DNA of 64,000 bases from Candidatus Latescibacterota bacterium. GTDB taxonomy: Bacteria; Latescibacterota; UBA2968. The number at the start of each line of letters is the position of its first letter. Position 1 is the first letter of the stretch. The notes under the pieces were generated by a model. That model made no database searches. It was not told the origin of the DNA and worked only from the letters and a program-made list of their open reading frames with translations. Positions 1 to 64,000 of this stretch are shown here, piece by piece. The translations under genes were made by a program, and so were the position numbers. The stretch spans positions 1-64,000 of the forward strand of contig OZ240241.1 in the NCBI GenBank assembly GCA_965198115.1, written 5' to 3'.

Positions 1-2706
1 CAGGTCGTGTGATCAAGCGCTGGAGTCGCGCCGCTCTTTCAGTCACGCGGCGCGTCGTCAGGGCGGCAGCCGGCAGGTTGGCTTTCCATTCCTCGATCGC
101 GTCGAAACAGGCCCGAATCAGGTCGACGCCATCAACTTCGTTGTCACCCGCGAACAGCTGGCGAACGGACGTCAGGTAGGTGGCAGTCGCTTGGCTCAGG
201 TCAAGCACCTGCAGGCGAAACCGGTCTGGCTCGCGGCACAGGTCTTCGATCACGCTTGGTAATAGGTCGGGGACGTAGGTGCCGTCACGCGTGAAAGAGA
301 GCGCGCTCGGGAAGGCTTTGAGCCCGGCGGCCATGAGGATTGGGAACAGGCCAGTCCGGACGCCATAGGGCGGCTCGCGCAATCGATCGAAGAAGCCCCG
401 AAGGTTCTTCGGATCGTCTGAGGGCTCGGTCAGAAACGCGTGAATGTGTGACCAGACCTCGTGCAAGCCAGGATCGTAGATTTCATTTGGCTGCGAATAG
501 CCCCATCGCCCACTGCCTATCTCACGATACAACCCAGGCCGCAGTAGGACTGTCCTGAACATCGATGAGTCGGGGAATTCTCCGTCCAGCCCGAGTAGCT
601 CCTGCCCCGAGCGCTCTAACACACCCAGCAATAGCTTCTTCCGAGAGTTGATCTGGATGGGCGTGGGGCGTTCCCGTACGATCGCCTCACTATTGATCTT
701 CGGCGTAAGCTCGAAGATCTTCGAAAAATATCGGACAGGGCAAAGCGAAGGGCGCTCGAGTTGTTCGCTGCGAACTCAGAACCCCTGTAGAACCAACGTG
801 GGCCGGTGGCGCTCGGCCGCACAAGGCGGTCGATCTGCCGCTCGAGGTGCTCCCGTGCGTCGTCGGCCATCTGTCGGAGCTCAGGTAGAATGAGGGGGTC
901 ACCCTCGACAAGGTCTGTGTCGTACTCGAGCTGGATGAGGGCGTAGACTTCAAGTGCCGCTTCAAACAGTGGAAGCGGATCCCGAGGGACTGCCAGGATT
1001 ACACGGTTGTGTTTGAGTTGCTGCTGGGCCAGCTGCTGGGCCTTGGCGAGCTCCAGTCCCGTCTCAGCGATGAGGTAGAGGACCTTCCCGTCGCATCCTA
1101 CGGGCATCGCGTCGATCGTCACCTCCCACGACAGATACTGCTCCAGCGTCGTGAGGTCGTGGAACTCGCCCCGGAGGTAGCGGCGAATGTGGAAAGTATC
1201 GTTGTGTTTGACGGGCCGCCAAACCGGCGGCGGCGCCTCCTTCAACAGGAACTCGAGCAGGCTAAAATGCTCCCGGTGGCGCGCCTTTTCTTCCTCCAGC
1301 CGACCCCGCAAGTCCGCGTCGGTTCCGTGCCAAACCGCGACTTCGTCGCTGTGACGGCGGTAGAGCAGAAGGTGCTCCCCGATCAGCCGATCCAGGATCT
1401 CTTTTGCGTCCTTTCCCTCGTCGTAGCCTCGGATTGCGAACTCGAGCAGACCCCGAGCGGCCCGAGCACGTTCGCCACTCGCTCCGAGGCCAAGGAGACA
1501 GGCCGCCTTTAGCGCTCCCTCTGCATCTTTTTCTCCGCCCGCCTTGGTCAGGGCGCTCTGCGTCTCGAGCCAGCGCCGGTAGGTTCCCCCAACGGCCGTG
1601 TCGGCCCGCATCTCGGCGGAGAAGAAGTCGAACAGCTCGGTCGGTCCGGTGGGTCCGCTCAGATCGGCTTCGTAGATGAAGTTGTAGAGCGTGCGCTCGT
1701 TCTGTGCTACCCGGGCGGACAGTCGGGGGAGCAGATGGAGAGTTACCGGTTCCAGCGGATAGGCGTCGGACAGAAGGTCCTCGGTCTCGCCCAAGTTGAA
1801 GTCAGCAAACAGGCCGTGGTCGGCGCACACTCGGGCCGCGCGTTTGAGTAGAGCCTTGGACGGCGGCTTTGGTCGATCGGGTCGAGCTGCAACCGCCTCT
1901 GCTATCAGGCGGTAGATCTCCTTACTGTCGTCGATGTACTGAATCGCCTTGAAGCGTCCCTCGATCTTTCGCCACTCCGCCCGGACGGACTGCGGTACGT
2001 TCCCCGCGTACTGGAGCAGCTCCTGGTGGAGCAGGAGGCCGAGGGTGATGGGAATGACCTTCGTGCGTGCGGTGAACTCGGCCAGTACCTGGATATCGAG
2101 AAGCGACGACGCCCGACCCTCGGTCACAAGGGACTCCACGTGGCGGCCGAACTCGTCCCAAACGACCGCGATGTGGTCACAACCAGCCCTGACCGCCTTC
2201 TCTTTAAGCGTGGTCAGGAACCCGACCGTGTCGTCGACAGAGCGAGTAGGGAAGTCCTGCAACCCCTTAGCCTCCCGTCCGAGCTTGACGCGCTCCATCG
2301 CGGCCAGCCCAGCCTGCTTGATCGCGAAGGGGACGTCCTCGATGTAGCCGTGGAGCACCAGGACCAGCCCCTTCTGCTTCCTAGACCTTCGTCGTCTCTC
2401 TGCGTAGCGCGCAAGCTCTGAATGCACGGGCTTCAGTCGTTTCTCGATCGTGCGAAGCGTGTCTTCCGCGTCCCCACGGTTCTCCAGGAGCTGCAGCAGA
2501 TAGGTCGCGGTTATCGACTTGCCCGTGCCGTAGGGGGCGACCACGAAGAACGACCGATCGCCCGTCTCGCCCAGAAGGCATCGGAGGAGGGTGATGCACT
2601 TTGCCGTGGGTCGGAAATGGGCGATCCGCTCCGGGTGCTCCGCGTCGTACCGGATGTTGATGGACCTTAGGAAAGATTCCACGTTGACGAATTCGCTACG
2701 CGGCAT
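1..2706 (-). CDS. sspC: SspC-like P-loop ATPase of a DNA phosphorothioation system; 1-nt frameshift at ~724-728; continues off the left edge
   Basis: Likely ATG at 2706 (MPRSEF), overlapping the DUF4007 stop. Motifs FLRSINIRYD, Walker A APYGTGKS, Walker B VVWDEFG, WRKIEGRF, YPLEP, AQNERTL. Adding one T to the 5-T run restores SKIFELTPKINSE...EPPYGVRTGLFPIL toward the edge. Confidence 0.8.
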
Positions 2707-3604
2707 TCCGGCTCTCCCGGTCGATTCGGTCGTAGTAAAAAGTGAGCCAATCCAGCGGGACACGTCTTCGCACACGGACCGTCCGGTTGCCAGCCAGTCC
2801 TCCGATCTGGATCTGTCTTTCTCCGAGTTCGGCCTCCGCACTGGATACGGTTTCGAACAGCGATTCCGGCGTCATCAGAAACGCCCGAGCGGGGCCTCCC
2901 GCAAGACGGGCGGCGTCGACGATCGGCAGCGTCAGGAAGTCGCTGTCAGACTCGCCCACACCACTTGCTGTGGAGATGGCATAGGCCACGATCTCGGCCG
3001 GCACGGACTTCGGCCCTTGATTGACTTGATAGTAACCCGAGGCGCGGAAGTAGCCCATCAGTCCCAGTTCTCTAAACGGGCATTCGATGGCGTCTTCAGG
3101 ATCCACTGCTTCTACCGGGATCTGTCTCGCGTAGAACGAGAGTAGGCAGCTGATGTCCCGTTCAAGCGTGTTCACGCTCGGGATCTTCGACATGGTCACA
3201 TCAAGGTGCCGGCGCAGTGTCTCGACGCAAACCGACTTCTCGAAACGGGTCAGGTTAAAGTGGTTGAAGAACCAAGCCCAGCTCTCGGCGGCCGAGGCGG
3301 GTTGGACGAGGTTCGAGTGCAACGCCCATAGGGTTCCTGGCTCGTTGAAATACGGGTCCCGTTCCCAGATCAGCTCGCCGAGTGTCGTGGACGCCATCGG
3401 GGCGTTTCGCTTCGTGCTCTCCCGGTCCGCAAGCCGTGTCACGAAAAGCCAGTGCCTGATCGACCGCCCCATGTTCTTGCCGACGCCCAGCCAGTCGTGA
3501 TTGTAAGCGTCGCTCAGCAGCTCCGGCTGCTCGATTAGGAGTCGAAGCCCCTTGTGGAGCCAGCCCTCGCGGACGGCGAAGGTTTCGTGGCCGCTGAACG
3601 CCAT
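2696..3604 (-). CDS. sspB: DUF4007 family protein (SspB-like)
   Basis: N-terminal FSGHETFAVREGWLHKG, LGVGKNM, DPYF...TLWALH and PFRELGL are DUF4007 hallmarks. Lies between the desulfurase and the ATPase. Confidence 0.85.
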   Translation of the reverse strand: MAFSGHETFAVREGWLHKGLRLLIEQPELLSDAYNHDWLGVGKNMGRSIRHWLFVTRLADRESTKRNAPMASTTLGELIWERDPYFNEPGTLWALHSNLVQPASAAESWAWFFNHFNLTRFEKSVCVETLRRHLDVTMSKIPSVNTLERDISCLLSFYARQIPVEAVDPEDAIECPFRELGLMGYFRASGYYQVNQGPKSVPAEIVAYAISTASGVGESDSDFLTLPIVDAARLAGGPARAFLMTPESLFETVSSAEAELGERQIQIGGLAGNRTVRVRRRVPLDWLTFYYDRIDRESRNAA

Positions 3605-3605
3605 A

Positions 3606-4811
3606 CTATCCTGTCACACTTTCGGTTTTCCGCCCAATGCTCGACCAGAATGAGCGTTGCTGATTGCAGATCTTTACTATGCTCCCCACCGCGTAGTCGA
3701 CCTCTTCCTTGGTGTTGGTCTCGGAGAAGCTAAACCGCAAGCTACTGTAGGCTTCTTCTTCGGATAGTCCCATCGCCCGCAGCACGTAGGACGGTTCGGG
3801 CCGCTGGTTCGTGCAGGCGGAGCTCTGTGAGCACCGAATGCCGACTTGGTCAAGTTGCGCAACGAGGGCTTGACCGTCGACGCCATCGAACAAGAGGTTC
3901 GATGAGTTGGCGACGCGATGGTCAGAGGCGCCATTGATCCGAATTCCATCCATTTTGCTCATCAGGTTCGATTCGAAGGCGTCCCGCAGCGCCCCGACGC
4001 TTTGCGAGTAGTCATCGAAGGACTTGGCGCGGTGATCCGCCGCTGCGCCGAATCCCACAATGCCTGGCACATTTTCCGTACCGGGACGGACTCCTCGTTC
4101 CTGGTTTCCGCCAAACCCAATCGGTTGAAGGTCCCGTAGATTGCGAGCGCAAACCGCTCCAACGCCCTGCGGTCCGTGGAGCTTGTGTGCGGTCACCGTA
4201 AGGAAATCTGCTGCGACTTCGGATCCCTCGATCGAGAGCTTACCGAGTGCCTGAGCAGCATCCGTATGGAACGGAATCTCCTTCTCCCGGCAGAGCCTAG
4301 CGATTTCTTCAACAGGCTGAATAACGCCAGTCTCGTTGTTTACCCACTGGACAGACACGAGCGCGACGCTCTCGTCGATGGCGTGTGTGACGTCGGCCAC
4401 GTCAACCTGCCCCGCCCGGCCTACGGGCAAGATCGTGACTGGAATGCCTAACGTCTCGAGGGCTTCCGCGCATCTTAGAATCGATGAGTGCTCGATGCTG
4501 GTCGTAACGAGCCGGCAGTTCAGAGGGTCCGCGCCAGCGCGCACCCTCTGAAGGAGCTGGACGAGCACCAGGTTGTTCGCCTCAGTGCCACTGCCAGTGA
4601 ATACGATCTGATCGTCAGACGTATCGACCAGCCTCGCCACAGCCCCTCGAGCTTCCCGAAGAGCGACCCGGGCCCTGTTCCCTCCCGAGTGAGAGCTGGA
4701 GGGGTTGCCGAATTCGTCGCCGAGAACCTGTAGCATCGCCTCGCGCACTGCAGGTAACGGCTTCGTTGTCGCATTGTTGTCCAGATACACTTCCGGCACG
4801 TAGCCAACCAC
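3606..4811 (-). CDS. sspA: Cysteine desulfurase (IscS/DndA/SspA type)
   Basis: YLDNNATT, GNPSS, SGTEANN, IEHSS, NNETG, HTDAAQ, AHKLHGPQG (PLP Lys), SSACT (catalytic Cys). Stop is 1 nt from the DUF4007 start. Confidence 0.9.
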   Translation of the reverse strand: MVGYVPEVYLDNNATTKPLPAVREAMLQVLGDEFGNPSSSHSGGNRARVALREARGAVARLVDTSDDQIVFTGSGTEANNLVLVQLLQRVRAGADPLNCRLVTTSIEHSSILRCAEALETLGIPVTILPVGRAGQVDVADVTHAIDESVALVSVQWVNNETGVIQPVEEIARLCREKEIPFHTDAAQALGKLSIEGSEVAADFLTVTAHKLHGPQGVGAVCARNLRDLQPIGFGGNQERGVRPGTENVPGIVGFGAAADHRAKSFDDYSQSVGALRDAFESNLMSKMDGIRINGASDHRVANSSNLLFDGVDGQALVAQLDQVGIRCSQSSACTNQRPEPSYVLRAMGLSEEEAYSSLRFSFSETNTKEEVDYAVGSIVKICNQQRSFWSSIGRKTESVTG

Positions 4812-4893
4812 CCCGGCTGAACCAACTAAACCTTGGATACCGCGGTCGGAGGGATCGACCCGGTGTTAGGGAGAGGAATGTGTGGGGAACAGA

Positions 4894-5133
4894 TCAGTCG
4901 CCGAACAAAGCCATCTGACCAGCTGGGGACTGGCCAATCGGCTCCATATGGTTGGCGAACTGGGTGATTTGCTCGACCTCGGAGGGAGTAAAAAGGATCG
5001 AGCGATCGCGGAAGCGGCGACCTTGTGGAATCTTACCAGATTGTCGCCACCGATACAGAGTCTGCCTAGAAACATCGATCTTAGCAAGGACTTCCGTGGC
5101 GTTGTAGTATGTAGTTCGACGGAAGAGGACCAC
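4894..5133 (-). CDS. Small MerR/excisionase-like HTH protein (N-terminus possibly lost at a junction)
   Basis: YYNATEVLAKIDVSRQTLYRWRQSGKIP is an HTH_17/MerR-like pattern. Sits directly upstream of the desulfurase. Confidence 0.7.
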   Translation of the reverse strand: MVLFRRTTYYNATEVLAKIDVSRQTLYRWRQSGKIPQGRRFRDRSILFTPSEVEQITQFANHMEPIGQSPAGQMALFGD

Positions 5134-5354
5134 AGATTGGCAACCGGCTGGTTGTTCAAAACGGCTCGGACGGTCCCGAATACTGCGTCGTCAGTGGAAA
5201 CGCCAACTCGATAGTGCGAAACGAAATAGGTAAAGAGTCCCCTCTTATTCAGGATGCGTTGTATCAGCAGTGTAAGGATGGCCCCAACGATAACGGAGAA
5301 CAACAAAACAATGAGCCGGCCGGTTCTGTAGGAATGTTAATTCCATGTTCTTAA

Positions 5355-6785
5355 CCAGGATTTCCATTTTGGCCCTGGGACGGTGAAAGTATACACCCGC
5401 GCTGCCCCGAATACCACGTCTTTTCGCGCTGAACCCTGCACATGACCTCCGCCGGTAGGCGCCAGGGCTCGTCCATCCGCTCACAGACGTTGATTGAGCG
5501 GGCTGAACGGCGCTCCGGCCGACACTGCTCCTTGCGAAATCTTTTGGAGCCGAAAACTGTTGATCCTCGCCCGGTCAACGCTACCCACTTGGCAGCGGCA
5601 GCGCCCAGATCCTGTGCAGCATGTCGCCGAACAGCCTGCGGTTCAAATGCCCTTCGGCCGGCAGCAGCCAGTAATACCGCGCGTGCTTGACCAGCCGACC
5701 GCCGGTCTTCATCAACCGGTGCTGCAAGCTCGTCAGTGACCAACTCTTGATCCTGTTCGGCAGTCCGAGCCGCCGCCACAGGTTGCCCAGGTTGTAGGCC
5801 GACACGCTCAGTTGTAGCCGTACCTCGTTCGCCCGGAACCGATGGCACGACAGCCTTGTCCAATGCGTGGCCTGTTTGCCTTCCTTGATCCACTGCTCCG
5901 CGGTGCCGCGCTTGTTGTAGAAGCGCACCACCGAGCGGCTTGGCAAGCTCATGCTCGTCACGATGAATCCGACCCGCGGGAACAGCTCGCCCCTGAAGGC
6001 GACCTGCTTGCCCGCAGCCTGTTGGCGCTCGATCTCCGGCAACAATAGCTCATCCCAGTCCTCGGCGCTGTGCACGTTGCCGGGACGCAGCTTGGCAGCG
6101 AGGCAATCACCATGACCGTTGAACAAAAGTAACGGGTGATAGCAGACCGACTCGAAGTGTCCGTTGTAGGCACTGCCTTCCTGTTGGCCATGGACCGGAC
6201 TCTCGGTGGAGTCCATGTCCAGAACGACCCGCTCGGAGTCGTCGAACGCCTCCGCTTGCCCGACCAGCCTTTGGTTCAGCGCCATCAGCCCCAGCAGGTT
6301 CTCTTCGCTCGCCAGCATCTCCGTCTCGAAGCCATGCAGCGTCGAGGTCAAGGCCGCACCGCGATCCCAGATCTTCTGCGAACCGATCAGCCGAAACGTC
6401 GGATCGATCGAAACCCGCTCGGCGTCGTTGAGGTCCTCGTAGCCCGCCAAGCGGCTGTAGACCGACTGCCGCAACAGATCAGCGAGCGTGAACTGCTTGT
6501 TTGTGCCTTGCCGGGAGGTCGCTGAGATGCTCGTCAATCAGTTCTCCGAGACCGAGCCGTTCGTCCAGTTCGCGAACCAAAATCAGGCCACCGTCGGAGG
6601 TGACGTGCGATCCCTGGAAATCGACTTTCAACAAGCCGTTGAAACTTAGCTGGAATGGCTTGGTTTGTTTTTCACCCATTGGGTGTTGGCCTCCCTGGCG
6701 TCCTCATCGGGCTCTAGCCCCTACGAATAAAGACGCTCAAGGCCGCTGGAAGGTCGAGAGGTCTGAATCAAATTGAAAATGCGGG
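5355..6785 (-). mobile_element. IS1380 family element, transposase frameshifted and internally deleted
   Basis: TSDGGL, LDMDST, FYNKRGTAEQWIKEGK. Ends ccaggatttccatt / aattgaaaatgcggg, flanked by a TTAA duplication at 5351-5354 and 6786-6789. Confidence 0.88.
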
Positions 6786-6831
6786 TTAAGATATAAAAAT
6801 CGGGCGACAGGCTCCCAGGGGTGGAATTGTT

Positions 6832-7305
6832 GTGACGACGCATATTTGCGGAACGCTGGGCTCGATCGACGAATTCGCCATCGAGGACTGGATGACCTTA
6901 GTCCCGGCCCGAGCTCTAGCTTTCCACGTGGAGCCTTCGTCGTTTGAGCACGAGCTGCTAGGACTGGCGGCAGATGTGCCGATATCGGTCTTTCGATCGT
7001 CGTCTCGCTCATACGGTGTACAGGTAGCGAATCTGCTGCGGTCTAAGCGGAGGCGATCCTCTATCAAACGAGCCGTCCGGTTGTTCGAGCGTTCTGTAAC
7101 GACGCGATCTATCGAGGCAGTTCGCCCCCCCAATCCTGCCTGGGTGATTCCTGATTCTATCGGCTTCGCAATAGAGGGACGGAGCAGAAGGTTAGACAGG
7201 AGAAGAAAAACGCTGTTGGGGCAGCTACAGGCTCTTCCACGTAGTTGTAGGTTCGATCGCGATCAGCAACGTGCAGTGGAGCGAGTAGTGAAGGTGATAA
7301 ATTGA
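6832..7305 (+). CDS. Hypothetical protein
   Basis: 157-aa ORF with no recognised motif. Confidence 0.3.
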   Translation: MTTHICGTLGSIDEFAIEDWMTLVPARALAFHVEPSSFEHELLGLAADVPISVFRSSSRSYGVQVANLLRSKRRRSSIKRAVRLFERSVTTRSIEAVRPPNPAWVIPDSIGFAIEGRSRRLDRRRKTLLGQLQALPRSCRFDRDQQRAVERVVKVIN

Positions 7306-7655
7306 ACGATTCCCACACTGGCTGTACTGGCTGTCACCTGCAGTCGTAAGTCTCATTCGCCGCTCACCATCTGAGACGCTTATCGAAGTCAACAGAGAGG
7401 CGAAACAAGCACTTCGTGTGCCCAAGATAAATGCCAGTATCTCGACGTGGCAGGGTTCGGTCGGGGTCGTTACAAGGCGTCTTCCTCTTGGAGTGGTATA
7501 CGCATACAGCACATCGCGACGAGGTCGGGCGTTTCTGAACCGCCTTGGGCGCTTAGGGATCTCAACAGTTGGCGGTCTTACAGTCGCGTCGACTGATAGC
7601 ACATTCTTTCTGCGACAGGTGCAGCTGAAGACTCTCCAGCGGTTTGCGATTGCCC

Positions 7656-9050
7656 TTAAAGGTGTCCCCCAGCGGCAAAGGTTTTGACATCCTCAATCTG
7701 CTTCCACATCTCCGCTGCATCGTCTCTTGGTTGATACAGATTGAACTCCCAGTCCTCTCGTAGCTTGGCGACGCCTTCATCGCCAGGATCCGTTATGCCT
7801 GCAAACCAAAGAACGAGCTTCTCGGCTTCTTTGAGAGCCTGAGCCCGACCTTCGCTACGCATATGCCATCCTCGCTCGCTTTGAACTAGAAGCAAATGCC
7901 TCCACGGGACAGAATGAAGGTCCCAGTCGATCCGACTAAGTACTTCGAGGGCTTCGCAGGCTTCGGCAACCGTGAACTCCTCGCGCTCTTTGAAATGCTT
8001 GTCAAGCAGCATCCGCACTGGTCGCGCAACCAACTGCTGCCCGATTGGCCAAAACCAGACATGGTCCATTATCTTGTCTCCGTCCTCACTCTCAGACGGA
8101 TTGTGCACACGCATCGATACCGAATCCTCGGGGAGTCTATTCACCGTCTTCACCAGAGCATCCCATATACAAGCCGCTTCGTCGTACCACGCGTCGATCA
8201 AAGCTTCTTTAGGTCGGTTTTGCTTGTAGGTCTTAACATCAGCTAGCAACGAGTTTGCGCGGGTCGCTGAAGTAAGGAAGCGCTCAGTCATCTCATAGAG
8301 AACCTCGATCTGCGTGAACCAGGCATCCCCCGATTTAAGGTTCTTGCCGCTCTCTGTCTTGACCCGCTCATTGTCCCAATCGTTATCTCCCCATTTGAAG
8401 AACGGATGGTCTGAGATGAGTCTTCGTGTAATGATTGCGAATACGTCATCCTCATCCATGATGATATTCGTTGATCTGTCCGTAGGCTTCGCATAGCGAT
8501 TGAGCGCCGAGAACATTCGGCGATAACGCATTCGAAATTCCTCGATGTCTTCACCTTCACGCGTCGGGACGATTATCACTGTGAAATCGTCATCTTTGAA
8601 GCCCTCGGGCTGGGGGTAATCGGCGGGAGAGCTGTGCATGAGCTGGATGGCTCGCACGCGGTGCTGACCATCAAGAGCGTAATATTGCTCGGTGCCATCG
8701 AAAGCGAGAATCCCGAAGGCATTTCGCATCCTGCCATCGCTAGCGACTAAATTATCTACGAACTCCACTCCCGACTCGAGGGTCTCAATAGGCTGGAATG
8801 TGGCACCGCCCTGCCATGCCGCAATGACGATCGAATTGAAGAACCGTGCTTCGTTCTCTCGCCAGTAGAACGCAATCTCTTTTGAAACGCGACTCTCTTT
8901 AAGGTCTCGCTGGATCGCTTCTGAAAGGGTTCGTCCTTGGAATACATCCGATGCGAACTTGACCGTTTCCGCGATCTCGGAGGCATTCATCTTCGTTACG
9001 AAAAATTCGTAACCGCCCATATTAAATCTGAAGGCTGGGTACAGTCTCAT
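7656..9050 (-). CDS. DGQHR domain protein (DndB-like / ParB-Srx superfamily)
   Basis: ALDGQHR, IQRDL, RFFNSIV, MFSALNRYAKP, DEDDVFAIITR. Likely ATG at 9050 after gaggaa. Confidence 0.85.
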   Translation of the reverse strand: MRLYPAFRFNMGGYEFFVTKMNASEIAETVKFASDVFQGRTLSEAIQRDLKESRVSKEIAFYWRENEARFFNSIVIAAWQGGATFQPIETLESGVEFVDNLVASDGRMRNAFGILAFDGTEQYYALDGQHRVRAIQLMHSSPADYPQPEGFKDDDFTVIIVPTREGEDIEEFRMRYRRMFSALNRYAKPTDRSTNIIMDEDDVFAIITRRLISDHPFFKWGDNDWDNERVKTESGKNLKSGDAWFTQIEVLYEMTERFLTSATRANSLLADVKTYKQNRPKEALIDAWYDEAACIWDALVKTVNRLPEDSVSMRVHNPSESEDGDKIMDHVWFWPIGQQLVARPVRMLLDKHFKEREEFTVAEACEALEVLSRIDWDLHSVPWRHLLLVQSERGWHMRSEGRAQALKEAEKLVLWFAGITDPGDEGVAKLREDWEFNLYQPRDDAAEMWKQIEDVKTFAAGGHL

Positions 9051-9069
9051 GTCTGATTCCTCGTCTAGA

Positions 9070-9525
9070 TTATCGGATTGGTCGTGGTACGCCGAACCTC
9101 CCGCGAAGTCCAGGAGGACGCTTCTCATTCACCCCAGGACCGAAAGCGTCGAAGATAGCGCGCTCGAAAGCTGGAGATTGAATGGTCTCTGCGAAATAGA
9201 ACTCGAGATAGTTCCCGTACGCCTCTCGAGCTTTCTTCATTAGGCAGGTAGCGCCCTGACCTAAGTGTGACTTGAAGCGACTTCGTACGCTTACCTCTGC
9301 CTTCCCGACATACAGAACGTTCCGGAGTTGCAGAGAGCCGTCTCTGGCAAGGGGGCAAGGAGGCGGTGAACACACTAGGTAGACGCCAGGAGCGTCGGGG
9401 GCGGCAGCATGGGCCATCGGATGGAAATCGATCCGCGTCCAAGACAACGATTCATTCTCAAGAAGCTGCTCAAGATTGAACCAGTGTTCACTCTCTAGTG
9501 TCCAGTTTCGAGCCAGTGCTGCCAT
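9070..9525 (-). CDS. GIY-YIG nuclease family protein
   Basis: PGVYLV...LYVGKAE...RSRFKSH...E...N catalytic pattern. Confidence 0.7.
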   Translation of the reverse strand: MAALARNWTLESEHWFNLEQLLENESLSWTRIDFHPMAHAAAPDAPGVYLVCSPPPCPLARDGSLQLRNVLYVGKAEVSVRSRFKSHLGQGATCLMKKAREAYGNYLEFYFAETIQSPAFERAIFDAFGPGVNEKRPPGLRGRFGVPRPIR

Positions 9526-9548
9526 ATGTATCGCCCCAGGATTCTTAG

Positions 9549-9982
9549 CCAGGATTTCCGATTTGGCTACTCTGACGGCACCAGGCTACACCACCCTCAC
9601 CTGGCGAAGCACAACCATTTCTCCACCCGGAAGAAGCGGCGGCTGAGGCGGGACCGATCGAGCCCCCTTTCTTGTCCCTCATTGGGGGCTGATCCGCCGC
9701 TACGAAGGCAATTTCGCAGACACCCCTCCGAGCTTCCGTCCTCAGTACACAGATTTCGCATTCGCCAAGTCGCGTGCTACCCGCCCGGCACAGGCAACGC
9801 CCAGATCCGTCCCAGCATGTCGCCGAAGAGCCGCCGGTTCAGATGTCCTTCGGCTAACAAGAGCCAGTAATATCGTGCGTGTTTGAGCAGCCGACCGCCG
9901 GTCTTCATCAACCGGTGCTGCAAGCTCGTCAGTGACCAACTCTTGATTCGCTGCGGCAGACCGAGTCGCCGCCACAGGTTCG
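9549..9982 (-). mobile_element. IS1380 family 3' remnant
   Basis: NLWRRLGLPQRIKSWSLTSLQHRLMKTGGRL closely matches the 5355-6785 copy. End ccaggatttcc at 9549. Confidence 0.8.
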
Positions 9983-10163
9983 GTTTGACGGCTTTCGCTC
10001 TACGCGGCCGGGTCCTGGACGACAAAGTCGCGTCGCACCTGAGCGGGGCTTCCGTAAGCGTACTTCTCCAGCATCCATCGAACACTCTCTCGCAATCAAG
10101 TGTCCAAGAAAACTCCGGGACGCAGGAGTAGGTACTGCAATCAATATCTTGGTCTCGTTTAGA

Positions 10164-11939
10164 TCAATCGCCACGTAATCCTGAGGTCCCTTGGGATACA
10201 AGCCTCTCCAACTCGAAGACTTCGCTGTCGGCTAGCTCCTGCAGCTCCTGGATGTCTTCTATTGCAAGCGCATTGACAACATGGTCGACCAATTCACGCT
10301 TCGCTCCGAGGATGTCTTCTAGCCGCTCTTCAATAGTGTTAGTGCAGACGTATGAATGAATCGATACGGGTCGATCCTGCCCAATCCGAACGATTCGATC
10401 ACGTGCTTGATCATTGGAAGACGGATTCCACCATCGATTGATAAAGAACGCGTGATTGGCTTCGGTCAGAGTCAGACCTTCGGCAGCAACTCTACTCGAG
10501 GCAAGAAGCGCAGCGATTCCGCGGCCTGATCGGAAAGCGCTAACTACTGCGTCTCGTTCAGCAATCTGCATCGCTCCGTCCAAACGGACGTATTTGATTC
10601 CTCGCAATTCTAGAAGACTGCCGATTGCATCGAGTGGCGAAAGGCGGTATGAGAAGACGACAGCCTTCTCACACTGCTCCGCGACACATTCAATCTGGTC
10701 AACCATATGCTCGAGTTTAGAGCTTTCTCCAGTCGCCGGATCAGCGTCGCAGATTGTGAGTAACTTGCCGATCAGCGCGAGGAGCTCACCCGATGTCTGC
10801 GTTGATCGTGACCGTACCGCCTCGTCGTAGACCTTCCGCTGTTCTGGGGTCAGGTCAACGTAGTGTGTCAGCTCTGAGACGGTCGGCAGGTCGGCTAACA
10901 CGTCAGCTTTCCGCCGTCGCAATATCAGGGGTTTCGCCATCGAGCGGATAGTGCCGGGACCAAGGACGTGAAGCTGCGCGGAGTATCTAGATGGTTCTAG
11001 GATCGAGAGCAGCGTCGAGAGATCCTCCACGTCACGCTCAATAGGTGTGCCCGTCAACGCCCACGTAGACCCCGAGTGTATCGAGCGGACTGCAGTAGTC
11101 ACCGCTGCCTCAGATCGCCGTACCCGATGGGCCTCATCAAGTACAAGCTTCTGTACGTTTGCCTGTTCTATTTTGTCCGGTGCGAGGTTCTTGAATTGGT
11201 CGTAGTGCATTACCAAAAGATGGACTCGTCCCGCCGCCATCGCCCACAGTGACGAAGGATCGTCCTGCCACGACGTTGAGCAGGCCATGGTAAGTTCAGG
11301 CGCCCATTTCTGGGCCTCAAATTCCCACGTTGAAACAAGAGTCCGGGGACACAACACCAAAACAGTGCGGACCTGATCGCGGTAGACCATGATCCTTACT
11401 GCCTCGAGTACTTGAAGCGTCTTTCCTAGTCCCATGTCGTCGGCGAGAATCCCCGTTTGGTGATCGAGTAACCAAGCTACGCCAGTACGCTGAAACGACC
11501 TCATCGCGTCGTTTTCCTGGAAGTCGCAGAAGAGGGGACGTATCAACCAACCAATCTCCGGCGCCGTCTCAGGTCCCCGAACACGCTGCCACAGTTGGTG
11601 GTTTCCGGGAATCGCAACTGTTGCCGGACGCTTTCGAGCAAGCACCCCTCGGAGTTGTCGGCTTGCCACTTGTGCCCACACGGCGGCCTGCACTATTCGC
11701 TCTTGGATGATGGTTCGTGGTAAGTCGGGCGGCGAAAGTGACAGAGTGAATGCTAGCTGCAACCCGTCTTGAGTATGACGAAGCTCGCAGTGGACGAAAT
11801 CCCCATGCGTGGTGTGAGGAATAACGATACTCTCGGGCAACACCCAGTTTGCTAGCGGTGGAACAGTTACAGATGCACTCGTTTGAATCACTGTGAACCG
11901 CCTCGGTTCTTGAGAGAGTTCGTTGCTTGACCCGGCCAC
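10164..11939 (-). CDS. SNF2-family DEAD/DEAH helicase
   Basis: GILADDMGLGKT, LDEAH, LTGTPIE, LRRRK, EGLTLTEA, WWNPS..DQARDRIVRIGQ. Confidence 0.9.
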   Translation of the reverse strand: MAGSSNELSQEPRRFTVIQTSASVTVPPLANWVLPESIVIPHTTHGDFVHCELRHTQDGLQLAFTLSLSPPDLPRTIIQERIVQAAVWAQVASRQLRGVLARKRPATVAIPGNHQLWQRVRGPETAPEIGWLIRPLFCDFQENDAMRSFQRTGVAWLLDHQTGILADDMGLGKTLQVLEAVRIMVYRDQVRTVLVLCPRTLVSTWEFEAQKWAPELTMACSTSWQDDPSSLWAMAAGRVHLLVMHYDQFKNLAPDKIEQANVQKLVLDEAHRVRRSEAAVTTAVRSIHSGSTWALTGTPIERDVEDLSTLLSILEPSRYSAQLHVLGPGTIRSMAKPLILRRRKADVLADLPTVSELTHYVDLTPEQRKVYDEAVRSRSTQTSGELLALIGKLLTICDADPATGESSKLEHMVDQIECVAEQCEKAVVFSYRLSPLDAIGSLLELRGIKYVRLDGAMQIAERDAVVSAFRSGRGIAALLASSRVAAEGLTLTEANHAFFINRWWNPSSNDQARDRIVRIGQDRPVSIHSYVCTNTIEERLEDILGAKRELVDHVVNALAIEDIQELQELADSEVFELERLVSQGTSGLRGD

Positions 11940-12143
11940 CGTGACTGAAGCCTCCTGCGGGTACAGTCAATTTAGCGAAGTGGACGCCCTTTTCGCCCGT
12001 CGCAACGTGACCAGACCGATTTTTGTACCAGTCGTTGTGAGAGAGTTTACATCACAACCTAGGGCTGTGAAACTGAGTTCCGGACAGGGGTATACGCGTA
12101 AACCCTATATTCCCGATGACCCACCTACCTTGTTTGATTTCGA

Positions 12144-12488
12144 GAGGAAGGACTGGAGGAAACCCTGACCCTCCACCGGCTGGGGATGCTCCCGTTCTTG
12201 AAGCGAAGCTTCCGAACCACCAATTGCATCGAGGCGCTCAACAGCATGACCGGCAACCTGACACGGAAGGTCAACCGCTGGAACAACTCTCCTCAGCGAC
12301 ACAGATGGGTCGCGGCCGCACTCCTCGACATCGAACCACGCCTGCGACGCGTGAGCGGATACAAACACCTCCCGCTGCTCAGGCAAGCACTGAAAAACAA
12401 CCTGAATCTCGGCGACAATCAAGATGCTCGGCAGAGAGCATGAATACCACGGAGCCCGATGAGTTTCAACTGACTATGGGACTTGACC
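12144..12488 (+). mobile_element. IS256 family (type A) 3' fragment, duplicated in tandem with the next copy
   Basis: Near-identical to ~13470-13814, including the right end ggacttgacc followed by tgaga. Confidence 0.8.
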
Positions 12489-12493
12489 TGAGA

Positions 12494-13814
12494 GCGTGTA
12501 CCCGTAAGAAAGGAGCCCACGATGGAGAAGCTATTTGCAGGGGATGGCGAAGTCAAGGTTGGGTCAGACGTTATGGATTTGGAGACGCGTTTATCGGTGA
12601 TCCGGGCGCTGATTCCGCTGGGTCTGGAGGCCGTTGCCGACGTGCTCCAGCAGGAGGTGGAGCAGCTCGCAGGCGTTCGGTATGCGCGTAAGGGTTCAGA
12701 GCAGTCGCATCGTCGATGGGGAAGCCAGAAAGGGTCCGTGTATCTGATGGACCAGAAGCTGCCGGTGGCCGTTCCCCGTGTGCGCGACGTCGAGTCCGAT
12801 ACGGAGGTTTCTCTGGCCGCATACCGGGGGATGCAGAGGCCCAGAGCGATGGATGAGAAGCTGCTGCTTCGTGTGCTCAAGGGAATCTCCTGTCGCAACT
12901 ACAGAGCCTGTGCAGAGTCGGTACCCGAAGCGTTCGGAATCTCGGCATCCTCCGTCTCGCGACGGTTCATCAAAGCCACCGCAAAGAAGCTGAAGCAGTT
13001 CCAGGAACGACCGCTCGACGACTACGACTTGGTCGCCCTGTTCATCGACGGAAAGAGCTTTGCCGACGAAGAGATCGTGATCGCTCCGGGCGTCACGACG
13101 GACGGCCAGAAGATCCCCCTGGGCTTCGTCGAATCGGCGACGGAGAACGAACGGATCTGCCGTCAGCTGATCCAGGATCTCATCCGGAGAGGCCTGTGCT
13201 ACGACCAGGGCCTTCTCGTTGTGCTGGACGGCTCAAAGGGACTCCGCAGTGCCGTCACCAAAGCCCTCAAAGGGGATGTGTGCGTGCATCGCTGTCAGTG
13301 GCACAAGCGCGAGAACGTCGTCAGCTACCTCCCGGAGGCAGAACGTCCAAGAGTTCGACGGAAACTTCAGAAAGCCTATGACTGCGACACCTACGAGGAG
13401 GCAAAGGCCGCACTCGAATCACTCAAACCCGAACTCAAGCTGATGAATCAGTCTGCCGTGGCAAGCCTCGAGGAAGGACTGGAGGAAACCCTGACCCTCC
13501 ACCGGCTGGGGATGCTCCCGTTCTTGAAGCGAAGCTTCCGAACCACCAATTGCATCGAGGCGCTCAACAGCATGACCGGCAACCTGATACGGAAGGTCAA
13601 CCGCTGGAACAACTCTCCTCAGCGACACAGATGGGTCGCGGCCGCACTCCTCGACATCGAACCACGCCTGCGACGCGTGAGCGGATACAAACACCTCCCG
13701 CTGCTCAGGCAAGCACTGAAAAACAACCTGAATCTCGGCGACAATCAAGATGCTCGGCAGAGAGCATGAATACCACGGAGCCCGATGAGTTTCAACGGAC
13801 TATGGGACTTGACC
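12494..13814 (+). mobile_element. IS256 family (type A), intact 415-aa transposase 12522-13769, left IR missing
   Basis: LFIDG, VLDGSKGL, RCQWHK, RTTNCIEALN mutator-type DDE motifs. Confidence 0.9.
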
Positions 13815-13954
13815 TGAGATGAAGGAGACTGTTCCTCGGCTGCGTCTATCGTAACGGATGTAGATTGGGTCGGATTCCCGTAGGAGCAGGTCCAGAAGAA
13901 TCCTGATTATTGGGTCGGATTCCGACTGACGACACCTTTTATAGATACTGGTCT

Positions 13955-14195
13955 GGTCAAGTCCCATAGTCAGTTGAAACTCATCGGGCCCCGTAGTTTG
14001 GTCAGGCTCTCTTTTGAGCATTCTGTTCGTTGTCGAGATTCAGATCTTTGTTCAGTGCTTGCCTGAGTAGGGGAAGATGTTTGTATCCGCTCACGCGTCT
14101 CAGGCGAGGTTCGATGTCGAGGAGTGCGGCAGCCACCCATCTGTGTCTCTGGGGAGAGTTGTTCCAGCGTCTGACCTTCCGAGTGAGCTCGCCGG
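13955..14195 (-). mobile_element. IS256 type A right-end fragment
   Basis: Matches the right-end region of the copy at 30016-31403. Confidence 0.8.
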
Positions 14196-14619
14196 TGTGT
14201 CGAGAGAGGCTGAAATCGGACGGTGTGGCCGTCTTTCATCTAGGAGTCAGCAAGAAGTGCGATATGGCGAAAGAGTTGGCTCGGATCGCCAAAACATGGT
14301 TCCGGGTGGCTGACATTTACACAGAATGCGTTACCCACTGCGAAAGCCACGGTATTCGCGATAAGGGGACCGTAGTGGGTCATCAGTTTCTGGTACTGCA
14401 ATAGCTGAGTCCATAGTCAGAAAACTCGCTGACCTACTTGAAGATGAGGACGTTTTAGAGGATGTTGTCGCGGGTCGCTTTCACGCCAACGTGTCCCTGA
14501 GGGTGCAGGGGATTGGAGGAGCGGAAGGGAAATTGACAACGAGGGCATAAGGGCCTATTTCCGGCATCGAAAAGACTCCGCCATTAGAATGACGCAAGGA
14601 GAGGGGAAGAGAGGGGACG

Positions 14620-14781
14620 ATGCGACTCACCGAACGACACATCGAGTGCGCCCATCTCTGTGCCAGGCTTGAAGTTGCAGGCCAGGAGGACACGAAAGTT
14701 ATGGCAAAGGAATGTCGCGTTACGAGGACCACGATTTACAATTGGTTCAAAGAGTCGTCGTTTAATTTCGATCCCCATTAA
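14620..14781 (+). pseudogene. Truncated phage-like HTH protein, paralogue of 18870-19301
   Basis: Hand translation MRLTERHIECAHLCARLEVAGQEDTKVMAKECRVTRTTIYNWFKE, with a purine-rich RBS upstream. Confidence 0.55.
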
Positions 14782-15241
14782 AGGTCGGCGAATGGAATTT
14801 TGCCTCTCTTGACAGCCTCATCGAATCAGAGCGACAGCCTTTCTGCCCTGATCGACTCTGAAGCAGCTGCCTTCAAAGATCGTTGACCCCGTCCAGCGTC
14901 AAAAGATAAAGTCTGCCGAGCTGACAAGCCGGTTGCAGTCTACCACCCACTGCGGGCGCTGACCTAGGGGAGCCAAGAGAACCACCGGATCAAAACCGGG
15001 CTTCATTTAGAAACGCCAGCAGGCGAAGGGCCCCGTGCAGCAGTTGGCACGGGCTCGAACTGCCAAACCCAGCCCTTTGCCGTTCAAAAAGCGCTCCCAA
15101 GAAGCCGTCAGAGGTTGGCCTCATGCCCCTAGCGCACCTTCAGGTTGGACCCGGAGCACCTGGGGGTTCGTCCCGCTCGCGGGACACGTGTTCACGGCTC
15201 GTCGTGTCGAACCTTCTGCCGCCGTAGCCGGTCCACGTCGG

Positions 15242-16151
15242 TCACTTTCCCCGGCGTCCTCGATATCGAGCTGCCCGAGCTCGCGCTTTCGCGCGAATGC
15301 CCGTCCAGGACTCCTGGGTCAACTGCGCCAAGGCCAGCAGTTGATCCACCGCCCAACACCCGCCCCGATCGGTATCGGTGAGCACGTAGTGACTTTCGCG
15401 CTCCAGCAGCAGCTTGACGGCCAGAGGGAACACGTACGCGGCCATCACGAGATGCTCGAAGATAGTCCAGCCCCCTGATCGGCCACCGTCGCTGCCCTTG
15501 TGAGCGACCTTATTGCGCATGCCGTACAACTCTTCGAGCCACTTCTGATGCACCCACCATTTCAGCTGCTTGGCGGCTCGGCTGTTGTCAATTCGTTATG
15601 CCCGCCCTCACCTTCTGAGCGTCGGCCACCGTCATGGTTCCGAACTGACCGAACAACTTCGCCAGCTTCTGGCCGAGTTTGTATTTGCCAGCGCCGGCGC
15701 GGAGAAGTTGCTCGTAGGCTGAGGCCATCAAGATGACCTCGGCGGGCCCCGTCATGAAGTCATCGTTTGTGTTCGCCAATTCCACGAAGGGGAGAGTCGT
15801 CCGCAAGAGGCCTGCCACTTCGGAGTCCGCTGCGACGGCAGCGCTCAATCCTGCGAGGAAGTCCTCATCGAATGATGCTGGCTCCCCGATGGAACACTGC
15901 ATCGGGAGGTTGAAAGTGACCTCCCCGTGCTCGTACCCACCGTCGAGGGTCTCCCCGTCTCGCCTTCGCGCCGGGATCGTGATGTGCACGGGCATATCGC
16001 CGCTGTAGGCCTGCCCGATGATGCGGAACATCGTCGAGTTCACATACGAGCCCAAGCCGCCAAACCGAGGGAAGTAGTCGTTGCACGCCCAGGAGGCGAG
16101 GAACAGCAAAGATGCCCCCCACCTGACCGCTGGACGGTCGTCCCTCGACAA
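15242..16151 (-). pseudogene. HEPN-domain protein (ApeA-like), frameshifted and probably 5'-truncated
   Basis: Two consecutive ORFs carrying LMASAYEQLL and LYGMRNKVAHKG (RxxxxH). Confidence 0.6.
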
Positions 16152-16174
16152 ATCCCATCCTTTCCCTGGAATGG

Positions 16175-16537
16175 TTGCAAAGACGCGACCTCGAATCGCC
16201 GATTACCGAAGGGGTGCGCCGCACGGTCCAGGCCATCGAACGGAACCACCGCGACGACGGCGGAACCGTGAAACAGTCCGCCGGAATCACCGCCGACGTG
16301 CTCGCCCGGATCGAAGCGACCGCCCACCGCCCGCGGAAGCGGGGCCGCGGGATCGACGGGGCCAGCTCGCACGGTTGCCGGGTCGGGATGGCGCAAGACC
16401 TCGCCCGGACGGCCGGTGTCGATATGCCAGCCATCATGCAGGCCGGGGGTTGGCGCACTGAAAAGATGGTCGCGCGGTATACCGCACGCGAGCAGGCAGC
16501 ACGCGGCGCCGTCGCACGATTCTACGGGACCGCATGA
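16175..16537 (+). pseudogene. Cre-like tyrosine recombinase remnant (internally deleted)
   Basis: SSHGCRVGMAQDL...IMQAGGW...MVARY corresponds to the HxxR / W / Y catalytic boxes. Confidence 0.75.
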
Positions 16538-16699
16538 TGGGCGGCGCCCGCCCAGGACCTCGGGCGAGGGGGGAAACTGCACTGGTGAAAACTACAGGCC
16601 CTCGGATTCGGAGACCCGCTTAGTCAACGTTCGGGGTCTTGGTCGACGATCGAGGGGGCAGGGTCAAGACCCATATCCCAAAAAAGGGAGAGCCACATA

Positions 16700-17736
16700 A
16701 TGAAACCGATCATCACATGTCTTCTTATCGCGGCCACCGTTGCCGTCGTCGCTTGCGGTTCCGGTGCTGCGCAAGTCGATTGCGCGGACTGGAATACCAG
16801 ACCCTTTTTCGACGCTGCAAGAGGGTCTGACGTGACTCGTTGTTTGCAGGCGGGCGCGGACCCGAACGCGCGGAACGAACACGGCCTCACCCCGCTGCAT
16901 TCGGCGGTAATCGAGGGGAGCGCCGAAGTTGTGACGGCCCTGGTGCAGGCGGGGGCGGACCCGAACGCGCGAACCGAACACGGCTTCACCCTGCTGCACG
17001 GCCTCACCCCGCTGCATCTCGCGGCGGTCGAGGGGAGCGCCGAAGATGTGACAGCCCTGCTGGATGCGGGAGCGGACCCGAACGCGCGGAACGAACACGG
17101 CCTCACCCCGCTGCATTCGGCGGTAATCGAGGGGAGCGCCGAAGTTGTGACAGCCCTGGTGCAGGCGGGGGCGGACCCGAACGCGCGAACCAACGGCTTC
17201 ACCCCGCTGCATTCGGCGCCAAGCGCCGAAGTTGTGACGGCCCTGGTGCGGGCGGGAGCGGACCCGAACGCGCGAACCGACGGCTTCACCCCCTGTATTC
17301 GGCGCCAAGCGCCGAAGTTGTGACGGCCCTGGTGCAGGCGGGGGCGGACCCGAACGCGCGAACCGAAGACGGCACCACCCCGCTGTATTCGGCGCCAAGC
17401 GCCGAAGTTGTGACGGCCCTGGTGCAGGCGGGGGCGGACCCGAACGCGCGAACCGAAGACGGCTTCACCCCGCTGCATTGGGCGGCAAGCGCCGAAGTTG
17501 TGACGGCCCTGGTGCAGGCGGGGGCGGACCCGAACGCGCGGAACGAACACGGCGTCACCCTGCTGCATTCGGCGGTAATCGAGGGGAGCGCCGAAGTTGT
17601 GACAGCCCTGGTGCAGGCGGGGGCGGACCCGAACGCGCGAACCGACGGCTTCACCCCGCTGTATTCGGCGGCCGTGGGACCTCGTGCAAGAGAACGACGC
17701 ACTGAAGGGGTCCGCTGCTTACTGGCGGATGAATGA
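16700..17736 (+). CDS. Secreted ankyrin-repeat protein, frameshifted at ~17292
   Basis: Signal peptide/lipobox-like MKPIITCLLIAATVAVVAC, followed by about 9 repeats of TPLH...AEVVTALVQAGADPNAR. ccccgctg is reduced to cccctg at the break. Confidence 0.85.
16845..17670 (+). repeat. Coding tandem repeats of ~84-99 bp (ankyrin units)
   Basis: Recurrent gcgccgaagttgtgacggccctggtgcaggcgggggcggacccgaacgcgcg. Confidence 0.9.
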
Positions 17737-18736
17737 CGCACGGTTCGACGCGCCATGAGAAAAATCCAGGAAGAACATCCGTTGAAAACTTCAAGCTACC
17801 TTGACTACAGCGGCCCCGGCATCGGAATTACGGCCGGCCGCCCACCTGTTAGGTGGCCGAGTGGTTCGAGCGGGAACTCGGGGCATCAGGTCGAGGAATT
17901 CGGCCACGGAATGATCCCGATACGGACGGGGGGTCCGAGGGGTCCACGGAAATTCAGGGAACTCTGTCCTTCGACGAAAAACTATAGGAGGAGGTCACGT
18001 GCAGAAGTCTTCGGAGACAACGCGAATAGGGGTTCTGCTTCACCGCTGGACTTTAACGTCCCCCGAATCGCAAGCGTCGGGTGCTTTCCGTGCGTCGGGT
18101 CGGCGCTGTGTATATTTTCGAGGTTCGATGGGACGGACAAAATCAAGGTATGACCTATAAGTAGGCACGTCCCGCCTTACGACGACGGCGAAGGAGATGC
18201 GTGAGGCCACTCATCGACCCAAGCCTAAAAATTGTCGTCTTTCCACGTCCTGGCCAGCGTCCGCAGGGCTTCCAGATCCTTGAGCGCTCTCCACCATCCC
18301 CTCAACGTCAGCCGCCGTCTCATCTTTCCATGTCCGGCTCTACGACCGGACTCCTGTCCGAGAGGCATCGTGTCCGGTGCCCCCCGACTCCACAGAGGCG
18401 CGTTGACGGCTTGCCGGACCCCCCCAAGCCGATCGGCGCTCCTGAGCGCCCTCAAGGCCCTTTCCAGGGCCAGGGATGGCCACAGCACGATCACGGGCCA
18501 GGACGCCGGCGACGTGGGATCAGCAGGACGGCCGAAGCAGTTTCACGAACCGTGGGTTGGGGGTCGGGGGTCTTTTCCCAGGGTCGGGGGCCGGGATGAG
18601 CCCCGGGGTTGGAGGGGGTCTTTTCCGCGCTTTGGCGCAAGCCTGAAAAGCACCAACGCGAGAGGGTAGCTCGTGCGCGGTAGGCCCCCGGTCGAAACCG
18701 CGATCGGGGGGCCTAAAAAGCTTTTTGAATGTGGTG

Positions 18737-18845
18737 TCAGGAGGTAGGGATGTTTTCGGATTCGACGATTGATTCTACTGAAAGGTCAGCGTAACGGAGC
18801 CTCTTGCCTTCGAGACCTCGAACGATGGCCCGCATCTGGTTGGAG
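18737..18845 (-). mobile_element. IS1595-family transposase C-terminal remnant
   Basis: QMRAIVRGLEGKRLRYADL resembles the IS1595 C-terminal motif. Confidence 0.55.
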
Positions 18846-18869
18846 GGTGTCAAGCGGACGAACGTTGTG

Positions 18870-19301
18870 TCACCGGGTGGGTGGACTTTTGCCTTCTGGA
18901 CGGTGAAGGGCCACCACGACCTCACCGGCGATCTGGCGCTCGAGAAGGTCGATCTGCTCCTGAAGGGCCTCAATCATCCCTTCCACATCGGCCGCCGTCT
19001 CGTCGGCGATCTGCCTCAGAGCCCGGAGCTTCGTGTCGTCTTTGGCACACTCGTCGGTCGCGATCACCACCAGGGCTTCGATGCGATCCCGGCGGTGCGT
19101 GAGCGGAATATCCGACAGGTCAACCCGGAATGCGGCGCGAGCACGGGCTTTTTCGGCCCTGAACGCCGCGTCTTTGAACCAGTTATAGATCGTGGTCCTC
19201 GTGACGCCGCATTCTTTGGCCATTTCTTTCGTGTCTTAGCCTGCAACTTCAAGCCTGGCACACAGATGGGCGCACTCGATGTGTTTGTCGGTGAGCGTCA
19301 T
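18870..19301 (-). pseudogene. Phage-like HTH protein (small terminase-like) with an in-frame TAA near its N-terminus
   Basis: MTLTDKHIECAHLCARLEVAG*DTKEMAKECGVTRTTIYNWFKD...KLRALRQIADE. Confidence 0.5.
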
Positions 19302-19749
19302 AGAGGCGTTCCAGAGCGTTCAAAAAGCGGGCTTTTCCGATGCCCGAATATAGGGCCTTTGCCACAGGTGGCCAAGGATTCAGCCCGTTTGAATGATTTG
19401 ACAGATTTATGGGGGGATCGAAATTAGAAAACTACCAGGGTTCTCGTTCGACCTGGTAGCCCTGAAGGTGCCCGAGGAGAAACGCCTTGAGAGGGTTCGT
19501 TCAAATCGGTTCAAACGAACGCGTAAAGGGCGAGAACTTCACGGCCCCTTCCGGCTTTGAGGCCGAGATCGAAAAGGGCGGTCAGAGCAGCTTCGCCTTC
19601 CGCTGCGCGATCACAATGGAGTTTGGTCGCGCCAGCACCTCCGACGCGTTCCCTGCTGCTAAAGGGATTGAGAAGAATTCGAAGAAGTCTTTGTCGACTA
19701 TACCGAAGCCGAGACGAATCCGTTGCTGACCGTACTCGACGGGCGCGGC

Positions 19750-20053
19750 TCGCACCCACGCGCGCCATCACACGCTCGATCTCCGGGCATTCGGCCTCCA
19801 ACACAGGTGCTAGAGCCCCCGTCGCACCGGGCTGGAAGACGTGCTCGCTGGAAGCGTTCCGCGTTTCACGTACGACCCGGTAGATTCGGTCTCCTCCCTC
19901 GTGAAAATCGTCGACCGCATACTCCCGCCGAATGTACATCATCGCCAGAATGCAAGACGCGATACCGATCGACAAACCGAGCACATTCAGTGCCGTATGC
20001 AGCGGATAGCGACCCAAGCTGCGAAACGCGGTCTTAAAGTAGCTGTGGAGCAC
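19750..20053 (-). pseudogene. MacB/FtsX-like ABC permease N-terminal fragment
   Basis: SYFKTAFRSL...NVLGLSIGIASCIL...EYAVDDFHEGGDRIYRV; same family as 46346-48727. Confidence 0.75.
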
Positions 20054-20181
20054 GCCTAACCCCCAGATTGCGAGATGATCGTGGTATCTGCTTTGAGCCC
20101 ACCGCCGCTCTTTCATTCGTGCTTCTTCTTCCTACGGGATCGCTCGGGGCCAGAGCTCTCGATCAAACCCTGGGTCTCGAT

Positions 20182-21381
20182 CTAGGCCCCCTTTCCGGGG
20201 TCATACCGAATCGTTTCGAACAACGAAAACTCGGGTCGATGCGTCCTCAAAACGGTCGCTTTTATCACGCTCTCGGTGTACTCGCGATCGCTGGAAGAGT
20301 CGTGCGTGATGCCACCCCCTACACCGTATTCCCCGACCCGCTTGTCCGAGTCCACACAGACGGTACGAATCCCGACGCTGAACGTCGCTTCACCACCGGG
20401 CGCGACAGTGCCGATGGCCCCCGTGTAGACGCCCCGCGGGGAGCACTCGAGGTCACGAATGATCTCCATCGTGCGAACCTTCGGGGCTCCCGTGACGGAC
20501 CCACACGGAAATAAGGCTTTCATAATCTCCGTAAAGCCGACATTCGGCCTCAATCGCCCCTCGATCTCCGAAGTCAACTGCAGGACCGTTTCGAAACGCT
20601 CGACCGCCCACAGATCACCCACACGAATAGAGCCCGGTCGACAGACTCGTCCCAGGTCGTTGCGGAGAAGATCGACGATCATCAGGTTCTCGGCACGATC
20701 CTTTTCGGAGCACGCAAGTTCCGTCGCCAATCGGTCGTCCTCTTCGGTGGACGGGCCTCGCGGCCGTGTCCCTTTCATGGGGCGTGTGGCAATCCAGTCG
20801 TCGCGAACCTGAAAGAACAGCTCAGGCGATGCCGACACGATCTGAAAGCGTCCCGTGTCTATGTAGGCCGCGTAATCGGCACGTTGGGCGCTGGAAAGCT
20901 GCTGGTACAACGCCAGAGAATCGATCGCCGTCTCCGACCAAAGACGGTACGTGTAGTTGACCTGATAGGTGTCGCCCGCCCGTATGTAATCCTGGATCCG
21001 ATCGACACGGGCTTTGTAAGCCTCGGGCGTAACAGATGGGTTCCATCGCCGGGTCTCGAGATCAGTGGAAGCCGATGTCGGCTCGATTGACTTCCGTTCT
21101 CGATACAGCGCAAACCAGACCAGCGGCAGTTCTTCGACAGGCGCTTGAACGGCCATTGCCTCATCGAACGCCGGAGCTGCTTCGTAACAGACGAAACCTG
21201 CCGCGTGGAGGCCATCCTGCGTGGCTTTTTCGACCTGTTCCAGCGCAGGCAGAACATCGTCGACCGTAAGCGCCTTCACGACGCGGACGAATCCCGCGAA
21301 AGCGTAGGATCGCTGATCCCGACGACTGCCGAAGGACTCGAGCCTGACCTCGGGGTGAGTGCGTGGCGACAGATTTGTCAC
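20182..21381 (-). CDS. pabB: Aminodeoxychorismate synthase component I, probably a truncated PabB-PabC fusion
   Basis: GDTYQVN, SASPELF, TRPMKGT, KDRAENLMIVDLLRNDLGR, FPCGSVTGAPK, GVGGGIT. Ends just after FSLFETI. Confidence 0.9.
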   Translation of the reverse strand: MTNLSPRTHPEVRLESFGSRRDQRSYAFAGFVRVVKALTVDDVLPALEQVEKATQDGLHAAGFVCYEAAPAFDEAMAVQAPVEELPLVWFALYRERKSIEPTSASTDLETRRWNPSVTPEAYKARVDRIQDYIRAGDTYQVNYTYRLWSETAIDSLALYQQLSSAQRADYAAYIDTGRFQIVSASPELFFQVRDDWIATRPMKGTRPRGPSTEEDDRLATELACSEKDRAENLMIVDLLRNDLGRVCRPGSIRVGDLWAVERFETVLQLTSEIEGRLRPNVGFTEIMKALFPCGSVTGAPKVRTMEIIRDLECSPRGVYTGAIGTVAPGGEATFSVGIRTVCVDSDKRVGEYGVGGGITHDSSSDREYTESVIKATVLRTHRPEFSLFETIRYDPGKGA

Positions 21382-22224
21382 TCAGGGAGCCGATCGTCTA
21401 CGGTCCACGGGTAGTGCGGTTCGTAACCGAACGCTTCACGGGCGTGTTCACAGCTCAGGGGAGACTTCCAGTCATCCTGATCTCGAATTTCGACGCCCCC
21501 GTCATAGTGCGCGCTCACGAGCTCAGGCACGGGTGTATTGAGCACGATCCTGGGCCCTGTGACGTTGTAGATACCCGATTCGACGCGATACACTTCGACG
21601 GCGAGACGACAGGCCATCGCGGCATCACGTGCATCTGTCCTCGTCCAGAACTGATTCCTGCCTCCGGCCGGATCACGCGACATCCGATTCGATCTGTTCG
21701 TCCATTTCGGAAGGCAACCTCACACCCTGGAATCTGAACGACAGGATTGTCGTGCCATAGTTCCGCGAGAAATACTCGGCCGCACTCTCCCCCGCGACCT
21801 TCGACAGCGCGTAGCAGTTGATCGGCTTGAGCGGGTGGGATTCATCCACCCTGATGTAGTCGGGCGCGTGTTCGTGAAACCCGTAGACCTGCGCACTCGA
21901 CGCCGATACCACCCGCTCGATGCCCAGATCCGCGCACGCCTGAAAGACGTTGTAGGTACCCTGGACGTTGTCGGCGTACGTCTGTGTGTCAGGCACGCGA
22001 CCGGGATTGGCCCACGCACCCATATGTACTACGGCTTCAGCACGAAATCCTCCGAGCGCGCCGTAGACCTGACCCGCGTTCGTCAGATCCACTCGCATAC
22101 ACCGGCCCGCCCCGGCCGGTGCGAGCAGAACGTCGATGCCGAGGACCTCGTGCTTGGCCTCGACAAGATCCCGAACCACGTAAGTGCCGATCCGTCCACA
22201 ACTGCCGGTTACCACGATTCTCAT
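21378..22224 (-). pseudogene. NAD-dependent epimerase/dehydratase, 1-nt frameshift at ~21685
   Basis: MRIVVTGSCGRIG, SASSAQVYG, YALSK. The C-terminal ORF 21378-21683 continues in another frame. Confidence 0.8.
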
Positions 22225-22239
22225 AGGACTCATCTGAAC

Positions 22240-22612
22240 CCCTGACCTGAGGGATGGCGACCTCGAGACGACCTTCAGCCGTATCCAGATAGCCCGGCTC
22301 GTAACCGCTGCGAAACCCTCGCCGACCCTCACCCCGTTCATACCGGTCGACGCCCAGATGGTCCCGCTGGTGGGCTTCGAGGCCCTCTTGAGTGATCAAC
22401 TGTGTCGAGAGCTGAACCAACTGAGTCAACACATCCTCTGCACTGTCAATGTCCTGGAGTCTTTCGATGAACTCAGTAACCTCCTTGCGAAGCTTAACAC
22501 TCGGCGATAGCTTCATACGGCGTGGCCTGTGCCCACTCGGGGCGTGAGGTTTTTTGGGACCTCAGGAAGATAGTTCACGCCGCTTCTTTTGCAGGAAACC
22601 TAAGACATTACC
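22240..22612 (-). mobile_element. IS256 family (third type) 5' remnant
   Basis: HLGVDRYERGEGRRGFRSGY...TAEGRLEVAIPQVR, plus an IR-like end ggtaatgtcttaggtttcctgc. Confidence 0.7.
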
Positions 22613-22625
22613 GGGGGGCAGGTCA

Positions 22626-23441
22626 TTGACGAACGCACATTCAGGGAACCAGCCATTGGGAAAACGTAGCAACAACGAAAGACCTGAAGCGATCCAGGGT
22701 TCTCAGCTCCAGTTTGCACCCGAGAATGAGCTCGGAGTGGTGTTTCTCTTTTCCGAATACGCCAAGCGAAAGCGTATCCGCGTGGAGAAGATCCGTCCCG
22801 GTTTTCCCGACTGCATCGCCTATCAGAAGGCTCAGGGCAAAGAGAAGAAGATCCGGGTCGAGTTCGAATTCCGATCCAGGAACTTCAAGTCACATCCCGG
22901 ACATACGGCAAGGGGATGCGACTGGATCGTCTGCTGGGAGCACAACTGGCCTGACGTGCCCGCCAGCATTCACGTCGTGGAACTCAGGCGGGAGTATGGG
23001 TTGGGTTTCAATGTCTGGATTCAGCCGGTGAGTGGTGAATACGCGGAGGGAATTTCAGAGATCACCACTGATGATCGATGGAGCGTGCCGAGTTTGGCGC
23101 ACCCCGGTGACCTGCTGCTCTTCTATCACACACGTCCGGATAAGATGATCCAGGACCTTTTCACGCTCACAGGTCGCGTCCATAAAGTGAATGCAGGTTG
23201 GAAGTCCGGCAAGGACTACATGGCTCCCATCAGGAGGGTGTGTCAGCTGAAGTCACCGATCTTCCTCGAAGATCTGAGACAGGACCAGATTCTCAGAACA
23301 TCCCCGTTCATTCGAGCAAACATGCAGGGACGGCCCAACGCAACCGAGTATTGGCCGCATCTGCTTGACCGGATCATCAAGAGGAATCCCTCAGTCCGGA
23401 CGAAGCTCAAGAAGTATGCTCCGGAGCGGGCAGGCTGGTAA
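22626..23441 (+). CDS. PD-(D/E)XK-like nuclease fused to an EVE/PUA-like domain
   Basis: NELGVVFLF, FPDCIA, RVEFEFRSRNF, CDWIVCW; C-terminal WSVP...PGDLLLFY...LKSPIFLEDL. Start uncertain (TTG at 22626 or 22656). Confidence 0.6.
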   Translation: MTNAHSGNQPLGKRSNNERPEAIQGSQLQFAPENELGVVFLFSEYAKRKRIRVEKIRPGFPDCIAYQKAQGKEKKIRVEFEFRSRNFKSHPGHTARGCDWIVCWEHNWPDVPASIHVVELRREYGLGFNVWIQPVSGEYAEGISEITTDDRWSVPSLAHPGDLLLFYHTRPDKMIQDLFTLTGRVHKVNAGWKSGKDYMAPIRRVCQLKSPIFLEDLRQDQILRTSPFIRANMQGRPNATEYWPHLLDRIIKRNPSVRTKLKKYAPERAGW

Positions 23442-23661
23442 GAAGGAGGCCTACGTGAGATTCAAGGGAAAGTTTGTTCGACACCGAGCATCCCGGATAC
23501 GACGTCAGCGAGGCCATCCTGACGAAGACCAGAGTCGCCATCGACTATGCTGACGACGAGGGCACGTAGACGTCGAGCACATCTTCCATTGCGCAGACGA
23601 ACTCGGCGCTTGGGGCGCCCGGCAGACACCACATCTGCTTCAGCCACGGCTTCAACGCGTT

Positions 23662-24251
23662 TTTTTCTTCCAGTCCTGGAAGTCGACCTCCCACTTCCCT
23701 CGAAGACGAGCGATCGAGGTCGGCGAAAGCGGCGCGCCATCACCGAGCAGCGCACGCAAAGACAACTCGAAGTCGCCCTGGGAGAGACCGTGGAGATAAA
23801 GGTCGGGAAGCAGATCTCCAATGGCCCTGGTTCTCCGGGCGAACAGGGGGAGGATGCGGCTTTCAAACCGCTCTTCCAGACCACGAACCCGGGGACGCCG
23901 GACCTTGATCGTTCCGCAGCTCGTCGAGAGACGCCGGGGCTTGCCGTAGCCGTTCCTGTAGCCCCTGGAGCTATCGACCTCGGCTCGGCGCTCATACCAC
24001 GACCGGCCCAAGAACGCGGTCGCCTCCTCCTCCAGAATGGACTGGAACCGGCCCTGGATCTCTTCACGGATCCAATCGTCAACCGTCTCCCACGTCGGCA
24101 TGGACTTCAATGGGGCTCTATGCGTATGTTCCTTCACGGCGATCCTCCTTCCCAACCGGGCCTCTCACCCGGTTTTGTGTGAATCAACTATCTCACGGGA
24201 AGGGTAGGGTCGCCCTTTCTCTTTTTCCACACCTTTTGATTATTATAGCTC
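23662..24251 (-). mobile_element. IS256 family (type B) 5' truncated copy
   Basis: Nearly identical to the 5' part of 61177-62549. Confidence 0.85.
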
Positions 24252-25738
24252 AGTCGAAGAAGACAATATCTACTGCTGTTATTTGGAGGGTGTGATACTC
24301 AGCTATGATGGAGTCCATAACGAAGCCAAGGATTCGTTCCAACGGGCAAGACATCTCTCACGCCGAAGGGCTTCAACAAGGATCAGGGTCCACCTATGTG
24401 ATCAGGAAGGGACGCCCTATGAAAGGAGAGCTCTGACCCGAAGACGCGGTGAACGTATCTGGATGCGTGACATACAAACCGATGTTTCGGCACCGATCTC
24501 AAATCCTGTTTCTTGGCGTAGGGATGGTAGTCCGTCAAACTGTGTTATTAACCTTGGCTTTAGCTTTGCCGGTCCCTGTGCCTATTTCCTGCGAGGATAT
24601 GAGGCAAGTGGCAAGTCATAGTCACCGTTGAGACTTACAATCGGCGACGCCCTCGTCGCTGGTCGTCATTTTGGAAATCATTTCGCCTATTCTCGACCGT
24701 GTAGACGGCTTGACCTCGTAGAGACACTTTCCCAGGGAACGTTCAGCGACATCATATTCGGAGGCATCCCGAAGTTCTCTGACGAAATCCTCAGAAAGTT
24801 GATCCCCAGTCATGTCGGGTGCGATGCCCCTGATGCTTGGCAATTCGTTGTCTTCAGGTAAGAGTTCTATCTCGTCTACTCTGACAGAGGAAGGGAATGG
24901 ATCGCGTTCTATCGCCGTGGACCCAACGCCGTATCGATCGATCGTCGCCGACTGGGACGCCGAGGCCCCGTGAGCCCAACCACAAGCCGCTGTGAAAAAT
25001 GTCACCGGCCGCTTTGACGCAGACGGACCGTTTCGCCTTCCATCTCCACTGGCAGTGCCGCACCGGGGACACAGGAGGTGGACGGGAGCGACCCCGTCTC
25101 CAATGATCCCTGCGGACTGCCTCCTGTAGGGACACAAATCGTTTACTATAAATGAGTTACGTATCTGTGACGGTGCTCTGCCCCCCATTATATCCACCGG
25201 GACGAAACGGATTTCCCCGGCTCTTCGTGGCTGCGAACGGACGCGTCGGCCCCGGATCTCGCGCCCCGAGGCCGGGCGGCTGGGCGTGGGGTTGGTGATG
25301 CTCGGATCCGTACCGCCCGTGCCCAACCGATCCGGGGTCACACCGCCCAGCCAGCGGGTAGCGCCGCCTCCCGTCCCGCCTTCCAGCGCTTCGGAAGACT
25401 CTCGGCCTCCGCCTCCGTCGGCTTCTCCGACACCCTCGCATCCCTCTCTCCAAACCCCGTTAAGGTCGATTCCAGCTAAAACCGGTGTCCAGAAAAACCG
25501 GATGTGCTATGAAGTCCAAACCTGTGACGCCTTGCGATAATTCTCCGGCTTAAGCTATTCGCAGATCCTTCTGGGGGGTAGGCAATGTCTTTTTCGCTGT
25601 TGAAATTGGACAGCGGCATGTGATGGTTTCAGGCGGCTGCAGCGCGTCCTTCAACGTTCCTGTCGCGGTAACACTCGCGGATCGTGGCCAACCCAAGCGT
25701 CTTGAGACCGTCGCGGAGTTGGGTCGCGTGAGTTCGTT

Positions 25739-26215
25739 TCATCCGGCGGTCTCCAGCAGACGGTCATAGCAGTCCAGCCGCACTTCAGCGACGTCTACGG
25801 CGGGCGTAGCGGATACCTGCGTCGAGCCCAACGACGCTCCGACGGCATCCGGGTGGATGGATGCGCCTCTGCGCAGGAAGACGTCCAGAGCCCGGTCAAC
25901 CTTGTCCTCGCCTTCTCGCACGGCTAGTTCCAGAAGGCGGAGATACAACACGTGGGCGCGTCGACGCGGATGTTGCTCCTCGAGAAGGTCGCAGCGGATA
26001 CAGGTCGGACCGATAGCGGTAGTTCTCGAACGCGCCCGGCTTGCGGATCAGCCAGTTCAGAACGTGCGCGTACTGGATGAGGTGACGCTTCTTGCCGCGG
26101 AGACGGGGTAGTCGCTCTATGCGCCGCTGGGCGTAGTAGACGTCGATGTGCTCAGCGTAAAGCCTCACCTCGACGTGCTCACCGACCAACCGACTGTGCA
26201 CGGAGTAGGTCGGTT
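25739..26215 (-). pseudogene. IS21 family IstA C-terminal remnant
   Basis: YSVHSRLVGEHVEVRLYAE...LIRKPGAFENYRYRSDL...YLRLLELA. Confidence 0.75.
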
Positions 26216-26229
26216 GATGTAGTCCAGCT

Positions 26230-26665
26230 TCAGTCAGTCGTTCCAGCGCCAACCTCTTTCGACATCCGGTGAATGATGGCATTCCGTTCACCGCGTTTTT
26301 TGGTGATTACACCCTCCTCCACGAGTTCTTCGGTGATCTTCTTGATCCGCTCCTTCCCGATGCCCCGTGGCTTGAGAATCTCCGCAAGACGTGAGCAGTT
26401 GACTCCTTCCGTGCCAGCGCCGCGTATGACGTCGAGTATTGCCGCACGTGCTTCTTCTCTTTCCTCCTCGGCCTTCTTCTCAGGATTGACGAATCTGAGA
26501 CGTGCGCCGTCCTCGTCGACTTGGGACCGGACGAGAAATGACTCCTGCGCCGGGCCCCGCTTGGACTTCGCGTGCCTGATCTTCAGGGTGTCGAAATCGC
26601 CGGAAACCTCGAGGACGCTATCGACGGATGCGGCGATGTCAGAGGATCCACGAAGGGACCTACCC
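26230..26665 (-). pseudogene. AAA_25/RepA-type helicase C-terminal fragment (absent from the ORF track)
   Basis: Hand translation LRGSSDIAASVDSVLEV...LKIRHAKSKRG...wHTH-like tail, with stop at 26230. Confidence 0.6.
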
Positions 26666-26979
26666 CCATAGCGACAGCGCCTTGTTGCAAGCCATTCGCC
26701 CGCAACGACTTAACGCTCGCGGATTATATGTGGCGGCGGCCTGTTTCCGACGCGGATTGTATGTTGCGGCATACTTCTCCCGTCAGGCGCCGGGCCGCCG
26801 CTGCGGCATACTTCTTCCGTCAGATCGCATCACCGGCGCACAGGCCTCTCTGTCGGTGCTCCAGTCCGCCAGGACGCACTGCCTGACGCGGATTCTATGT
26901 GCCGCAGCTTGAAGCGAACAAAGGCGATCCCGAGTCGTTGTTCGCGACCCTGGGTCAGGCCGGCGCTAACCCTCCGCCG

Positions 26980-27165
26980 CATCAGAACCGTGCCGTCGAG
27001 GCTGCGCAGGTGATCGAGGAGTTGATCCAACTGGCCCGGGAACTGCGGGAAGCTACCGCTCGCGGTGAGAAGCTCGGGCTATCGGAAAACGAGTTGGCCT
27101 TCTACGACGCCCTGGAGACCAACGACAGCGCTGTCCAGGTACTCGGTGACGAAACCCTTCGAGCT
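26980..27165 (+). pseudogene. hsdR: Type I restriction HsdR C-terminal fragment
   Basis: [17 protein letters not shown]...[34 protein letters not shown]. Confidence 0.8.
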
Positions 27166-27222
27166 TCGTCAAGTACCGCTCCTTCATGTAGGGCTAAACA
27201 CAACATCTTGGGGCTACCTGAA

Positions 27223-27684
27223 CTAACCGGATAAGCAGATCCGACTAATGATTTCTGTCGTTGAAACTCCATCTACTAGGCCAACGGTGACAACGCGTCC
27301 TCCACTGGACTCCACTATTTCACGACCCACAACCTCATGAGGACGGTAATCTCCCCCTTTAGCAAGCACGTCAGGAGCCACCTCTTGTAGGAGGAGTTCA
27401 GGGGTATCCTCCGCAAAGACAACGACGTAATCCACGCTCTCCAAACCCGCCAAGGCGAGTGCTCGATCTTGTTGACCCATTATGGGACGGCCTGGTCCTT
27501 TTAGTCTCCGGACTGACTCATCACTGTTTACCGCGACGATGAGTCTATCTCCAAGACGCTTTGCCTCCTCCAGGTATATGACATGCCCGCTGTGGAGCAG
27601 GTCGAAGCAACCATTTGTGAACACAATCCGATCACCTCTCGAGCGGCAAAACGCCACATCGGTCCTTAGAGACTCGCGACCCAT
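27223..27684 (-). CDS. rfaE2: D-glycero-beta-D-manno-heptose 1-phosphate adenylyltransferase (HldE domain II)
   Basis: [37 protein letters not shown]. Confidence 0.92.
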
Positions 27685-27799
27685 GATCTTAGACCTTAAT
27701 CCAATGACTGCACCTCCCCCGCGCCCATCTGGCTAGTGCTGAAGATTTCGCATCAGAGTCGGGCGAATGCCACCGAGTAGTAGCCACACAAATTTATTT

Positions 27800-29219
27800 G
27801 GCTCTATCCGGGTTTCTCAACGGTGAAACTATAGAATGACAAGGTCATAGATCGTTCCCTACGCTTGGTTGTGTGTGTAGGACAATCAAAGCGAAGGGGG
27901 TGCGACCTATGACCGGGAGCAGATTACTATCGAAACTGCTGAGATTCAAGGGGTTCCGTGTTGTCAGCTGGTGGTTTGAGGGGAGAAGCTGTTTCGTCAT
28001 CGCCGTAAAGCCACATAAGAATGGTTGTTGTTGTCCGGAGTGCGGCCGTCGAGGTAAAATCGTCCGCACAATGCCCCATCCGCGTCGGTGGCGTGACATT
28101 CCGGTGTGCGGGTGGAGGGTCTGGCTTCTCTACCATCCTCGGGAGATTCGGTGTCCTACCCACGGTCGTGTGGTCGAGGAGATTCCGTGGGCGGAGCGGT
28201 TCTCTCGGGTGACGTATCGCTTCGAGTATGCCATGCTGCGCTACTGCCAGACCATGACGCAGAAGGCGGCGTCCGAGTTACTGCGCATCTCTGCCTCGAC
28301 GCTGTCGGATCTCCTTCACCGATCCATCACGCGGCTTCGTGAAGGTCATCGTATCCGAGGGCTCAAAACCATCGGGATCGACGAGATCTCCTACGCCAAG
28401 CGTCACAGGTACGCCACGCTCGTTTACGATCTGGACCGCTCCTGCGTGGTGTGGGTTGGCCGCGGCAGGGCGCGTAAAACGATCGATCGGTTCTTCACAG
28501 AGGCTCTCAGTCCCTACCGGAGATCCAAGATCGAGTGGGCCTGCTGCGACATGAGCGAAGCTTACATCGGAGCCATCCAGGAACACTGTCCGAATGCCAA
28601 GCTGGTCCTCGATCGCTTTCACATCGTCAAGGCTCTCAATGCCGCCGTTGACGAGGTCCGTAAGGACCAGTGGCGTAAAGCTGCCCCGGATGAGCGCAAA
28701 GCCATGAAGGGCCTCCGATGGCTCCTCTACCGGCACTCAGCGACACGCTCCAGAGGGGATACTCGGACACTCAAAGCACTGGAGAAGGCGAACTACCGAA
28801 TCTATAGAGCCTGGAGACTCAAGGACGAGTTCGAGCAGTTCTGGGAATACAAAGCGCCCTGGGCTGCCGAACGCTTCCTGAAATGCTGGACGACGTCCGC
28901 ACTCAGAAGTCGACTTGAACCCCTGCGAAAGTTCGTCAGGACCCTGCGACAGCACTTCTTCGGCGTCCTCGCATTCGTGAACACGCGTCTTACCAACGCC
29001 ATCGCCGAAGGCCTCAACCGAATCGTCCAAATCGTCAAGAACCGAGCCAGCGGATTCCGCACACTCGACGCATTCAACGATATGATCTTCCTTACCGTCG
29101 GAGACATAAACATCCCTGAGCAGATTCCGAAGAGGTTCCGCACACTCTAACCGCGCCCCCATGCCAGGAACCACGGCACCTTCACCCACTTCATCTCGTT
29201 GAGAAATCCGGATATAGCC
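27800..29219 (+). mobile_element. ISL3 family element, intact transposase
   Basis: CPECG zinc finger, IGIDE, CDM, DRFHIV, TNAIAEGLN. Ends ggctctatccgg / ccggatatagcc; 8-bp TSD atttattt. Confidence 0.95.
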
Positions 29220-29327
29220 ATTTATTTGCATATTGCACATATTCTCGAAATTGATTAAGGTCACCTGCCAGAAACGCGAGTCACTAGGGATTTCTCTCGG
29301 AAGAATAGATACCTAAGAAAGAGCAAA

Positions 29328-31663
29328 TTGCAAACAAAAATGCTCGAATTTGCAAGCAGAGGGGCGTCGCTATCTGCTGCCTCTGGAGAGAATCTCAGGG
29401 GGGTGATAGCTGGATTCTCCCAAGAAGAAGGTACTGGTCTTTGGAGATCTCATCCTCGATCACTACGTGTGATTGGTGAAGTAACTCGTGTTTCACCGGA
29501 GGCAGGTGTGCCTGTCTTGGTGTCAGATAGGAAGTGACAACAATGGAGATCGAGTATTGCAGCTTGCGCGGTATCTGTCTTGGATGATGCCACCAATCCC
29601 TATTACCATCCTTTGCTTGCGCACTACTACCAAGACACGTGTGATGGATGGAGGAAAGCATCTTACTGAGAATGACCCTATCAGTCAGGATGCCATGGAG
29701 CGATTGGAAGAAGGTATTGTTGAGATGCTCCGATGAAAGTATAGACGTGATATACGTAGCAGATTACGCGAAGGGCTCGGTGTCTTGTGAATCCACGGAT
29801 CTGGTTCGCCACCTTGGGGCTCAGCTTAAGTGTCCCATTGTGGTGGACCCCAAGGGTGATGATTTTGGCAAGTATCTCCGGCTTACTTCCATCACGCCCA
29901 ATACAGCCGAGGCAATTCAGGCTACGAAATTCGAATGCTCCGATGAACTACAGGCCAGTGCGATTATAGCCAATGAGCTTGGACTCGATTCAGTCTCCTA
30001 ACTCGAGCAGAATTCGGTCAAGTCCCATAGTCAGTTGAAAACTCATCGGGCCCCGTAGTTTGGTCAGGCTCTCTTTTGAGCATTCTGTTCGTTGTCGAGA
30101 TTCAGATCTTTGTTCAGTGCTTGCCTGAGTAGGGGAAGATGTTTGTATCCGCTCACGCGTCGCAGGCGAGGTTCGATGTCGAGGAGTGCGGCAGCCACCC
30201 ATCTGTGTCTCTGGGGAGAGTTGTTCCAGCGTCTGACCTTCCGAGTGAGCTCGCCGGTCATGCTGTTGAGGGCTTCGATGCAGTTGGTGGTTCGGAAGCT
30301 TCGTTTCAAGAATGGGAGCATACCCAGCCGGTGGAGGGTCAGGGTTTCCTCCAGGCCTTCCTCGAGGCTCGTTACGGCAGACTGATTCATCAGCTTCAGT
30401 TCGGGTTTAAGTGATTCGAGTGCGGCCTTTGCCTCCTCGTAGGTGTCGCAGTCATAGGCTTTCTGGAGCTTCCGTCGAACTCTTGGACGTTCCCTCTCCG
30501 GGAGATAGCTGACGACATTCTCGCGCTTGTGCCACTGACAGCGATGCACGCGCACATACCCTTTGAGGGCTTTGGTGACAGCACTGCGGAGTCCCTTTGA
30601 GCCGTCAAGCACAACGAGAAGGCCCTGGTCGTAGCACAGGCCTCTCCGGATGAGGTCCTGGATCAGCTGGCGGCAGATCCGTTCGTTCTCCGTCGCCGAT
30701 TCGACGAAGCCCAGGGGGATCTTCTGGCCGTCCATCGTGACCCCCAGAGCGATCACGATCTCTTCGTCGGCAAAGCTCTTTCCGTCAATGAACAGGGTCA
30801 CGAAGCCGTAGTCGTCGAGGGGACGCTCCTGGAACTGCTTCAGCTTCTTCGCGGTGGCTTTGATGAACCGCCGCGAGACGGAGGACGCTGAGATACCAAA
30901 CGCTTCTGGAACCGATTCGGCACAGGCCTTGTAGTTGCGGCACGAGATCCCCTTGAGAACACGAAGCAACAGCCCCTCGTCCGTCTTCTTGGGCGTCTGT
31001 AGAGCCCGGTATGCAGCCAGGGAAACCTCTGCGTCGGCCTCGACGTCGCGCACCCGGGGAACGTCTAACGGGAGCTTCTGGTCCATCAGATACACGGATC
31101 CCTTCTGGCTTCCCCACCGACGATGCGCCTGCTCCGAACCTTTGCGCGCATACCGAACGCCTGCGAGCTGCTCGACCTCCTGCTGGAGGAGGTCTGCCAC
31201 TGCCTCCAGACCCAACGGGATCAACGCCTGGATCACCGACAAACGCGTCTCCAAATCGATGACATCGCCCTCAACCTTGACTTCACCATCGCCTACAAAT
31301 AGCTTCTCCATCTGGGCTCCTTTCTTACGGGTATACGCTCCTACACGTCTACCCAACGTAAGTTTGGAGCCCTCTAAGTTTCAACTACGATAGGCACAAC
31401 ACCCAGAATTCGGAGCGGCCCTCATACGTTCCAGCGGGAAGTATACAGAGTTCAGCAACGCATGCCCAAAGGTTATAGATGTGACTGGAGCGGGCGATTC
31501 GGCCGGTGCTGCCTTTGCCTTATCGATAGCGTGTTATGCAACTCACGAAGATGCGGCCTTTATTGGCAACACAGCGGGTGGCGTTTCCGCTGCAAAGCCA
31601 GGATGTTCAATCGTAACCGCCGCCGAGTTGGTGGGAAACCTGGGAGGGAGGATCCTGGTTTAG
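29328..31663 (+). pseudogene. rfaE1: Heptose-7-phosphate kinase (HldE domain I, PfkB family): frameshifts, an apparent deletion and an IS256 insertion
   Basis: Across frames: VLVFGDLILDHY, RVSPEAGVPV, TTTKTRV, DYAKG, VDPKG, ITPN..E, LTR, and after the IS, DVTGAGDS. The GGAANV segment is not found. Confidence 0.85.
30016..31403 (-). mobile_element. IS256 type A, intact, inserted in rfaE1
   Basis: Full transposase ORF; both ends present; 8-bp TSD cagaattc. Confidence 0.95.
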
Positions 31664-31690
31664 CTCAGAGACAATTCCGGTTTCAAATGT

Positions 31691-34415
31691 GAGGTCGAGT
31701 CAAGAGGTGTGTAAATAGATCAGGCGGCCAGCTTCTTCCCGGAGTCGATTGTGGTCATAGTTTGGTTGTGCTGTGCATAAACAACGTGTAACAGATGGGG
31801 TGCATTGAGTCGCCGGAAGCGTTTCTCGGCGACCATCAGTGTTCGCCAGATGAGAGCGCTTGCCGCGACGACCTTCTTGTAGCGTTTGGCGGCGTTGGTT
31901 CGTAACCGCACGGATGCAAAGGGGCTCTCGACGATGTTGGTCGTTCTCAGGTGGCGCCAGTGTTCTTCTGGGAAATCGAAGAAGGTGAGCATCCTATCCC
32001 AATCCCGTTCGAGTGTTGCCACCGCCTTCGGGAACTCGTTGCGATATCGTGCGACGAACTGCTTGCGCAGCTTCTCCGCATCCTGACGCGTGCTGGCATA
32101 GGGAATCTGGACGAGCAGTGCACGAGCTTGAGGCTGCTGACGTTTGTGGATCTGGTCCGAGACGTTGAGAATCTTGTGGTTCCAGCACCGCTGCTGACGG
32201 GTGTGCGGCCAGACCTGATCGACGGCAGACCAGATGCCCATATTGCCATCGGCCGCCATCAGAATGGGGTGATCCAAGCCGCGATCCCGTAGGTCTCTAA
32301 GGACAGCCAGCCAGGACTCGGTCGACTCGCGATACCCAGGCACCAGGCCCAGAACCTCTTTGCGGCCGTCACTCATGGCGCCGATCACGACAAGCAGACA
32401 CGCCTTATCTTTCTCAAGTCCGGCTTTGACGTAGATCCCATCGGCCCAGGCATACACGAGCTCACGATCGTCCAGGCGTCGTTCCTGCCAGGTCTGGTAA
32501 TCAACCTCCCATTGACCGCGGAGGCGAGCAATCGACGAGGGGGAGAGCGGAGCCCCATCACCGAGAAGCCCTCGCAGGGCCAACTCGAAGTCGCCCTGAG
32601 ACAGACCGTGGAGATAGAGCTCCGGGAGCAGTTCCCCCACCTCTCTCGTGCGCCGAGCGAACAACGGCAGAATCCTGCTCTCGAAGCGCTCCTCCAAACC
32701 GCGAACACGGGGCCGCTTGATCTGGATCGTGCCGCAAGAGGTCGACAATCGCCGCAGCTTCCCATAGCCGTTGCGATAACCGGATCCTGCATCTACGGCT
32801 TCTTTGCGGCTCTATCCGGGTTTCTCAACGGTGAAACTATAGAATGACAAGGTCATAGATCGTTCCCTACGCTTGGTTGTGTGTGTAGGACAATCAAAGC
32901 GAAGGGGGTGCGACCTATGACCGGGAGCAGATTACTATCGAAACTGCTGAGATTCAAGGGGTTCCGTGTTGTCAGCTGGTGGTTTGAGGGGAGAAGCTGT
33001 TTCGTCATCGCCGTAAAGCCACATAAGAATGGTTGTTGTTGTCCGGAGTGCGGCCGTCGAGGTAAAATCGTCCGCACAATGCCCCATCCGCGTCGGTGGC
33101 GTGACATTCCGGTGTGCGGGTGGAGGGTCTGGCTTCTCTACCATCCTCGGGAGATTCGGTGTCCTACCCACGGTCGTGTGGTCGAGGAGATTCCGTGGGC
33201 GGAGCGGTTCTCTCGGGTGACGTATCGCTTCGAGTATGCCATGCTGCGCTACTGCCAGACCATGACGCAGAAGGCGGCGTCCGAGTTACTGCGCATCTCT
33301 GCCTCGACGCTGTCGGATCTCCTTCACCGATCCATCACGCGGCTTCGTGAAGGTCATCGTATCCGAGGGCTCAAAACCATCGGGATCGACGAGATCTCCT
33401 ACGCCAAGCGTCACAGGTACGCCACGCTCGTTTACGATCTGGACCGCTCCTGCGTGGTGTGGGTTGGCCGCGGCAGGGCGCGTAAAACGATCGATCGGTT
33501 CTTCACAGAGGCTCTCAGTCCCTACCGGAGATCCAAGATCGAGTGGGCCTGCTGCGACATGAGCGAAGCTTACATCGGAGCCATCCAGGAACACTGTCCG
33601 AATGCCAAGCTGGTCCTCGATCGCTTTCACATCGTCAAGGCTCTCAATGCCGCCGTTGACGAGGTCCGTAAGGACCAGTGGCGTAAAGCTGCCCCGGATG
33701 AGCGCAAAGCCATGAAGGGCCTCCGATGGCTCCTCTACCGGCACTCAGCGACACGCTCCAGAGGGGATACTCGGACACTCAAAGCACTGGAGAAGGCGAA
33801 CTACCGAATCTATAGAGCCTGGAGACTCAAGGACGAGTTCGAGCAGTTCTGGGAATACAAAGCGCCCTGGGCTGCCGAACGCTTCCTGAAATGCTGGACG
33901 ACGTCCGCACTCAGAAAGTCGACTTGAACCCCTGCGAAAGTTCGTCAGGACCCTGCGACAGCACTTCTTCGGCGTCCTCGCATTCGTGAACACGCGTCTT
34001 ACCAACGCCATCGCCGAAGGCCTCAACCGAATCGTCCAAATCGTCAAGAACCGAGCCAGCGGATTCCGCACACTCTAACCGCGCCCCCATGCCAGGAACC
34101 ACGGCACCTTCACCCACTTCATCTCGTTGAGAGATCCGGATATAGCCTTCTTTGCGCTCATACCACCCGCGTCCGAGGAACTGGGTCACTTCCTCCTCAA
34201 CGATGGACTGAATGCGAACCTCGATTTCCTTACGCAACCACCCCTCAAGGGTTTCCCACGTCGGCATGGACAACGAGGGGGACTTCGACTTATGTTTTCC
34301 CACGGCGATCCTCCTTCCCACCGGGCCTGTGAACCCGGTATTTCGTGGATATTGTTATCTCACGGGAAGTGTAGGGTCGCCTTTTCTATTTTTCCACACC
34401 TATTGATTGTAGCTC
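31691..34415 (-). mobile_element. IS256 type B variant interrupted by ISL3
   Basis: WADG, AADG, RCWNHK, RTTNIVES. Flanking repeat aaatgt(ga). The 5' part lies at 34148-34415. Confidence 0.88.
32808..34147 (+). mobile_element. ISL3 copy with a +1 frameshift and an 81-bp deletion
   Basis: Same ends as 27800-29219; TSD ttctttgc. Confidence 0.92.
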
Positions 34416-34433
34416 AAATGTGAGGGAGGCCGA

Positions 34434-36383
34434 ATGTTCCGCAGATTTTTGGAGGGAATCACCTCCAAAGAGCGCAGGTTAACTGTCAGCAGCGAGAACG
34501 TGGAACTACATCCTGGTCAAAACGGCGAGAAACTTGCGCTCATGAAAGCGGGGATAGGAGGAGAGTATGTTCCGGTGAGGCCTGCTGAGGCCAAACTCTT
34601 GCGCCGCGCTCAAGAGAGTGGCGGTGTCAGGGTGTCTGATTTAGTCTACTGGAAGTATAGCGACCTGTGGTGGCTAGTCAGCAAACCTTTTGCCTCTATA
34701 TCGACCGGGATGTTTAGAAGATTCGGGCAGTCCATCCAGCGGTACTTTGACAGAGTGTTGATGGTGAATCGTCTGCTCTTCTATCCGATTAGAAGGATGC
34801 TGAGGTTGGGCCCAAGGGGGAGTTGCTTTGATGCGGTTGTTGTCCTTTGGTCGGGATCAGACTGTTACCAACGGATTGTAAGCATTGGACGAGAGATGGC
34901 GGATTCTCTTAAGGATGAGGGACCACGAGCTTACTTGGTAGCAGATGAAGATGAGAGCTTGATGGTCAGAGATCTCTGTCACCTATATCAAACGCAGAAG
35001 CTTGACATCTTGTTGCAGACATTTGACCAGAAGAACTACAGAGTACTTCTGGTTGTCGACTTTAGACTCTTCTGGCGAACACTTCTTGCTATCGCACGGA
35101 TCAGACTCCGGGGACATAAAGTGTGGATAGCAAGCCTCTGTGCGAGATCCAGCGTATTCTCCTTCTATTTTCGTTTCTCTCCGTGGAATATGTCCGTTGT
35201 GATGGTCGACAGGGCGTTGAGCGCTGTGAAAAACATGATTGTCCGCACATTACTTTGCTTTTGGTCAGCCGGCAGGAAGCGGCAAGGGGGCACTGAGGGC
35301 ATCCTTGTAATAAACACTTGTACTAGTCTAGGCGACACGATCTTGAACATGCGGCTTGTGAAGCATGCGGGTGGAGAGCTTGATGCCAAGCCGTACGTTG
35401 GCGTTTTCGATCCTCGTAGCGAGATGTTATGGAAGGCCGTTCCAAACGTTGAGGTAATTCGATTCGAACGTAGTGGAACGGGCAAGGTGCTCTCAACCCT
35501 TATCAAGAACATTCGGACACTCGTGTCCCTGAGGAATCAAGTACGCTTTACTCATGCAGTCAATGCGTACGGCCATAGAGAAGACATGATGATGATAGAC
35601 TACTTGCTATGGTCCTCGGGTGCCCCGATTCGCGTGGGTGTCTGCTCACCTCCGTATCTCTTTGGATCGTTCTCAAGTTTACTTACACACCAAGTTAGCT
35701 TGGATTCCTACATAAAGTCTGGCAGATATGAATCTGTACTCTGTAGGCTCCATGAGAGCATTCTTGCTTGCCTGACTGGTGGGGGGCACCGCTCTGTTGA
35801 TCTCGACCTTCCCGAATTGATAATACCTGACCAGGCGGCTGCAAAGCGCGCTGAGGCCGCTATTCGGAAGTCGATCTCGACCGGCCGTGAGTTCATCCTG
35901 CTTGCCCCGACTTCCAAGAGAAACAAGATGATTCCACCATTGATAGCGAAGAAATTGGTTTCGCGCATCGTTGAGAGACTAGGAAGAGATGTTCTTGTGA
36001 CCTGTACGCAGAACGAACTGTGGCAGGTTAGGTCTCTACGGTCTCCTAACGTCCACATCATTGGTCCCCTTGATATTTACCAGCTCGCAGAGACGTGCCG
36101 GCGTGCATCTTGCGTTCTGGCTATTGACAATGGCTCCATGCACCTTGCGTGCTGGGCAGGTGCAAGAGTAGTAGGGATTTTCGGGCCGACGGATCCTCTG
36201 CTGTGGCTTCCACATAGAAGGTCCGGGGTTGAAGTAGTGCGCACGTCAGTTTGTGAACCTTGTGGAAACGTCTTCAGTTGTCATCTTGATGATGCTTCTG
36301 AGGTGAGAAGCTGCCTAAACACGCTGGACCCTGACGACGTGGTTGATGCTATCATCAGAACAGAAATCTGCACTAATATGTGA
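34434..36383 (+). CDS. GT9 (heptosyltransferase-like) glycosyltransferase with a ~290-aa N-terminal extension
   Basis: SLGDTIL, AIDNGSMHLA, GIFGPTDP..W.P, CEPC...C...SCL. RBS ggagg. Confidence 0.85.
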   Translation: MFRRFLEGITSKERRLTVSSENVELHPGQNGEKLALMKAGIGGEYVPVRPAEAKLLRRAQESGGVRVSDLVYWKYSDLWWLVSKPFASISTGMFRRFGQSIQRYFDRVLMVNRLLFYPIRRMLRLGPRGSCFDAVVVLWSGSDCYQRIVSIGREMADSLKDEGPRAYLVADEDESLMVRDLCHLYQTQKLDILLQTFDQKNYRVLLVVDFRLFWRTLLAIARIRLRGHKVWIASLCARSSVFSFYFRFSPWNMSVVMVDRALSAVKNMIVRTLLCFWSAGRKRQGGTEGILVINTCTSLGDTILNMRLVKHAGGELDAKPYVGVFDPRSEMLWKAVPNVEVIRFERSGTGKVLSTLIKNIRTLVSLRNQVRFTHAVNAYGHREDMMMIDYLLWSSGAPIRVGVCSPPYLFGSFSSLLTHQVSLDSYIKSGRYESVLCRLHESILACLTGGGHRSVDLDLPELIIPDQAAAKRAEAAIRKSISTGREFILLAPTSKRNKMIPPLIAKKLVSRIVERLGRDVLVTCTQNELWQVRSLRSPNVHIIGPLDIYQLAETCRRASCVLAIDNGSMHLACWAGARVVGIFGPTDPLLWLPHRRSGVEVVRTSVCEPCGNVFSCHLDDASEVRSCLNTLDPDDVVDAIIRTEICTNM

Positions 36384-36502
36384 GGTTGAATGGATTTCAT
36401 CTGGTTAAGAGTTGTCCAGTCAGTGGCACAAGCGCGAGAACGTCGTCAGCTACCTCCCGGAGAGGGAACGTCCAAGAGTTCGACGGAAGCTTCAGAAAGC
36501 CT

Positions 36503-37487
36503 TGATTAGCGACAATTAGAACTCCCACCCTCATTGCCTCACGAACAAATGTTACCATAGCGAGCCCCCATACCCAAGATCGTTGGTCCTCGATGTGTTG
36601 GTCCTGGTGGGGAGTCTTCCGTGAGCCAACAGAGAGAGGAGAGCCACCGAGGCAACGAGAGCTTCTTTGGATGCGCTGGTCGTGTGTCAGGACGACGGGG
36701 CTAGCAACTGTGCGCTCTGAGCGGCCTTAACTTCGGTGCTTTTCGGTTCGGGGCGTTGAACTGGCCCGGTCTCGTTGGTCTCTCCCTTATCGTCGATGCA
36801 AGCGTAGACAAGCTCCCTTGCCATGATCTGCCGCCATTCACGAATGCGACGCTGCATTGTCCTTAGTTGTCCGTCTGGAAAACGCCCGGGGTGCTGCTGC
36901 TGAAGACGCTGGAACAGTGTTTTTGCTGTGGCGTCAGGCTCGTCCTGTAACCAAGCTAGGACTTCCAATCAGACGTTCTCGAACGGATCCTCTCTGGTTC
37001 GCCAATGCCGTGGTTCAGTCGGATGGGCACGGTGAGTCGGGCGAACTTCGCCAGATCGCCACAGTTGTGGAAGCTGCGTAAGAAACTGATCGAGTGTCTT
37101 TCGACCGGTCCTTCGACGATGCTATCGGTCGAGACCAGGGCTGCCAGCGCAGCTTGGGCATCACGCAGCCGATGCAGAATCGCCACAGGGTCAAGCTGCA
37201 GACGCAGCTCTCGGAGGATCTCCTTGGTGTCATTCTGGACCGCGGGGTGATTTACAAGGCGCTCGCATGGCGTTCTCGGGCGATCGTAAGCCCTCTTTAC
37301 TTTGGCACCTTGACGCGTCTTACTGAGCAGTTTAGACGATTCAACGAGCTCCTGTCTGGTGTTCGTACTGATTCTTCTGCCCATCGCTTGCCTCCAATTT
37401 GGGTAACAATTCCTTTGAGGCAACAATCTTTGCTTGGTAACACAATCCCTGAGGCCATGGGGCGGGAAGAATGGTTGACGCCGGACA
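36503..37487 (-). mobile_element. Internally deleted integrase-core (IS481/IS21-like) element
   Basis: TG...CA ends with an imperfect IR; 6-bp TSD aagcct; KVKRAYDRPRTP, GQLRTMQRRIREWR. Confidence 0.7.
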
Positions 37488-37702
37488 AAGCCTATGACTG
37501 CGACACCTACGAGGAGGCAAAGGCCGCACTCGAATCACTTAAACCCGAACTGAAGCTGATGAATCAGTCTGCCGTGGCAAGCCTCGAGGAAGGACTGGAG
37601 GAAACCCTGACCCTCCACCGGCTGGGGATGCTCCCGTTCTTGAAGCGAGCTTCCGAACCACCAACTGCATCGAAGCCCTCAACAGCATGACCGGCGACCT
37701 CA

Positions 37703-39091
37703 GGTGATGTGCCCATCTTAGTTGAAATTTAGAGGGCTCCAGACTTACGTTGGGTACGTGTGTGTCGAGCACGTGTACCCGTAAGAAAGGAGCCCACGAT
37801 GGAGAAGCTATTTGTAGGAGATGGTGAAGTCAAGGTTGAGGCGAATGTCCTGGATCTGGATACGCGAGTTGCGATGATCCAGGCGTTGATTCCGATCGGT
37901 CTGGAGGCCGTGAGCGAGGTTCTGCAGCACGAGGTGCGAGAGCTGGCCGGCGGTCGGTATGCTCGGAAGAGCGTTGACCAGTCCCTCCGGCGCTGGGGCA
38001 AGCAGAAGGGGTGGGTGTATCTGGGCGACCAGAAGCTGCCGATTGGGGTGCCTCGTGTTCGAGACTCAGCAACGGGCGTTGAGGTGCCGCTGAACGTGTA
38101 TAAGGCACTCCAAAGTTCACAGGAGCTGGATGAGGGGATGTTGCTACGCGTGATCAAAGGAATCTCCTGTCGGAATTACCAGGCTTGTGCGCTCGCCGTC
38201 CCTGAGACCTTCGGTATTTCGGCTTCATCGGTCTCTCGGAGGTTCATCAAGGCCAGCGCCAAGAAGCTCAAGCAGTTCCAGGAACGCCCTCTCGACGACT
38301 ACGATTTCGTGGCTCTTTTCATTGACGGGAAGAGCTTCGCCGACGAGCAGATGGTGATCGCTCTGGGTGTCACGATGGATGGCCAGAAGATCCCCCTGGG
38401 CTTCGTCGAATCAGCGACGGAGAACGAACGGGTCTGCCGCCAGTTGATCCAGCATCTTATCCGTAGAGGCCTGCGCTATGATCAAGGCCTCCTCGTTGTA
38501 CTGGACGGCTCCAAGGGCCTCTACAGTGCGGTCACGAAAGCTCTGAAAGGGTATGTCCGAGTCCACCGCTGCCAGTGGCACAAGCGAGAGAATGCCGTCA
38601 GCTATCTTCCTGAGTCAGAACGCCCGAGAATCCGGCGCAAGCTCCAAAAAGCCTACGACTGCAACTCTTATAGAGAAGCAAAAGCTGCGCTCGAGGCCCT
38701 CAAGCCGGAACTCAAACTGATGAATCAATCTGCCCTGACGAGTCTCGAAGAAGGGTTGGAGGAAACCCTGACCCTCCACCGTCTGGGCATGATCCCCGTT
38801 CCTGAAGCGCAGCTTCAGGACCTCGAACTGTATCGAATCTCTCAACAGTATGGCCGGCGATCTCACCCGGAAGGTCAAACGTTGGACCCACTCTCCTCAG
38901 AGACACAGATGGATCGCCGCCGCACTCCTCGACATCGAACCTCGACTGCGTCGCGTGAAGGGATACAAACACCTACCGCTGCTCAGGCAGGCCTTGAAAA
39001 ACGACTTGGATCTCGATACACAGGATGCGCGGCAAAGCGCATGAGCAAATCTTGGAGCCCGATAAGTTTCAACTGAGAATGGGACTTGACC
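37703..39091 (+). mobile_element. IS256 type A variant, frameshift near 38795
   Basis: Diverged paralogue with both ends present; TSD cgacctca. Confidence 0.9.
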
Positions 39092-39349
39092 CGACCTCAC
39101 TCGGAAGGTCAGACGCTGGAACAACTCTCCCCAGAAACACAGATGGGTGGCGGCCGCACTCCTCGACATCGAACCACGCCTGCGACGCGTGAGCGGATAC
39201 AAACACCTCCCGCTGCTCAGGCAAGCACTGAAGAAAAACAACCTGAATCTCGGCGACAATCAAGATGGCTCGGCAGAGAGCATGAATACCACGGAGCCCG
39301 ATGAGTTTCAACTGACTATGGGACTTGACCCTAACCGGAGTGAAAAACA

Positions 39350-40996
39350 ATGAATCTGCTCGCAATTAACTTCAATCACGACGGATCTGCTGCTTTGATG
39401 TGCGATGGTGTGATAACCGGGTTTGTCAATACGGAGAGATTTTCGCGAAAGAAAAAGCAACCAGGAATCCGAGAATGTGATATAGATGAATTACTCGGGC
39501 AGGGAGGTATACGTATTGACGAGATTGACGGCGCCTTGATGTGCAACCTGAATAACATGGATTCCCCGGACATCCCTAGGCTGTACGGAACAGATCTCAA
39601 AGAAGAGTGGCTTGGATTCGAAGTGGATCCTGATCAACGACATGTGACGATAAGGGGAAACCGAATCCGCTGTAAAGTGAATCCAGATCACCACTTGCTC
39701 CATTGCGCCCTGGCGTTTTACACGTCACCGTTCGATTCTGCAATGGTCTTCTCATCGGATCCCGTGGGTTGGGCATCTTACGTGGGTAAAGGCCACGAGA
39801 TGAGAGGAGTCCAGAACGTCCCTGGTCAGTTCAACGCGCCAGAGCTTTATAGTAGGGTTGCCGAGTCCCTGTTTGGTACAGGGATTATGGGAGCAGGAAA
39901 GGTAATGGGGCTCGCCCCTTACGGGTTTCGAGAGTTGGATCTGGACTATGCTCAATTATCAGATGTCAGGACTACTATATCGCTTTATCGAGCCTTACGG
40001 AAACTTGGCATAGGCAGGGTGGTAGTCCAGGAAGATGAAAAAGCATATAATGCTAGTCTTGCATACCACACACAGGAGATTCTCGACTTTCAGTTAATCT
40101 CCATCCTCAAAGAGTTACACGAGGTTTCGGTGCAGGAAGGTGTTGATCCGAATCTATGCTTGGGAGGGGGAACGGCTCTCAATTCCGTCGCGAATCAGAA
40201 GGCGTTCAGCCACAGCCCGTTCACAGATCTTTTCTTGCATCCCGCGTGCGGAGATGACGGTACTACACTTGGGGCAGTTCTCTGGCACTGGCATCACGTG
40301 ATGAAGAATCCTAGGAGGAACTACTTAAACACCGACCTTATGTACACGAAAAAATGCTATCGAAGTGATCAGGTAGATGCCGTTCTGTTGTCAGGGAAGT
40401 ATCGAAACCATCTTACTGTCTGGAAGCATCCTGATCCTCTCCCGACGGTTGCTCGGATGATCAGCTCTGGCGCGATTGTAAGTCTGTTCGAGGGAGGAAG
40501 CGAAATTGGACCTCGTGCTCTTGGTCATAGAAGCATAATAGCAGATCCCCGTCGGCTGGGGATGCGGGATCAATTGAACGTAAAGGTAAAACATAGAGAA
40601 GCCTTTCGCCCGTTTGCCCCAGCAGTAATACAAGAACACTCCAGTTCGTGGTTTGATCTAAATTATAGCCCATTCATGTTACGGGTTGCGAATGTATTGA
40701 GGCCCAAAGAAGTCCCATCTATCACACACGTGGATGGCACCGCGCGCATCCAAACGGTCGGCCCTAATGACGATCAACGATTCCGAAAGTTGCTTGAACA
40801 CTTCTACTCAATGACGGGAGTTCCTGTTCTTCTCAATACGTCCTTCAACATTAGAGGTGAACCCATAGTAGAAACGCCTGAGGACGCAATAAGTGCGCTA
40901 CTACGGTCCGAAATGGACTGTGTCGTCTTTAGTGACTGCATCGTGCAAAAGAGAGACGGTGGTGATAAGTCCGCTTCCAGTTGTGTCGCCGATTGA
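39350..40996 (+). CDS. Carbamoyltransferase (NodU/CmcH/TobZ family)
   Basis: HDGSAAL, ERFSRKK, HHLLH, GKVMGLAPYG, GGTALN, GDDG, GPRALGHRSI, KHREAFRPFAP, HVDGTARIQTV, NTSFN. Confidence 0.95.
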   Translation: MNLLAINFNHDGSAALMCDGVITGFVNTERFSRKKKQPGIRECDIDELLGQGGIRIDEIDGALMCNLNNMDSPDIPRLYGTDLKEEWLGFEVDPDQRHVTIRGNRIRCKVNPDHHLLHCALAFYTSPFDSAMVFSSDPVGWASYVGKGHEMRGVQNVPGQFNAPELYSRVAESLFGTGIMGAGKVMGLAPYGFRELDLDYAQLSDVRTTISLYRALRKLGIGRVVVQEDEKAYNASLAYHTQEILDFQLISILKELHEVSVQEGVDPNLCLGGGTALNSVANQKAFSHSPFTDLFLHPACGDDGTTLGAVLWHWHHVMKNPRRNYLNTDLMYTKKCYRSDQVDAVLLSGKYRNHLTVWKHPDPLPTVARMISSGAIVSLFEGGSEIGPRALGHRSIIADPRRLGMRDQLNVKVKHREAFRPFAPAVIQEHSSSWFDLNYSPFMLRVANVLRPKEVPSITHVDGTARIQTVGPNDDQRFRKLLEHFYSMTGVPVLLNTSFNIRGEPIVETPEDAISALLRSEMDCVVFSDCIVQKRDGGDKSASSCVAD

Positions 40997-41059
40997 GAAA
41001 GTACCTACCTTTGTCTCCTTTCTCCGATGCGGCTCTTTCGAATTTCTGGCGAAACGAGA

Positions 41060-41890
41060 TTAAGTTGAAGTCTCAAGAAGTTCTGGGATCTTAGTAGTTA
41101 GTCGGTCAAGGGGTTTCAAAAGGTTGGAGGCCTTTAGGAATTCAACGAATATAGTTCGGTTCACTGCGTTTACGAAGTTTTCGGTAACAGCCAGACTCGT
41201 TTCTAGATTCCGTACTTGGTGCCACCACAGACTTGGTATATATATGATCTCCCCTGGCAGCTGTTTGCAATAGTAGGGGTTGGCCTTCTCAATCCTCTCT
41301 GGGTTGGTATCGAAAGCGTCAATACATTCCAGTCCGAGGTGTTCAACCTTCCCTGGGGGAAAGATCATCCACTCCTTAGCACCGCTGATTAGCGCCAGCC
41401 ATGCAGCTGTGTGCCACACATCATTGTGAAGGGGGGAGCCTGAGCCGGCTGGACCTAAGAAGATCCATTTCCAGCTAGGTCGTCGGTCTAGTGGGTATAT
41501 GTCTAGCCAATTGCTCAAATAATGCGGAACCGTGTAGTGCTTCAGCAACTCAGGATGTCTCTTCTCAATGCTCCAATTTTTCAGATATAGTGTGCGACTG
41601 TCGGTCCTTTCCTCTATGTAGTCTATGTAATCGGCCACCGGCATTGTGGATGTTTCTTCCACCACGCCCATCCCTTGGGCCCCTGGCTTCTGATCTGTGA
41701 CATTAACAACGAAGCTGCCGAATTTATCCCTTAAGAAGTCAAGGCTCCAGGTCTGCATGGCTTGCCATTGTCCAGCCTCCCCTCGTATGATTGCAGGTTT
41801 CGAGGTATTTCCGAACCTGGCCATGAATTCCCCCGATGATTTTTTACCCTTACCCTCAAGGACCTCAACGGAATTGGGCTCTATCTCCAT
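41060..41890 (-). CDS. JmjC/cupin-like Fe(II)/2-oxoglutarate oxygenase
   Basis: LYLKNW, WIFLGPAGS, HND (HxD), GAKEW, PGEIIYIPSLWWHQV. ATG at 41890 after ggagg. Confidence 0.92.
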   Translation of the reverse strand: MEIEPNSVEVLEGKGKKSSGEFMARFGNTSKPAIIRGEAGQWQAMQTWSLDFLRDKFGSFVVNVTDQKPGAQGMGVVEETSTMPVADYIDYIEERTDSRTLYLKNWSIEKRHPELLKHYTVPHYLSNWLDIYPLDRRPSWKWIFLGPAGSGSPLHNDVWHTAAWLALISGAKEWMIFPPGKVEHLGLECIDAFDTNPERIEKANPYYCKQLPGEIIYIPSLWWHQVRNLETSLAVTENFVNAVNRTIFVEFLKASNLLKPLDRLTTKIPELLETST

Positions 41891-41929
41891 GGTTACCTCC
41901 AATTCAGGGGCATTCACACCTTGCCCGGA

Positions 41930-44690
41930 GAGCTATGATTAATAGGGTGTGGAAAAAGAGAAAGGGCGACCCTGCACTTCCCGTGAGATAGTCCTATTCA
42001 CGAAACACCGGGTGTGAGGCGAAGGAGGATCGCCGTGAGAGAACATACGCATAAAGCCTCGATGAAGTCTATCCCGACGTGGGAGACGGTTGATGATTGG
42101 ATCCGTGAAGAGATCCAGGTCCGTTTCCAAGGGATTCTGGAAGAAGAAGCGACCGCGTTCTTGGGCCGGTCGTGGTATGAGCGACGACCGGAAGTCGATA
42201 GCCCTGGAGGTTACAGGAACGGCTACGGTAAGCCCCGGCGTCTCTCGACGAGTTGTGGGACGATCGAGGTCAGGCGTCCTCGGGTTCGGGGTCTGGAGGA
42301 GCGGTTTGAAAGCCGTATCCTCCCGCTGTTCGCTCGGAGAACCAAGGCGGTTGGGGATCTGCTTCCCGACCTCTACCTCCACGGACTGGCCCAAGGTGAT
42401 TTCGAGCTCTCCTTACGTGCCCTGCTCGGTGAAGGTGCACCGCTGTCGCCAACCTCGATCGCTCGTCTGCGCGGCAAATGGGAGACCGATTTCCAGGACT
42501 GGAAGGAACGACGTCTGGATGACCACGAACTGGTTGGTGTTGTGCCTATCGTAGTTGAAACTTAGAGGGCTCCAAACTTACGTTGGGTAGACGTGTAGGA
42601 GCGTATACCCGTAAGAAAGGAGCCCAGATGGAGAAGCTATTTGTAGGCGATGGTGAAGTCAAGGTTGAGGGCGATGTCATCGATTTGGAGACGCGTTTGT
42701 CGGTGATCCAGGCGTTGATCCCGTTGGGTCTGGAGGCAGTGGCAGACCTCCTCCAGCAGGAGGTCGAGCAGCTCGCAGGCGTTCGGTATGCGCGCAAAGG
42801 TTCGGAGCAGGCGCATCGTCGGTGGGGAAGCCATAAGGGATCCGTGTATCTGATGGACCAGAAGCTCCCGTTAGACGTTCCCCGGGTGCGCGACGTCGAG
42901 GCCGACGCAGAGGTTTCCCTGGCTGCACACCGGGCTCTACAGACGCCCAAGAAGACGGACGAGGGGCTGTTGCTTCGTGTTCTCAAAGGGGATCTCGTGC
43001 CGCAACTACAAGGCCTGTGCCGAATCGGTTCCAGAAGCGTTTGGTATCTCAGCGTCCTCCGTCTCGCGGCGGTTCATCAAAGCCACCGCGAAGAAGCTGA
43101 AGCAGTTCCAGGAGCGTCCCCTCGACGACTACGGCTTCGTGACCCTGTTCATTGACGGAAAGAGCTTTGCCGACGAAGAGATCGTGATCGCTCCGGGGGT
43201 CACGATGGACGGCCAGAAGATCCCCCTGGGCTTCGTCGAATCGGCGACGGAGAACGAACGGATCTGCCGCCAGCTGATCCAGGACCTCATCCGGAGAGGC
43301 CTGTGCTACGACCAGGGCCTTCTCGTTGTGCTTGACGGCTCAAAGGGACTCCGCAGTGCTGTCACCAAAGCCCTCAAAGGGTATGTGCGCGTGCATCGCT
43401 GTCAGTGGCACAAGCGCGAGAATGTCGTCAGCGATGTCGAGGAGTGCGGCCGCCACCCATCTGTGTTTCTGGGGAGAGTTGTTCCAGCGTCTGACCTTCC
43501 GAGTGAGCTCGCCGGTCATGCTGTTGAGGGCTTCGATGCAGTTGGTGGTTCGGAAGCTTCGTTTCAGGAATGGGAGCATACCCAGCCGGTGGAGGGTCAG
43601 GGTTTCCTCCAGGCCTTCCTCGAGGCTCGTTACGGCAGACTGATTCATCAGCTTCAGTTCGGGTTTAAGTGATTCGAGTGCAGCCTTTGCCTCCTCGTAG
43701 GTGTCGCAGTCATAGGCTTTCTGGAGCTTCCGTCGAACTCTTGGACGTTCCCTCTCCGGGAGATAGCGAACCTCGCCTGCGACGCGTGAGCGGATACAAA
43801 CATCTTCCCCTACTCAGGCAAGCACTGAACAAAGATCTGAATCTCGACAACGAACAGAATACTCGGCAGAGAGCCTGACCAAACTACGGGGCCCGATGAG
43901 TTTCAACTGACTATGGGACTTGACCAACTGGTTTACGCTTGCCCGATGGCATCTATGTCAAAGCCGGACTCGAGCGCGACAAGGCGTGTCTGCTGGTCGT
44001 TATCGGCGCGATGAGCGACGGCAGCAAGGAGATCCTCGCACTGGAACCGGGCTATCGAGAGTCCACCGAATCCTGGCTCTCGGTTCTTCGAGATCTCCGA
44101 GACCGTGGGCTTGAACATCCTGTTCTTATCGGACGGGAACATGGGCATCTGGGCCGCCATAGACCAGGTCTGGCCGGAGAGCCGACAGCAACGATGCTGG
44201 AACCACAAGATCCTTAACGTGCTCGACAAGATCGCCAAGCGCTCACAAGCCGAAGCCCGGGCGTTGCTTATACAGATCCCGTATGCGAATACGCGAAGAG
44301 ACGCCGAGAAACTCCGGGAAACGCTTTGCCGCACGATATCGCTCACAGTTTCCTGCTGCCGTGGACGCGCTCGAACGGGACTGGGATCGAATGGTCACGT
44401 TCTACGACTTCCCGAAGAAGCATTGGAAACACCTGAGAACCACAAACGTCGTCGAGAGCCCTTTTGCTTCCGTTCGACTCCGCACAAACGCCGCCAAGAG
44501 GTTCAAGAAAGTCACAAGCGCAACGGTTCTCATCTGGCGAACACTCTTGGTCGCAGAAAGCCAATTCAGGAAACTTGACGCCCCACACCTACTTCAAAAC
44601 ATCTATGATCAGAAACACGCAACCAATCCCCAGATCGCTACGGGAAAGCTGGCCGCCTGATTTCTTTTACACACCTCTTGACCTGAACTC
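41930..44690 (+). mobile_element. IS256 type B variant, disrupted by nested type A
   Basis: Ends gagctatg / ctgaactc; 9-bp TSD ttgcccgga. Confidence 0.9.
42536..43925 (+). mobile_element. IS256 type A with an internal inversion (~43433-43767)
   Basis: TSD aactggtt. The central segment is reverse-complemented relative to sister copies. Confidence 0.88.
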
Positions 44691-44710
44691 TTGCCCGGAC
44701 GTATATTTTC

Positions 44711-46129
44711 GGCTATATCCGGATCTCTCAACGAGATGAAGTGGGTGAAGGTGCCGTGGTTCCTGGCATGGGGGCGCGGTTAGCGTGTGCGGAACCTCTT
44801 CGGAATCTGCTCAGGGATGTTTATGTCTCCGACGGTAAGGAAGATCATATCGTTGAATGCGTCGAGTGTGCGGAATCCGCTGGCTCGGTTCTTGACGATT
44901 TGGACGATTCGGTTGAGGCCTTCGGCGATGGCGTTGGTAAGACGCGTGTTCACGAATGCGAGGACGCCGAAGAAGTGCTGTCGCAGGGTCCTGACGAACT
45001 TTCGCAGGGGTTCAAGTCGACTTCTGAGTGCGGACGTCGTCCAGCATTTCAGGAAGCGTTCGGCAGCCCAGGGCGCTTTGTATTCCCAGAACTGCTCGAA
45101 CTCGTCCTTGAGTCTCCAGGCTCTATAGATTCGGTAGTTCGCCTTCTCCAGTGCTTTGAGTGTCCGAGTATCCCCTCTGGAGCGTGTCGCTGAGTGCCGG
45201 TAGAGGAGCCATCGGAGGCCCTTCATGGCTTTGCGCTCATCCGGGGCAGCTTTACGCCACTGGTCCTTACGGACCTCGTCAACGGCGGCATTGAGAGCCT
45301 TGACGATGTGAAAGCGATCGAGGACCAGCTTGGCATTCGGACAGTGTTCCTGGATGGCTCCGATGTAAGCTTCGCTCATGTCGCAGCAGGCCCACTCGAT
45401 CTTGGATCTCCGGTAGGGACTGAGAGCCTCTGTGAAGAACCGATCGATCGTTTTACGCGCCCTGCCGCGGCCAACCCACACCACGCAGGAGCGGTCCAGA
45501 TCGTAAACGAGCGTGGCGTACCTGTGACGCTTGGCGTAGGAGATCTCGTCGATCCCGATGGTTTTGAGCCCTCGGATACGATGACCTTCACGAAGCCGCG
45601 TGATGGATCGGTGAAGGAGATCCGACAGCGTCGAGGCAGAGATGCGCAGTAACTCGGACGCCGCCTTCTGCGTCATGGTCTGGCAGTAGCGCAGCATGGC
45701 ATACTCGAAGCGATACGTCACCCGAGAGAACCGCTCCGCCCACGGAATCTCCTCGACCACACGACCGTGGGTAGGACACCGAATCTCCCGAGGATGGTAG
45801 AGAAGCCAGACCCTCCACCCGCACACCGGAATGTCACGCCACCGACGCGGATGGGGCATTGTGCGGACGATTTTACCTCGACGGCCGCACTCCGGACAAC
45901 AACAACCATTCTTATGTGGCTTTACGGCGATGACAAACAGCTTCTCCCCTCAAACCACCAGCTGACAACACGGAACCCCTTGAATCTCAGCAGTTTCGAT
46001 AGTAATCTGCTCCCGGTCATAGGTCGCACCCCCTTCGCTTTGATTGTCCTACACACACAACCAAGCGTAGGGAACGATCTATGACCTTGTCATTCTATAG
46101 TTTCACCGTTGAGAAACCCGGATAGAGCC
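44711..46129 (-). mobile_element. ISL3 copy, 1-nt deletion near the 5' end
   Basis: TSD atattttc. Confidence 0.93.
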
Positions 46130-46345
46130 ATATTTTCACTATGAGCTATACTTTGCTTGCGATGATGGCGGCACGTAGACCGTGGAATAGCATATGGCAA
46201 CAGGAGTGCACAAATAGCCAAAAGGACATCTCATTGTGAGCTGTATGATGGAACCTTGCTGGAGGGAGTCTGGTTCCAGCGAATCCTACCTTCAGGATTT
46301 CGACAAGGTTCTCAGGCGGCAGCAGTGCATAGGAATTAGAAATTC

Positions 46346-48727
46346 ATGATTAAAACATACTTTGCGCTGTGGATCCGAAACATTCGCAGGGACAGTCTGC
46401 AATCAGCAGTGAATATCTTCGGCTTATCGCTAGGAATGGCCTGCTGTATTCTGATTTTGTTGTACGTTCAGAGTGAGTCGAGCTACGATCAAAGTCACCA
46501 TAGTGGGGATAGGATTTTTCGTCTTGCGCAAGAGGTCGAGATTTCGGGAAGGACAAGATCTGTCGCTATTACGACCTATCCTATGGGCGAAGCATTAGTA
46601 GAAGAATACCCTGAGGTTTCAGAAATCGTCAGATTTAGAAAGGACGATGGAAGGACTCTTGTGGAGATCGGGAAAGACCGGTTCTTCGAGACAGGCGTAT
46701 TGTTTGTGGAGCCGAATGTCTTTAGAGTCTTCGACTTTCCTTTAGCAAGTGGGGATGCGCATGATGCGCTACGTAACCCGAGTTCCGTGGTCATTGCAGA
46801 ACACAGAGCTAAGAAGTACTTCGGGTCAACGAATGACGCATTGGGGCAGTCCCTAGTTATTGGCGGCGAATCCTACCAGATTTCAGGCGTAGCGGCGGAT
46901 ACGCCCGCGAAGAGCCACATCGAGTTTAATTTTCTGATTCCACTGTTGGAGGGTCGAGGGTGGTTGGATTTCAGGTACAAGTACTACACCTACATAGTCT
47001 TGGAGACGGAATCTTCGGATAAAGAGCTTAACGCAAAGCTGCCCGAATTCATCGAAAGACATCTTGGCGATCAACTACGAGCGGGGAGAATGGAACTTTC
47101 GCTCTTTCTGCAGAAGGTGACAGATATACATCTTCATTCGAACCTTGAGTACGAGATCAGCGGAAATGGTGACATACGTAGGCTTAGGATTTTTGCGGCT
47201 GTAGCAATCATGGTGCTTCTACTTGCTTGCTTCAACTATGTGAACCTATCAACTGCGCGCGCTGAGAGGCGTTTGAGAGAAATCGGGCTTCGAAAGACCG
47301 TAGGGGGAGGTCGTTCACAAATCTTTGGGCAGCTCCTTGGTGAGTCGTTCTTCCAGGCGTTGCTTGCTATGATGATCTCATTGCTATTGGTTGAGGGGGC
47401 AATTGGGGAATGGGGTGGTCTGCTTGATCTTAGGGTGACCTCTCCTTGGGGAGGGAGCTGGGCTGCGTGGCTAGTACCTCTTGGAGTTGGGCTGTTTTCG
47501 GGAATTCTCTCGGGAAGCTACCCAGCCGTTATCCTATCATCCGTTCGTCCCACCGAGGCTGTACTTGGATCATTTAAGACAAGATCAGCCTTACGCCGCA
47601 TTCTTGTTGTTTTTCAGTTTGTCATCTCTGGAGTCCTCATGATTTGCACTTGTGCGGTGTATAATCAGTGGGAATTCATGCGGACGAAATCTCCAGGATT
47701 TCAAAAGGAGAACATAGTTGTTATCCCTCTGGCAGGTAAAGATGACCGTGTAATTGATCAGTACAAGACAGCCATTCGAGCATACTCGCAGGTGATCAGC
47801 GCATCCGCATCCTCTATGGTTCCGGGTCGCGAGATTGCTAGTGGCCTTTTCCGGTCGTCCTCAGACAAGGAGAAGACCGAGCCACTCATGGTTAACTTGA
47901 TTAACGTCGTAGATCACGAGTTGGTCGATACATACCGCTTCAGCGTTTTAAAAGGGAGAACGATGCGCGACACCGACCAAGGAGTGGTCTTCTTGATCAA
48001 CGAATCTGCTCTGAGGATGTTTGGATGGAGTTCGATCGAAGGTCAGCAGCTGGAACAAGTCTATCCGGCGGGGGATGAGTTGAATGTCGAGGCTGTAGGG
48101 CCAGTGATAGGTGTTGTGGAGGATTTCCACTACCAATCCCTACATCATCTCGTCGAGCCCCTAGTTGTTGCGAATCTCCAGGAATGGGTCCAGTACCTCT
48201 CGATTCGAATTACAGGAGATGAGTTTGGGCGTACGCTGGTTTACCTTAGCGACCAGTGGCGCACCATCTCGCCTGAAACTCCATTTGAGTATTTTCTTCT
48301 TGATGCCGATCTGGAAAAACTATACCTCAAGGAGGAACGACAGAGCGCTATGCTCGGTGCATTCGCGGCAATTGCCATCATGTTGGCTGGCATGGGAATG
48401 TTCGGCCTAGTGTCGCAAACGACTCGACAGAGGATCAGGGAAATCGGAATGCGCAAGGTGCTTGGCGCGAAAAACTGGCAGTGCGCAACAGTCCTGCTTG
48501 GAAGACTCCTGCTGCTCTTGGGGATTTCGAACGTGATCGCATTGCCCATAGCATACATCGCATTCCGCCAATGGGTGCGTGATTTTCCATATCAGACGGA
48601 GATAGGTTCTCTCCCGTTCCTCATTGCGGCGGGTATGACTCTTCTAACCACGGTCGTCGCGATAGCCCACGAAATAAGCATTACCGCCCGAACAAGCCCG
48701 ATTGCAGTATTGCGGCGGGCCGATTGA
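46346..48727 (+). CDS. MacB/FtsX-like ABC transporter permease (duplicated architecture)
   Basis: NIFGLSLGMACCILI, DIHLHS, ACFNYVNLSTAR...REIGLRKTVG, LVVFQF, REIGMRKVLGA. Confidence 0.92.
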   Translation: MIKTYFALWIRNIRRDSLQSAVNIFGLSLGMACCILILLYVQSESSYDQSHHSGDRIFRLAQEVEISGRTRSVAITTYPMGEALVEEYPEVSEIVRFRKDDGRTLVEIGKDRFFETGVLFVEPNVFRVFDFPLASGDAHDALRNPSSVVIAEHRAKKYFGSTNDALGQSLVIGGESYQISGVAADTPAKSHIEFNFLIPLLEGRGWLDFRYKYYTYIVLETESSDKELNAKLPEFIERHLGDQLRAGRMELSLFLQKVTDIHLHSNLEYEISGNGDIRRLRIFAAVAIMVLLLACFNYVNLSTARAERRLREIGLRKTVGGGRSQIFGQLLGESFFQALLAMMISLLLVEGAIGEWGGLLDLRVTSPWGGSWAAWLVPLGVGLFSGILSGSYPAVILSSVRPTEAVLGSFKTRSALRRILVVFQFVISGVLMICTCAVYNQWEFMRTKSPGFQKENIVVIPLAGKDDRVIDQYKTAIRAYSQVISASASSMVPGREIASGLFRSSSDKEKTEPLMVNLINVVDHELVDTYRFSVLKGRTMRDTDQGVVFLINESALRMFGWSSIEGQQLEQVYPAGDELNVEAVGPVIGVVEDFHYQSLHHLVEPLVVANLQEWVQYLSIRITGDEFGRTLVYLSDQWRTISPETPFEYFLLDADLEKLYLKEERQSAMLGAFAAIAIMLAGMGMFGLVSQTTRQRIREIGMRKVLGAKNWQCATVLLGRLLLLLGISNVIALPIAYIAFRQWVRDFPYQTEIGSLPFLIAAGMTLLTTVVAIAHEISITARTSPIAVLRRAD

Positions 48728-48799
48728 GGGCGACGCTGTTCCTCCCAAGCGCATCCAGGACCCGGTGAGCAGAGACTGATTGAGAGTTGCAAGCCTATA

Positions 48800-50193
48800 G
48801 GTCAAGTCCCATAGTCAGTTGAAACTCATCGGGCCCCGTAGTTTGGTCAGGCTCTCTGCCGAGCATTCTGTTCGTTGTCGAGATTCAGATCTTTGTTCAG
48901 TGCTTGCCTGAGTAGGGGAAGATGTTTGTATCCGCTCACGCGTCGCAGGCGAGGTTCGATGTCGAGGAGTGCGGCAGCCACCCATCTGTGTCTCTGGGGA
49001 GAGTTGTGTTCCAGCGTCTGACCTTCCGAGTGAGCTCGCCGGTCATGCTGTTGAGGGCTTCGATGCAGTAGTTGGTGGTTCGGAAGCTTCGTTTCAGGAA
49101 TGGGAGCATCCCCAGCCGGTGGAGGGTCAGGGTTTCCTCCTGGCCTTCCTCGAGGCTCGTTACGGCAGACTGATTCATCAGCCTCAGTTCGGGTTTAAGT
49201 GATTCGAGTGCGGCCTTTGCCTCCTCGTAGGTGTCGCAGTCATAGGCTTTCTGGAGCTTCCGTCGGATTCGCGGACGTTCTGGCCTCCGGGAGGTAGCTG
49301 ACGACATTCTCGCGCTTGTGCCACTGACAGCGATGCACGCGCACATATCCTTTGAGGGCTTTGGTGACGGCACTGCGGAGTCCCTTTGAGCCGTCAAGCA
49401 CAACGAGGAGGCCTTGATCGTAGCACAGGCCTCTCCGGATGAGGTCCTGGATCAGCTGGCGGCAGATCCGTTCGTTCTCCGTCGCCGATTCGACGAAGCC
49501 CAGGGGGATCTTCTGGCCGTCCATCGTGACCCCCAGAGCGATCACGATCTCTTCGTCGGCAAAGCTCTTTCCGTCAATGAACAGGGTCACGAAGCCGTAG
49601 TCGTCGAGGGGACGCTCCTGGAACTGCTTCAGCTTCTTCGCGGTGGCTTTGATGAACCGCCGCGAGACGGAGGACGCTGAGATACCAAACGCTTCTGGAA
49701 CCGATTCGGCACAGGCCTTGTAGTTGCGGCACGAGATCCCCTTTGAGAACACGAAGCAACAGCCCCTCGTCCGTCTTCTTGGGCGTCTGTAGAGCCCGGT
49801 GTGCAGCCAGGGAAACCTCTGCGTCGGCCTCGACGTCGCGCACCCGGGGAACGTCTAACGGGAGCTTCTGGTCCATCAGATACACGGATCCCTTATGGCT
49901 TCCCCACCGACGATGCGCCTGCTCCGAACCTTTGCGCGCATACCGAACGCCTGCGAGCTGCTCGACCTCCTGCTGGAGGAGGTCTGCCACTGCCTCCAGA
50001 CCCAACGGGATCAACGCCTGGATCACCGACAAACGCGTCTCCAAATCGATGACATCGCCCTCAACCTTGACTTCACCATCGCCTACAAATAGCTTCTCCA
50101 TCTGGGCTCCTTTCTTACGGGTATACGCTCCTACACGTCTACCCAACGTAAGTTTGGAGCCCTCTAAGTTTCAACTACGATAGGCACAACACC
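48800..50193 (-). mobile_element. IS256 type A, several frameshifts
   Basis: Both ends present; imperfect TSD agcctata / agccctata. Confidence 0.9.
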
Positions 50194-50266
50194 AGCCCTA
50201 TAAAGAAGTTTGCAAAGTGACAGGCGCACCTTAGATTATAGCTGCATTTGCAATATGAAAATATAT

Positions 50267-51686
50267 GGCTATATTCGGATCTCTCAACTAGATGAAGTGG
50301 GTGAAGGTGCCGTGGTTCCTGGCATGGGGGCGCGGTTAGAGTGTGCGGAACCTCTTCGGAATCTGCTCAGGGATGTTTATGTCTCCGACGGTAAGGAAGA
50401 TCATATCGTTGAATGCGTCGAGTGTGCGGAATCCGCTGGCTCGGTTCTTGACGATTTGGACGATTCGGTTGAGGCCTTCGGCGATGGCGTTGGTAAGACG
50501 CGTGTTCACGAATGCGAGGACGCCGAAGAAGTGCTGTCGCAGGGTCCTGACGAACTTTCGCAGGGGTTCAAGTCGACTTCTGAGTGCGGACGTCGTCCAG
50601 CATTTCAGGAAGCGTTCGGCAGCCCAGGGCGCTTTGTATTCCCAGAACTGCTCGAACTCGTCCTTGAGTCTCCAGGCTCTATAGATTCGGTAGTTCGCCT
50701 TCTCCAGTGCTTCGAGTGTCCGAGTATCCCCTCTGGAGCGTGTCGCTGAGTGCCGGTAGAGGAGCCATCGGAGGCCCTTCATGGCTTTGCGCTCATCCGG
50801 GGCAGCTTTACGCCACTGGTCCTTACGGACCTCGTCAACGGCGGCATTGAGAGCCTTGACGATGTGAAAGCGATCGAGGACCAGCTTGGCATTCGGACAG
50901 TGTTCCTGGATGGCTCCGATGTAAGCTTCGCTCATGTCGCAGCAGGCCCACTCGATCTTGGATCTCCGGTAGGGACTGAGAGCCTCTGTGAAGAACCGAT
51001 CGATCGTTTTACGCGCCCTGCCGCGGCCAACCCACACCACGCAGGAGCGGTCCAGATCGTAAACGAGCGTGGCGTACCTGTGACGCTTGGCGTAGGAGAT
51101 CTCGTCGATCCCGATGGTTTTGAGCCCTCGGATACGATGACCTTCACGAAGCCGTGTGATGGATCGGTGAAGGAGATCCGACAGCGTCGAGGCAGAGATG
51201 CGCAGTAACTCGGACGCCGCCTTCTGCGTCATGGTCTGGCAGTAGCGCAGCATGGCATACTCGAAGCGATACGTCACCCGAGAGAACCGCTCCGCCCACG
51301 GAATCTCCTCGACCACACGACCGTGGGTAGGACACCGAATCTCCCGAGGATGGTAGAGAAGCCAGACCCTCCACCCGCACACCGGAATGTCACGCCACCG
51401 ACGCGGATGGGGCATTGTGCGGACGATTTTACCTCGACGGCCGCACTCCGGACAACAACAACCATTCTTATGTGGCTTTACGGCGATGACGAAACAGCTT
51501 CTCCCCTCAAACCACCAGCTGACAACACGGAACCCCTTGAATCTCAGCAGTTTCGATAGTAATCTGCTCCCGGTCATAGGTCGCACCCCCTTCGCTTTGA
51601 TTGTCCTACACACACAACCAAGCGTAGGGAACGATCTATGACCTTGTCATTCTATAGTTTCACCGTTGAGAAACCCGGATAGAGCC
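50267..51686 (-). mobile_element. ISL3 copy, intact transposase
   Basis: TSD aaatatat. Confidence 0.95.
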
Positions 51687-51801
51687 AAATATATGTACCC
51701 TCCTTGTATCATTCGGTTGAAGGAGTAGATAGCAGAGCCGTACTTCCGTCCTGATCGAGCGGGGAGCTGTTTCACTCATTTCGTATCAAGGAGAGACCGG
51801 T

Positions 51802-51945
51802 ATGAAAGTGCTCAAGAAGCCAGTAGTGGCGCCCAGTGAGCAGGAGCTGCTCTACGAGGCGCTGGATTGCACCGAGGAGTGCTGTAGAGGCGGATGTCGG
51901 GTCAGAATCTTCGACACCGATGATACAGACGACATCCTCTTCTAA
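51802..51945 (+). CDS. Putative RiPP precursor peptide, 47 aa: MKVLKKPVVAPSEQELLYEALDCTEECCRGGCRVRIFDTDDTDDILF
   Basis: Hand-translated; below the ORF-track cut-off. RBS aaggag at 51788-51793. Leader-like N-terminus, Cys cluster, and position directly upstream of the rSAM/SPASM gene. Confidence 0.85.
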   Translation: MKVLKKPVVAPSEQELLYEALDCTEECCRGGCRVRIFDTDDTDDILF

Positions 51946-52103
51946 AGAACGGCAGTCAAGTTAGGAGTGCCTGAAGTTAGGAGACTCGTAAGCTCTAAAG
52001 TTGTAGGCCACAAAGCGGATCTCCTGATTAGGACAGAATCACCAAGATCTCCAGTATGGGATCAACTGTAGTGAATTAGCTGTTCTCGTCTCATGGGCAG
52101 AAT

Positions 52104-52124
52104 GCGACCTAAGCATGAGGTCGC
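52104..52124 (+). terminator. Hairpin between precursor and maturase (possible attenuator or mRNA stabiliser)
   Basis: gcgacct-aagcatg-aggtcgc; the U-tract is weak. Confidence 0.3.
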
Positions 52125-52240
52125 TTCGTGTGAGGGTCATCCGTGCGGCGTAAGAACTCAGACGAATCTCCACTCTTGAAATGAGAGTAGTTCCCCGTTC
52201 GATCAGGACAATCAAATCAGTCGTGTAGGAGGACTCTACG

Positions 52241-53743
52241 ATGAAATGCAGTGTGTACAACCTCATTATAGACCTTGGAGAAGACGATCGATACTTGCTC
52301 TTTAATACGCTTTCGGGAGCGCTGATTGAAGCAGAAGCCGATGTAGCACATATGCTAAAGAGACATATTGAGCCGACCCCAACTCCGAGATTGCAGCAGA
52401 CCTTTTCAGAAAACAAACCAATTCCTGAAAATGCTATCGCAGGCATTGACGAAGAACGTAGAGGGGTTTTGTCAGACTGTGGATTCTTGGTAGAAGACCA
52501 GAAGGATGAAGTCGCTGAAGTGAGGGAACTGGATGTCACCCGATTTGCGGCTAATCGAGATGCTGATCGGGGAACACTCTCGCTCACGATCCTGCCCAGT
52601 ATTCGATGTAATTTCGAGTGCTTCTATTGCTTTGAACCGTTGTCCCTAAGGCAGCAAGATAGTTCGATGACTGAGGAGGTTCAGGACAAGCTATGTACAT
52701 ACGTTGCGGAGAAGCTTCCGCTGCCAGAAATCAGAAAACTTAGCACAACGTGGTACGGTGGAGAACCTCTTCTCTACCCTCAGATCGTCGATTCTCTGCA
52801 GCGACGGATGAACGCGATTGCGGATGCGGAAGGCGTAAATGTGAAGAGCTCCATCGTCACGAACGGGTTTCTCTTGAGCCGAGATAACAGCGATATGCTT
52901 GTGGAGAACGGCATCACGACCGCCCAGGTAACACTCGACGGCCCTGCCAAAATTCACAATAAGAGGCGGCTGTACACACCAGATAGAAACGCGAACTACG
53001 ACACAATCCTTACCAATCTCGCTAATGCAAACCCCGAGATGGATGTCATCATCCGCGTCAATGTCGGATCACACAATTCTGAGACAATAGAAGAATTGGT
53101 AAACGATCTCACCGAAGCTCGAATCTGGCCTTACCGACGGGGAATCGGTGTCTACTTGGCTCCCGTAACTGGAGGTAAAGACTCACTACCTCGAGGGGAA
53201 TATCTATCCCTTGAAGATGATTTCCGACTGGATATGGTCCGCAAATTCAACGAGTTGACCGATGGACCTAGAGCGAAGCTCGAGTTCAAACTTCCTTCGC
53301 TCACTAACATTTCTCAATGCGGTCACATAGTGGACGAAAAACACATCTGGGTGGTTGATCGTGTGGGGGATGTTTTCCGGTGCTGGGATGTTCCTGGCCA
53401 GGAGAGTCATTGTGTTGGCACGTTGGATGACCTGATTCACGATAGGATCAACGGGCTCAATCGTTGGGTCATGAATCCAGAAATACGTGAGGAGACGGGA
53501 TGCTATAAGTGCAAGATGGCCCCAGTATGTACTGTCCCCTGTCCCTCGCATTACTTCTCTGAATGGAAATCTGGCGAGTATCTCGGAAAATACGACGACG
53601 GAAATCCTTTTTGCTGCGATTGGAAATTCGGGATCGAGAACAGGCTAGCTTCCGAGTACAAGTTCTACTCTGAGTCTCCTGAGTTGGTCTATGGGTTTCC
53701 AGGTGAAGGTAGCACGGAGAACTTACTCCAGATTGCTGACTAA
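52241..53743 (+). CDS. Radical SAM/SPASM domain peptide maturase
   Basis: CNFECFYC, WYGGEPLL, VTNG, QVTLDG; SPASM C...GDVFRC...CYKCKMAPVCTVPCP...C. N-terminal extension resembles an RRE. RBS aggagg. Confidence 0.93.
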   Translation: MKCSVYNLIIDLGEDDRYLLFNTLSGALIEAEADVAHMLKRHIEPTPTPRLQQTFSENKPIPENAIAGIDEERRGVLSDCGFLVEDQKDEVAEVRELDVTRFAANRDADRGTLSLTILPSIRCNFECFYCFEPLSLRQQDSSMTEEVQDKLCTYVAEKLPLPEIRKLSTTWYGGEPLLYPQIVDSLQRRMNAIADAEGVNVKSSIVTNGFLLSRDNSDMLVENGITTAQVTLDGPAKIHNKRRLYTPDRNANYDTILTNLANANPEMDVIIRVNVGSHNSETIEELVNDLTEARIWPYRRGIGVYLAPVTGGKDSLPRGEYLSLEDDFRLDMVRKFNELTDGPRAKLEFKLPSLTNISQCGHIVDEKHIWVVDRVGDVFRCWDVPGQESHCVGTLDDLIHDRINGLNRWVMNPEIREETGCYKCKMAPVCTVPCPSHYFSEWKSGEYLGKYDDGNPFCCDWKFGIENRLASEYKFYSESPELVYGFPGEGSTENLLQIAD

Positions 53744-53807
53744 GGCTGAACTGATTTCGGACTTTATGAAGCTTCTGACGCCGATCTCTTTTCTGGGAAG
53801 CTGCGAA

Positions 53808-55679
53808 ATGAAATTGCTGGGTCTGAGGTTTGTGCTTGTAGTATGGATCACTACTGCTTGCACATACGACGTTACCGCAGCAGAACCGTACGACCTAAGC
53901 TACAGCGTATTCGCCCAGGACTCCGTGCTGTACAGATGGAACACGTCGGAAGGAGTGGTAGATGGTATGCTGGTCCGCCACAGATTCCCTCCCTTGGAAC
54001 TCTGGGAGACATACCTATCGGAGGGGCTAGAAGCTCAGGAATACACGGAGAACGTGGTCTTCGCCTCGCGGGATTCCTCTGTTTATGGATGTGGCTTTGG
54101 AATAGACTATCCAGTCCTCATACCCCGGAACGTACATCCGTACCTGACGGCACGCATATACGCTGATGGGCTTGGGCCCATTAAAGTCTGGATCCAGCTC
54201 CAGAACGATTGGATTTCCGTTCCCAAGGTAATCTCCGCCAAGGGCTACGACAAGATTGAGATAGGCCTAGGTAAACTGATAGGTTCTAGTAGGAAAATTT
54301 CCGGCGTGAAGATGATCGCTGAACGAAGGAGCTTGAATGGCAGACTCATCGTTGGGGCTGTTCAGGTGACGACGAGGAGATTCCTAAAATGGCGATTTGG
54401 GGATAGGAGACCCGTTCCTATCAGGGCCCCATTGGGTGGCAGAGGCCCATTCGAAAGCTGGCCTCAGTGGGTGGGGTCTTTCGGTGATGGACCGGCGTTG
54501 AGATTTGGTGGTGGAACTGTCCCGGCGATGGCCAACCTGATGTCTGATCTGTTAAGAAAGTATTCTCGATACAGCATGAAGGACGTTAGTGTGAGCCAGG
54601 TGCTACGCCAACACGAGCAGCTTCTGCGTCCAGATATTGGGATCATAGAGTATTTAGATGGGCTGGAAGAGATCCTCGTACCACTCGGTGATACTCATTT
54701 TCGAGTTAATAGACCGACCTACAGACACAGTACAACTCAACTCAATGATGTTGTGAAGTTCTATAGAATTGACGGACGTGTTATCGTTTCCGCTGTCTTC
54801 AGTCCTCGTCTTCAAAAGGTGATCTCGGAAGGCGACGAAGTCACTGCCGTTGACGAAATGCCCATTGAGGATCACATAACGACAAGAACTATGTCCCTGG
54901 CAGGATCTACGGATTGGATCCGGGACCGGATCGTGATCGAGCGGCTGCTGACCAAGGAGGACTCTGTCGCAACTACAAGGGTCACCTTTCGGCGACCAGA
55001 TGGACAAGAGTATTCGATTGAACACCATACGAGCGATAGTCTGATGAGAGTCATCCCAAAGAATTTTCTAAAGGGAAGGTTCCACTACAAAGAGTTGGGA
55101 GAGTTCGCATACATACGTATAGGCACCTGGAGCGAAAAGACCTGGCCGTTCTTCTACTCCTACATTGACCGACTGAAAGAGAGCAAGGGGCTAATTCTTG
55201 ATCTGCGGAGTAATGGTGGAGGAGACCTTTCCTTCTGTAGAATCGCTTCGTGCTTTGTAGACAAGCCATCAGTGATTTTCTCCGTTTGCAACATCGAAGG
55301 TGAGGGGGTCGAATCCATTCTTTTAAGACCAGATCCCTTCTTCTTCTATCGTGGCCCGGTTGCTGTCCTAGTGGATACAAGAACCGGCTGTGCTTCAGAG
55401 TTATTCGTGAGTGCGATCAAAAGGTATCACAAGGACACCATAGTAGTCGGTCAGAGCCCGACAAGTGGCGCAGTCGGTTTCATCAGAACGATATCGCTTC
55501 CGGGAGGGAACGAGATCACCTTTCCTGAACCCGTTTTGGACGCCTACAGTCGTGATCTCGAAGGAGTTGGTGTACAACCAGATATGAAAGCCAGCTTCGA
55601 ATCATACCGGGACCTTGCACCTTATGACGATTCGCTTCTCGATCTTGCTATAGAGGCTCTTGCTCATCGTGCTATGTGA
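53808..55679 (+). CDS. S41-family peptidase-like secreted protein with a PDZ-like domain
   Basis: Signal-like N-terminus, GDTH, GDEVTAVD, YIRI, LILDLRSNGGG, TGCASE, EGVGVQPD. Start at 53808 or 53766. Confidence 0.85.
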   Translation: MKLLGLRFVLVVWITTACTYDVTAAEPYDLSYSVFAQDSVLYRWNTSEGVVDGMLVRHRFPPLELWETYLSEGLEAQEYTENVVFASRDSSVYGCGFGIDYPVLIPRNVHPYLTARIYADGLGPIKVWIQLQNDWISVPKVISAKGYDKIEIGLGKLIGSSRKISGVKMIAERRSLNGRLIVGAVQVTTRRFLKWRFGDRRPVPIRAPLGGRGPFESWPQWVGSFGDGPALRFGGGTVPAMANLMSDLLRKYSRYSMKDVSVSQVLRQHEQLLRPDIGIIEYLDGLEEILVPLGDTHFRVNRPTYRHSTTQLNDVVKFYRIDGRVIVSAVFSPRLQKVISEGDEVTAVDEMPIEDHITTRTMSLAGSTDWIRDRIVIERLLTKEDSVATTRVTFRRPDGQEYSIEHHTSDSLMRVIPKNFLKGRFHYKELGEFAYIRIGTWSEKTWPFFYSYIDRLKESKGLILDLRSNGGGDLSFCRIASCFVDKPSVIFSVCNIEGEGVESILLRPDPFFFYRGPVAVLVDTRTGCASELFVSAIKRYHKDTIVVGQSPTSGAVGFIRTISLPGGNEITFPEPVLDAYSRDLEGVGVQPDMKASFESYRDLAPYDDSLLDLAIEALAHRAM

Positions 55680-55736
55680 CATCGGGAAGTTAAGGGTTAC
55701 ACATAGTGAAAATCTCGGAGTCGAAGGGACCGGCAC

Positions 55737-56969
55737 GTGAGGTTTCTGTTTTGCCCTATGGCAACATATGGATTTGTCTATCCGGCCATCGGAATCGCGC
55801 TAGAACTGAGTCGAAGGGGGCATGACGTTGCTTTCGTGACCGATAAGTCGTTCGACCACGTTCTAGCAGGTGAGGGGTTGCGAAGGATTCCAAACGGACG
55901 AAGTGATAGAAGAAGCTTCATTATCGGGGACTGGGGCGAACCTGTCAGTGTCTGTTCTCAGGTTCGTCACATTCGATTCGCACTTGATGAATTTCGACCG
56001 GACGCGTGTGTGTCGTCGATTTTCTGTTTCGGAGCGCTGATAGCCAGGAAGTTATACGACCTACCCACGGCGGTGATAGGGCTTTGTACCTATATGTTTG
56101 CCCACCCGGATGACCTCAGGACCCAAAGCGAGATTACTCCCTCTACGCGATCACTACAGCTCTCTGATGGATTCAGAGAAACCTACAATACTACCGGTCG
56201 CCTGTTTAAGATACCGGAAATGGGGTTGTGCGAATTTATTGAAGAGATGCCGGTACTTGGAGACCTGTTTCTGCTTCAGAATCTTGATGATCTCATCGAA
56301 GATTCAGATAGGTTGCCGGGACGAGTGCATCTAGTAGGACCGTGTGGCTGGGATTCGCCAACCACAGATTCGGAGCTTGTCGACTGGATCAGGCAAGGAC
56401 CGGCAGCGGGAGATCCGATTATCTACGCGCAGCCGGGGGCACTCTTCGGGGCAAATTCGTTCTGGCCGGTCCTGACCAAGGCGCTGGAAGACGAAAGTGT
56501 GAGAGTAGTGGCCTCGGTTGGTAGGATGACGGGGAACGGTGATTACTCAAGCCTGCCTTCAAACTACTTCGTACGCGCACACGTGCCCCACCGACTCGTA
56601 CTCCAGGTTGCAGATGGCGTTGTAACAGAGGGGCACACCAGTATAGTTCTCGCAGCACTCTCAGCAGGAGTGCCTTTGATGCTCATTCCTCACGGCGGCG
56701 AGGAGTTTGATTGCGCTGAAATGTGTATCCGCGCGGGTGTCTGTGTCGGGATCAACCATGAGGAGTTGTCTCGTAACAATATGAAGCTGAAGCTGCGTGA
56801 TCTCCTTCAGAGGACTGATATCCGAGAGCGTTCTACGAGGATTAAAACACTCATCCAAAATAACAACGGCCACAGTCGCGCAACAGACTTGATCGAAATT
56901 TTAGGCATGGAAAGGAGACAGATCCTCCGCTCTTCGCTTTCGGCAAAGAATGTGCATTTGTCACCTTAG
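55737..56969 (+). CDS. GT1 (MGT/EryCIII-like) glycosyltransferase
   Basis: G..YP.IGIALELSRRGHDVAFVT, HLVGP, VPH..VL..AD.VVT.G, ALSAGVPL. Confidence 0.88.
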   Translation: MRFLFCPMATYGFVYPAIGIALELSRRGHDVAFVTDKSFDHVLAGEGLRRIPNGRSDRRSFIIGDWGEPVSVCSQVRHIRFALDEFRPDACVSSIFCFGALIARKLYDLPTAVIGLCTYMFAHPDDLRTQSEITPSTRSLQLSDGFRETYNTTGRLFKIPEMGLCEFIEEMPVLGDLFLLQNLDDLIEDSDRLPGRVHLVGPCGWDSPTTDSELVDWIRQGPAAGDPIIYAQPGALFGANSFWPVLTKALEDESVRVVASVGRMTGNGDYSSLPSNYFVRAHVPHRLVLQVADGVVTEGHTSIVLAALSAGVPLMLIPHGGEEFDCAEMCIRAGVCVGINHEELSRNNMKLKLRDLLQRTDIRERSTRIKTLIQNNNGHSRATDLIEILGMERRQILRSSLSAKNVHLSP

Positions 56970-57040
56970 GAGTTGCTACAAAATACTAAACGATATCATT
57001 AGCTGAGAAGCTTGTCAGAGTGGCCCATCACGCGAATGAA

Positions 57041-57065
57041 GCTCGTCACTTATTTCGTGACGAGC
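57041..57065 (+). terminator. 9-bp-stem hairpin downstream of GT1
   Basis: gctcgtcac-ttatttc-gtgacgagc; no clear U-tract. Confidence 0.35.
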
Positions 57066-57093
57066 CCTTAGAGGTTAAGGTATTCAAAATTGA

Positions 57094-58513
57094 GGCTATA
57101 TCCGGATCTCTCAACGAGATGAAGTGGGTGAAGGTGCCGTGGTTCCTGGCATGGGGGCGCGGTTAGAGTGTGCGGAACCTCTTCGGAATCTGCTCAGGGA
57201 TGTTTATGTCTCCGACGGTAAGGAAGATCATATCGTTGAATGCGTCGAGTGTGCGGAATCCGCTGGCTCGGTTCTTGACGATTTGGACGATTCGGTTGAG
57301 GCCTTCGGCGATGGCGTTGGTAAGACGCGTGTTCACGAATGCGAGGACGCCGAAGAAGTGCTGTCGCAGGGTCCTGACGAACTTTCGCAGGGGTTCAAGT
57401 CGACTTCTGAGTGCGGACGTCGTCCAGCATTTCAGGAAGCGTTCGGCAGCCCAGGGCGCTTTGTATTCCCAGAACTGCTCGAACTCGTCCTTGAGTCTCC
57501 AGGCTCTATAGATTCGGTAGTTCGCCTTCTCCAGTGCTTCGAGTGTCCGAGTATCCCCTCTGGAGCGTGTCGCTGAGTGCCGGTAGAGGAGCCATCGGAG
57601 GCCCTTCATGGCTTTGCGCTCATCCGGGGCAGCTTTACGCCACTGGTCCTTACGGACCTCGTCAACGGCGGCATTGAGAGCCTTGACGATGTGAAAGCGA
57701 TCGAGGACCAGCTTGGCATTCGGACAGTGTTCCTGGATGGCTCCGATGTAAGCTTCGCTCATGTCGCAGCAGGCCCACTCGATCTTGGATCTCCGGTAGG
57801 GACTGAGAGCCTCTGTGAAGAACTGATCGATCGTTTTACGCGCCCTGCCGCGGCCAACCCACACCACGCAGGAGCGGTCCAGATCGTAAACGAGCGTGGC
57901 GTACCTGTGACGCTTGGCGTAGGAGATCTCGTCGATCCCGATGGTTTTGAGCCCTCGGATACGATGACCTTCACGAAGCCGCGTGATGGATCGGTGAAGG
58001 AGATCCGACAGCGTCGAGGCAGAGATGCGCAGTAACTCGGACGCCGCCTTCTGCGTCATGGTCTGGCAGTAGCGCAGCATGGCATACTCGAAGCGATACG
58101 TCACCCGAGAGAACCGCTCCGCCCACGGAATCTCCTCGACCACACGACCGTGGGTAGGACACCGAATCTCCCGAGGATGGTAGAGAAGCCAGACCCTCCA
58201 CCCGCACACCGGAATGTCACGCCACCGACGCGGATGGGGCATTGTGCGGACGATTTTACCTCGACGGCCGCACTCCGGACAACAACAACCATTCTTATGG
58301 GGCTTTACGGCGATGACGAAGCAGCTTCTCCCCTCAAACCACCAGCTGACAACACGGAACCCCTTGAATCTCAGCAGTTTCGATAGTAATCTGCTCCCGG
58401 TCATAGGTCGCACCCCCTTCGCTTTGATTGTCCTACACACACAACCAAGCGTAGGGAACGATCTATGACCTTGTCATTCTATAGTTTCACCGTTGAGAAA
58501 CCCGGATAGAGCC
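57094..58513 (-). mobile_element. ISL3 copy, intact transposase
   Basis: TSD aaaattga. Confidence 0.95.
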
Positions 58514-58600
58514 AAAATTGAGACTTCAGCTCCCAGGAGTTGCTGCTATAACAAAGGAATCGGTTGGCCTTGCTGCTAACATAAGGAACATGGGGGAAAT

Positions 58601-60319
58601 TTGGAGGAAGATCAGACAGGTCTGATGAAGATGAGGCGAATGGCCGCGGGGGTTTACCCACACGCAATTGGCTTAGGAATCGTCTCAATAGTCGGTGTCT
58701 CGGTTGGGATCGCCAAGCCCGTGGTTTTTTCTAGAGTAATAGACCAGGGGCTTGTCGAAAACGACTGGGATACGACGTTTCGTCTTACGAAGTACCTTGG
58801 TCTAGTAGGTCTCTTTGGACTACTGACATCCTCCATCCACCGGATCCTCGCAAGTTACATTTCGAATAGAATCGTTGAGAATATGAGGAACTGGCTAGTA
58901 GCCAGAGTCTTCGTTCTACAGTATGAACACTTCGTCCAAACTCCCAGAGGGGAAATCCTGGCCACAATCGAGGACGATTGTGCCAACATAAGGGAATTCT
59001 CAGTTTCTACTCTGCAGTCAGCGATGAGAAGCTTCCTTAGCTTTGTCGCGGCCATATGCTATGTCGGGTGGGTGCAATGGAAGATGCTATTGGCTGGAGC
59101 CCTTGCCGTACCATTTATGGCCATCTGCATGAGATTGTTCCGAAGGGTTGTATATGAGTGCGGATCACAAGTGGCTGAAGCAAGAGCTGTGGCTAAGAAC
59201 TCTCTGGTGAATACTGTAGAGAGCATGAGTTCATTAAGGCAATTGGGCTTATCCGATTGGTCGCGTGATGTTATTCGAGGTGATCTTGGGAAGCTTCGGA
59301 GGAGTAGTATCCGTGAGCAAGTATGGGAGAGCCTGACCGAACTGTCCTCGGGTTCTGTCTCATTGTTTAGCTATTTGGTGATTCTGGGATACGGTGGGTT
59401 GCTGGTTTCAACTAATGAGATAGGAATAGGGCATCTACTTGCCTTCCTAACGATGAGGCAAAGTTTTTTTGCGCCATTGGATTTCGTTGATCGTGTCTAC
59501 AAAGGTTACTTCAAGGCCAAACGTTCTCGCGAACGGATTGATTCACTGTCCAGCCAGCCACTCGAGACCGGTTTCCACGGTGGGGATAGCATCCCCGACG
59601 ATTTCCATCCGCATTCCCTATCCATCGAAGACGTATCATTCTCGTTCGGAGACAAGGCTCTGCTATGCTCGGCCAATGCGACATTCACCACAGGGTGGAA
59701 CGAACTAAGAGGACCCAATGGATCAGGCAAGACAACACTCCTAGGAATCATTCTCAAAGTCCGTAACCCTCAACAGGGCCGGATCTTTGTGGACGGTTAC
59801 AATGTTGCGAACTTCAACAACCGCAGCTGGCGAAGCCACATTTCTGTTGTTGCACAGGAGCCCTTCATATTTCAAGGGACACTGAGGGAGAACCTTAGAC
59901 TTTTCGATGAGAACATTGATGACTCTATGATTGATAGCATGCTTGAGCAGGTAGGTCTTCGAAAGTGGTGCGAAGAGAGGGGGCTCGACACAGAACTATC
60001 CCAAGGCGGAAGCGAAATTTCAGGAGGACTTAAGCAACGTTTGGCGATTGCCAGAGCTCTTCTGAGAAGCTCCGCCGTCTACATTTTCGATGAGCCAGTT
60101 TCCCAGGTCGACTTGCTTACGAAAGGAGACTTGCTTCGCGTGATGAAGAGATACACTCGCGGCGCAATTGTGATAGTTATATCCCATAGCGATCTTAGAG
60201 ATGTAGCGGACCGGATCTTTCACGTGAAGGATGGCCGAGTCAAAGGCGAAGAGGTTAAGCCCGAAGCTCTGTGTGAGCTAGATCCGTCGGTGCAAGGCGT
60301 TGTCGGACATCCATCCTAA
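58601..60319 (+). CDS. ABC exporter, fused TMD-ATPase (no C39 peptidase domain)
   Basis: TM helices, GPNGSGKTT, VAQEP, ISGGLKQRLAIARAL, IFDEP, ISH. Confidence 0.92.
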   Translation: MEEDQTGLMKMRRMAAGVYPHAIGLGIVSIVGVSVGIAKPVVFSRVIDQGLVENDWDTTFRLTKYLGLVGLFGLLTSSIHRILASYISNRIVENMRNWLVARVFVLQYEHFVQTPRGEILATIEDDCANIREFSVSTLQSAMRSFLSFVAAICYVGWVQWKMLLAGALAVPFMAICMRLFRRVVYECGSQVAEARAVAKNSLVNTVESMSSLRQLGLSDWSRDVIRGDLGKLRRSSIREQVWESLTELSSGSVSLFSYLVILGYGGLLVSTNEIGIGHLLAFLTMRQSFFAPLDFVDRVYKGYFKAKRSRERIDSLSSQPLETGFHGGDSIPDDFHPHSLSIEDVSFSFGDKALLCSANATFTTGWNELRGPNGSGKTTLLGIILKVRNPQQGRIFVDGYNVANFNNRSWRSHISVVAQEPFIFQGTLRENLRLFDENIDDSMIDSMLEQVGLRKWCEERGLDTELSQGGSEISGGLKQRLAIARALLRSSAVYIFDEPVSQVDLLTKGDLLRVMKRYTRGAIVIVISHSDLRDVADRIFHVKDGRVKGEEVKPEALCELDPSVQGVVGHPS

Positions 60320-60338
60320 AGGAACCGTGGAGGATAGG

Positions 60339-61175
60339 ATGGAAAACACATTAGATGTTGTTAGACGGCCAGACGTTTCGCCGGAAACATACTTGAAACT
60401 ATATGGGAAACCGAACAAACCATTTGTCATTGCGGATGGCGCAGAGGAATGGAAGGCCCGATCAACCTGGAACATGAGATTCTTTGAAGAGCGTTATGGA
60501 GATGTCAGACTGCAGGTGACACGGATAGCGAGAGGGAGAACGGAATCCGCTGGTGTAAAGACCATAGCTGAATACGCAGACTACCTCCGCACTCAGAACC
60601 ATGAAAAGGAGCCACTCTATCTCCGAGATTGGGTCCTGGAAGAGAAGTACCCTGAGCTTCTTTCTCACATCTCCGTGCCTTCCTATCTATGCAACTGGCT
60701 TGACCGTATCCCGATTAGCGGCAGTCGTAGACACTTCTGGCGAGGTTGGAAAGGTTGGATTTTCATCGGCCCAAAAGGAACTGGAACTGAGCTCCATACG
60801 GACGTTGTTAAATCCTCGGCCTGGCTGGCCCTCATAAGTGGACAAAAGGAGTGGGTATTAACCCCACCTAACGAACACGATCCAGCCACGTTTGCTAAAG
60901 TCGACCTGCTAAATCCTGACTATGAAGCCTATCCCTTCCTTCGGAATTCGAAGAGGATCTGCTACACCCAGCGTCCAGGAGAACTATTAGTCGTCCCGAG
61001 TGGATGGTGGCATCAGGTCTGTAACTCTGATGCCACCATCTCTGTTTCTGGGAACTTCATAAATGAATCCAACATACACTTCTTCTGTAAGGACTTGCTT
61101 GAGAACGGATCACTTGCTGAACTCAGAGACTACTCATGCTACATTCCAGAGATAGTCCCCTTTTTAGCATCCTAG
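60339..61175 (+). CDS. JmjC/cupin-like Fe(II)/2-oxoglutarate oxygenase (paralogue of 41060-41890)
   Basis: LYLRDW, WIFIGPKGT, HTD, GQKEW, PGELLVVPSGWWHQV. ATG at 60339 after ggagg. Confidence 0.92.
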   Translation: MENTLDVVRRPDVSPETYLKLYGKPNKPFVIADGAEEWKARSTWNMRFFEERYGDVRLQVTRIARGRTESAGVKTIAEYADYLRTQNHEKEPLYLRDWVLEEKYPELLSHISVPSYLCNWLDRIPISGSRRHFWRGWKGWIFIGPKGTGTELHTDVVKSSAWLALISGQKEWVLTPPNEHDPATFAKVDLLNPDYEAYPFLRNSKRICYTQRPGELLVVPSGWWHQVCNSDATISVSGNFINESNIHFFCKDLLENGSLAELRDYSCYIPEIVPFLAS

Positions 61176-61176
61176 G

Positions 61177-62549
61177 GAGCTATAATCAAAAGGTGTGGAA
61201 AAGAGAAAGGGCGACCCTACCCTTCCCGTGAGATAGTTGATTCACACAAAACCGGGTGAGAGGCCCGGTTGGGAAGGAGGATCGCCGTGAAGGAACATAC
61301 GCATAGAGCCCCATTGAAGTCCATGCCGACGTGGGAGACGGTTGACGATTGGATCCGTGAAGAGATCCAGGGCCGGTTCCAGTCCATTCTGGAGGAGGAG
61401 GCGACCGCGTTCTTGGGCCGGTCGTGGTATGAGCGCCGAGCCGAGGTTGATAGCTCCAGGGGCTACAGGAACGGCTACGGCAAGCCCCGGCGTCTCTCGA
61501 CGAGCTGCGGAACGATCAAGGTCCGGCGTCCCCGGGTTCGTGGTCTGGAAGAGCGGTTTGAAAGCCGCATCCTCCCCCTGTTCGCCCGGAGAACCAGGGC
61601 CATTGGAGATCTGCTTCCCGACCTTTATCTCCACGGTCTCTCCCAGGGCGACTTCGAGTTGTCTTTGCGTGCGCTGCTCGGTGATGGCGCGCCGCTTTCG
61701 CCGACCTCGATCGCTCGTCTTCGAGGGAAGTGGGAGGTCGACTTCCAGGACTGGAAAGAAAGGCGTCTGGATAATCGCGAACTGGTCTACGCCTGGGCTG
61801 ATGGCATCTACGTCAAAGCCGGGCTCGAGCGCGAGAAGGCGTGTCTGCTGGTCGTGATCGGCGCGATGAGCGACGGCAGCAAGGAGATCCTGGCGATAGA
61901 ACCCGGTTATCGAGAGTCTACAGAATCCTGGCTCACGGTGCTCCGGGATCTCCGGGATCGCGGGCTCGAACATCCTGTCCTGATCGCCGCGGACGGGAAT
62001 ATGGGCATCTGGGCGGCCGTTGATCAGGTCTGGCCAGAGAGCCGGCAACAACGGTGCTGGAACCACAAGATCCTCAACGTGCTCGACAAGGTCGCCAAGC
62101 GTGCACAGGCTGAAGCCCGCGCACTGCTCGTCCAGATCCCCTATGCCGGCACGAAAAAGGAGGCCGAGAAGCTCCGGAAACGCTTTGCCGCACGGTATCG
62201 CTCACAGTTCCCTGCCGCCGTGGAGACGCTCGAAAGAGACTGGGATCGGATGGTCACGTTCTACGACTTCCCGAAGGAACACTGGAAACACCTGAGAACC
62301 ACGAACGTCGTCGAGAGCCCCTTTGCTTCCGTTCGGCTTCGCACAAACGCCACCAGGCGATTCAAGAAAGTCAGGAACGCCACGACTCTCATCTGGCGTA
62401 CGCTCAAGGTCGCAGAGAGCCGATTCAGGAAACTCACCGCGCCACACTTGCTACAACAAGTCTACGATCAGAAACACTCAACCGGACCGCAGGTCGAAGC
62501 CGGGAAGATGGCCGCCTGATTTCTTTTACACACCTATTGACCTGAGCTC
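61177..62549 (+). mobile_element. IS256 type B, intact
   Basis: 416-aa ORF; IR gagct...agctc; TSD atcctagg, which includes the JmjC stop codon. Confidence 0.95.
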
Positions 62550-62705
62550 ATCCTAGGATCGATCTGAGCCTACTGGATTCCGAAAGATCTCTACGTGAAG
62601 CGTCGATTGCATTTGTGTCCCACACGAGTCCAGAATCGGTTTCGTTCAGAGTCGAGGGCCAACGAGTTGGCGAGCATGTTGACCTTCTAACTCGAGAGTA
62701 TATTA

Positions 62706-64000
62706 GTGAGTGTCAAAGTAGCTGTCATAGACAGTGGGCTGTGCGAGTCCCATCCCAAGTTAAAAGGGGTACGCGTCACGGACCGCGTGTCGGTAGGAAG
62801 CGACGGGATTTCTCGAGGATGTACCAGCGATGTTTGGGGACACGGTACGGCCTGCACGCAGATAATTCACAGTGTTCTGGATAGAGAGCTTCGTAGGAGT
62901 TGTGAGTTCAAGATCGTAAAGGTTTTTGATCGCCAACTGGTGGTTAGTCAGGACATCCTTCTAAAAGCCCTCCTGTGGTGTATGGATTCGGGCGTAGACG
63001 TAATTAGTGTGAGTATCGGCGTTCGGGCGTCCTCGCCTCCCCAAGAGCTTGTGGACCTCTGTCTTGAGGCACATTCGAAAGGCATCATACTAGTAGCGCC
63101 AGACCACAACGAAGGGGATGGCCCATGCTACCCAGCGTCACTTTCGCATGTCTTTGGCGTTACAGGCGGAGTTTTGAGATCACGGCGTGAGTTTGGTGTT
63201 AACGAGGAGAGCGATATTGAGTTCGTTGGTCGGGGAACCAATCAACGTGTGGCGTGGATCAATGACTCCTACATCTTCGACAGCGGGACAAGCTTTGCCT
63301 CTGCGCAACTAGCAGGAATAGTGTGCAATGTAAGAGCGCAGTTTCCAGAATCTGATCCGTCAGAATTGAAAGCACACCTCATGTCAATTGGACTTAGAGG
63401 TGTGCCTATTACCAGCAGGTTTGTCTCTGCCGGAACAGGCACCGGCCGCTGGGCGCCCCAGGGGACAGACACGATTGAAGAGGTGGTCGAGCGGAATTTT
63501 TCACCCAAAAGATTCAGCTGGATGCGACGCGCTGCTCTCTATCCAGTATGTAACAAAGAATTTCACGCGATCGAGCACTTCAGTAGGCAATGCCAGTTTG
63601 AGCTTGTGGAAATTCTGGACTTTCCAAAGGGAGTGATTTCCCACCGAGATATTGAGATCGATGGAAGGAAATACACGAAAAAGTGGCGAGTAAGTGATAT
63701 TGAAAGGTCGTTTGATACCCTCATTGTTGGATATCCATACGAGACGCCCTTTGGCGCTGATCACAAGGCCTATAAAGACATCTTAGACCAGGCCTGGCAT
63801 ACGGAGTGCAACTTCTTTTGTCTTAGCGGCGATGTAGAGAAACAATTGCAAAAGGAAAGGGACAGCCTCGGTAAGGTGTCGTCACAGATTTACTGTCCAA
63901 GGGTTGACACAGCTGACCTTCAACGACTTGCGTGTCTCCAAAGTGAAGGTGAGACAACAAGACCGGTTCTCGCAGTAGTGGGGACAAATGAAAAGCAGGG
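62706..64000 (+). CDS. S8 (subtilisin-like) peptidase fused to a DUF1611-like P-loop region; partial, runs off the right edge
   Basis: Hand translation from GTG 62706 is open to the edge: VAVIDSG, GHGTAC, SGTSFAS (D/H/S triad), then AALYP..NKE...FDTLIVGY...PVLAVVGTNEKQG. Confidence 0.85.
   Translation, partial: MSVKVAVIDSGLCESHPKLKGVRVTDRVSVGSDGISRGCTSDVWGHGTACTQIIHSVLDRELRRSCEFKIVKVFDRQLVVSQDILLKALLWCMDSGVDVISVSIGVRASSPPQELVDLCLEAHSKGIILVAPDHNEGDGPCYPASLSHVFGVTGGVLRSRREFGVNEESDIEFVGRGTNQRVAWINDSYIFDSGTSFASAQLAGIVCNVRAQFPESDPSELKAHLMSIGLRGVPITSRFVSAGTGTGRWAPQGTDTIEEVVERNFSPKRFSWMRRAALYPVCNKEFHAIEHFSRQCQFELVEILDFPKGVISHRDIEIDGRKYTKKWRVSDIERSFDTLIVGYPYETPFGADHKAYKDILDQAWHTECNFFCLSGDVEKQLQKERDSLGKVSSQIYCPRVDTADLQRLACLQSEGETTRPVLAVVGTNEKQ

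Follow-up and report, generated by a model that had tools for sequence, protein, structure and literature searches.

The window, a 64,000-nt stretch of a Latescibacterota contig, carries from position 27223 to its right edge what is, judged by its sequence features, a DD(I/V)LF orphan RiPP cluster of the flm/ohk type, a class that has already been described. The family was described in 2025, with its product unknown, and its 57 published precursors all come from Bacteroidetes (PMC12703449). New are the host, from a class of Latescibacterota, which extends the range of the family outside Bacteroidetes, and the extra tailoring genes, namely a GT1 glycosyltransferase, a carbamoyltransferase, a GT9 glycosyltransferase and a split HldE. 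A sequence-only reading had recognized a RiPP cluster here, and the precursor motif, the arginase and the gene set bear this out. It had also proposed a probably undescribed class, a proposal that fails because these same three features match the DD(I/V)LF family. Related clusters occur within one class, in the present genome (G000) and in G129, G106 and G037.

The precursor is a 47-aa peptide of the DD(I/V)LF type (51802..51945, +) with Cys at 23, 27, 28 and 32, Arg at 29, 33 and 35, a C-terminal DDILF and AAGGAG upstream. The pattern [DE][DE][IVL]LF-stop occurs at only three places in the 8.4-Mb genome, one of which is this ORF, 295 bp before the radical SAM (rSAM) gene. A C-terminal matrix made from 13 other precursors ranked it first among 43,388 small ORFs (20.7 versus 14.5 bits); a full-length profile of the 13 placed it 6th (E 5.2), and default scoring of that profile left it outside the top 8. 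Its core region has several Arg, as in the family (29, 33 and 35), and set against Tables S2-S4 of PMC12703449 the locus has the common combination of rSAM/SPASM, S41, S8, cupin and ABC exporter genes. With flm (Flagellimonas meridianipacifica) and ohk (Ohtaekwangia koreensis) it shares a precursor with Cys and Arg that ends in DDILF, together with a UPF0489 arginase, an rSAM/SPASM enzyme, an S41 peptidase, cupin/JmjC proteins, an ABC exporter and a MacB-type permease; an S8 protease (about 635 aa in flm) and an ACP-like gene, the latter listed for flm, are likewise present (PMC12703449). It differs from both in having one precursor with four Cys rather than two or three with two Cys, in the added GT1, BlmD-clade carbamoyltransferase, GT9 and HldE halves, in a host that is not of the Bacteroidetes, in an rSAM enzyme and an arginase that score under their NCBIfam cut-offs, and in that no holo-ACP synthase or LPLAT gene was seen in it.

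Upstream of the precursor lies a MacB/FtsX-type ABC permease (46346..48727, +), the counterpart of flm orf2 and OhkJ. The radical SAM/SPASM maturase follows the precursor (52241..53743, +) and is closest to FlmE/OhkG but divergent: its best match among 64 families is NF052473 at 220 bits, under the cut-off of 500, with further matches to PapB, CefB and TIGR04463, all below cut-off, and a tree places it in the FlmE/OhkG-like clade at 79/73 support only and on a long branch. Next come an S41 peptidase whose N-terminal part includes a hydrophobic segment (53691..55679, +; likely start 53766 or 53808), the GT1 (55737..56969, +), an ABC exporter without a peptidase domain (58601..60319, +) and JmjC oxygenase 2 (60300..61175, +), the counterpart of FlmI/OhkL. 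JmjC oxygenase 1 (41060..41917, -) is 35% identical to it and has the HxD...H motif. The last gene in the window (62706..64000, +) encodes an S8 protease, QhpE-like with Asp, His and Ser present, joined in one protein with a DUF1611/TIGR04066-like domain; the gene runs on past the window edge to position 64613 of the contig (G000:C1). One short precursor with a compact enzyme set makes the locus suitable for probing what the rSAM, JmjC, ACP-like and DUF1611 proteins do in this family (PMC12703449).

The cluster extends beyond the edge, as had been claimed. There follow an acyl-carrier-like gene (G000:C1 64549-64866, +; Ser58 kept), the counterpart of FlmJ, a UPF0489 peptide arginase (G000:C1 64882-65760, +) and, after IS debris, a BtrH-like ORF (G000:C1 68280-69389, +) that shares 27% identity with a BtrH_N-like gene in the G106 cluster. 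The arginase (PF12640) has all three motifs, EEH(N/H)EAF, DxHxD and LDIDLDYFS, the last residue of the third being Ala, not Cys, and keeps all six metal ligands. It scores 312 bits against NF052474, under the cut-off of 350, which related clusters also miss (for example 331, 297 and 333). Conversion of Arg to Orn has been demonstrated for FlmR and OhkR (PMC12703449). In the G129 cluster an arginase is present and the adjacent precursor lacks Arg, so this role of the enzyme may not hold for every cluster.

Half of the region from 27223 to 64000 (49.6%) is IS sequence. Where about 12 IS elements had been estimated, we count 14 elements or pieces: five ISL3, eight of the IS256 type and one fragment of another IS type. 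Eight of ten primary insertions have a clean target-site duplication (TSD) and one an imperfect TSD (48800-50193). The earlier removal of the elements by their TSDs holds for most insertions and fails for the block 36419..39330. Those with TSDs are an ISL3 (27801..29219, +; 9 bp), an IS256 inside rfaE1 (30016-31403; 8 bp), an IS256-type element with a nested, rearranged ISL3 at 32809-34147 (31691..34415, -; 8 bp), an IS256-type element with a nested IS256 (41930-44690) and a separate ISL3 (44711-46129) that together occupy 41930..46129, with TSDs on all, the imperfectly flanked IS256 and an ISL3 (50267-51686; 8 bp) that together occupy 48800..51686 upstream of the precursor, an intergenic ISL3 (57094..58513, -; 8 bp) and an IS256-type element (61177..62549, +) whose 8-bp TSD includes the stop codon of JmjC 2. 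The exception, 36419..39330, consists of a truncated IS256, the fragment of the other IS type and an inserted IS256; it starts inside an IS256, has no TSD and found no partner flank among 49 matching IS ends. This debris marks a deletion or rearrangement.

From rfaE2 (27223-27684, -) to the S8/DUF1611 gene (62706 onward), the order, strands and family calls of the sequence-only reading stand. So does its claim of an AT-rich block: the IS-free DNA has 49.8% GC versus 59.1% for the genome, and none of 454 same-size genome windows, which retain their own IS content, is at or below 50.5%. The 13 cluster genes for which GC3 was measured all lie at 0.49-0.55, as against 0.69-0.75 for three paralogues. 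The unique stretches agree with short-read contigs at every position (0 differences; the contigs are from the same study and not independent of the source), which indicates that the breaks are not long-read errors. The stretch from the carbamoyltransferase through the arginase is, as read from the DNA, natively contiguous.

We consider it somewhat probable that this is a DD(I/V)LF cluster with added tailoring genes, whose product would contain cross-links and ornithine and, by the time it is exported, probably also hydroxyl groups, a sugar and an O-linked carbamoyl group. We infer the steps with support that falls in the order ornithine, cross-link, hydroxylation, sugar, carbamate, leader removal with export and trimming, and acyl group. 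The best-supported modification, absent from the earlier reading, is the predicted conversion of Arg29, 33 and 35 to ornithine (-42 Da each) by the arginase, like FlmR and OhkR. The rSAM/SPASM enzyme may form thioether cross-links from Cys to nearby Asp or Glu (-2 Da each); for such Cys thioethers, the mark of ranthipeptides and sactipeptides, the signs are the sub-cut-off matches to PapB, CefB and TIGR04463 and a conserved Cys with acidic residues after it. The two JmjC enzymes would add hydroxyl groups to side chains, most likely to those of ornithine, with a precedent in BipG, a JmjC enzyme for which gamma-hydroxylation of ornithine after the arginase has been demonstrated (PMC12707348). 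Biphenomycin biosynthesis is alike in its UPF0489 arginase (BipC), subsequent ornithine hydroxylation (BipG) and an rSAM cross-link, but differs in B12-dependent biaryl coupling, an MNIO, a TldD protease, the lack of glycosylation and an unrelated precursor (PMC12707348). The GT1 could place a sugar on a new hydroxyl, and one of the hydroxyls of this sugar could then receive a carbamoyl group (+43 Da) from the BlmD-clade enzyme. The S8 domain would cut near Cys23 to release the leader, the ABC transporter would export the peptide and the S41 protease would trim the acidic DDILF tail outside the cytoplasm. An acyl group may be attached by the ACP-like, DUF1611 and BtrH-like proteins. The same island probably also brought in the GT9 and HldE-like genes, which in the past may have attached another sugar, a branch whose kinase is lost.

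Hydroxylation, glycosylation and carbamoylation, all proposed earlier, are reasonable predictions, the latter two because the GT1 lies within the operon and the carbamoyltransferase is contiguous with the core. The GT1 belongs to a small MGT/YjiC-like subfamily; its sole relative among 167 other genomes of the phylum (G087, 38%) sits after an S41 gene in another cluster of an rSAM and a Cys-rich peptide. The carbamoyltransferase (39350..40996, +) is of the NodU/CmcH family, 48% identical over 539 aa to BlmD, with which it groups at support 100, apart from six paralogues in the genome. Its transcription apart from the core, pointing toward JmjC 1, counts against the main reading; the two genes share one short-read contig. 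Identity to BlmD and two more bleomycin-family proteins is 46-49%; we take those two to be TlmD and ZbmD. According to a review, BlmD carbamoylates glycosylated bleomycin. Two BlmD-clade genes have a readable neighbourhood: in G638 the gene lies beside three glycosyltransferases and an NRPS, and in G633 directly behind a JmjC gene. With this locus come a GT1 subfamily associated with RiPPs and a carbamoyltransferase of the BlmD clade, as extras in one genome with a partly decayed sugar branch. A pair of enzymes that glycosylates and carbamoylates a peptide would, if real, be useful for peptide engineering, since glycosylated RiPPs are described as very rare (PMC10070186).

A possible, though clearly less probable, alternative is that only the core, the GT1 and the JmjC enzymes act on the peptide, and that a separate sugar cassette, for a surface glycan or left from another natural-product cluster, came to lie next to them through IS-driven deletion; it would comprise the HldE halves, the GT9 and possibly the carbamoyltransferase. 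The junction of GT9 and carbamoyltransferase, which had been closed by removing IS, lacks a TSD. Co-occurrence of the left-hand genes with the core, whose absence had been named as refuting the sequence-only reading, went unobserved: profiles of GT1, GT9 and carbamoyltransferase matched in 0 of 10 related loci (at least two of them the same cluster, most truncated), and neither flm nor ohk has any of the three in its published tables (PMC12703449). The closest folds to the GT9 are LPS heptosyltransferases, and rfaE1 is broken, unlike the intact core. On the other side, the GT9 and split HldE genes carry the codon signature of the cluster, with the same GC3 as the core (rfaE2, 0.49), the carbamoyltransferase is separated from JmjC 1 by 63 bp of IS-free DNA, the GT9 has no close LPS-type homologue, and the bleomycin cluster likewise combines HldE-like with BlmD-like genes.

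It is also conceivable, if unlikely, that the carbamoyltransferase targets the peptide rather than a sugar. It would act either on a hydroxyl made by a JmjC enzyme, in the manner of CgnI in crocagin, or on an ornithine amine, which would give citrulline. Crocagin is a RiPP that a 2OG oxygenase hydroxylates before it is carbamoylated, with relatives that swap the carbamoyltransferase for a glycosyltransferase; it has an aromatic tripeptide core, and the available part of the source mentions no rSAM enzyme or arginase (PMC10070186). The JmjC gene ahead of the BlmD-clade gene in G633 would fit such a role. Among the proteins compared, however, the characterized close relatives are sugar enzymes of the bleomycin family.

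We give equally little credence to the idea that all of the cluster is a relic, silent or in decay, in a genome where IS elements are multiplying on a massive scale. The IS load, the two elements between permease and precursor, the two more that split the operon and the loss of rfaE1 speak for it. Against it, the 14 remaining genes from rfaE2 through the arginase still have full-length frames, with catalytic motifs present wherever checked, and IS elements can supply promoters. None of nine TSD-flanked primary insertions strikes an intact cluster gene, whereas 82 of 262 genome-wide fall in long ORFs, a weak difference (p ~0.035) for which the label "intact" is partly circular.

Our boldest suggestion, which we regard as quite doubtful, is a bleomycin-type sugar module on a ribosomal peptide: the GT1 and a leader-recognizing, RRE-bearing GT9 would build a disaccharide, possibly with heptose, on the hydroxy-ornithine of a peptide cross-linked by thioethers, capped with a carbamate by the BlmD-clade enzyme. 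Bleomycin, tallysomycin and zorbamycin have a sugar module (BlmC, BlmD, BlmE) that shares the BlmD-clade carbamoyltransferase with the locus and includes the HldE-like BlmC; its scaffold is NRPS-PKS rather than ribosomal, and the HldE-like function of the locus is split, with a dead kinase. BlmE is probably GT9-like. If true, this would be a GT9 acting on a peptide precursor, and a RiPP glycopeptide with a GT1/GT9 disaccharide and a carbamate is a type that our literature searches did not find. The GT9 (34434..36383, +; 649 aa) is divergent, with PF01075 and a fold matching WaaC/WaaF; its best non-self phmmer matches span the C-terminal part only, about 270 N-terminal residues match nothing, and no further homologue was found. 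Residues 23-82, which may be RRE-like, are predicted as three strands then three helices (pLDDT about 40-68); 14 of 100 shuffled versions equal their score in the profile comparison with RREs, and a search of this N-terminus for an RRE gave no Pfam or Atlas match.

Least likely is the original proposal that the GT9 heptosylates the peptide with ADP-heptose made by the cluster: an intact RfaE2/HldC-like sugar-1-phosphate nucleotidyltransferase (TIGR02199, 200 bits, cut-off 181.5), the GT9 fold, an rfaE1 stop that falls about 40 nt ahead of the GT9 start on one strand once the IS256-type element at 31691..34415 is excised, and weak matches elsewhere in the genome to GmhA (107 bits, cut-off 209) and the kinase (132 bits, cut-off 345) favour it, but the genome has no above-cut-off GmhA or HldA, BlmC is HldE-like and yet serves hexoses, no heptosylated RiPP was found in a literature search, and rfaE1 is a pseudogene. 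This HldA-like kinase (29400..31663, +; start approximate), earlier taken as a gene, lies in three frames with internal stops even after the inserted IS256 is excised; a short-read contig confirms the letters at 29175-30042.

The clostridial Cys-rich peptide system (TIGR04066/04068/04069; SacP23 cluster, PMC10731318) has an rSAM enzyme, a TIGR04066-like protein, an acyl-carrier-like protein, a subtilase and an ABC transporter in common with the locus. The scores of the locus lie far under the curated cut-offs, at 44 of 200 bits for TIGR04066 and 63 of 500 for TIGR04068, and the locus differs from it in the S8-TIGR04066-like fusion, the arginase, the S41 peptidase and the DDILF tail.

The gene cluster that a sequence-only reading placed at 27223-64000 of the window is real. 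It is not of an undescribed class, as had been supposed, but belongs to the DD(I/V)LF family of RiPP clusters (flm/ohk), which passages of PMC12703449 describe without a known product. Those passages take a C-terminal DD(I/V)LF motif adjoining an arginase as the mark of the family, report a demonstrated conversion of Arg to Orn, and list 57 precursors, 57/57 from Bacteroidetes. The precursor ORF (51802-51945) ends in DDILF, a motif present at three places in the whole genome. It ranks first of 43,388 small ORFs with a C-terminal matrix made from 13 other precursors, and sixth with a full-length precursor profile. Extending the contig rightward past the window, as that reading had advised, showed that the cluster goes on: the S8/DUF1611 gene ends there, and beyond it lie an ACP-like gene, one for a UPF0489 protein and a BtrH-like ORF. 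The best NCBIfam names are FlmE/OhkG for the rSAM and peptide arginase FlmR/OhkR for the UPF0489 protein, both with scores below the cut-off. The arginase keeps 6/6 metal ligands, and the rSAM, which sits on a long branch of its tree (support 79/73), keeps the CxxxCxxC and SPASM cysteines and has two motifs common to the FlmE/OhkG-like group. What is new here is the host, a Latescibacterota-class bacterium, together with a putative glycosylation and carbamoylation add-on absent from every relative examined. The literature searched, with subscription papers mostly outside its reach, holds neither a characterised DD(I/V)LF product nor the same enzyme combination.

The host genome is a single contig of 8.43 Mb and 59% GC. 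Its IS expansion is extreme: ISL3 accounts for about 221 full copies, and two IS256 types for 127 and 30. Within 27223-64000, 14 IS elements or pieces (about 12 had been estimated) occupy 49.6% of the span, leaving 18.5 kb at 49.8% GC. The gene order read through these insertions, from rfaE2 to S8/DUF1611, holds, and removal of the elements by their TSDs works at 9/10 primary insertions, one of the nine with an imperfect TSD. It fails at the tenth (36419-39330), which separates GT9 from the carbamoyltransferase; because this block has no TSD and starts within an IS256, and none of 49 matching IS ends supplies a partner flank, DNA must have been lost or rearranged there. Nor is rfaE1, previously taken as a gene, restored by excision: it still lies in three frames with internal stops, and its letters are backed by a short-read contig. 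The IS and TSD evidence at the tenth insertion and the dead rfaE1 therefore divide the region into two blocks, one of rfaE2, dead rfaE1 and GT9, the other spanning carbamoyltransferase to arginase and natively contiguous. With IS removed, the gaps between genes of the second block are < 300 bp. GC3 is 0.49-0.55 in 13/13 measured cluster genes, the left block included, versus 0.69-0.75 in three paralogues. Runs X1 and X3, both from one study, list no empty-site allele among their contigs.

No intact cluster gene is interrupted by a TSD-flanked primary insertion (0/9, one of the nine sitting in dead rfaE1), compared with 82/262 TSD-flanked copies inside long ORFs genome-wide and 334/500 random sites. 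This pattern gives weak evidence of selection. A promoter scan of 51690-52300 returned 0 sites.

Across the phylum, the arginase family is matched in 4/168 genomes (E 0.001) and the rSAM family in 9/168 (E 1e-30). Related clusters occur in three genomes (G129, G106, G037), with DILF-ending precursors in G129 and G106. The last two clusters are closely related: that of G106 has no arginase and an Arg-free precursor, and that of G129 (L022:13602-13760, L023:178-1092) has a full arginase, yet the adjacent DD(I/V)LF-type precursor also lacks Arg. The G037 cluster (L026:979-7901) is broken by IS, with the rSAM 5' end and the precursor missing near the IS. In a set of 80 arginase loci from metagenomes plus 4 genome loci, the rSAM, S41 and S8 core recurs at L053, L055, L058, L063, L004 and L005, and L054 has only its S41 gene. 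At L055:8700-9571, four longer Cys-rich precursors with the tail ELLF, a family variant, lie beside arginase, S41, rSAM and S8 genes. Viral contigs held no rSAM relatives, and 401 sampled genomes of the family of G169 gave 2 arginase matches, both already in the locus set, and 0 carbamoyltransferase matches at E 1e-100.

Profile searches for GT9, for the GT1 subfamily and for the carbamoyltransferase matched their controls and 0/10 related loci, a set in which L055 and L063 are one cluster and most loci end 10 kb from the arginase. The co-occurrence of left-hand genes with the core, put forward as a test by the sequence-only reading, is thus not seen for GT9 or the carbamoyltransferase at these loci. 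That the extra genes are missing elsewhere does not show them to be foreign here, because accessory genes vary among clusters: G037 has a methyltransferase and a Trp-halogenase-like fusion, both G129 and G106 have BtrH-like genes, and ohk has LPLAT.

Across 168 phylum genomes the carbamoyltransferase gene is the sole one of its kind. Its product shares 48% identity with BlmD, which according to review passages carbamoylates glycosylated bleomycin. The two group together with support 100, separate from six genome paralogues, in a tree whose ingroup rows were chosen top matches. Of two further BlmD-clade members, one lies beside glycosyltransferases and an NRPS and the other directly behind a JmjC gene; plasmids held no BlmD-clade gene (best match 34.8%). 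The member beside the NRPS is in G638 (L143:7-10957), where after the NRPS come three glycosyltransferases, this carbamoyltransferase, a PLOD-type GT and four methyltransferases. The GT1 gene follows S41 and precedes the exporter, and 69 relatives match it at E 1e-30. In 167 other phylum genomes GT1 has a single relative (G087), placed after an S41 gene of another rSAM and Cys-rich-peptide cluster, a context that is the best evidence that GT1 may act on peptides. That cluster (L136:15504-20000, L137:1-6713), a candidate glycosylated RiPP, comprises rSAM/SPASM, a 97-aa Cys/Asp-rich precursor, two S41, GT1, GT4 and a daptide-type membrane metalloprotease.

We propose the following as the most likely order of modification, reasoning from the predicted enzymes at every step. 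The rSAM would cross-link the four Cys of the precursor by thioethers, the arginase would turn Arg into Orn, and JmjC hydroxylation, for which passages on BipG offer precedent (PMC12707348), would follow. GT1 would then glycosylate, the sugar would be carbamoylated, a QhpE-like S8 domain would cut off the leader and, after export, the DDILF tail would be trimmed by the S41 protease, whose N-terminus includes a hydrophobic stretch. A rival is that a hydroxylated residue might be carbamoylated directly, no sugar being needed, by analogy with crocagin, for which passages of PMC10070186 supply the model; we retain carbamoylation of the sugar as the most likely course. The possible heptosylation suggested earlier is not supported, as the rfaE1 kinase of the GT9 branch is lost, HldA- and GmhA-like matches elsewhere in the genome are only weak, and HldE-like genes need not mean heptose, because BlmC, homologous to an HldE-type adenylyltransferase (a preprint passage), makes bleomycin sugars (review passages).

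The C-terminal part of GT9 has a fold like WaaC/WaaF. The protein has no close relatives: at E < 1e-30, one protein in 1.84 billion matches, GT9 itself, and its N-terminal 289 aa occur in 1/168 phylum genomes, its own. This N-terminus was modelled, at low confidence, with three strands ahead of three helices, the order of an RRE. Sequence and fold searches gave no support for an RRE there: Pfam and Atlas gave no match, the fold search (single-sequence model, pLDDT 49) reached a best Z of 3.6 with no RRE among the matches, and hhalign scored no higher than shuffles. Complex prediction for GT9 1-290 and the precursor scored 0.01, which is evidence neither for nor against.

An acylation step via the ACP-like, DUF1611 and BtrH-like proteins is possible; an acyltransferase role for DUF1611 is only a guess from its ACP-like and BtrH-like neighbours. 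The DUF1611 part has no solved relative, and the literature search yielded no usable paper on its activity. A second, split S8/DUF1611 pair with a BtrH-like ORF lies beside an ISL3 at about 3.221-3.224 Mb of the contig (L138:10837-13816), with no rSAM in the 20 kb covered.

Elsewhere in the window, 616-11939 holds a defence-island-like run of a DUF4007 protein beside a large unannotated one, a cysteine desulfurase, a DndB-family protein and an SNF2 helicase, and 16700-17736 holds a tandem-repeat ORF in two frames, ankyrin-like by eye. In G069, a low-GC block with two rSAM/SPASM genes and a small S8 protease (L043:2349-11016) is probably another RiPP cluster.

What the first reader, a model, noticed from the sequence alone, without database searches (positions are those of the whole stretch)
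27223..36383. Dedicated ADP-heptose genes plus an oversized GT9: possible peptide heptosylation, now decaying
Seen: split HldE domains are transcribed divergently. The kinase is co-oriented with a 649-aa GT9 that carries ~290 extra N-terminal residues. No other LPS core genes, gmhA or gmhB appear in the window. The kinase is the only cluster gene broken by an IS, and it has further lesions. Established: ADP-heptose also feeds protein heptosylation (AAH/TibC) and septacidin biosynthesis. Inference: the extension may recognise the peptide, and the kinase may be dispensable because a housekeeping hldE supplies the donor.
Basis: partly seen in the sequence, partly recalled or inferred. Interest (0 to 1): 0.7.

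Follow-up and report, generated by a model that had tools for sequence, protein, structure and literature searches.

The report
Orphan heptose transferase beside peptide cluster
In a bacterium with no detectable lipid A genes, an unusually long sugar-transfer gene and two heptose-activating genes (one of them broken) sit at the edge of a modified-peptide gene cluster, and likely add a seven-carbon sugar to that peptide, a modification I found no report of.

Summary
The anatomy is confirmed: an intact hldC, a divergently transcribed hldA kinase pseudogene (one IS256, 5 frameshifts, a ~25-codon deletion; contigs of the likely source sample agree) and, 39 bp behind it once IS are removed, an intact 649-aa GT9. 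Its residues 285-649 fold like WaaF and keep the catalytic motifs. The genes form the left end of a uniformly low-GC island holding a DD(I/V)LF-type RiPP cluster (precursor, radical SAM, arginase, proteases, JmjC, GT1, carbamoyltransferase). The host has no detectable lpxC, lpxB, kdsA or kdtA, so Kdo-lipid A is an unlikely acceptor. Two first-reader inferences need correction. No intact canonical hldA/hldE was found, only a divergent paralogue. The module is not decaying as a whole: only the kinase is hit, while the GT9 is lesion-free. The 285-residue extension has no detected homologue; an RRE is hinted at by low-confidence models but not shown. RRE-GT9 fusions between radical SAM genes do exist in two genomes of the same class, but are not shown to be related over the extension. 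None of 9 related clusters has hld genes. Peptide heptosylation is the best reading, about 0.4.

The parts
27223..27684 (-). hldC (rfaE domain II), heptose-1-phosphate adenylyltransferase, intact, 153 aa
   Evidence: TIGR02199 200.2 bits over cut-off 181.5
27800..29227 (+). ISL3 element in the hldC-kinase spacer, 8-bp target duplication at 27792 and 29220; spacer about 270 bp without it
   Evidence: PF01610; about 249 copies in the genome
29340..31663 (+). hldA (rfaE domain I) heptose-7-phosphate kinase pseudogene: 5 frameshifts, ~25-28-codon deletion, IS256 insertion
   Evidence: contigs identical over 29175-30042
30017..31412 (-). IS256 inside the kinase, 9-bp target duplication
   Evidence: PF00872
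31694..34424 (.). Nested IS256 + ISL3 block between kinase and GT9; 39 bp separate the kinase stop and GT9 start without it; ribosome-binding site retained
34434..35285 (+). GT9 N-terminal extension (about residues 1-284): predicted three strands then helices, then a small alpha/beta module; no homologue found
35286..36383 (+). GT9 (GT-B) catalytic part with S-L-G-D301, K498, D565-x-G-x-x-H570 and four C-terminal cysteines
   Evidence: PF01075 42.6 bits; Z 30.4 to 3tov and 30.3 to WaaF 1psw
39350..40996 (+). Carbamoyltransferase (NodU/CmcH-like), co-oriented; 50 non-IS bases from the GT9 stop, but across a rearranged IS block without a clean target duplication
   Evidence: PF02543, PF16861
41060..41917 (-). 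JmjC/cupin hydroxylase, 35% identical to the one at 60300
46346..48727 (+). MacB/FtsX-type ABC permease
51802..51945 (+). 47-aa Cys-rich precursor peptide ending in DDILF
   Evidence: NF052472 weak, 14.6 bits, below cut-off 30
52241..53743 (+). Radical SAM/SPASM maturase, closest to FlmE/OhkG
   Evidence: NF052473 220 bits, below cut-off 500
53691..55679 (+). S41 peptidase
   Evidence: PF03572
55737..56969 (+). GT1 (MGT-like) glycosyltransferase inside the RiPP operon
   Evidence: TIGR01426 123.9 bits
58601..61175 (+). ABC exporter and second JmjC hydroxylase
62706..64000 (+). S8 peptidase-DUF1611 fusion (ends at 64613); an acyl-carrier-like gene and a peptide arginase (64882-65760) follow beyond the window

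Best explanation
The hldC, broken hldA and long GT9 genes lie at the left end of a low-GC island that carries a DD(I/V)LF-type peptide cluster, and they likely form a sugar-tailoring branch that would transfer D,D-heptose from ADP-heptose onto the maturing peptide. Shown: gene identities, operon layout, kinase lesions, GT9 fold and motifs, and no lipid A/Kdo genes found in the host. Inferred: (1) host GmhA-like and GmhB enzymes plus island HldA and HldC made ADP-D-glycero-D-manno-heptose (no hldD over cut-off); (2) the GT9 uses it on a hydroxyl of the peptide (Thr, Ser, Tyr or a JmjC-made hydroxyl) or on the sugar added by the cluster's GT1; (3) the N-terminal extension engages the precursor; (4) the kinase became redundant because a divergent host kinase can supply the step, so the GT9 stayed under selection.
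For: Host: lpxC, lpxB, kdsA and kdtA not found (controls rang); lpxC in 0 of 61 genomes including relatives. Island: protein genes from hldC to the arginase have GC 0.47-0.53 and GC3 0.49-0.55 against genome medians 0.60 and 0.72; only the 144-bp precursor departs from this. Without IS the GT9 stop is 5.4 kb from the precursor, across genes of types found in flm/ohk clusters (JmjC, FtsX permease) plus the carbamoyltransferase. The RiPP operon already contains a GT1. The GT9 has 0 lesions where 10.5-12.6 are expected at the kinase's rate (P about 3e-5 to 3e-6). gmhB passes its cut-off (TIGR00213 167 against 149.6), a gmhA-like gene, a second hldC and a full-length hldA paralogue are intact. Both AlphaFold runs put three strands then a helix at residues 23-62, the start of an RRE topology. 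Precedent: in G054 and G058 a GT9 with an N-terminal segment matching radical SAM RREs (E 5e-7 to 9e-4) sits between two radical SAM/SPASM genes behind a short ORF.
Against: None of 9 flm/ohk-type clusters carries hldA or hldC: 2 published, 4 loci with 5-21 kb of sequence, and 3 genomes read over 40-80 kb. The one GT9-like gene near such a cluster (G451) belongs to a neighbouring cyclophane-type operon. The extension shows no significant similarity to two RRE profiles, to the P0008 look-alike family (rank 753 among 3381 decoys) or to the G054/G058 extension (22-23 of 400 shuffles as high; rank 80). The model of the extension has pLDDT 40-60. In two trees the GT9 does not group with the RRE-type GT9s, though on a long branch. 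Relatives without lpxC keep canonical hldA and hldC next to a GT4 or similar gene, so ADP-heptose serves other glycans in this lineage. The GT9-carbamoyltransferase junction is rearranged, so original adjacency is not proven. The dnd island to the left is also low-GC. The donor is inferred from family and neighbours only.
Confidence: 0.42

Rival explanations
1. The hldC-hldA-GT9(-carbamoyltransferase) genes are a separate glycan cassette from the same donor or insertion site that heptosylates a surface glycan, glycolipid or small molecule, with no link to the peptide; the extension binds membrane or acceptor.
For: 0 of 9 related RiPP clusters have hld genes. Relatives without lpxC carry hldA/hldC beside GT4 or similar genes. 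The extension is basic (45 K+R against 26 D+E) with an amphipathic stretch at 92-109. The best structural matches are glycolipid-acting GT9s. The host has 6 further carbamoyltransferase loci.
Against: No flippase, polymerase or other glycan gene was found in the island besides the GT1 inside the RiPP operon. Composition is uniform across both parts. The carbamoyltransferase ends 63 bp from a JmjC gene of the cluster's type.
Confidence: 0.36
2. The genes are leftover LPS-core genes (WaaF/WaaC-like) carried in from a lipid A-making donor and useless here; the kinase merely broke first.
For: Fold closest to WaaF, WaaC and the Veillonella GT9; the kinase is dead and no canonical replacement was found.
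Against: TIGR02193/02195/02201 scores are 19-23 bits against cut-offs of 135-185. The host has no detectable Kdo-lipid A genes. The GT9 is lesion-free while its operon partner has at least 6 lesions. A 285-residue orphan extension is not a feature of the solved WaaC/WaaF structures.
Confidence: 0.12
3. The GT9 heptosylates a larger secreted or surface protein encoded elsewhere, working like AAH/TibC without being a family member.
For: TibC is a structural relative (Z 20.3, rmsd 4.5, 290 aligned); four C-terminal cysteines are present; TibC also needs an N-terminal accessory domain (PMC4358343, passages).
Against: WaaF-type chains match far better (Z 30). The four cysteines are shared by 99-101 of 102 aligned GT9s, so they are not diagnostic. 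No TibC/AAH family model hit. No autotransporter was seen in the window.
Confidence: 0.1

Closest known systems
flm and ohk clusters, orphan DD(I/V)LF RiPP family (PMC12703449; read: abstract, introduction, results 2.1-2.2, supplement parts 4-5)
   Same: Precursor ending DDILF, radical SAM/SPASM, peptide arginase, S41 and S8 peptidases, JmjC/cupins, carrier-protein-like gene, ABC and FtsX transporters.
   Different: Tables S2/S3 list no glycosyltransferase, heptose gene or carbamoyltransferase; all listed precursors are from Bacteroidetes; the radical SAM here scores below the family cut-off.
LPS core heptosyltransferases WaaC/WaaF (GT9; 1psw, 2h1f) and Veillonella GT9 (3tov)
   Same: GT-B fold over residues 285-649, catalytic Asp and nucleotide-site motifs.
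   Different: About 15-18% identity, family scores far below cut-off, 285 extra residues, host without detectable Kdo-lipid A genes.
AAH/TibC autotransporter heptosyltransferases (PMC4358343; passages read)
   Same: ADP-heptose-type GT-B enzyme with an N-terminal accessory domain and four C-terminal cysteines; acts on polypeptide.
   Different: TibC has a 97-residue N-terminal beta-barrel, a non-Rossmann N-lobe and an autotransporter target; weaker structural match and no family hit here.
Septacidin pathway (PMC9978623; two passages read)
   Same: ADP-heptose used outside LPS in a natural-product pathway.
   Different: Acceptor is AMP, product a nucleoside; no peptide precursor.
Uncharacterised RRE-GT9 fusions of G054 and G058 (found here) and look-alikes P0008/P0151/P0152
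   Same: 600-660-aa GT9 with about 270-300 extra N-terminal residues; same class of bacteria (G054, G058); radical SAM neighbours.
   Different: Their RRE is detectable by sequence, the window's is not; no homology shown over the extension; no hld gene was seen beside them.

Membership tests
GT9 family | PF01075 match over cut-off | tested here: met
   42.6 bits against 22
GT9 family | Two-Rossmann GT-B fold with catalytic Asp and D-x-G-x-x-H motif | tested here: met
   Z 30.4, rmsd 2.9, 329 aligned to 3tov; D301, D565, G567, H570 conserved in 89-100 of 102 rows
WaaC/WaaF/WaaQ LPS core heptosyltransferases | Equivalog score over cut-off | tested here: not met
   19-23 bits against 135-185
WaaC/WaaF/WaaQ LPS core heptosyltransferases | Host makes Kdo-lipid A | tested here: not met
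   lpxC, lpxB, kdsA, kdtA not found in the genome
AAH/TibC (BAHT) | Family sequence match | tested here: not met
   No such model among Pfam or NCBIfam hits; phmmer of PDB finds only 3tov
AAH/TibC (BAHT) | N-terminal beta-barrel | tested here: inconclusive
   Extension predicted alpha/beta, at pLDDT 40-60
AAH/TibC (BAHT) | Four-cysteine iron finger, dodecamer | tested here: inconclusive
   C607, C610, C616, C627 present but common to ordinary GT9s; metal and oligomer untested
RRE-fused RiPP tailoring enzyme | Three strands then three helices (order as defined in PMC12710340, passages) | tested here: inconclusive
   Seen in the alignment-based model, only the first four elements in the single-sequence model; both low confidence
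RRE-fused RiPP tailoring enzyme | Sequence match to RRE profiles | tested here: inconclusive
   No match, but the first own profile missed the G054 GT9 RRE and the second missed the window's radical SAM N-terminus
RRE-fused RiPP tailoring enzyme | Binds the precursor leader | not testable with these tools
   Needs a binding assay or a complex prediction
DD(I/V)LF RiPP cluster | Precursor with C-terminal DD(I/V)LF and several Arg | tested here: met
   47-aa ORF at 51802-51945 ends DDILF, 3 Arg
DD(I/V)LF RiPP cluster | PF12640 peptide arginase nearby | tested here: met
   PF12640 67 bits over cut-off 27; NF052474 312 bits, under its 350 cut-off
HldC (rfaE domain II) | TIGR02199 over cut-off | tested here: met
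   200.2 against 181.5
Housekeeping HldA/HldE elsewhere in the genome | Intact TIGR02198 match over cut-off | tested here: not met
   Best 131.7 against 345; 16 of 60 relatives reach 329-354

The most novel reading that the evidence does not exclude
This cluster makes a heptosylated RiPP: a GT9 with its own highly divergent leader-binding (RRE-like) domain puts an ADP-heptose-derived sugar, perhaps then carbamoylated, on an ornithine-containing, cross-linked peptide. With the RRE-GT9 fusions of G054 and G058, this would make GT9 a family of peptide-tailoring enzymes in bacteria that appear to lack lipid A.
Probability: 0.27. Interest if true: 0.78.

Novelty: new variant of a known kind. Interest (0 to 1): 0.52.

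Why it matters
Glycosylated RiPPs are rare. A 2025 paper's introduction lists glycocins, nine thiopeptides, two lanthipeptides and lasso peptides, mostly with GT2-type enzymes, and has no occurrence of 'heptose' or 'ADP' (PMC11912497, passages). Four full-text searches listed no heptosylated RiPP or GT9 RiPP enzyme, judged from titles and term counts; most subscription papers are not searched. A GT9 acting on a defined 47-residue peptide would add a new RiPP modification, give a leader-directed heptosylation tool, and offer a use for ADP-heptose genes in a lineage without detectable lipid A genes. The product of DD(I/V)LF clusters is still unknown, and the test needs only two genes and a commercial-type donor.

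Tried and rejected
Homologue searches for the whole GT9: only itself among near-length proteins; among 1.84 billion representatives none of the best 150 has its best stretch starting before residue 272. ESM Atlas gave no usable hit for either extension, which shows neither absence nor novelty. Fold searches with the low-confidence extension model gave no Foldseek hit at E<=0.001 and only generic alpha/beta matches for residues ~110-250 (best Z 9.0, rmsd 3.0, 103 aligned); no RRE chain was listed, which is inconclusive. The P0008 family first looked homologous over the extension; shuffle, decoy and tree tests did not support it, and a metagenome scan found no locus for it. The idea that the middle segment is a duplicated GT9 N-domain was not supported for this protein (165 of 2000 shuffles as high). 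A suspected ABC-ATPase remnant before the MacB gene was not supported. Radical SAM locus scans returned mostly distant relatives at 24-39% identity; the six closest (46-54%) could not be read in context. The carbamoyltransferase has no close relative in 167 other genomes or in plasmids. Peptide arginase: 2 of 167 phylum genomes and 1 of 301 in another family. No RNA holder listed. A first in-silico IS excision was off by four bases and was redone. Paper searches gave nothing useful.
Full report
Setting. The window is bases 1-64000 of an 8.43-Mb single-contig genome, 59% GC, rated 100% complete and 5.1% contaminated. It is dense with IS elements: about 249 ISL3 and 90-146 IS256 matches.

Observation. 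hldC (27223-27684, minus strand) passes TIGR02199. After an ISL3 with a clean 8-bp duplication, a kinase on the plus strand runs from about 29340 to 31663. Its two readable pieces score about 125-165 against 16 canonical HldA proteins of relatives and 31 and 78 against the host's paralogue, so it is a true hldA. Alignments to 6 references give 5 frameshifts, a deletion of about 25-28 codons, and an IS256 with a 9-bp duplication. Contigs of one sample match the kinase's left part and the GT9 without a difference; this may be the source sample. Removing the nested IS block leaves 39 bp between kinase stop and GT9 start, so they were one operon, divergent from hldC.

The GT9. PF01075 matches residues 467-610. 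An AlphaFold model on 102 sequences is mostly confident from about residue 260 on; residues 285-649 align to the Veillonella GT9 (Z 30.4, rmsd 2.9), WaaF (30.3) and WaaC (27.4), and less well to TibC (20.3). D301, K498, D565, G567, H570 and four cysteines are conserved. It is an orphan: 2667 representatives match at E<=0.001, the best at 89 bits, and none of the best 150 covers the first 270 residues.

The extension. Both models begin with strands at 23-27, 33-38 and 45-48 and a helix at 50-62; the alignment-based one continues with two more helices, the RRE order, then an alpha/beta module. Confidence is 40-60, and that alignment held three look-alike proteins that could bias it. No family, profile or fold test confirmed an RRE. 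My two RRE profiles each missed a control, so these negatives are weak. The question stays open.

The island. A 47-aa ORF at 51802-51945 ends in DDILF. With the radical SAM, S41, S8-DUF1611, carrier-like gene, peptide arginase, two JmjC genes and transporters it matches the orphan DD(I/V)LF RiPP clusters of PMC12703449, whose gene tables list no sugar genes. This copy adds a GT1, a carbamoyltransferase and the heptose genes. Protein genes from hldC to the arginase lie in the lowest 2% of the genome for GC and about 1% for GC3; the tiny precursor and the kinase fragment depart somewhat. That fits one acquisition but does not prove it, since the dnd genes further left are also low-GC and the GT9-carbamoyltransferase junction is rearranged. 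Intact genes make up 88% of the IS-free DNA, yet none of 9 IS blocks falls in them (P about 6e-9 if uniform; IS target preference would weaken this), and the GT9 has none of the 10-13 lesions expected at the kinase's rate. The cluster, GT9 included, therefore looks maintained, and only the kinase is lost.

The host. lpxC, lpxB, kdsA and kdtA were not found, nor lpxC in 60 relatives. gmhB passes its cut-off; a gmhA-like gene (108 of 209 bits) and a second hldC (57% identical) are intact; no hldD passes. No intact canonical hldA or hldE was found: the best match has 131.7 bits, while 16 of 60 relatives have 329-354. The second hldC sits before the same GT4 as in relatives but without their hldA. 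The 131.7-bit paralogue follows a homologue of the gene that precedes hldA in relatives, so it is a candidate substitute, untested.

Comparisons. Among 158 radical SAM loci, 0 had hldC or a carbamoyltransferase hit and 1 had a GT9-like gene (L102, in another RiPP-like operon); 4 were flm/ohk-like. Clusters in G132, G058 and G451 have no hld genes; G451 has a 601-aa GT9-like gene ending a neighbouring cyclophane-type operon, detected by my own GT9 profile but not by Pfam. In G054 and G058, of the same class, a GT9 with an N-terminal segment 33-48% identical to radical SAM N-termini lies between two radical SAM/SPASM genes behind a short ORF with a conserved start. So GT9 enzymes in peptide-modifying operons are real, but the window's enzyme is not shown to be their relative over the extension.

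Verdict. The acceptor is unlikely to be Kdo-lipid A. Heptosylation of the cluster's peptide is the most likely single reading (0.42), closely followed by an unrelated glycan acceptor (0.36). Donor, acceptor and the role of the extension are inferred. It works like a heptosyltransferase, is a GT9, and is neither a WaaC/F/Q equivalog nor an AAH/TibC member. That WaaC uses an N-terminal Asp as base and the order GmhA-HldA-GmhB-HldC are recalled knowledge.

Noticed in passing
L238:2500-8877 (G054:C128) and L254 (G058:C2:2582351-2588083): Conserved operon: sigma-54 regulator, short ORF with a conserved start, RRE-radical SAM/SPASM, RRE-GT9 fusion (664 aa; the G058 copy stops at 454 aa), a second SPASM protein lacking the usual radical SAM cysteine motif in G054, and a GT4. 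A cleaner candidate for GT9 peptide glycosylation than the window's gene.
   Followed up: partly
L229:2169-8238 (G451): Cyclophane-type radical SAM, C39-ABC, HlyD and a 601-aa GT9-like gene lie directly behind an flm/ohk-type cluster with three near-identical precursors.
   Followed up: partly
L102:7538-8803: 421-aa GT9-like gene inside a Bacteroidota RiPP-like operon, sharing an F-I-G-D motif with the G451 protein; no Pfam hit.
   Followed up: partly
proteins P0008, P0151, P0152: 622-646-aa GT9s with a winged-helix-like start (weak RRE profile match for two of three); genomic context unknown.
   Followed up: partly
whole genome and 60 relatives: lpxC not found in any of 61 genomes, although 16 of the 60 relatives keep a canonical hldA; the use of ADP-heptose in this lineage is unexplained.
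   Followed up: partly
window 616-11939: DndB-like, cysteine desulfurase, DUF4007 and SNF2 helicase genes, probably a phosphorothioation-type defence locus; part of it (1674-4937) is repeated elsewhere in the genome.
   Followed up: no
G000:C1:2870558-2872531: Tight array of about 20 tRNA genes, typical of a mobile element.
   Followed up: no
L221-L224 (G132:C1:696542-710863): An flm/ohk-type cluster (S41, radical SAM, S8, arginase, ABC) in the same class, outside Bacteroidota-type hosts; no DDILF-type precursor found by my pattern.
   Followed up: partly

What the first reader, a model, noticed from the sequence alone, without database searches (positions are those of the whole stretch)
39350..61175. 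Twin JmjC oxygenases alongside a carbamoyltransferase and glycosyltransferases: hydroxylate-then-decorate logic
Seen: two intact paralogous JmjC genes (41060-41890 and 60339-61175), both with HxD...H, on opposite sides of the precursor. This ties the two halves of the locus together. Established: JmjC enzymes hydroxylate peptide residues, and NodU/CmcH enzymes carbamoylate hydroxyls. Inference: new hydroxyls (for example beta-OH-Asp or OH-Arg) serve as acceptors for carbamoyl or sugar groups. A poly-beta-OH-Asp tail could also chelate metal.
Basis: partly seen in the sequence, partly recalled or inferred. Interest (0 to 1): 0.74.

Follow-up and report, generated by a model that had tools for sequence, protein, structure and literature searches.

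The report
Peptide cluster with bleomycin-like sugar tailoring
Two intact iron-oxygenase genes sit in a transposon-riddled copy of a recently described orphan peptide-modification cluster, where they likely hydroxylate ornithine made from the peptide's arginines, while a neighbouring relative of the bleomycin carbamoyltransferase would more likely cap an attached sugar than the new hydroxyl itself.

Summary
In detail: two intact JmjC genes with HxD...H flank a 47-aa precursor. The locus is an IS-fragmented member of the orphan DD(I/V)LF RiPP family (flm/ohk, PMC12703449), with a peptide arginase just past the window end. Several cupins per cluster is already in print (ohk lists four). The two JmjCs are 35% identical and are rejected as sisters (AU p=0.0012). 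Their closest relatives appear to share a contig with a 54%-identical radical SAM enzyme, which links both to the cluster (indirect). They resemble JMJD6 and the ornithine hydroxylases PbsQ/BipG far more than the Asp/Asn hydroxylase FIH. JmjC genes track core Arg plus arginase (4 of 4 clusters versus 0 of 3), not the acidic tail, so hydroxy-ornithine is likelier than poly-beta-OH-Asp. The carbamoyltransferase is 48% identical to bleomycin BlmD and follows a GT9 gene, beside heptose-type sugar-activation genes, one broken. That points to hydroxylate, glycosylate, then carbamoylate the sugar. This cassette was seen in no other cluster of the family, so its link to the peptide is open. The scan noted this cluster's other genes in this genome; no matching note on other DNA. 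New variant; interest 0.5.

The parts
27223..27684 (-). RfaE domain II-type (heptose-1-phosphate) adenylyltransferase, intact; BlmC-like sugar activation (membership in the cluster uncertain)
   Evidence: TIGR02199 199.7 bits over cut-off 181.5; Pfam CTP_transf_like; island-like composition 0.0155, above the 95th percentile only
29330..30001 (+). 5' remnant of an RfaE domain I-type sugar kinase; frameshifted and cut by an IS
   Evidence: ORFs in different frames; TIGR02198 partial match at 29735-29959
31394..31663 (+). 3' remnant of the same kinase, behind the IS at 30003-31416
   Evidence: TIGR02198 partial match at 31406-31636
34434..36383 (+). GT9 (heptosyltransferase-type) glycosyltransferase, 649 aa, with an unassigned N-terminal part
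   Evidence: Pfam PF01075 E 5.8e-11; all 30 atlas hits GT9, best score 0.96
36419..39339 (.). Multi-copy IS block separating GT9 from the carbamoyltransferase; without it the two genes would be about 45 bp apart on one strand
   Evidence: self-BLAST map, sequence
39350..40996 (+). BlmD-group carbamoyltransferase, 548 aa
   Evidence: Pfam PF02543 + PF16861; 48% identity to BlmD over 539 aa; H10, H114, H118, D137, D302/D303 invariant in 18 aligned relatives
41060..41890 (-). JmjC1, JMJD6/PbsQ-like Fe(II)/2OG oxygenase, 276 aa
41923..46153 (.). Multi-copy IS block
46346..48727 (+). FtsX/MacB-type ABC permease; similar permeases are listed at the flm and ohk clusters
48777..51711 (.). Two multi-copy IS elements
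51802..51945 (+). 47-aa DD(I/V)LF-type precursor: 4 Cys (23, 27, 28, 32), 3 Arg (29, 33, 35), 3 Thr (24, 39, 42), acidic tail ending DDILF
   Evidence: family definition in PMC12703449
52241..53743 (+). Radical SAM/SPASM maturase, FlmE/OhkG-like
   Evidence: best NCBIfam hit NF052473, 220 bits, below the cut-off of 500
53691..55679 (+). S41 peptidase (FlmF/OhkF counterpart)
55737..56969 (+). Non-canonical GT1 (MGT-like) glycosyltransferase: Phe at the usual N-terminal His, Glu at the diphosphate-binding His
57075..58540 (.). Multi-copy ISL3-like element
58601..60319 (+). ABC exporter (membrane + ATPase), 35-36% identical to the exporters of related clusters in G129, G106 and G144
60339..61175 (+). 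JmjC2, JMJD6-like Fe(II)/2OG oxygenase, 278 aa, 19 bp behind the ABC stop
62706..64000 (+). S8 peptidase-DUF1611 fusion (runs past the window end). It is followed outside the window by an ACP, a peptide arginase (C1:64882-65760) and a 369-aa protein 27% identical to a BtrH_N protein of G106

Best explanation
The two JmjC genes belong to an IS-fragmented DD(I/V)LF-type RiPP cluster and likely hydroxylate the precursor at ornithines that the cluster's arginase is predicted to make from its Arg residues, while the BlmD-like carbamoyltransferase would act last, on a sugar that GT9 or GT1 would attach, rather than on the new hydroxyl itself. Shown: the genes, the family assignment, the IS structure and the relatives. 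Inferred, in order: Arg to Orn by the arginase (shown for FlmR and OhkR, inferred here); a Cys-based cross-link by the radical SAM enzyme; C-hydroxylation of Orn by one or both JmjCs at different positions or residues (by analogy to BipG/PbsQ and JMJD6); glycosylation; O-carbamoylation of the sugar (by analogy to BlmD); cleavage by S41/S8 and export. My odds by step: JmjCs act on the precursor about 0.7; the target is Orn/Arg rather than Asp about 0.75 given that; the carbamoyltransferase acts on a sugar about 0.7; the sugar cassette serves this peptide about 0.5. The broken kinase gene and the IS insertions mean the full pathway may no longer run in this strain.
For: Family: the precursor ends DDILF, and the rSAM, S41, S8, ACP, arginase and ABC genes match flm/ohk Tables S2-S3. 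JmjCs tied to the cluster: the only two in the genome and absent from 167 other genomes of the phylum. JmjC2 lies in the ABC-S8-ACP-arginase run. JmjC1's best relative P0163 (45-47%) and clade member P0166 have the same source and longest-contig length (Logan, 28,905) as the rSAM relative P0003 (54%), indirect evidence of a second twin-JmjC cluster. L033 is a flm-like cluster with arginase and a JmjC 33-34% identical to both. Basic-residue target: best PDB hit JMJD6 for both, FIH far weaker. JmjC1 is 33% identical (E 2e-31) to the cupin of a biphenomycin-type cluster with FHAFRF precursor, MNIO and B12 rSAM. BipG/PbsQ hydroxylate Orn and BipG does not act on Arg. JmjC/cupin genes are present in 4 of 4 clusters with core Arg plus arginase (window, flm, ohk, L033) and in 0 of 3 without a conserved core Arg (G129, G106, L044), although all 7 have acidic tails. 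Sugar route: 48% identity to BlmD against E 1e-47 to 1e-56 for TobZ, GdmN and NovN. BlmD acts on decarbamoyl-bleomycin after BlmE/BlmF. GT9 and the carbamoyltransferase are co-oriented and separated only by IS DNA. An RfaE-II adenylyltransferase, a type reported as a BlmC homologue, lies nearby. All these genes share the core cluster's foreign 4-mer signature (CarbT 0.022, reached by 0 of 1000 random 1650-bp windows; four other carbamoyltransferase stretches of the genome -0.027 to -0.066).
Against: No other cluster of the family examined carries a carbamoyltransferase, GT9 or GT1: flm and ohk tables (0 hits), G129, G106, G037, G144, L033, L044. None of the 120 listed carbamoyltransferase relatives shares a contig length with the close rSAM or JmjC relatives (compared by eye). 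The composition signal is not specific: an unrelated block at C1:74606-75889 scores 0.022 too. The genome has seven further carbamoyltransferase matches and its own RfaE, GT9 and GmhB genes, so the heptose-type block could be a surface-glycan remnant. GT1 lacks both the usual N-terminal His and the diphosphate-binding His, so it may be inactive or prefer a thiol or amine over a hydroxyl. The 4-versus-3 tally is small, the clusters are related, L044 is an incomplete 11.4-kb contig, and FlmI/OhkL/OhkB sequences were not compared directly. G129 has an arginase but no core Arg. The PbsQ-like protein is a long, unstably placed branch (UFBoot 68 as neighbour of the JmjC clade; unresolved in the 18-row tree). 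A related JmjC sits in a Nostoc NRPS/PKS cluster, so the family is not RiPP-specific. The contig-length link is indirect.
Confidence: 0.42

Rival explanations
1. The JmjCs tailor the peptide (hydroxy-Orn is an end point, as in biphenomycin), but the RfaE/GT9/carbamoyltransferase block is a separate, decaying cassette for a surface glycan or another metabolite that IS activity parked next door.
For: The cassette is absent from all 8 other family clusters looked at. The carbamoyltransferase faces JmjC1 tail-to-tail. The kinase is broken. GT9 and RfaE are classic LPS functions. Foreign composition is shared by unrelated island DNA.
Against: The carbamoyltransferase and JmjC1 lie in one single-copy block, 63 bp apart, with no IS between them. 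The enzyme is of the BlmD group, whose named members come from secondary-metabolite producers, and it matched 1 of 168 phylum genomes at E<=1e-70. A second GT lies inside the precursor operon.
Confidence: 0.28
2. One reading: the JmjCs make beta-OH-Asp (a poly-hydroxy, metal-binding tail) or OH-Arg, and the carbamoyltransferase and GTs use these hydroxyls directly.
For: The tail has five Asp residues. Two oxygenases could install several hydroxyls. CmcH/NodU-family enzymes do carbamoylate non-sugar hydroxyls (GdmN, MmcS).
Against: Clusters with the same acidic tail but no core Arg lack JmjC (0 of 3). FIH-type similarity is weak. The arginase would consume Arg. The enzyme is far closer to BlmD than to GdmN.
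Confidence: 0.1
3. The JmjCs hydroxylate a free or ACP-tethered building block (an acyl or aminoacyl unit, as in butirosin side-chain assembly) that is then transferred to the peptide.
For: The family carries an ACP and a BtrH-like protein. In flm and L033 the cupin lies directly between the S8 gene and the ACP gene. A related JmjC lies in an NRPS/PKS cluster.
Against: G129 and G106 have the ACP and a BtrH_N protein but no Cupin_8 match genome-wide. Characterised JMJD6/BipG-type enzymes act on peptide-bound residues.
Confidence: 0.14
4. The sugars and the carbamoyl group go on native acceptors (Cys thiol, Orn amine or Thr hydroxyl) independently of the JmjC hydroxyls; or the JmjCs act on tRNA or ribosomal protein.
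For: GT1 lacks the usual catalytic His, as CalG2 and EspG2 do (that CalG2 glycosylates a hydroxylamine is recalled). The precursor has 4 Cys, 3 Thr and potential Orn amines.
Against: For the tRNA or ribosome option: TYW5 similarity is marginal (E 8e-4), and the genes are confined to one island in 1 of 168 genomes.
Confidence: 0.06

Closest known systems
flm and ohk clusters of the orphan DD(I/V)LF RiPP family (Pfeiffer et al. 2025, PMC12703449)
   Same: Precursor ending DD(I/V)LF with core Arg and Cys; FlmE/OhkG-like rSAM; peptide arginase; S41 and S8 peptidases; ACP-size protein; ABC exporter; one (flm) or four (ohk) cupin/JmjC genes.
   Different: All 57 published precursors are from Bacteroidetes; this one is in a 59% GC genome as a 49-52% GC island. 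It has one precursor, heavy IS fragmentation, and a BlmD-like carbamoyltransferase, a GT9, a GT1 and RfaE-type genes that flm and ohk lack. The rSAM is below the family cut-off. No product or cupin function is known for the family.
Biphenomycin pathway JmjC hydroxylases BipG/BpmG/PbsQ (PMC12707348, PMC12257519)
   Same: A JmjC enzyme working after a peptide arginase; JmjC1 is 33% identical to a PbsQ-like cupin of such a cluster.
   Different: No MNIO, no B12 rSAM and no FRF motif here. Two JmjCs instead of one. JmjC2 is only 23% identical to the PbsQ-like protein, and the tree position is unstable.
Bleomycin sugar cassette BlmC/BlmD/BlmE/BlmF (Streptomyces verticillus)
   Same: Carbamoyltransferase 48% identical to BlmD; an RfaE-II adenylyltransferase of the type reported as a BlmC homologue; a glycosyltransferase directly upstream. 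The logic is hydroxylate, glycosylate, carbamoylate.
   Different: The scaffold would be ribosomal, not NRPS/PKS. The hydroxylases are JmjC type. The kinase part is broken, and no island-type epimerase was found (the nearby epimerase has host composition). That BlmE is GT9/RfaF-like and that BlmD's site is the mannose 3-OH are recalled, not checked; one preprint words BlmE as an epimerase homologue.
Human JMJD6 (lysyl hydroxylase)
   Same: Best solved-structure match for both enzymes, with the same HxD...H and K arrangement.
   Different: About 30% identity only; eukaryotic protein substrates.

Membership tests
DD(I/V)LF orphan RiPP family | Short precursor ending in DD(I/V)LF with several Arg | tested here: met
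   47 aa, ends DDILF, 3 core Arg (definition)
DD(I/V)LF orphan RiPP family | [quoted passage not shown] | tested here: met
   C1:64882-65760, PF12640 E 3.4e-18, all three motifs present
DD(I/V)LF orphan RiPP family | FlmE/OhkG rSAM above the NF052473 cut-off | tested here: not met
   Best family hit but 220 bits against a cut-off of 500; 0 of 168 phylum genomes pass. It is a divergent relative, not a member of the curated model
DD(I/V)LF orphan RiPP family | S41, S8, ACP, ABC exporter and cupin in the cluster | tested here: met
JmjC Fe(II)/2OG oxygenases | JmjC domain with HxD/E...H triad and 2OG-binding Lys | tested here: met
BipG/PbsQ ornithine hydroxylases | Supported clade with a PbsQ-like enzyme | tested here: inconclusive
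   UFBoot 68 in the 38-row tree, elsewhere in the 75-row tree, unresolved in the 18-row tree
BipG/PbsQ ornithine hydroxylases | Hydroxylates peptidyl Orn and not Arg | not testable with these tools
   needs an enzyme assay
FIH-type Asn/Asp beta-hydroxylases | Closest characterised relative is FIH | tested here: not met
   FIH E 6e-8 (JmjC2) and 9e-5 (JmjC1) against JMJD6 1.5e-24 and 7e-29
Recent sister paralogues | JmjC1 and JmjC2 form a clade of their own | tested here: not met
   AU p=0.0012 (18 rows, LG+G4); JmjC2 pairs with P0029 at 100/99
BlmD group of CmcH/NodU carbamoyltransferases | Both domains intact, full-length similarity to BlmD well above that to TobZ/GdmN/NovN/NolO | tested here: met
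   48% over 539 aa; others E 1e-47 to 1e-56 in PDB and 32-35% on plasmids
BlmD group of CmcH/NodU carbamoyltransferases | Carbamoylates a sugar on a glycopeptide | not testable with these tools
   BlmD's role from review passages; no assay for this enzyme
Bleomycin-type blmC/D/E sugar cassette | Intact sugar-activation enzyme, GT homologous to BlmE, and epimerase | tested here: inconclusive
   Adenylyltransferase intact, kinase broken; BlmE and BlmC sequences could not be fetched; the primary papers are not held
Canonical GT1 O-glycosyltransferases | N-terminal His (recalled as catalytic base) and His of the HGG diphosphate motif | tested here: not met
   G-F-V-Y-P against G-H-x-Y-P in CalG4 and CalG1; T-E-G-H against T-H-G in 4 of 4 alignments shown; that His is described as absolutely conserved in PMC3391682

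The most novel reading that the evidence does not exclude
This cluster makes a ribosomal glycopeptide carrying a bleomycin-type carbamoylated sugar, possibly a heptose, attached through a JmjC-made hydroxy-ornithine: the NRPS-era 'hydroxylate, glycosylate, carbamoylate' cassette grafted onto a radical SAM RiPP, with twin JmjCs marking a sub-lineage of the DD(I/V)LF family and a His-less GT1 doing a second, non-canonical glycosylation. My searches found no RiPP with such a cassette.
Probability: 0.22. Interest if true: 0.78.

Novelty: new variant of a known kind. Interest (0 to 1): 0.5.

Why it matters
The DD(I/V)LF family has no known product, and only its arginases have been characterised. 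This locus makes a cheap, sharp test: do the family's cupins hydroxylate arginase-made ornithine, as in biphenomycin? If the sugar cassette serves the peptide, it would add carbamoyl-sugar decoration, so far tied to non-ribosomal bleomycins, to RiPP chemistry, and supply a peptide-accepting GT9 and BlmD-type enzyme for glycopeptide engineering. If it does not, the locus is an ordinary, if divergent, family member next to a decaying glycan cassette.

Tried and rejected
Genome-collection scan with the single rSAM sequence found only 2 distant Nevskia loci. The metagenome scan with alignment A1 returned 80 loci at 23-32% identity; 2 of 80 (L033, L044) proved to be family clusters. Viral scans with A1 (5 loci) and with the carbamoyltransferase alignment A2 (40 loci, 28-43%) gave no locus combining two of the cluster's distinctive genes. 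The carbamoyltransferase at E<=1e-90 matched 0 of 401 sampled genomes of another phylum, with no positive control, so neighbours of BlmD-group genes elsewhere could not be read. Plasmid searches: no BlmD-group member (best 35%), no GT9 match; the S8-DUF1611 hits were a Bacillus MNIO cluster without JmjC, GT or carbamoyltransferase; the Fulvitalea cupin is in no RiPP context. Single-sequence AlphaFold of GT9 was unusable (pLDDT 36), so no fold search was run. The JmjC2-precursor complex job gave 'no answer' (score 0.02) and is no evidence either way. No RNA holder was listed among sequencing runs, so expression is unknown. G037 (arginase present, rSAM truncated, 108-aa cupin fragment, no precursor found), G144 (rSAM fragment, no precursor) and G024 (no such precursor) were left out of the 4-versus-3 tally. 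The NAD epimerase (21673-22341) and chorismate-binding gene (20182-21381) were rejected as cluster parts: host-like composition and a second genome copy. A tRNA or ribosome role was rejected as unlikely. The primary bleomycin papers were not held. Two papers opened for the CalG2 catalytic His did not state it. Scan notes by sequence gave five unrelated carbamoyltransferase windows and none for JmjC2; the word search found nothing.


Full report
Observation. They are 35% identical, the only two in the 8.43 Mb genome, and a JmjC2 query matched 1 of 168 genomes of the phylum, the window's own. Short-read contigs, probably from the source sample, reproduce the carbamoyltransferase+JmjC1 block and the GT9 block without differences.

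Anatomy. A self-BLAST of the first 90 kb shows single-copy blocks separated by IS elements with 85-486 hits. Read without the IS DNA, the order is: RfaE-II adenylyltransferase (minus), broken RfaE-I kinase, GT9, carbamoyltransferase, JmjC1 (minus), FtsX permease, precursor, rSAM, S41, GT1, ABC exporter, JmjC2, S8-DUF1611, ACP, arginase, 369-aa protein. The last three lie past the window end. GT9 and the carbamoyltransferase would be about 45 bp apart, and the carbamoyltransferase and JmjC1 stop 63 bp apart in one block. The genes from GT9 onward are 49-52% GC against 59% for the genome. A 4-mer model trained on six core genes scores GT9 0.029, the carbamoyltransferase 0.022, JmjC1 0.051, JmjC2 0.046 and GT1 0.007; the 99th percentile of 1000 random windows is 0.0004. 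Four other carbamoyltransferase stretches of the genome score negative, but an unrelated island block also scores 0.022, so this shows foreign origin, not shared function.

Family. The 47-aa precursor ends in DDILF and the rSAM's best model is FlmE/OhkG, at 220 bits against a cut-off of 500. This is the DD(I/V)LF orphan RiPP family of PMC12703449 (main text parts 1-3 of 5 read; supplement parts 1, 4, 5 of 8 and a term search). That paper shows FlmR and OhkR converting core Arg to Orn, says no product is known, and lists one cupin plus a 2OG oxygenase in flm and four cupin/JmjC genes in ohk. Multiple JmjCs in such a cluster are therefore already in print. Its supplement has 0 hits for 'carbamoyl' or 'glycosyltransferase'. 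Three earlier scan notes on this genome name the same family or parts; I had reached the family before reading them (note).

Are the JmjCs sisters, and do both belong? Among 1.84 billion representatives JmjC2 is the fifth-best hit for JmjC1. The two fall in a seven-member clade with support 0.988 (75 rows, FastTree) and 97 (38 rows, IQ-TREE), though this clade is unresolved in an 18-row tree. JmjC2 pairs with P0029 (51%, 100/99) and JmjC1 weakly with P0163. Holding the two together is rejected (AU p=0.0012), so they are not a local duplication. P0163 and P0166 both have source Logan and longest contig 28,905, as does the 54%-identical rSAM P0003. That suggests a second cluster with twin JmjCs and is the best, though indirect, evidence that JmjC1 belongs to the peptide cluster. 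The other clade members (P0029, P0164, P0165) share no contig length with the listed rSAM relatives. Metagenome locus L033 is a flm-like cluster with arginase, three precursors and one JmjC (33-34% to both) between the S8 and ACP genes.

What do they hydroxylate? For both, the best solved structure is JMJD6 (E 1.5e-24 and 7e-29), then JMJD5; FIH, the Asn/Asp beta-hydroxylase, is far weaker (6e-8 and 9e-5). JMJD6 is described as a lysyl hydroxylase in PMC2938197 (passages). After a Nostoc NRPS/PKS gene, JmjC1's best plasmid hits are Bacillus cupins; the one examined (33%) lies in a cluster with an FHAFRF precursor, B12-type rSAM, MNIO and TldD, that is a pbs/bip cluster. PbsQ and BipG hydroxylate Orn after a peptide arginase, and BipG ignores Arg (PMC12257519 and PMC12707348, passages). 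Across clusters with a readable precursor, JmjC/cupin genes occur in 4 of 4 with core Arg plus arginase (window, flm, ohk, L033) and 0 of 3 without a conserved core Arg (G129, G106, L044), while all 7 have acidic tails. Three broken or non-family clusters were left out (G037, G144, G024). The sample is small and related, L044 is a partial contig, G129 has an arginase without core Arg, and the PbsQ-like branch is unstable. Still, it favours Orn over the Asp tail.

What does the carbamoyltransferase act on? It is 48% identical to BlmD of Streptomyces verticillus over 539 aa, with relatives from other bleomycin-family producers among its 120 listed hits (their naming as TlmD and ZbmD is recalled), and much further from TobZ, GdmN and NovN. 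Review passages say BlmD converts decarbamoyl-bleomycin after BlmE and BlmF have attached the sugars (PMC11611020, PMC7017467); that the site is the mannose 3-OH is recalled. A preprint names a heptose-1-phosphate adenylyltransferase as a BlmC homologue (10.1101/2020.05.20.105809, passages), and such a gene passes TIGR02199 at 27238-27648. That BlmE is RfaF/GT9-like is recalled only; the same preprint words BlmE as an epimerase homologue, and the primary papers were not held. The left half therefore looks like a blmC/D/E-type sugar cassette in decay: the kinase is frameshifted and IS-split, although the host has its own kinase-like, adenylyltransferase and GmhB genes and a sub-cut-off GmhA match.

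Against linking this cassette to the peptide: none of 8 other family clusters examined has it; L033 has only a divergently transcribed GT2. None of the 120 carbamoyltransferase relatives shares a contig length with the close rSAM or JmjC relatives (by eye). For the link: it shares a single-copy block with JmjC1, matched only this genome among 168 at E<=1e-70, and a second GT sits inside the precursor operon. That GT1 is odd: Phe replaces the N-terminal His of CalG4 and CalG1, as Leu and Ser do in CalG2 and EspG2, and Glu replaces the diphosphate-binding His in 4 of 4 alignments shown (conservation stated in PMC3391682). It may be inactive or favour a thiol or amine acceptor.

Mechanism. Likely order: arginase (Arg to Orn), rSAM cross-link through Cys, JmjC hydroxylation of Orn, glycosylation by GT9 or GT1, carbamoylation of the sugar, proteolysis and export. 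Only the genes and their kinship are shown; every chemical step is inferred. Overall confidence 0.42; the main rival (0.28) keeps the JmjC-on-peptide part and drops the sugar cassette.

Novelty. Known family, known type of JmjC chemistry, new accessory genes. Full-text searches for a RiPP with a carbamoyltransferase plus JmjC or glycosylation gave 4 papers at 4 of 5 terms (two are the biphenomycin papers, in which 'carbamoyl' has 0 hits, two were seen as listings only), 0 papers and 0 papers for heptosyltransferase with carbamoyltransferase. A JmjC/RiPP search listed 4 papers (PMC11575548 listing only, 10.64898/2026.10.04.756588 passages). The library lacks most subscription journals, so this is not proof of absence. 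Verdict: new variant of a known kind; interest 0.5, rising to about 0.78 if the carbamoyl-sugar RiPP (probability about 0.22) is real.

Noticed in passing
window 62706-64000 and phylum-wide: The S8-DUF1611 fusion matched 86 of 168 genomes of the phylum at E<=1e-20, often in several copies, although JmjC, arginase and the FlmE-like rSAM are rare. This suggests a large, varied set of peptide clusters in this phylum.
   Followed up: partly
G129:C1 about 698600-698760 and G106:C1 about 522630-522790 (L016, L018); L044:2185-3219: DD(I/V)LF-like precursors without conserved core Arg (ending GDILF or DD/DEIIF), with a shared K-E-L-x-K-P leader motif; G129 keeps an arginase although its precursor core has no Arg.
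   Followed up: partly
window 55737-56969: GT1 lacks both conserved His residues (G-F-V-Y-P; T-E-G-H) yet is full length and inside the precursor operon.
   Followed up: partly
window 34434-36383: GT9 is 649 aa, about 250 aa longer than the GT9 clusters it resembles (373-431 aa); the N-terminal part has no Pfam match and could not be folded.
   Followed up: partly
window 616-11939: Defence-island genes: DUF4007 protein, cysteine desulfurase-like class V aminotransferase, DndB and an SNF2 helicase, consistent with phosphorothioation-type systems.
   Followed up: no
window 12144-62573 and whole genome: Extreme IS load: ISL3- and IS256-like elements with roughly 90-250 BLAST hits genome-wide, nearly all inserted between rather than inside the cluster's genes, except in the RfaE kinase. 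This hints at selection keeping the other genes open.
   Followed up: partly
L110:3700-11785 (CP128128.1): Biphenomycin-type cluster (FHAFRF precursor, rSAM, DUF692, TldD, cupin, M42 peptidase) on a mobilizable Bacillus cereus plasmid; similar cupins on five Bacillus plasmids.
   Followed up: partly
L109:11847-12660 (NZ_CP117772.1): A frameshift-split JmjC of the same broad family inside an unannotated NRPS/PKS cluster on a Nostoc plasmid.
   Followed up: no
L119:12030-19544 (NZ_CP139484.1): Bacillus plasmid cluster with ABC exporter, ACP, two 44-aa ORFs, S8-DUF1611 and a DUF692 (MNIO) enzyme: the same S8/ACP module serving a different peptide family.
   Followed up: no
L033:2734-5828 and 17177-19854: Beside the flm-like cluster: a divergent GT2, AraC regulator and split condensation domain, and two unassigned proteins (411 and 439 aa) after the exporter.
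   Followed up: no

What the first reader, a model, noticed from the sequence alone, without database searches (positions are those of the whole stretch)
51802..51945. Unannotated 47-aa precursor with a CxxxCCxxxC core and an acidic DTDDTDDILF tail
Seen: a strong RBS and a three-part design. MKVLKKP...LLYE is leader-like, CTEECCRGGC holds four Cys, and the tail is Asp/Thr-rich and ends in ILF. Inference: the Cys residues are thioether donors for the rSAM, with Asp/Glu/Thr as acceptors. The tail is either a poly-hydroxylation/glycosylation target or a follower recognised by the C-terminal-processing S41 protein, whose family binds hydrophobic C-termini.
Basis: partly seen in the sequence, partly recalled or inferred. 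Interest (0 to 1): 0.85.

Follow-up and report, generated by a model that had tools for sequence, protein, structure and literature searches.

The report
Four-cysteine DDILF-tailed peptide precursor
This tiny gene encodes a 47-residue peptide of a family described in 2025 whose finished product is still unknown; here it has four cysteines instead of two, likely cross-linked by the neighbouring enzyme, and its tail is predicted to be cut off by an unusual protease that has cysteine where its relatives have the catalytic serine.

Summary
The ORF is real and exactly as described. It is a divergent member of a known orphan RiPP family, the DD(I/V)LF (FlmA/OhkA) precursors of PMC12703449. NCBIfam's FlmA model is its only hit, below cut-off. 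The cluster runs past the window's end. It adds an S8 peptidase, an ACP-like gene and a peptide arginase, giving the flm/ohk gene set.

What differs from the published family:
- four-Cys core, two CxxxC back to back;
- a radical SAM enzyme from a separate clade;
- a GT1 glycosyltransferase;
- a host very likely not Bacteroidota (all 57 published precursors are).

Four further tail-bearing clusters were found; two show no arginase. Thioether formation is likely (seven-Cys SPASM as in CteB/PapB), but Asp/Glu/Thr acceptors are unsupported: no PapB-type Cx3D, no conserved acidic offset. The follower idea gains a lead: the S41 carries Cys at the catalytic-Ser position in 7 of 7 aligned homologues, versus Ser in 5 of 5 controls. 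Binding and expression are untested. New variant of a known kind.

The parts
51788..51795 (+). Shine-Dalgarno AAGGAGAG of the precursor
51802..51945 (+). 47-aa DD(I/V)LF-type (FlmA-like) RiPP precursor: leader about 1-22 (K-x-L-x-K-P), core C23-x3-C27-C28-x3-C32 with Arg29/33/35, acidic tail ending DDILF
52241..53743 (+). Radical SAM/SPASM maturase, 500 aa. N-terminal RRE-like 3 strands + 3 helices; C123/127/130; seven SPASM Cys 360, 381, 421, 424, 430, 434, 458. Best family NF052473 FlmE/OhkG, 220 bits against cut-off 500
53808..55679 (+). S41 peptidase, 623 aa (an upstream ATG at 53691 gives 662). Signal-peptide-like N-terminus (by eye). Cys528 at the catalytic-Ser position, invariant D295-x-H297, no catalytic Lys
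55737..56969 (+). GT1 (macrolide/CalG4-like) glycosyltransferase, with Phe where CalG4 has the N-terminal His; not found in the other tail-bearing clusters examined
58601..60319 (+). ABC exporter (membrane + ATPase)
60300..61175 (+). JmjC/Cupin_8 hydroxylase with intact HxD...H
62706..64000 (+). S8 peptidase (QhpE-like) fused to a TIGR04066/DUF1611 domain, cut by the window end (ends at G000:C1 64613). Beyond the window, in G000:C1 coordinates, follow an ACP-like gene (64549-64866, start uncertain), the peptide arginase (64882-65760; PF12640 over cut-off, NF052474 312 bits against 350, three metal motifs present) and a BtrH_N-like gene (68280-69389)
46346..48727 (+). MacB/FtsX ABC permease (the same type stands in the flm and ohk tables), cut off from the precursor by IS elements; probable member
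41060..41917 (-). Second JmjC hydroxylase, 34% identical to the first, same low-GC island; probable member
39350..40996 (+). Carbamoyltransferase on the same low-GC island, 3.7 kb of unique DNA from the precursor; membership uncertain
50249..51708 (-). High-copy insertion sequence (ISL3-type label recalled) ending 93 bases before the precursor ATG, 8-bp target duplication; may have displaced the native promoter
   Evidence: no sigma-70-like site in 51600-52300

Best explanation
The gene encodes the precursor of a four-cysteine variant of the DD(I/V)LF (FlmA/OhkA) RiPP family, whose cysteines are likely cross-linked as thioethers by the adjacent radical SAM enzyme, whose core arginines are likely turned into ornithine by the cluster's arginase, and whose DDILF tail is predicted to be a follower removed by the cysteine-type S41 peptidase. 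Order proposed (all inferred): (1) the rSAM binds the leader through its RRE-like domain; (2) a core Cys binds the open iron of auxiliary cluster 1 and S-C rings form within the CxxxC-CxxxC core, at an unknown acceptor carbon that is probably not a conserved Asp/Glu; (3) the arginase gives ornithine at one or more of Arg29/33/35; (4) JmjC enzymes hydroxylate and the GT1 may glycosylate; (5) the cytoplasmic QhpE-like S8 removes the leader; (6) the ABC transporter exports the peptide; (7) the exported Cys/His S41 recognises the hydrophobic C-terminus and releases a ring-containing core of about 10-15 residues. Shown: the ORF, the gene set, the motifs and the co-occurrence. Not shown: any chemistry, binding or expression.
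For: Family: C-terminal DDILF; the only NCBIfam hit is FlmA. Its C23...C32 spacing (x8) and C-R-V match the FlmA sequences printed in the paper's supplement (compared by eye) and the three L058 precursors (C-x8-C-R). Gene set matches flm/ohk Tables S2-S3: rSAM, arginase, S41, S8, ACP-like, JmjC, ABC, MacB permease. Thioether: seven SPASM Cys conserved in 22 of 22 aligned rSAMs (one position 21 of 22), spaced like CteB and PapB, whose AC1 has three Cys (PMC10177961 passages). Fold hits 1-4 are TigE and CteB. Ornithine: arginase motifs intact; FlmR/OhkR convert core Arg including the C-R sites. Tail-S41 link: all 5 tail-bearing loci seen (window, G132, G109, L058, L069) carry the S41, as do flm and ohk. 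A Bacillus plasmid module with the same S8-DUF1611, ACP, ABC and a KKxLKKP leader has neither tail nor S41 (one locus). Replacing the tail by Ala left FlmR conversion complete and only slowed OhkR, so the tail is not mainly the arginase's tag.
Against: All three family models are below cut-off (FlmA 14.6/30, FlmE/OhkG 220/500, FlmR/OhkR 312/350). Leave-one-out E is only 0.11. No FlmE/OhkG-type rSAM reaction was found in the searched literature. The top fold hit TigE is, as recalled, not a thioether enzyme. The G132 precursor has no Arg although its cluster has an intact arginase, so an arginase does not guarantee a substrate. Tail/S41 co-occurrence rests on few, related clusters. The paper's AF3 models put the tail on the arginase. 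Cys in place of Ser could also mark an inactive binding protein. An IS ends 93 bases upstream and no promoter-like site was found, so the cluster may be silent.
Confidence: 0.6

Rival explanations
1. One reading: Cys links to the beta/gamma carbon of nearby Asp, Glu or Thr (E19, D22, T24, E25, E26), as PapB, QhpD or CteB do.
For: Acidic residues flank C23 and C27 here. Seven-Cys SPASM like CteB/PapB. An S8 + TIGR04066 + ACP-related module also accompanies the CcpM/CLI_3235 cluster of P. polymyxa (PMC10731318 passages). QhpE is the best S8 family.
Against: No Cys here has D/E at +4; across 11 precursors D/E is at +4 in 2 of 38 Cys, and the best offset (-1) has 11 of 38 (rows are not independent). 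C28 and C32 have no acidic neighbour within +-1 or at +4. PapB model score only 106 bits against 340.
Confidence: 0.3
2. Enteropeptin-like chemistry: Cys links to the alpha carbon of the next Arg (C28-R29, C32-R33), giving thiomorpholine rings, and the Arg then becomes ornithine.
For: C-R occurs twice here, in 3 of 3 L058 precursors and in FlmA1-3 (by eye), all in arginase clusters. The enteropeptin route is described in PMC12703449.
Against: OhkA1-2, G132, G109 and 5 of 5 L069 precursors have no C-R. The paper assigns the enteropeptin arginase to another family, and FlmR acts on unmodified precursors. It leaves C23 and C27 unexplained.
Confidence: 0.15
3. The acidic tail stays in the product as the site of hydroxylation and glycosylation, or serves as a docking tag for several maturases; the S41 trims elsewhere or only binds.
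For: Two JmjC genes and a GT1 in the cluster. AF3 models in the paper show the tail contacting both arginases, OhkR is slower without it, and the authors leave core versus follower open.
Against: The tail is kept in G132, G109 and L069, where no JmjC or GT1 hit was found in the stretches examined. Only the last five residues and a 14-19 residue distance from the last Cys are conserved, as expected of a recognition tag.
Confidence: 0.25
4. The cluster is a silent remnant on a horizontally acquired island that is decaying under insertion sequences.
For: Island GC 49-50% against 59.1 +/- 2.4% for the genome; many IS copies, one 93 bases upstream. Not found with this query in the one same-genus genome. 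G058 holds a broken copy with a truncated rSAM and no precursor found.
Against: All core ORFs are full length with intact catalytic motifs, and the insertions between precursor and arginase lie between genes.
Confidence: 0.2

Closest known systems
DD(I/V)LF-type orphan RiPPs: flm (Flagellimonas meridianipacifica) and ohk (Ohtaekwangia koreensis) clusters, PMC12703449; NCBIfam NF052472, NF052473, NF052474
   Same: C-terminal DDILF, K-x-L-x-K-P-like leader, C-x8-C-R spacing, core Arg; rSAM/SPASM, peptide arginase, about 640-aa S41, S8, ACP-like protein, JmjC, ABC exporter, MacB permease.
   Different: Four Cys rather than the two of FlmA1-3 and OhkA1-2; single and shorter precursor (47 against 55-70 aa); rSAM in a separate clade; GT1 inside the operon and a carbamoyltransferase nearby, neither listed in Tables S2-S3; host very likely not Bacteroidota, whereas 57 of 57 listed precursors are.
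Ranthipeptide systems: PapB/freyrasin, CteB/SCIFF, CcpM-CLI_3235
   Same: RRE-like domain + rSAM + seven-Cys SPASM with three-Cys AC1; Cys-rich core; S8, TIGR04066 and ACP-related accessory genes.
   Different: No Cx3D motif; scores far below cut-offs (PapB 106/340, CcpM 63/500, SCIFF maturase 54/425); acidic follower-like tail, S41 and arginase.
S41 peptidases: E. coli Prc/Tsp, H. pylori CtpA, Bacteroides S41 8VCB/4L8K, nisin-resistance protein
   Same: S41 fold; DLRxNGGG and x-A-S-E motifs; D-x-H as in the Bacteroides enzymes.
   Different: Cys at the position of Prc S452 and CtpA S300, and Ala at Prc K477 and CtpA K325; extra N-terminal all-beta domain.
Enteropeptins (thiomorpholine plus ornithine)
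   Same: rSAM, arginase and Cys-Arg dipeptides.
   Different: Different arginase family per PMC12703449; C-R not conserved across the DD(I/V)LF family.

Membership tests
DD(I/V)LF / FlmA precursors | C-terminal DD(I/V)LF motif | tested here: met
DD(I/V)LF / FlmA precursors | [quoted passage not shown] | tested here: met
   G000:64882-65760
DD(I/V)LF / FlmA precursors | Several Arg in the C-terminal half | tested here: met
   R29, R33, R35
DD(I/V)LF / FlmA precursors | Shared flm/ohk gene set (rSAM, S41, S8, cupin/JmjC, ABC) | tested here: met
NCBIfam NF052472 (FlmA, strict model) | Score at or above the curated cut-off of 30 bits | tested here: not met
   14.6 bits, E 0.026, sole hit. Filed as a variant of the published motif-defined type, not as a model member
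DD(I/V)LF / FlmA precursors | Arg-to-ornithine conversion | not testable with these tools
   needs co-expression and MS
FlmE/OhkG rSAM (NF052473) | Score of at least 500 bits, or nesting in the FlmE-like clade | tested here: not met
   220 bits. Lies in a 20-row clade (SH-aLRT 94) apart from the 25-row clade (99) holding G132, G109, L058, L069 and the over-cut-off P0173/P0200 (quick tree; no one-clade test run)
Thioether-forming SPASM maturases (CteB/PapB type) | Seven SPASM Cys, three for AC1 and four for AC2 | tested here: met
Thioether-forming SPASM maturases (CteB/PapB type) | N-terminal RRE | tested here: inconclusive
   model shows 3 strands + 3 helices in residues 7-79 and full-length matches to CteB; no RRE profile hit was obtained
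PapB/freyrasin ranthipeptides | Cx3D/E motifs in the core | tested here: not met
   0 of 4 Cys here; 2 of 38 across the set
Sacti-/ranthipeptides | S-C(alpha) or S-C(beta/gamma) link | not testable with these tools
   needs MS/MS or NMR
S41 Ser/Lys C-terminal processing proteases (CtpA/Prc) | Catalytic Ser and Lys | tested here: not met
   Cys528, and Ala at the Lys position
Peptidase S41 (Pfam PF03572) | Score above gathering threshold and S41 fold | tested here: met
   81.7 bits against 24; fold search

The most novel reading that the evidence does not exclude
DD(I/V)LF clusters are a wider, multi-phylum RiPP class defined not by the arginase but by a dedicated cysteine-nucleophile (Cys/His) S41 peptidase that reads the DD(I/V)LF tail and cuts it off after export. 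That would be a serine-to-cysteine switch in family S41 and would answer the open core-or-follower question. This window encodes a compact double-ring, ornithine-bearing, glycosylated member made by a separately recruited radical SAM lineage with a cross-link that needs no acidic acceptor.
Probability: 0.3. Interest if true: 0.78.

Novelty: new variant of a known kind. Interest (0 to 1): 0.5.

Why it matters
The 2025 paper states that the product of DD(I/V)LF clusters, the cleavage sites and the role of the tail are unknown. This locus and its relatives narrow that down: the tail stays where arginase, JmjC and GT1 are not found, but in all five loci seen it sits beside an S41 with Cys in place of the catalytic Ser. 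That gives a cheap, direct test (S41 wild type against C528A, on precursor with and without tail). A 47-residue single precursor with two back-to-back CxxxC units is a compact substrate for finding the rSAM chemistry. A GT1 acting on a RiPP core would be a useful tailoring enzyme. The family itself is not new.

Tried and rejected
- Homologue search with the peptide returned only itself; short peptides are poorly served by word seeding.
- The genome-contig scan with the single rSAM gave 2 weak loci with no cluster genes.
- No DNA context could be obtained for the six closest rSAMs (P0002-P0007, 46-55% identical). The metagenome scan's best match was 32%. Their link to S41 is inferred only from equal contig lengths in 2 cases (62,741 and 44,679). 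Whether they have four-Cys precursors or a GT1 is open.
An 11-residue frame ending GDILF in L051 was dropped as chance.
- Of the 7 other genomes with rSAM matches, the regions read in G002, G016, G084 (1 of 2 sites) and G087 showed no tail peptide. The weak precursor-profile hit in G091 (E 0.006, partial) showed no tail.
- The arginase had no match in the plasmid collection.
- No RNA holder was listed, which is no evidence on expression. A contig of run X1 spans 51662-57121 without differences, but it may be the source data.
- Complex prediction of S41 with the precursor was not available; nothing was folded, so binding is neither supported nor opposed.
- The 295-base gap after the precursor folds no better than shuffles (z -0.71) and holds no second precursor. 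No promoter or terminator consensus was found.
- No second precursor was found in G000, G132, G109, G058 or G001.
- Literature on a cysteine-type S41: 0 papers in two searches; 'S41' does not occur as a whole word in the RiPP protease review PMC10885120 (passages). PMC10028609 gave no passage for the terms asked. The library lacks most subscription papers, so this does not show it is unpublished.

Full report
Observation. The ORF at 51802-51945 (+) encodes the 47-residue peptide as described, with an AAGGAGAG ribosome site and a 295-base gap to a radical SAM gene. Only 2 of 390,640 stop-ended frames in G000 end in DD[IV]LF, and it is the only one of 867 SD-led 35-75 aa ORFs with such a tail; four Cys alone occurs in 59 of 867. 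It is single-copy in the genome.

What it is. The rSAM's best NCBIfam match is FlmE/OhkG (220 bits, cut-off 500). That led to PMC12703449, of which I read main-text parts 1-4 of 5 and supplement parts 1-5 of 8. The paper defines 'DD(I/V)LF'-type orphan precursors by their C-terminal motif, lists 57, all from Bacteroidetes, shows Arg-to-ornithine conversion by FlmR and OhkR, and leaves the product, the cleavage sites and the role of the tail open. Its reference 15, the first mention of the type, I did not see. The window peptide's only NCBIfam hit is the FlmA model (E 0.026, 14.6 bits, cut-off 30). A search for the arginase family found one at G000:C1 64882-65760, just past the window's end, with all three metal motifs, behind a QhpE-like S8 fused to a TIGR04066/DUF1611 domain (62706-64613) and an ACP-like gene; a BtrH_N-like gene follows at 68280-69389. 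With the S41, ABC exporter, JmjC genes and MacB permease inside the window, this is the flm/ohk gene set. The genes lie on unique DNA of 49-50% GC in a 59% genome, split by high-copy insertion sequences between genes; one ends 93 bases before the precursor. An earlier scan note on this arginase reached the same family (e1-3115043); I saw it after reaching the assignment.

Host. The phylum is represented by 168 genomes in this collection. G000 has no SusC match over cut-off (best 85 against 368 bits) while a control genome does, and no PorP match over cut-off, though no control rang for that family. The host is therefore very likely not Bacteroidota; I did not name it.

Relatives. Among 168 genomes of the phylum, 3 have a full-length arginase match (G000, G132, G058; six more are partial) and 8 have an rSAM match at E 1e-35 or better. 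G132 and G109 have S41-precursor-rSAM-S8 clusters with 52-aa precursors starting MKEL(V/I)KP, carrying two Cx4C units and ending GDILF. G109 had no arginase match (93% complete). G132 has one, but its precursor has no Arg. G058 has a broken copy without a precursor found. Of 80 metagenome rSAM loci, 2 carry S41 and S8: L058, with three two-Cys C-x8-C-R precursors ending DLLF plus arginase and JmjC, and L069, with five precursors holding CxxxC-x5-6-CxxxC and ending D(D/E)IIF, with no arginase on its 11.4-kb contig. So the window's core reads as two CxxxC units with no linker, its outer Cys spaced like FlmA. The alignment of 11 precursors keeps the K-x-L-x-K-P leader, the outer Cys and the terminal Phe, 14-19 residues after the last Cys. 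Profile searches with this alignment recover its own members, which is circular; the leave-one-out test ranks the window's frame first of 159,261 but at E 0.11 only, and sub-profiles miss it.

The radical SAM enzyme. It has an RRE-like N-terminus in the model (mean pLDDT 76), TigE and CteB as top fold matches, and seven SPASM cysteines conserved in 22 of 22 rows (one in 21). They are spaced like CteB's three AC1 and four AC2 ligands (PMC10177961, passages); the same seven-Cys pattern is described for the thioether enzyme CrpC (PMC13692751, passages). Thioether formation is therefore likely but inferred. The acceptor claim fails its test: D/E is at Cys+4 in 2 of 38 cases and at most 11 of 38 at any offset, and the commonest residue at +-4 is Cys (13 of 38; paralogous rows are not independent). 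In a quick ML tree of 66 proteins (54 hand-picked, the window's enzyme, and 11 translated from loci; L061 dropped for an internal stop), the enzyme and five close relatives sit in a 20-row clade (SH-aLRT 94) apart from the 25-row FlmE-like clade (99) that holds G132, G109, L058 and L069; the join of the two is weak (57) and the root is for drawing only. The FlmE-like proteins scanned score 369-700 bits on NF052473, those of this clade 220-257.

The S41. The Cys aligns with the position that is Ser in Prc chain 5WQL and Ala in 8XUD, and with S300 of the H. pylori CtpA S300A/K325A/Q329A mutant; the Lys position holds Ala in the window's protein. The three nearest non-cluster S41s of the phylum have Ser, and both other S41s of G000 have Ser and Lys. 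The N-terminus looks like a signal peptide (by eye; helix 2-19 in a model of mean pLDDT 62), whereas the S8 starts directly with its catalytic domain. A Bacillus plasmid module shares the S8-DUF1611, ACP, ABC and a KKxLKKP leader but has a DUF692 enzyme, no tail and no S41. Hence the inferred division: the leader goes with the S8 module and the tail with the S41. Two paper searches for a cysteine-type S41 found nothing; FlmF and OhkF were not checked.

Tailoring. The GT1 lies inside the operon, resembles CalG4 and YjiC, and has Phe where they have the N-terminal His (that this His is the catalytic base is recalled). It was not found in the other clusters examined nor in Tables S2-S3. Its target is unknown. 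The carbamoyltransferase and a GT9 gene share the island, but their membership is uncertain.

Verdict. Observation confirmed, interpretation partly supported. The peptide works like, and by the published motif-plus-arginase definition belongs to, the DD(I/V)LF type, though it falls below all three NCBIfam cut-offs. It is a new variant: four Cys, separate rSAM clade, GT1, non-Bacteroidota host. Interest 0.5: the family is known, but its product is not, and the Cys-type S41 makes the open question about the tail directly testable. Supplement parts 6-8 and the figures (the sequence logo) were not seen and could bear on how many published precursors have more than two Cys.

Noticed in passing
window 53808-55679; L019 10543-12549; L042 14591-16585; L058 5230-7188; L069 691-2136: S41 peptidases of tail-bearing clusters have Cys at the catalytic-Ser position and no catalytic Lys; nearest outsiders have Ser.
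   Followed up: partly
L019 12603-12761 (G132): Precursor with no arginine in a cluster with an intact peptide arginase; no second precursor found in that genome.
   Followed up: partly
L042 from 14591 and L043 (G109) against L019/L020 (G132): Closely related clusters in two genera, one with and one without an arginase match; G109 has three tandem ABC-2-like permeases and a Cys-every-fifth core.
   Followed up: partly
L069 2185-3219: Five tandem four-Cys precursors (CxxxC-x5-6-CxxxC, N-K-x-C in the second unit, D(D/E)IIF tail) on a 31% GC metagenome contig.
   Followed up: partly
L127 2180-9085 (Bacillus albus plasmid NZ_CP040345.1): RiPP-like cluster with two 44-aa precursors, ACP-like protein, S8-DUF1611, DUF692 enzyme and a BtrH-like-looking gene; the same S8 occurs on 6 Bacillus plasmids. 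Not compared with published clusters.
   Followed up: no
L017/L018 (G058:C2 about 637000-642000): Decayed copy: truncated rSAM behind a JmjC-like fragment, intact S8, ACP and arginase, IS upstream, no precursor or S41 found.
   Followed up: partly
window 55737-56969: GT1 has Phe in place of the N-terminal His of CalG4/YjiC, which may mean a non-hydroxyl acceptor or loss of activity.
   Followed up: partly
window 34434-36383 and 39350-40996: A 649-aa GT9-domain protein and a carbamoyltransferase on the same 49-50% GC island, with 580 unique bases between them.
   Followed up: no
window 27787-62561: Very high IS load: one element gives about 241 matches and others about 87-143 in this 8.4-Mb genome.
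   Followed up: no
L021 (G002:C140) 1721-11016: Another RiPP-like locus with two related rSAM/SPASM genes, an S8 and a 683-aa gene; no tail peptide seen.
   Followed up: no
window 616-11939: Cluster of an ATPase-like gene, a DUF4007-like gene, a cysteine desulfurase, a DGQHR-motif gene and a helicase; resembles a Dnd/defence island (labels recalled from motifs, not searched).
   Followed up: no
window 16700-17736: Ankyrin-like repeat ORF that appears frameshifted (label recalled from the repeat motif).
   Followed up: no
window 51957-51991: Short direct repeat AAGTTAGGAG twice just after the precursor stop; no ORF or significant fold linked to it.
   Followed up: partly
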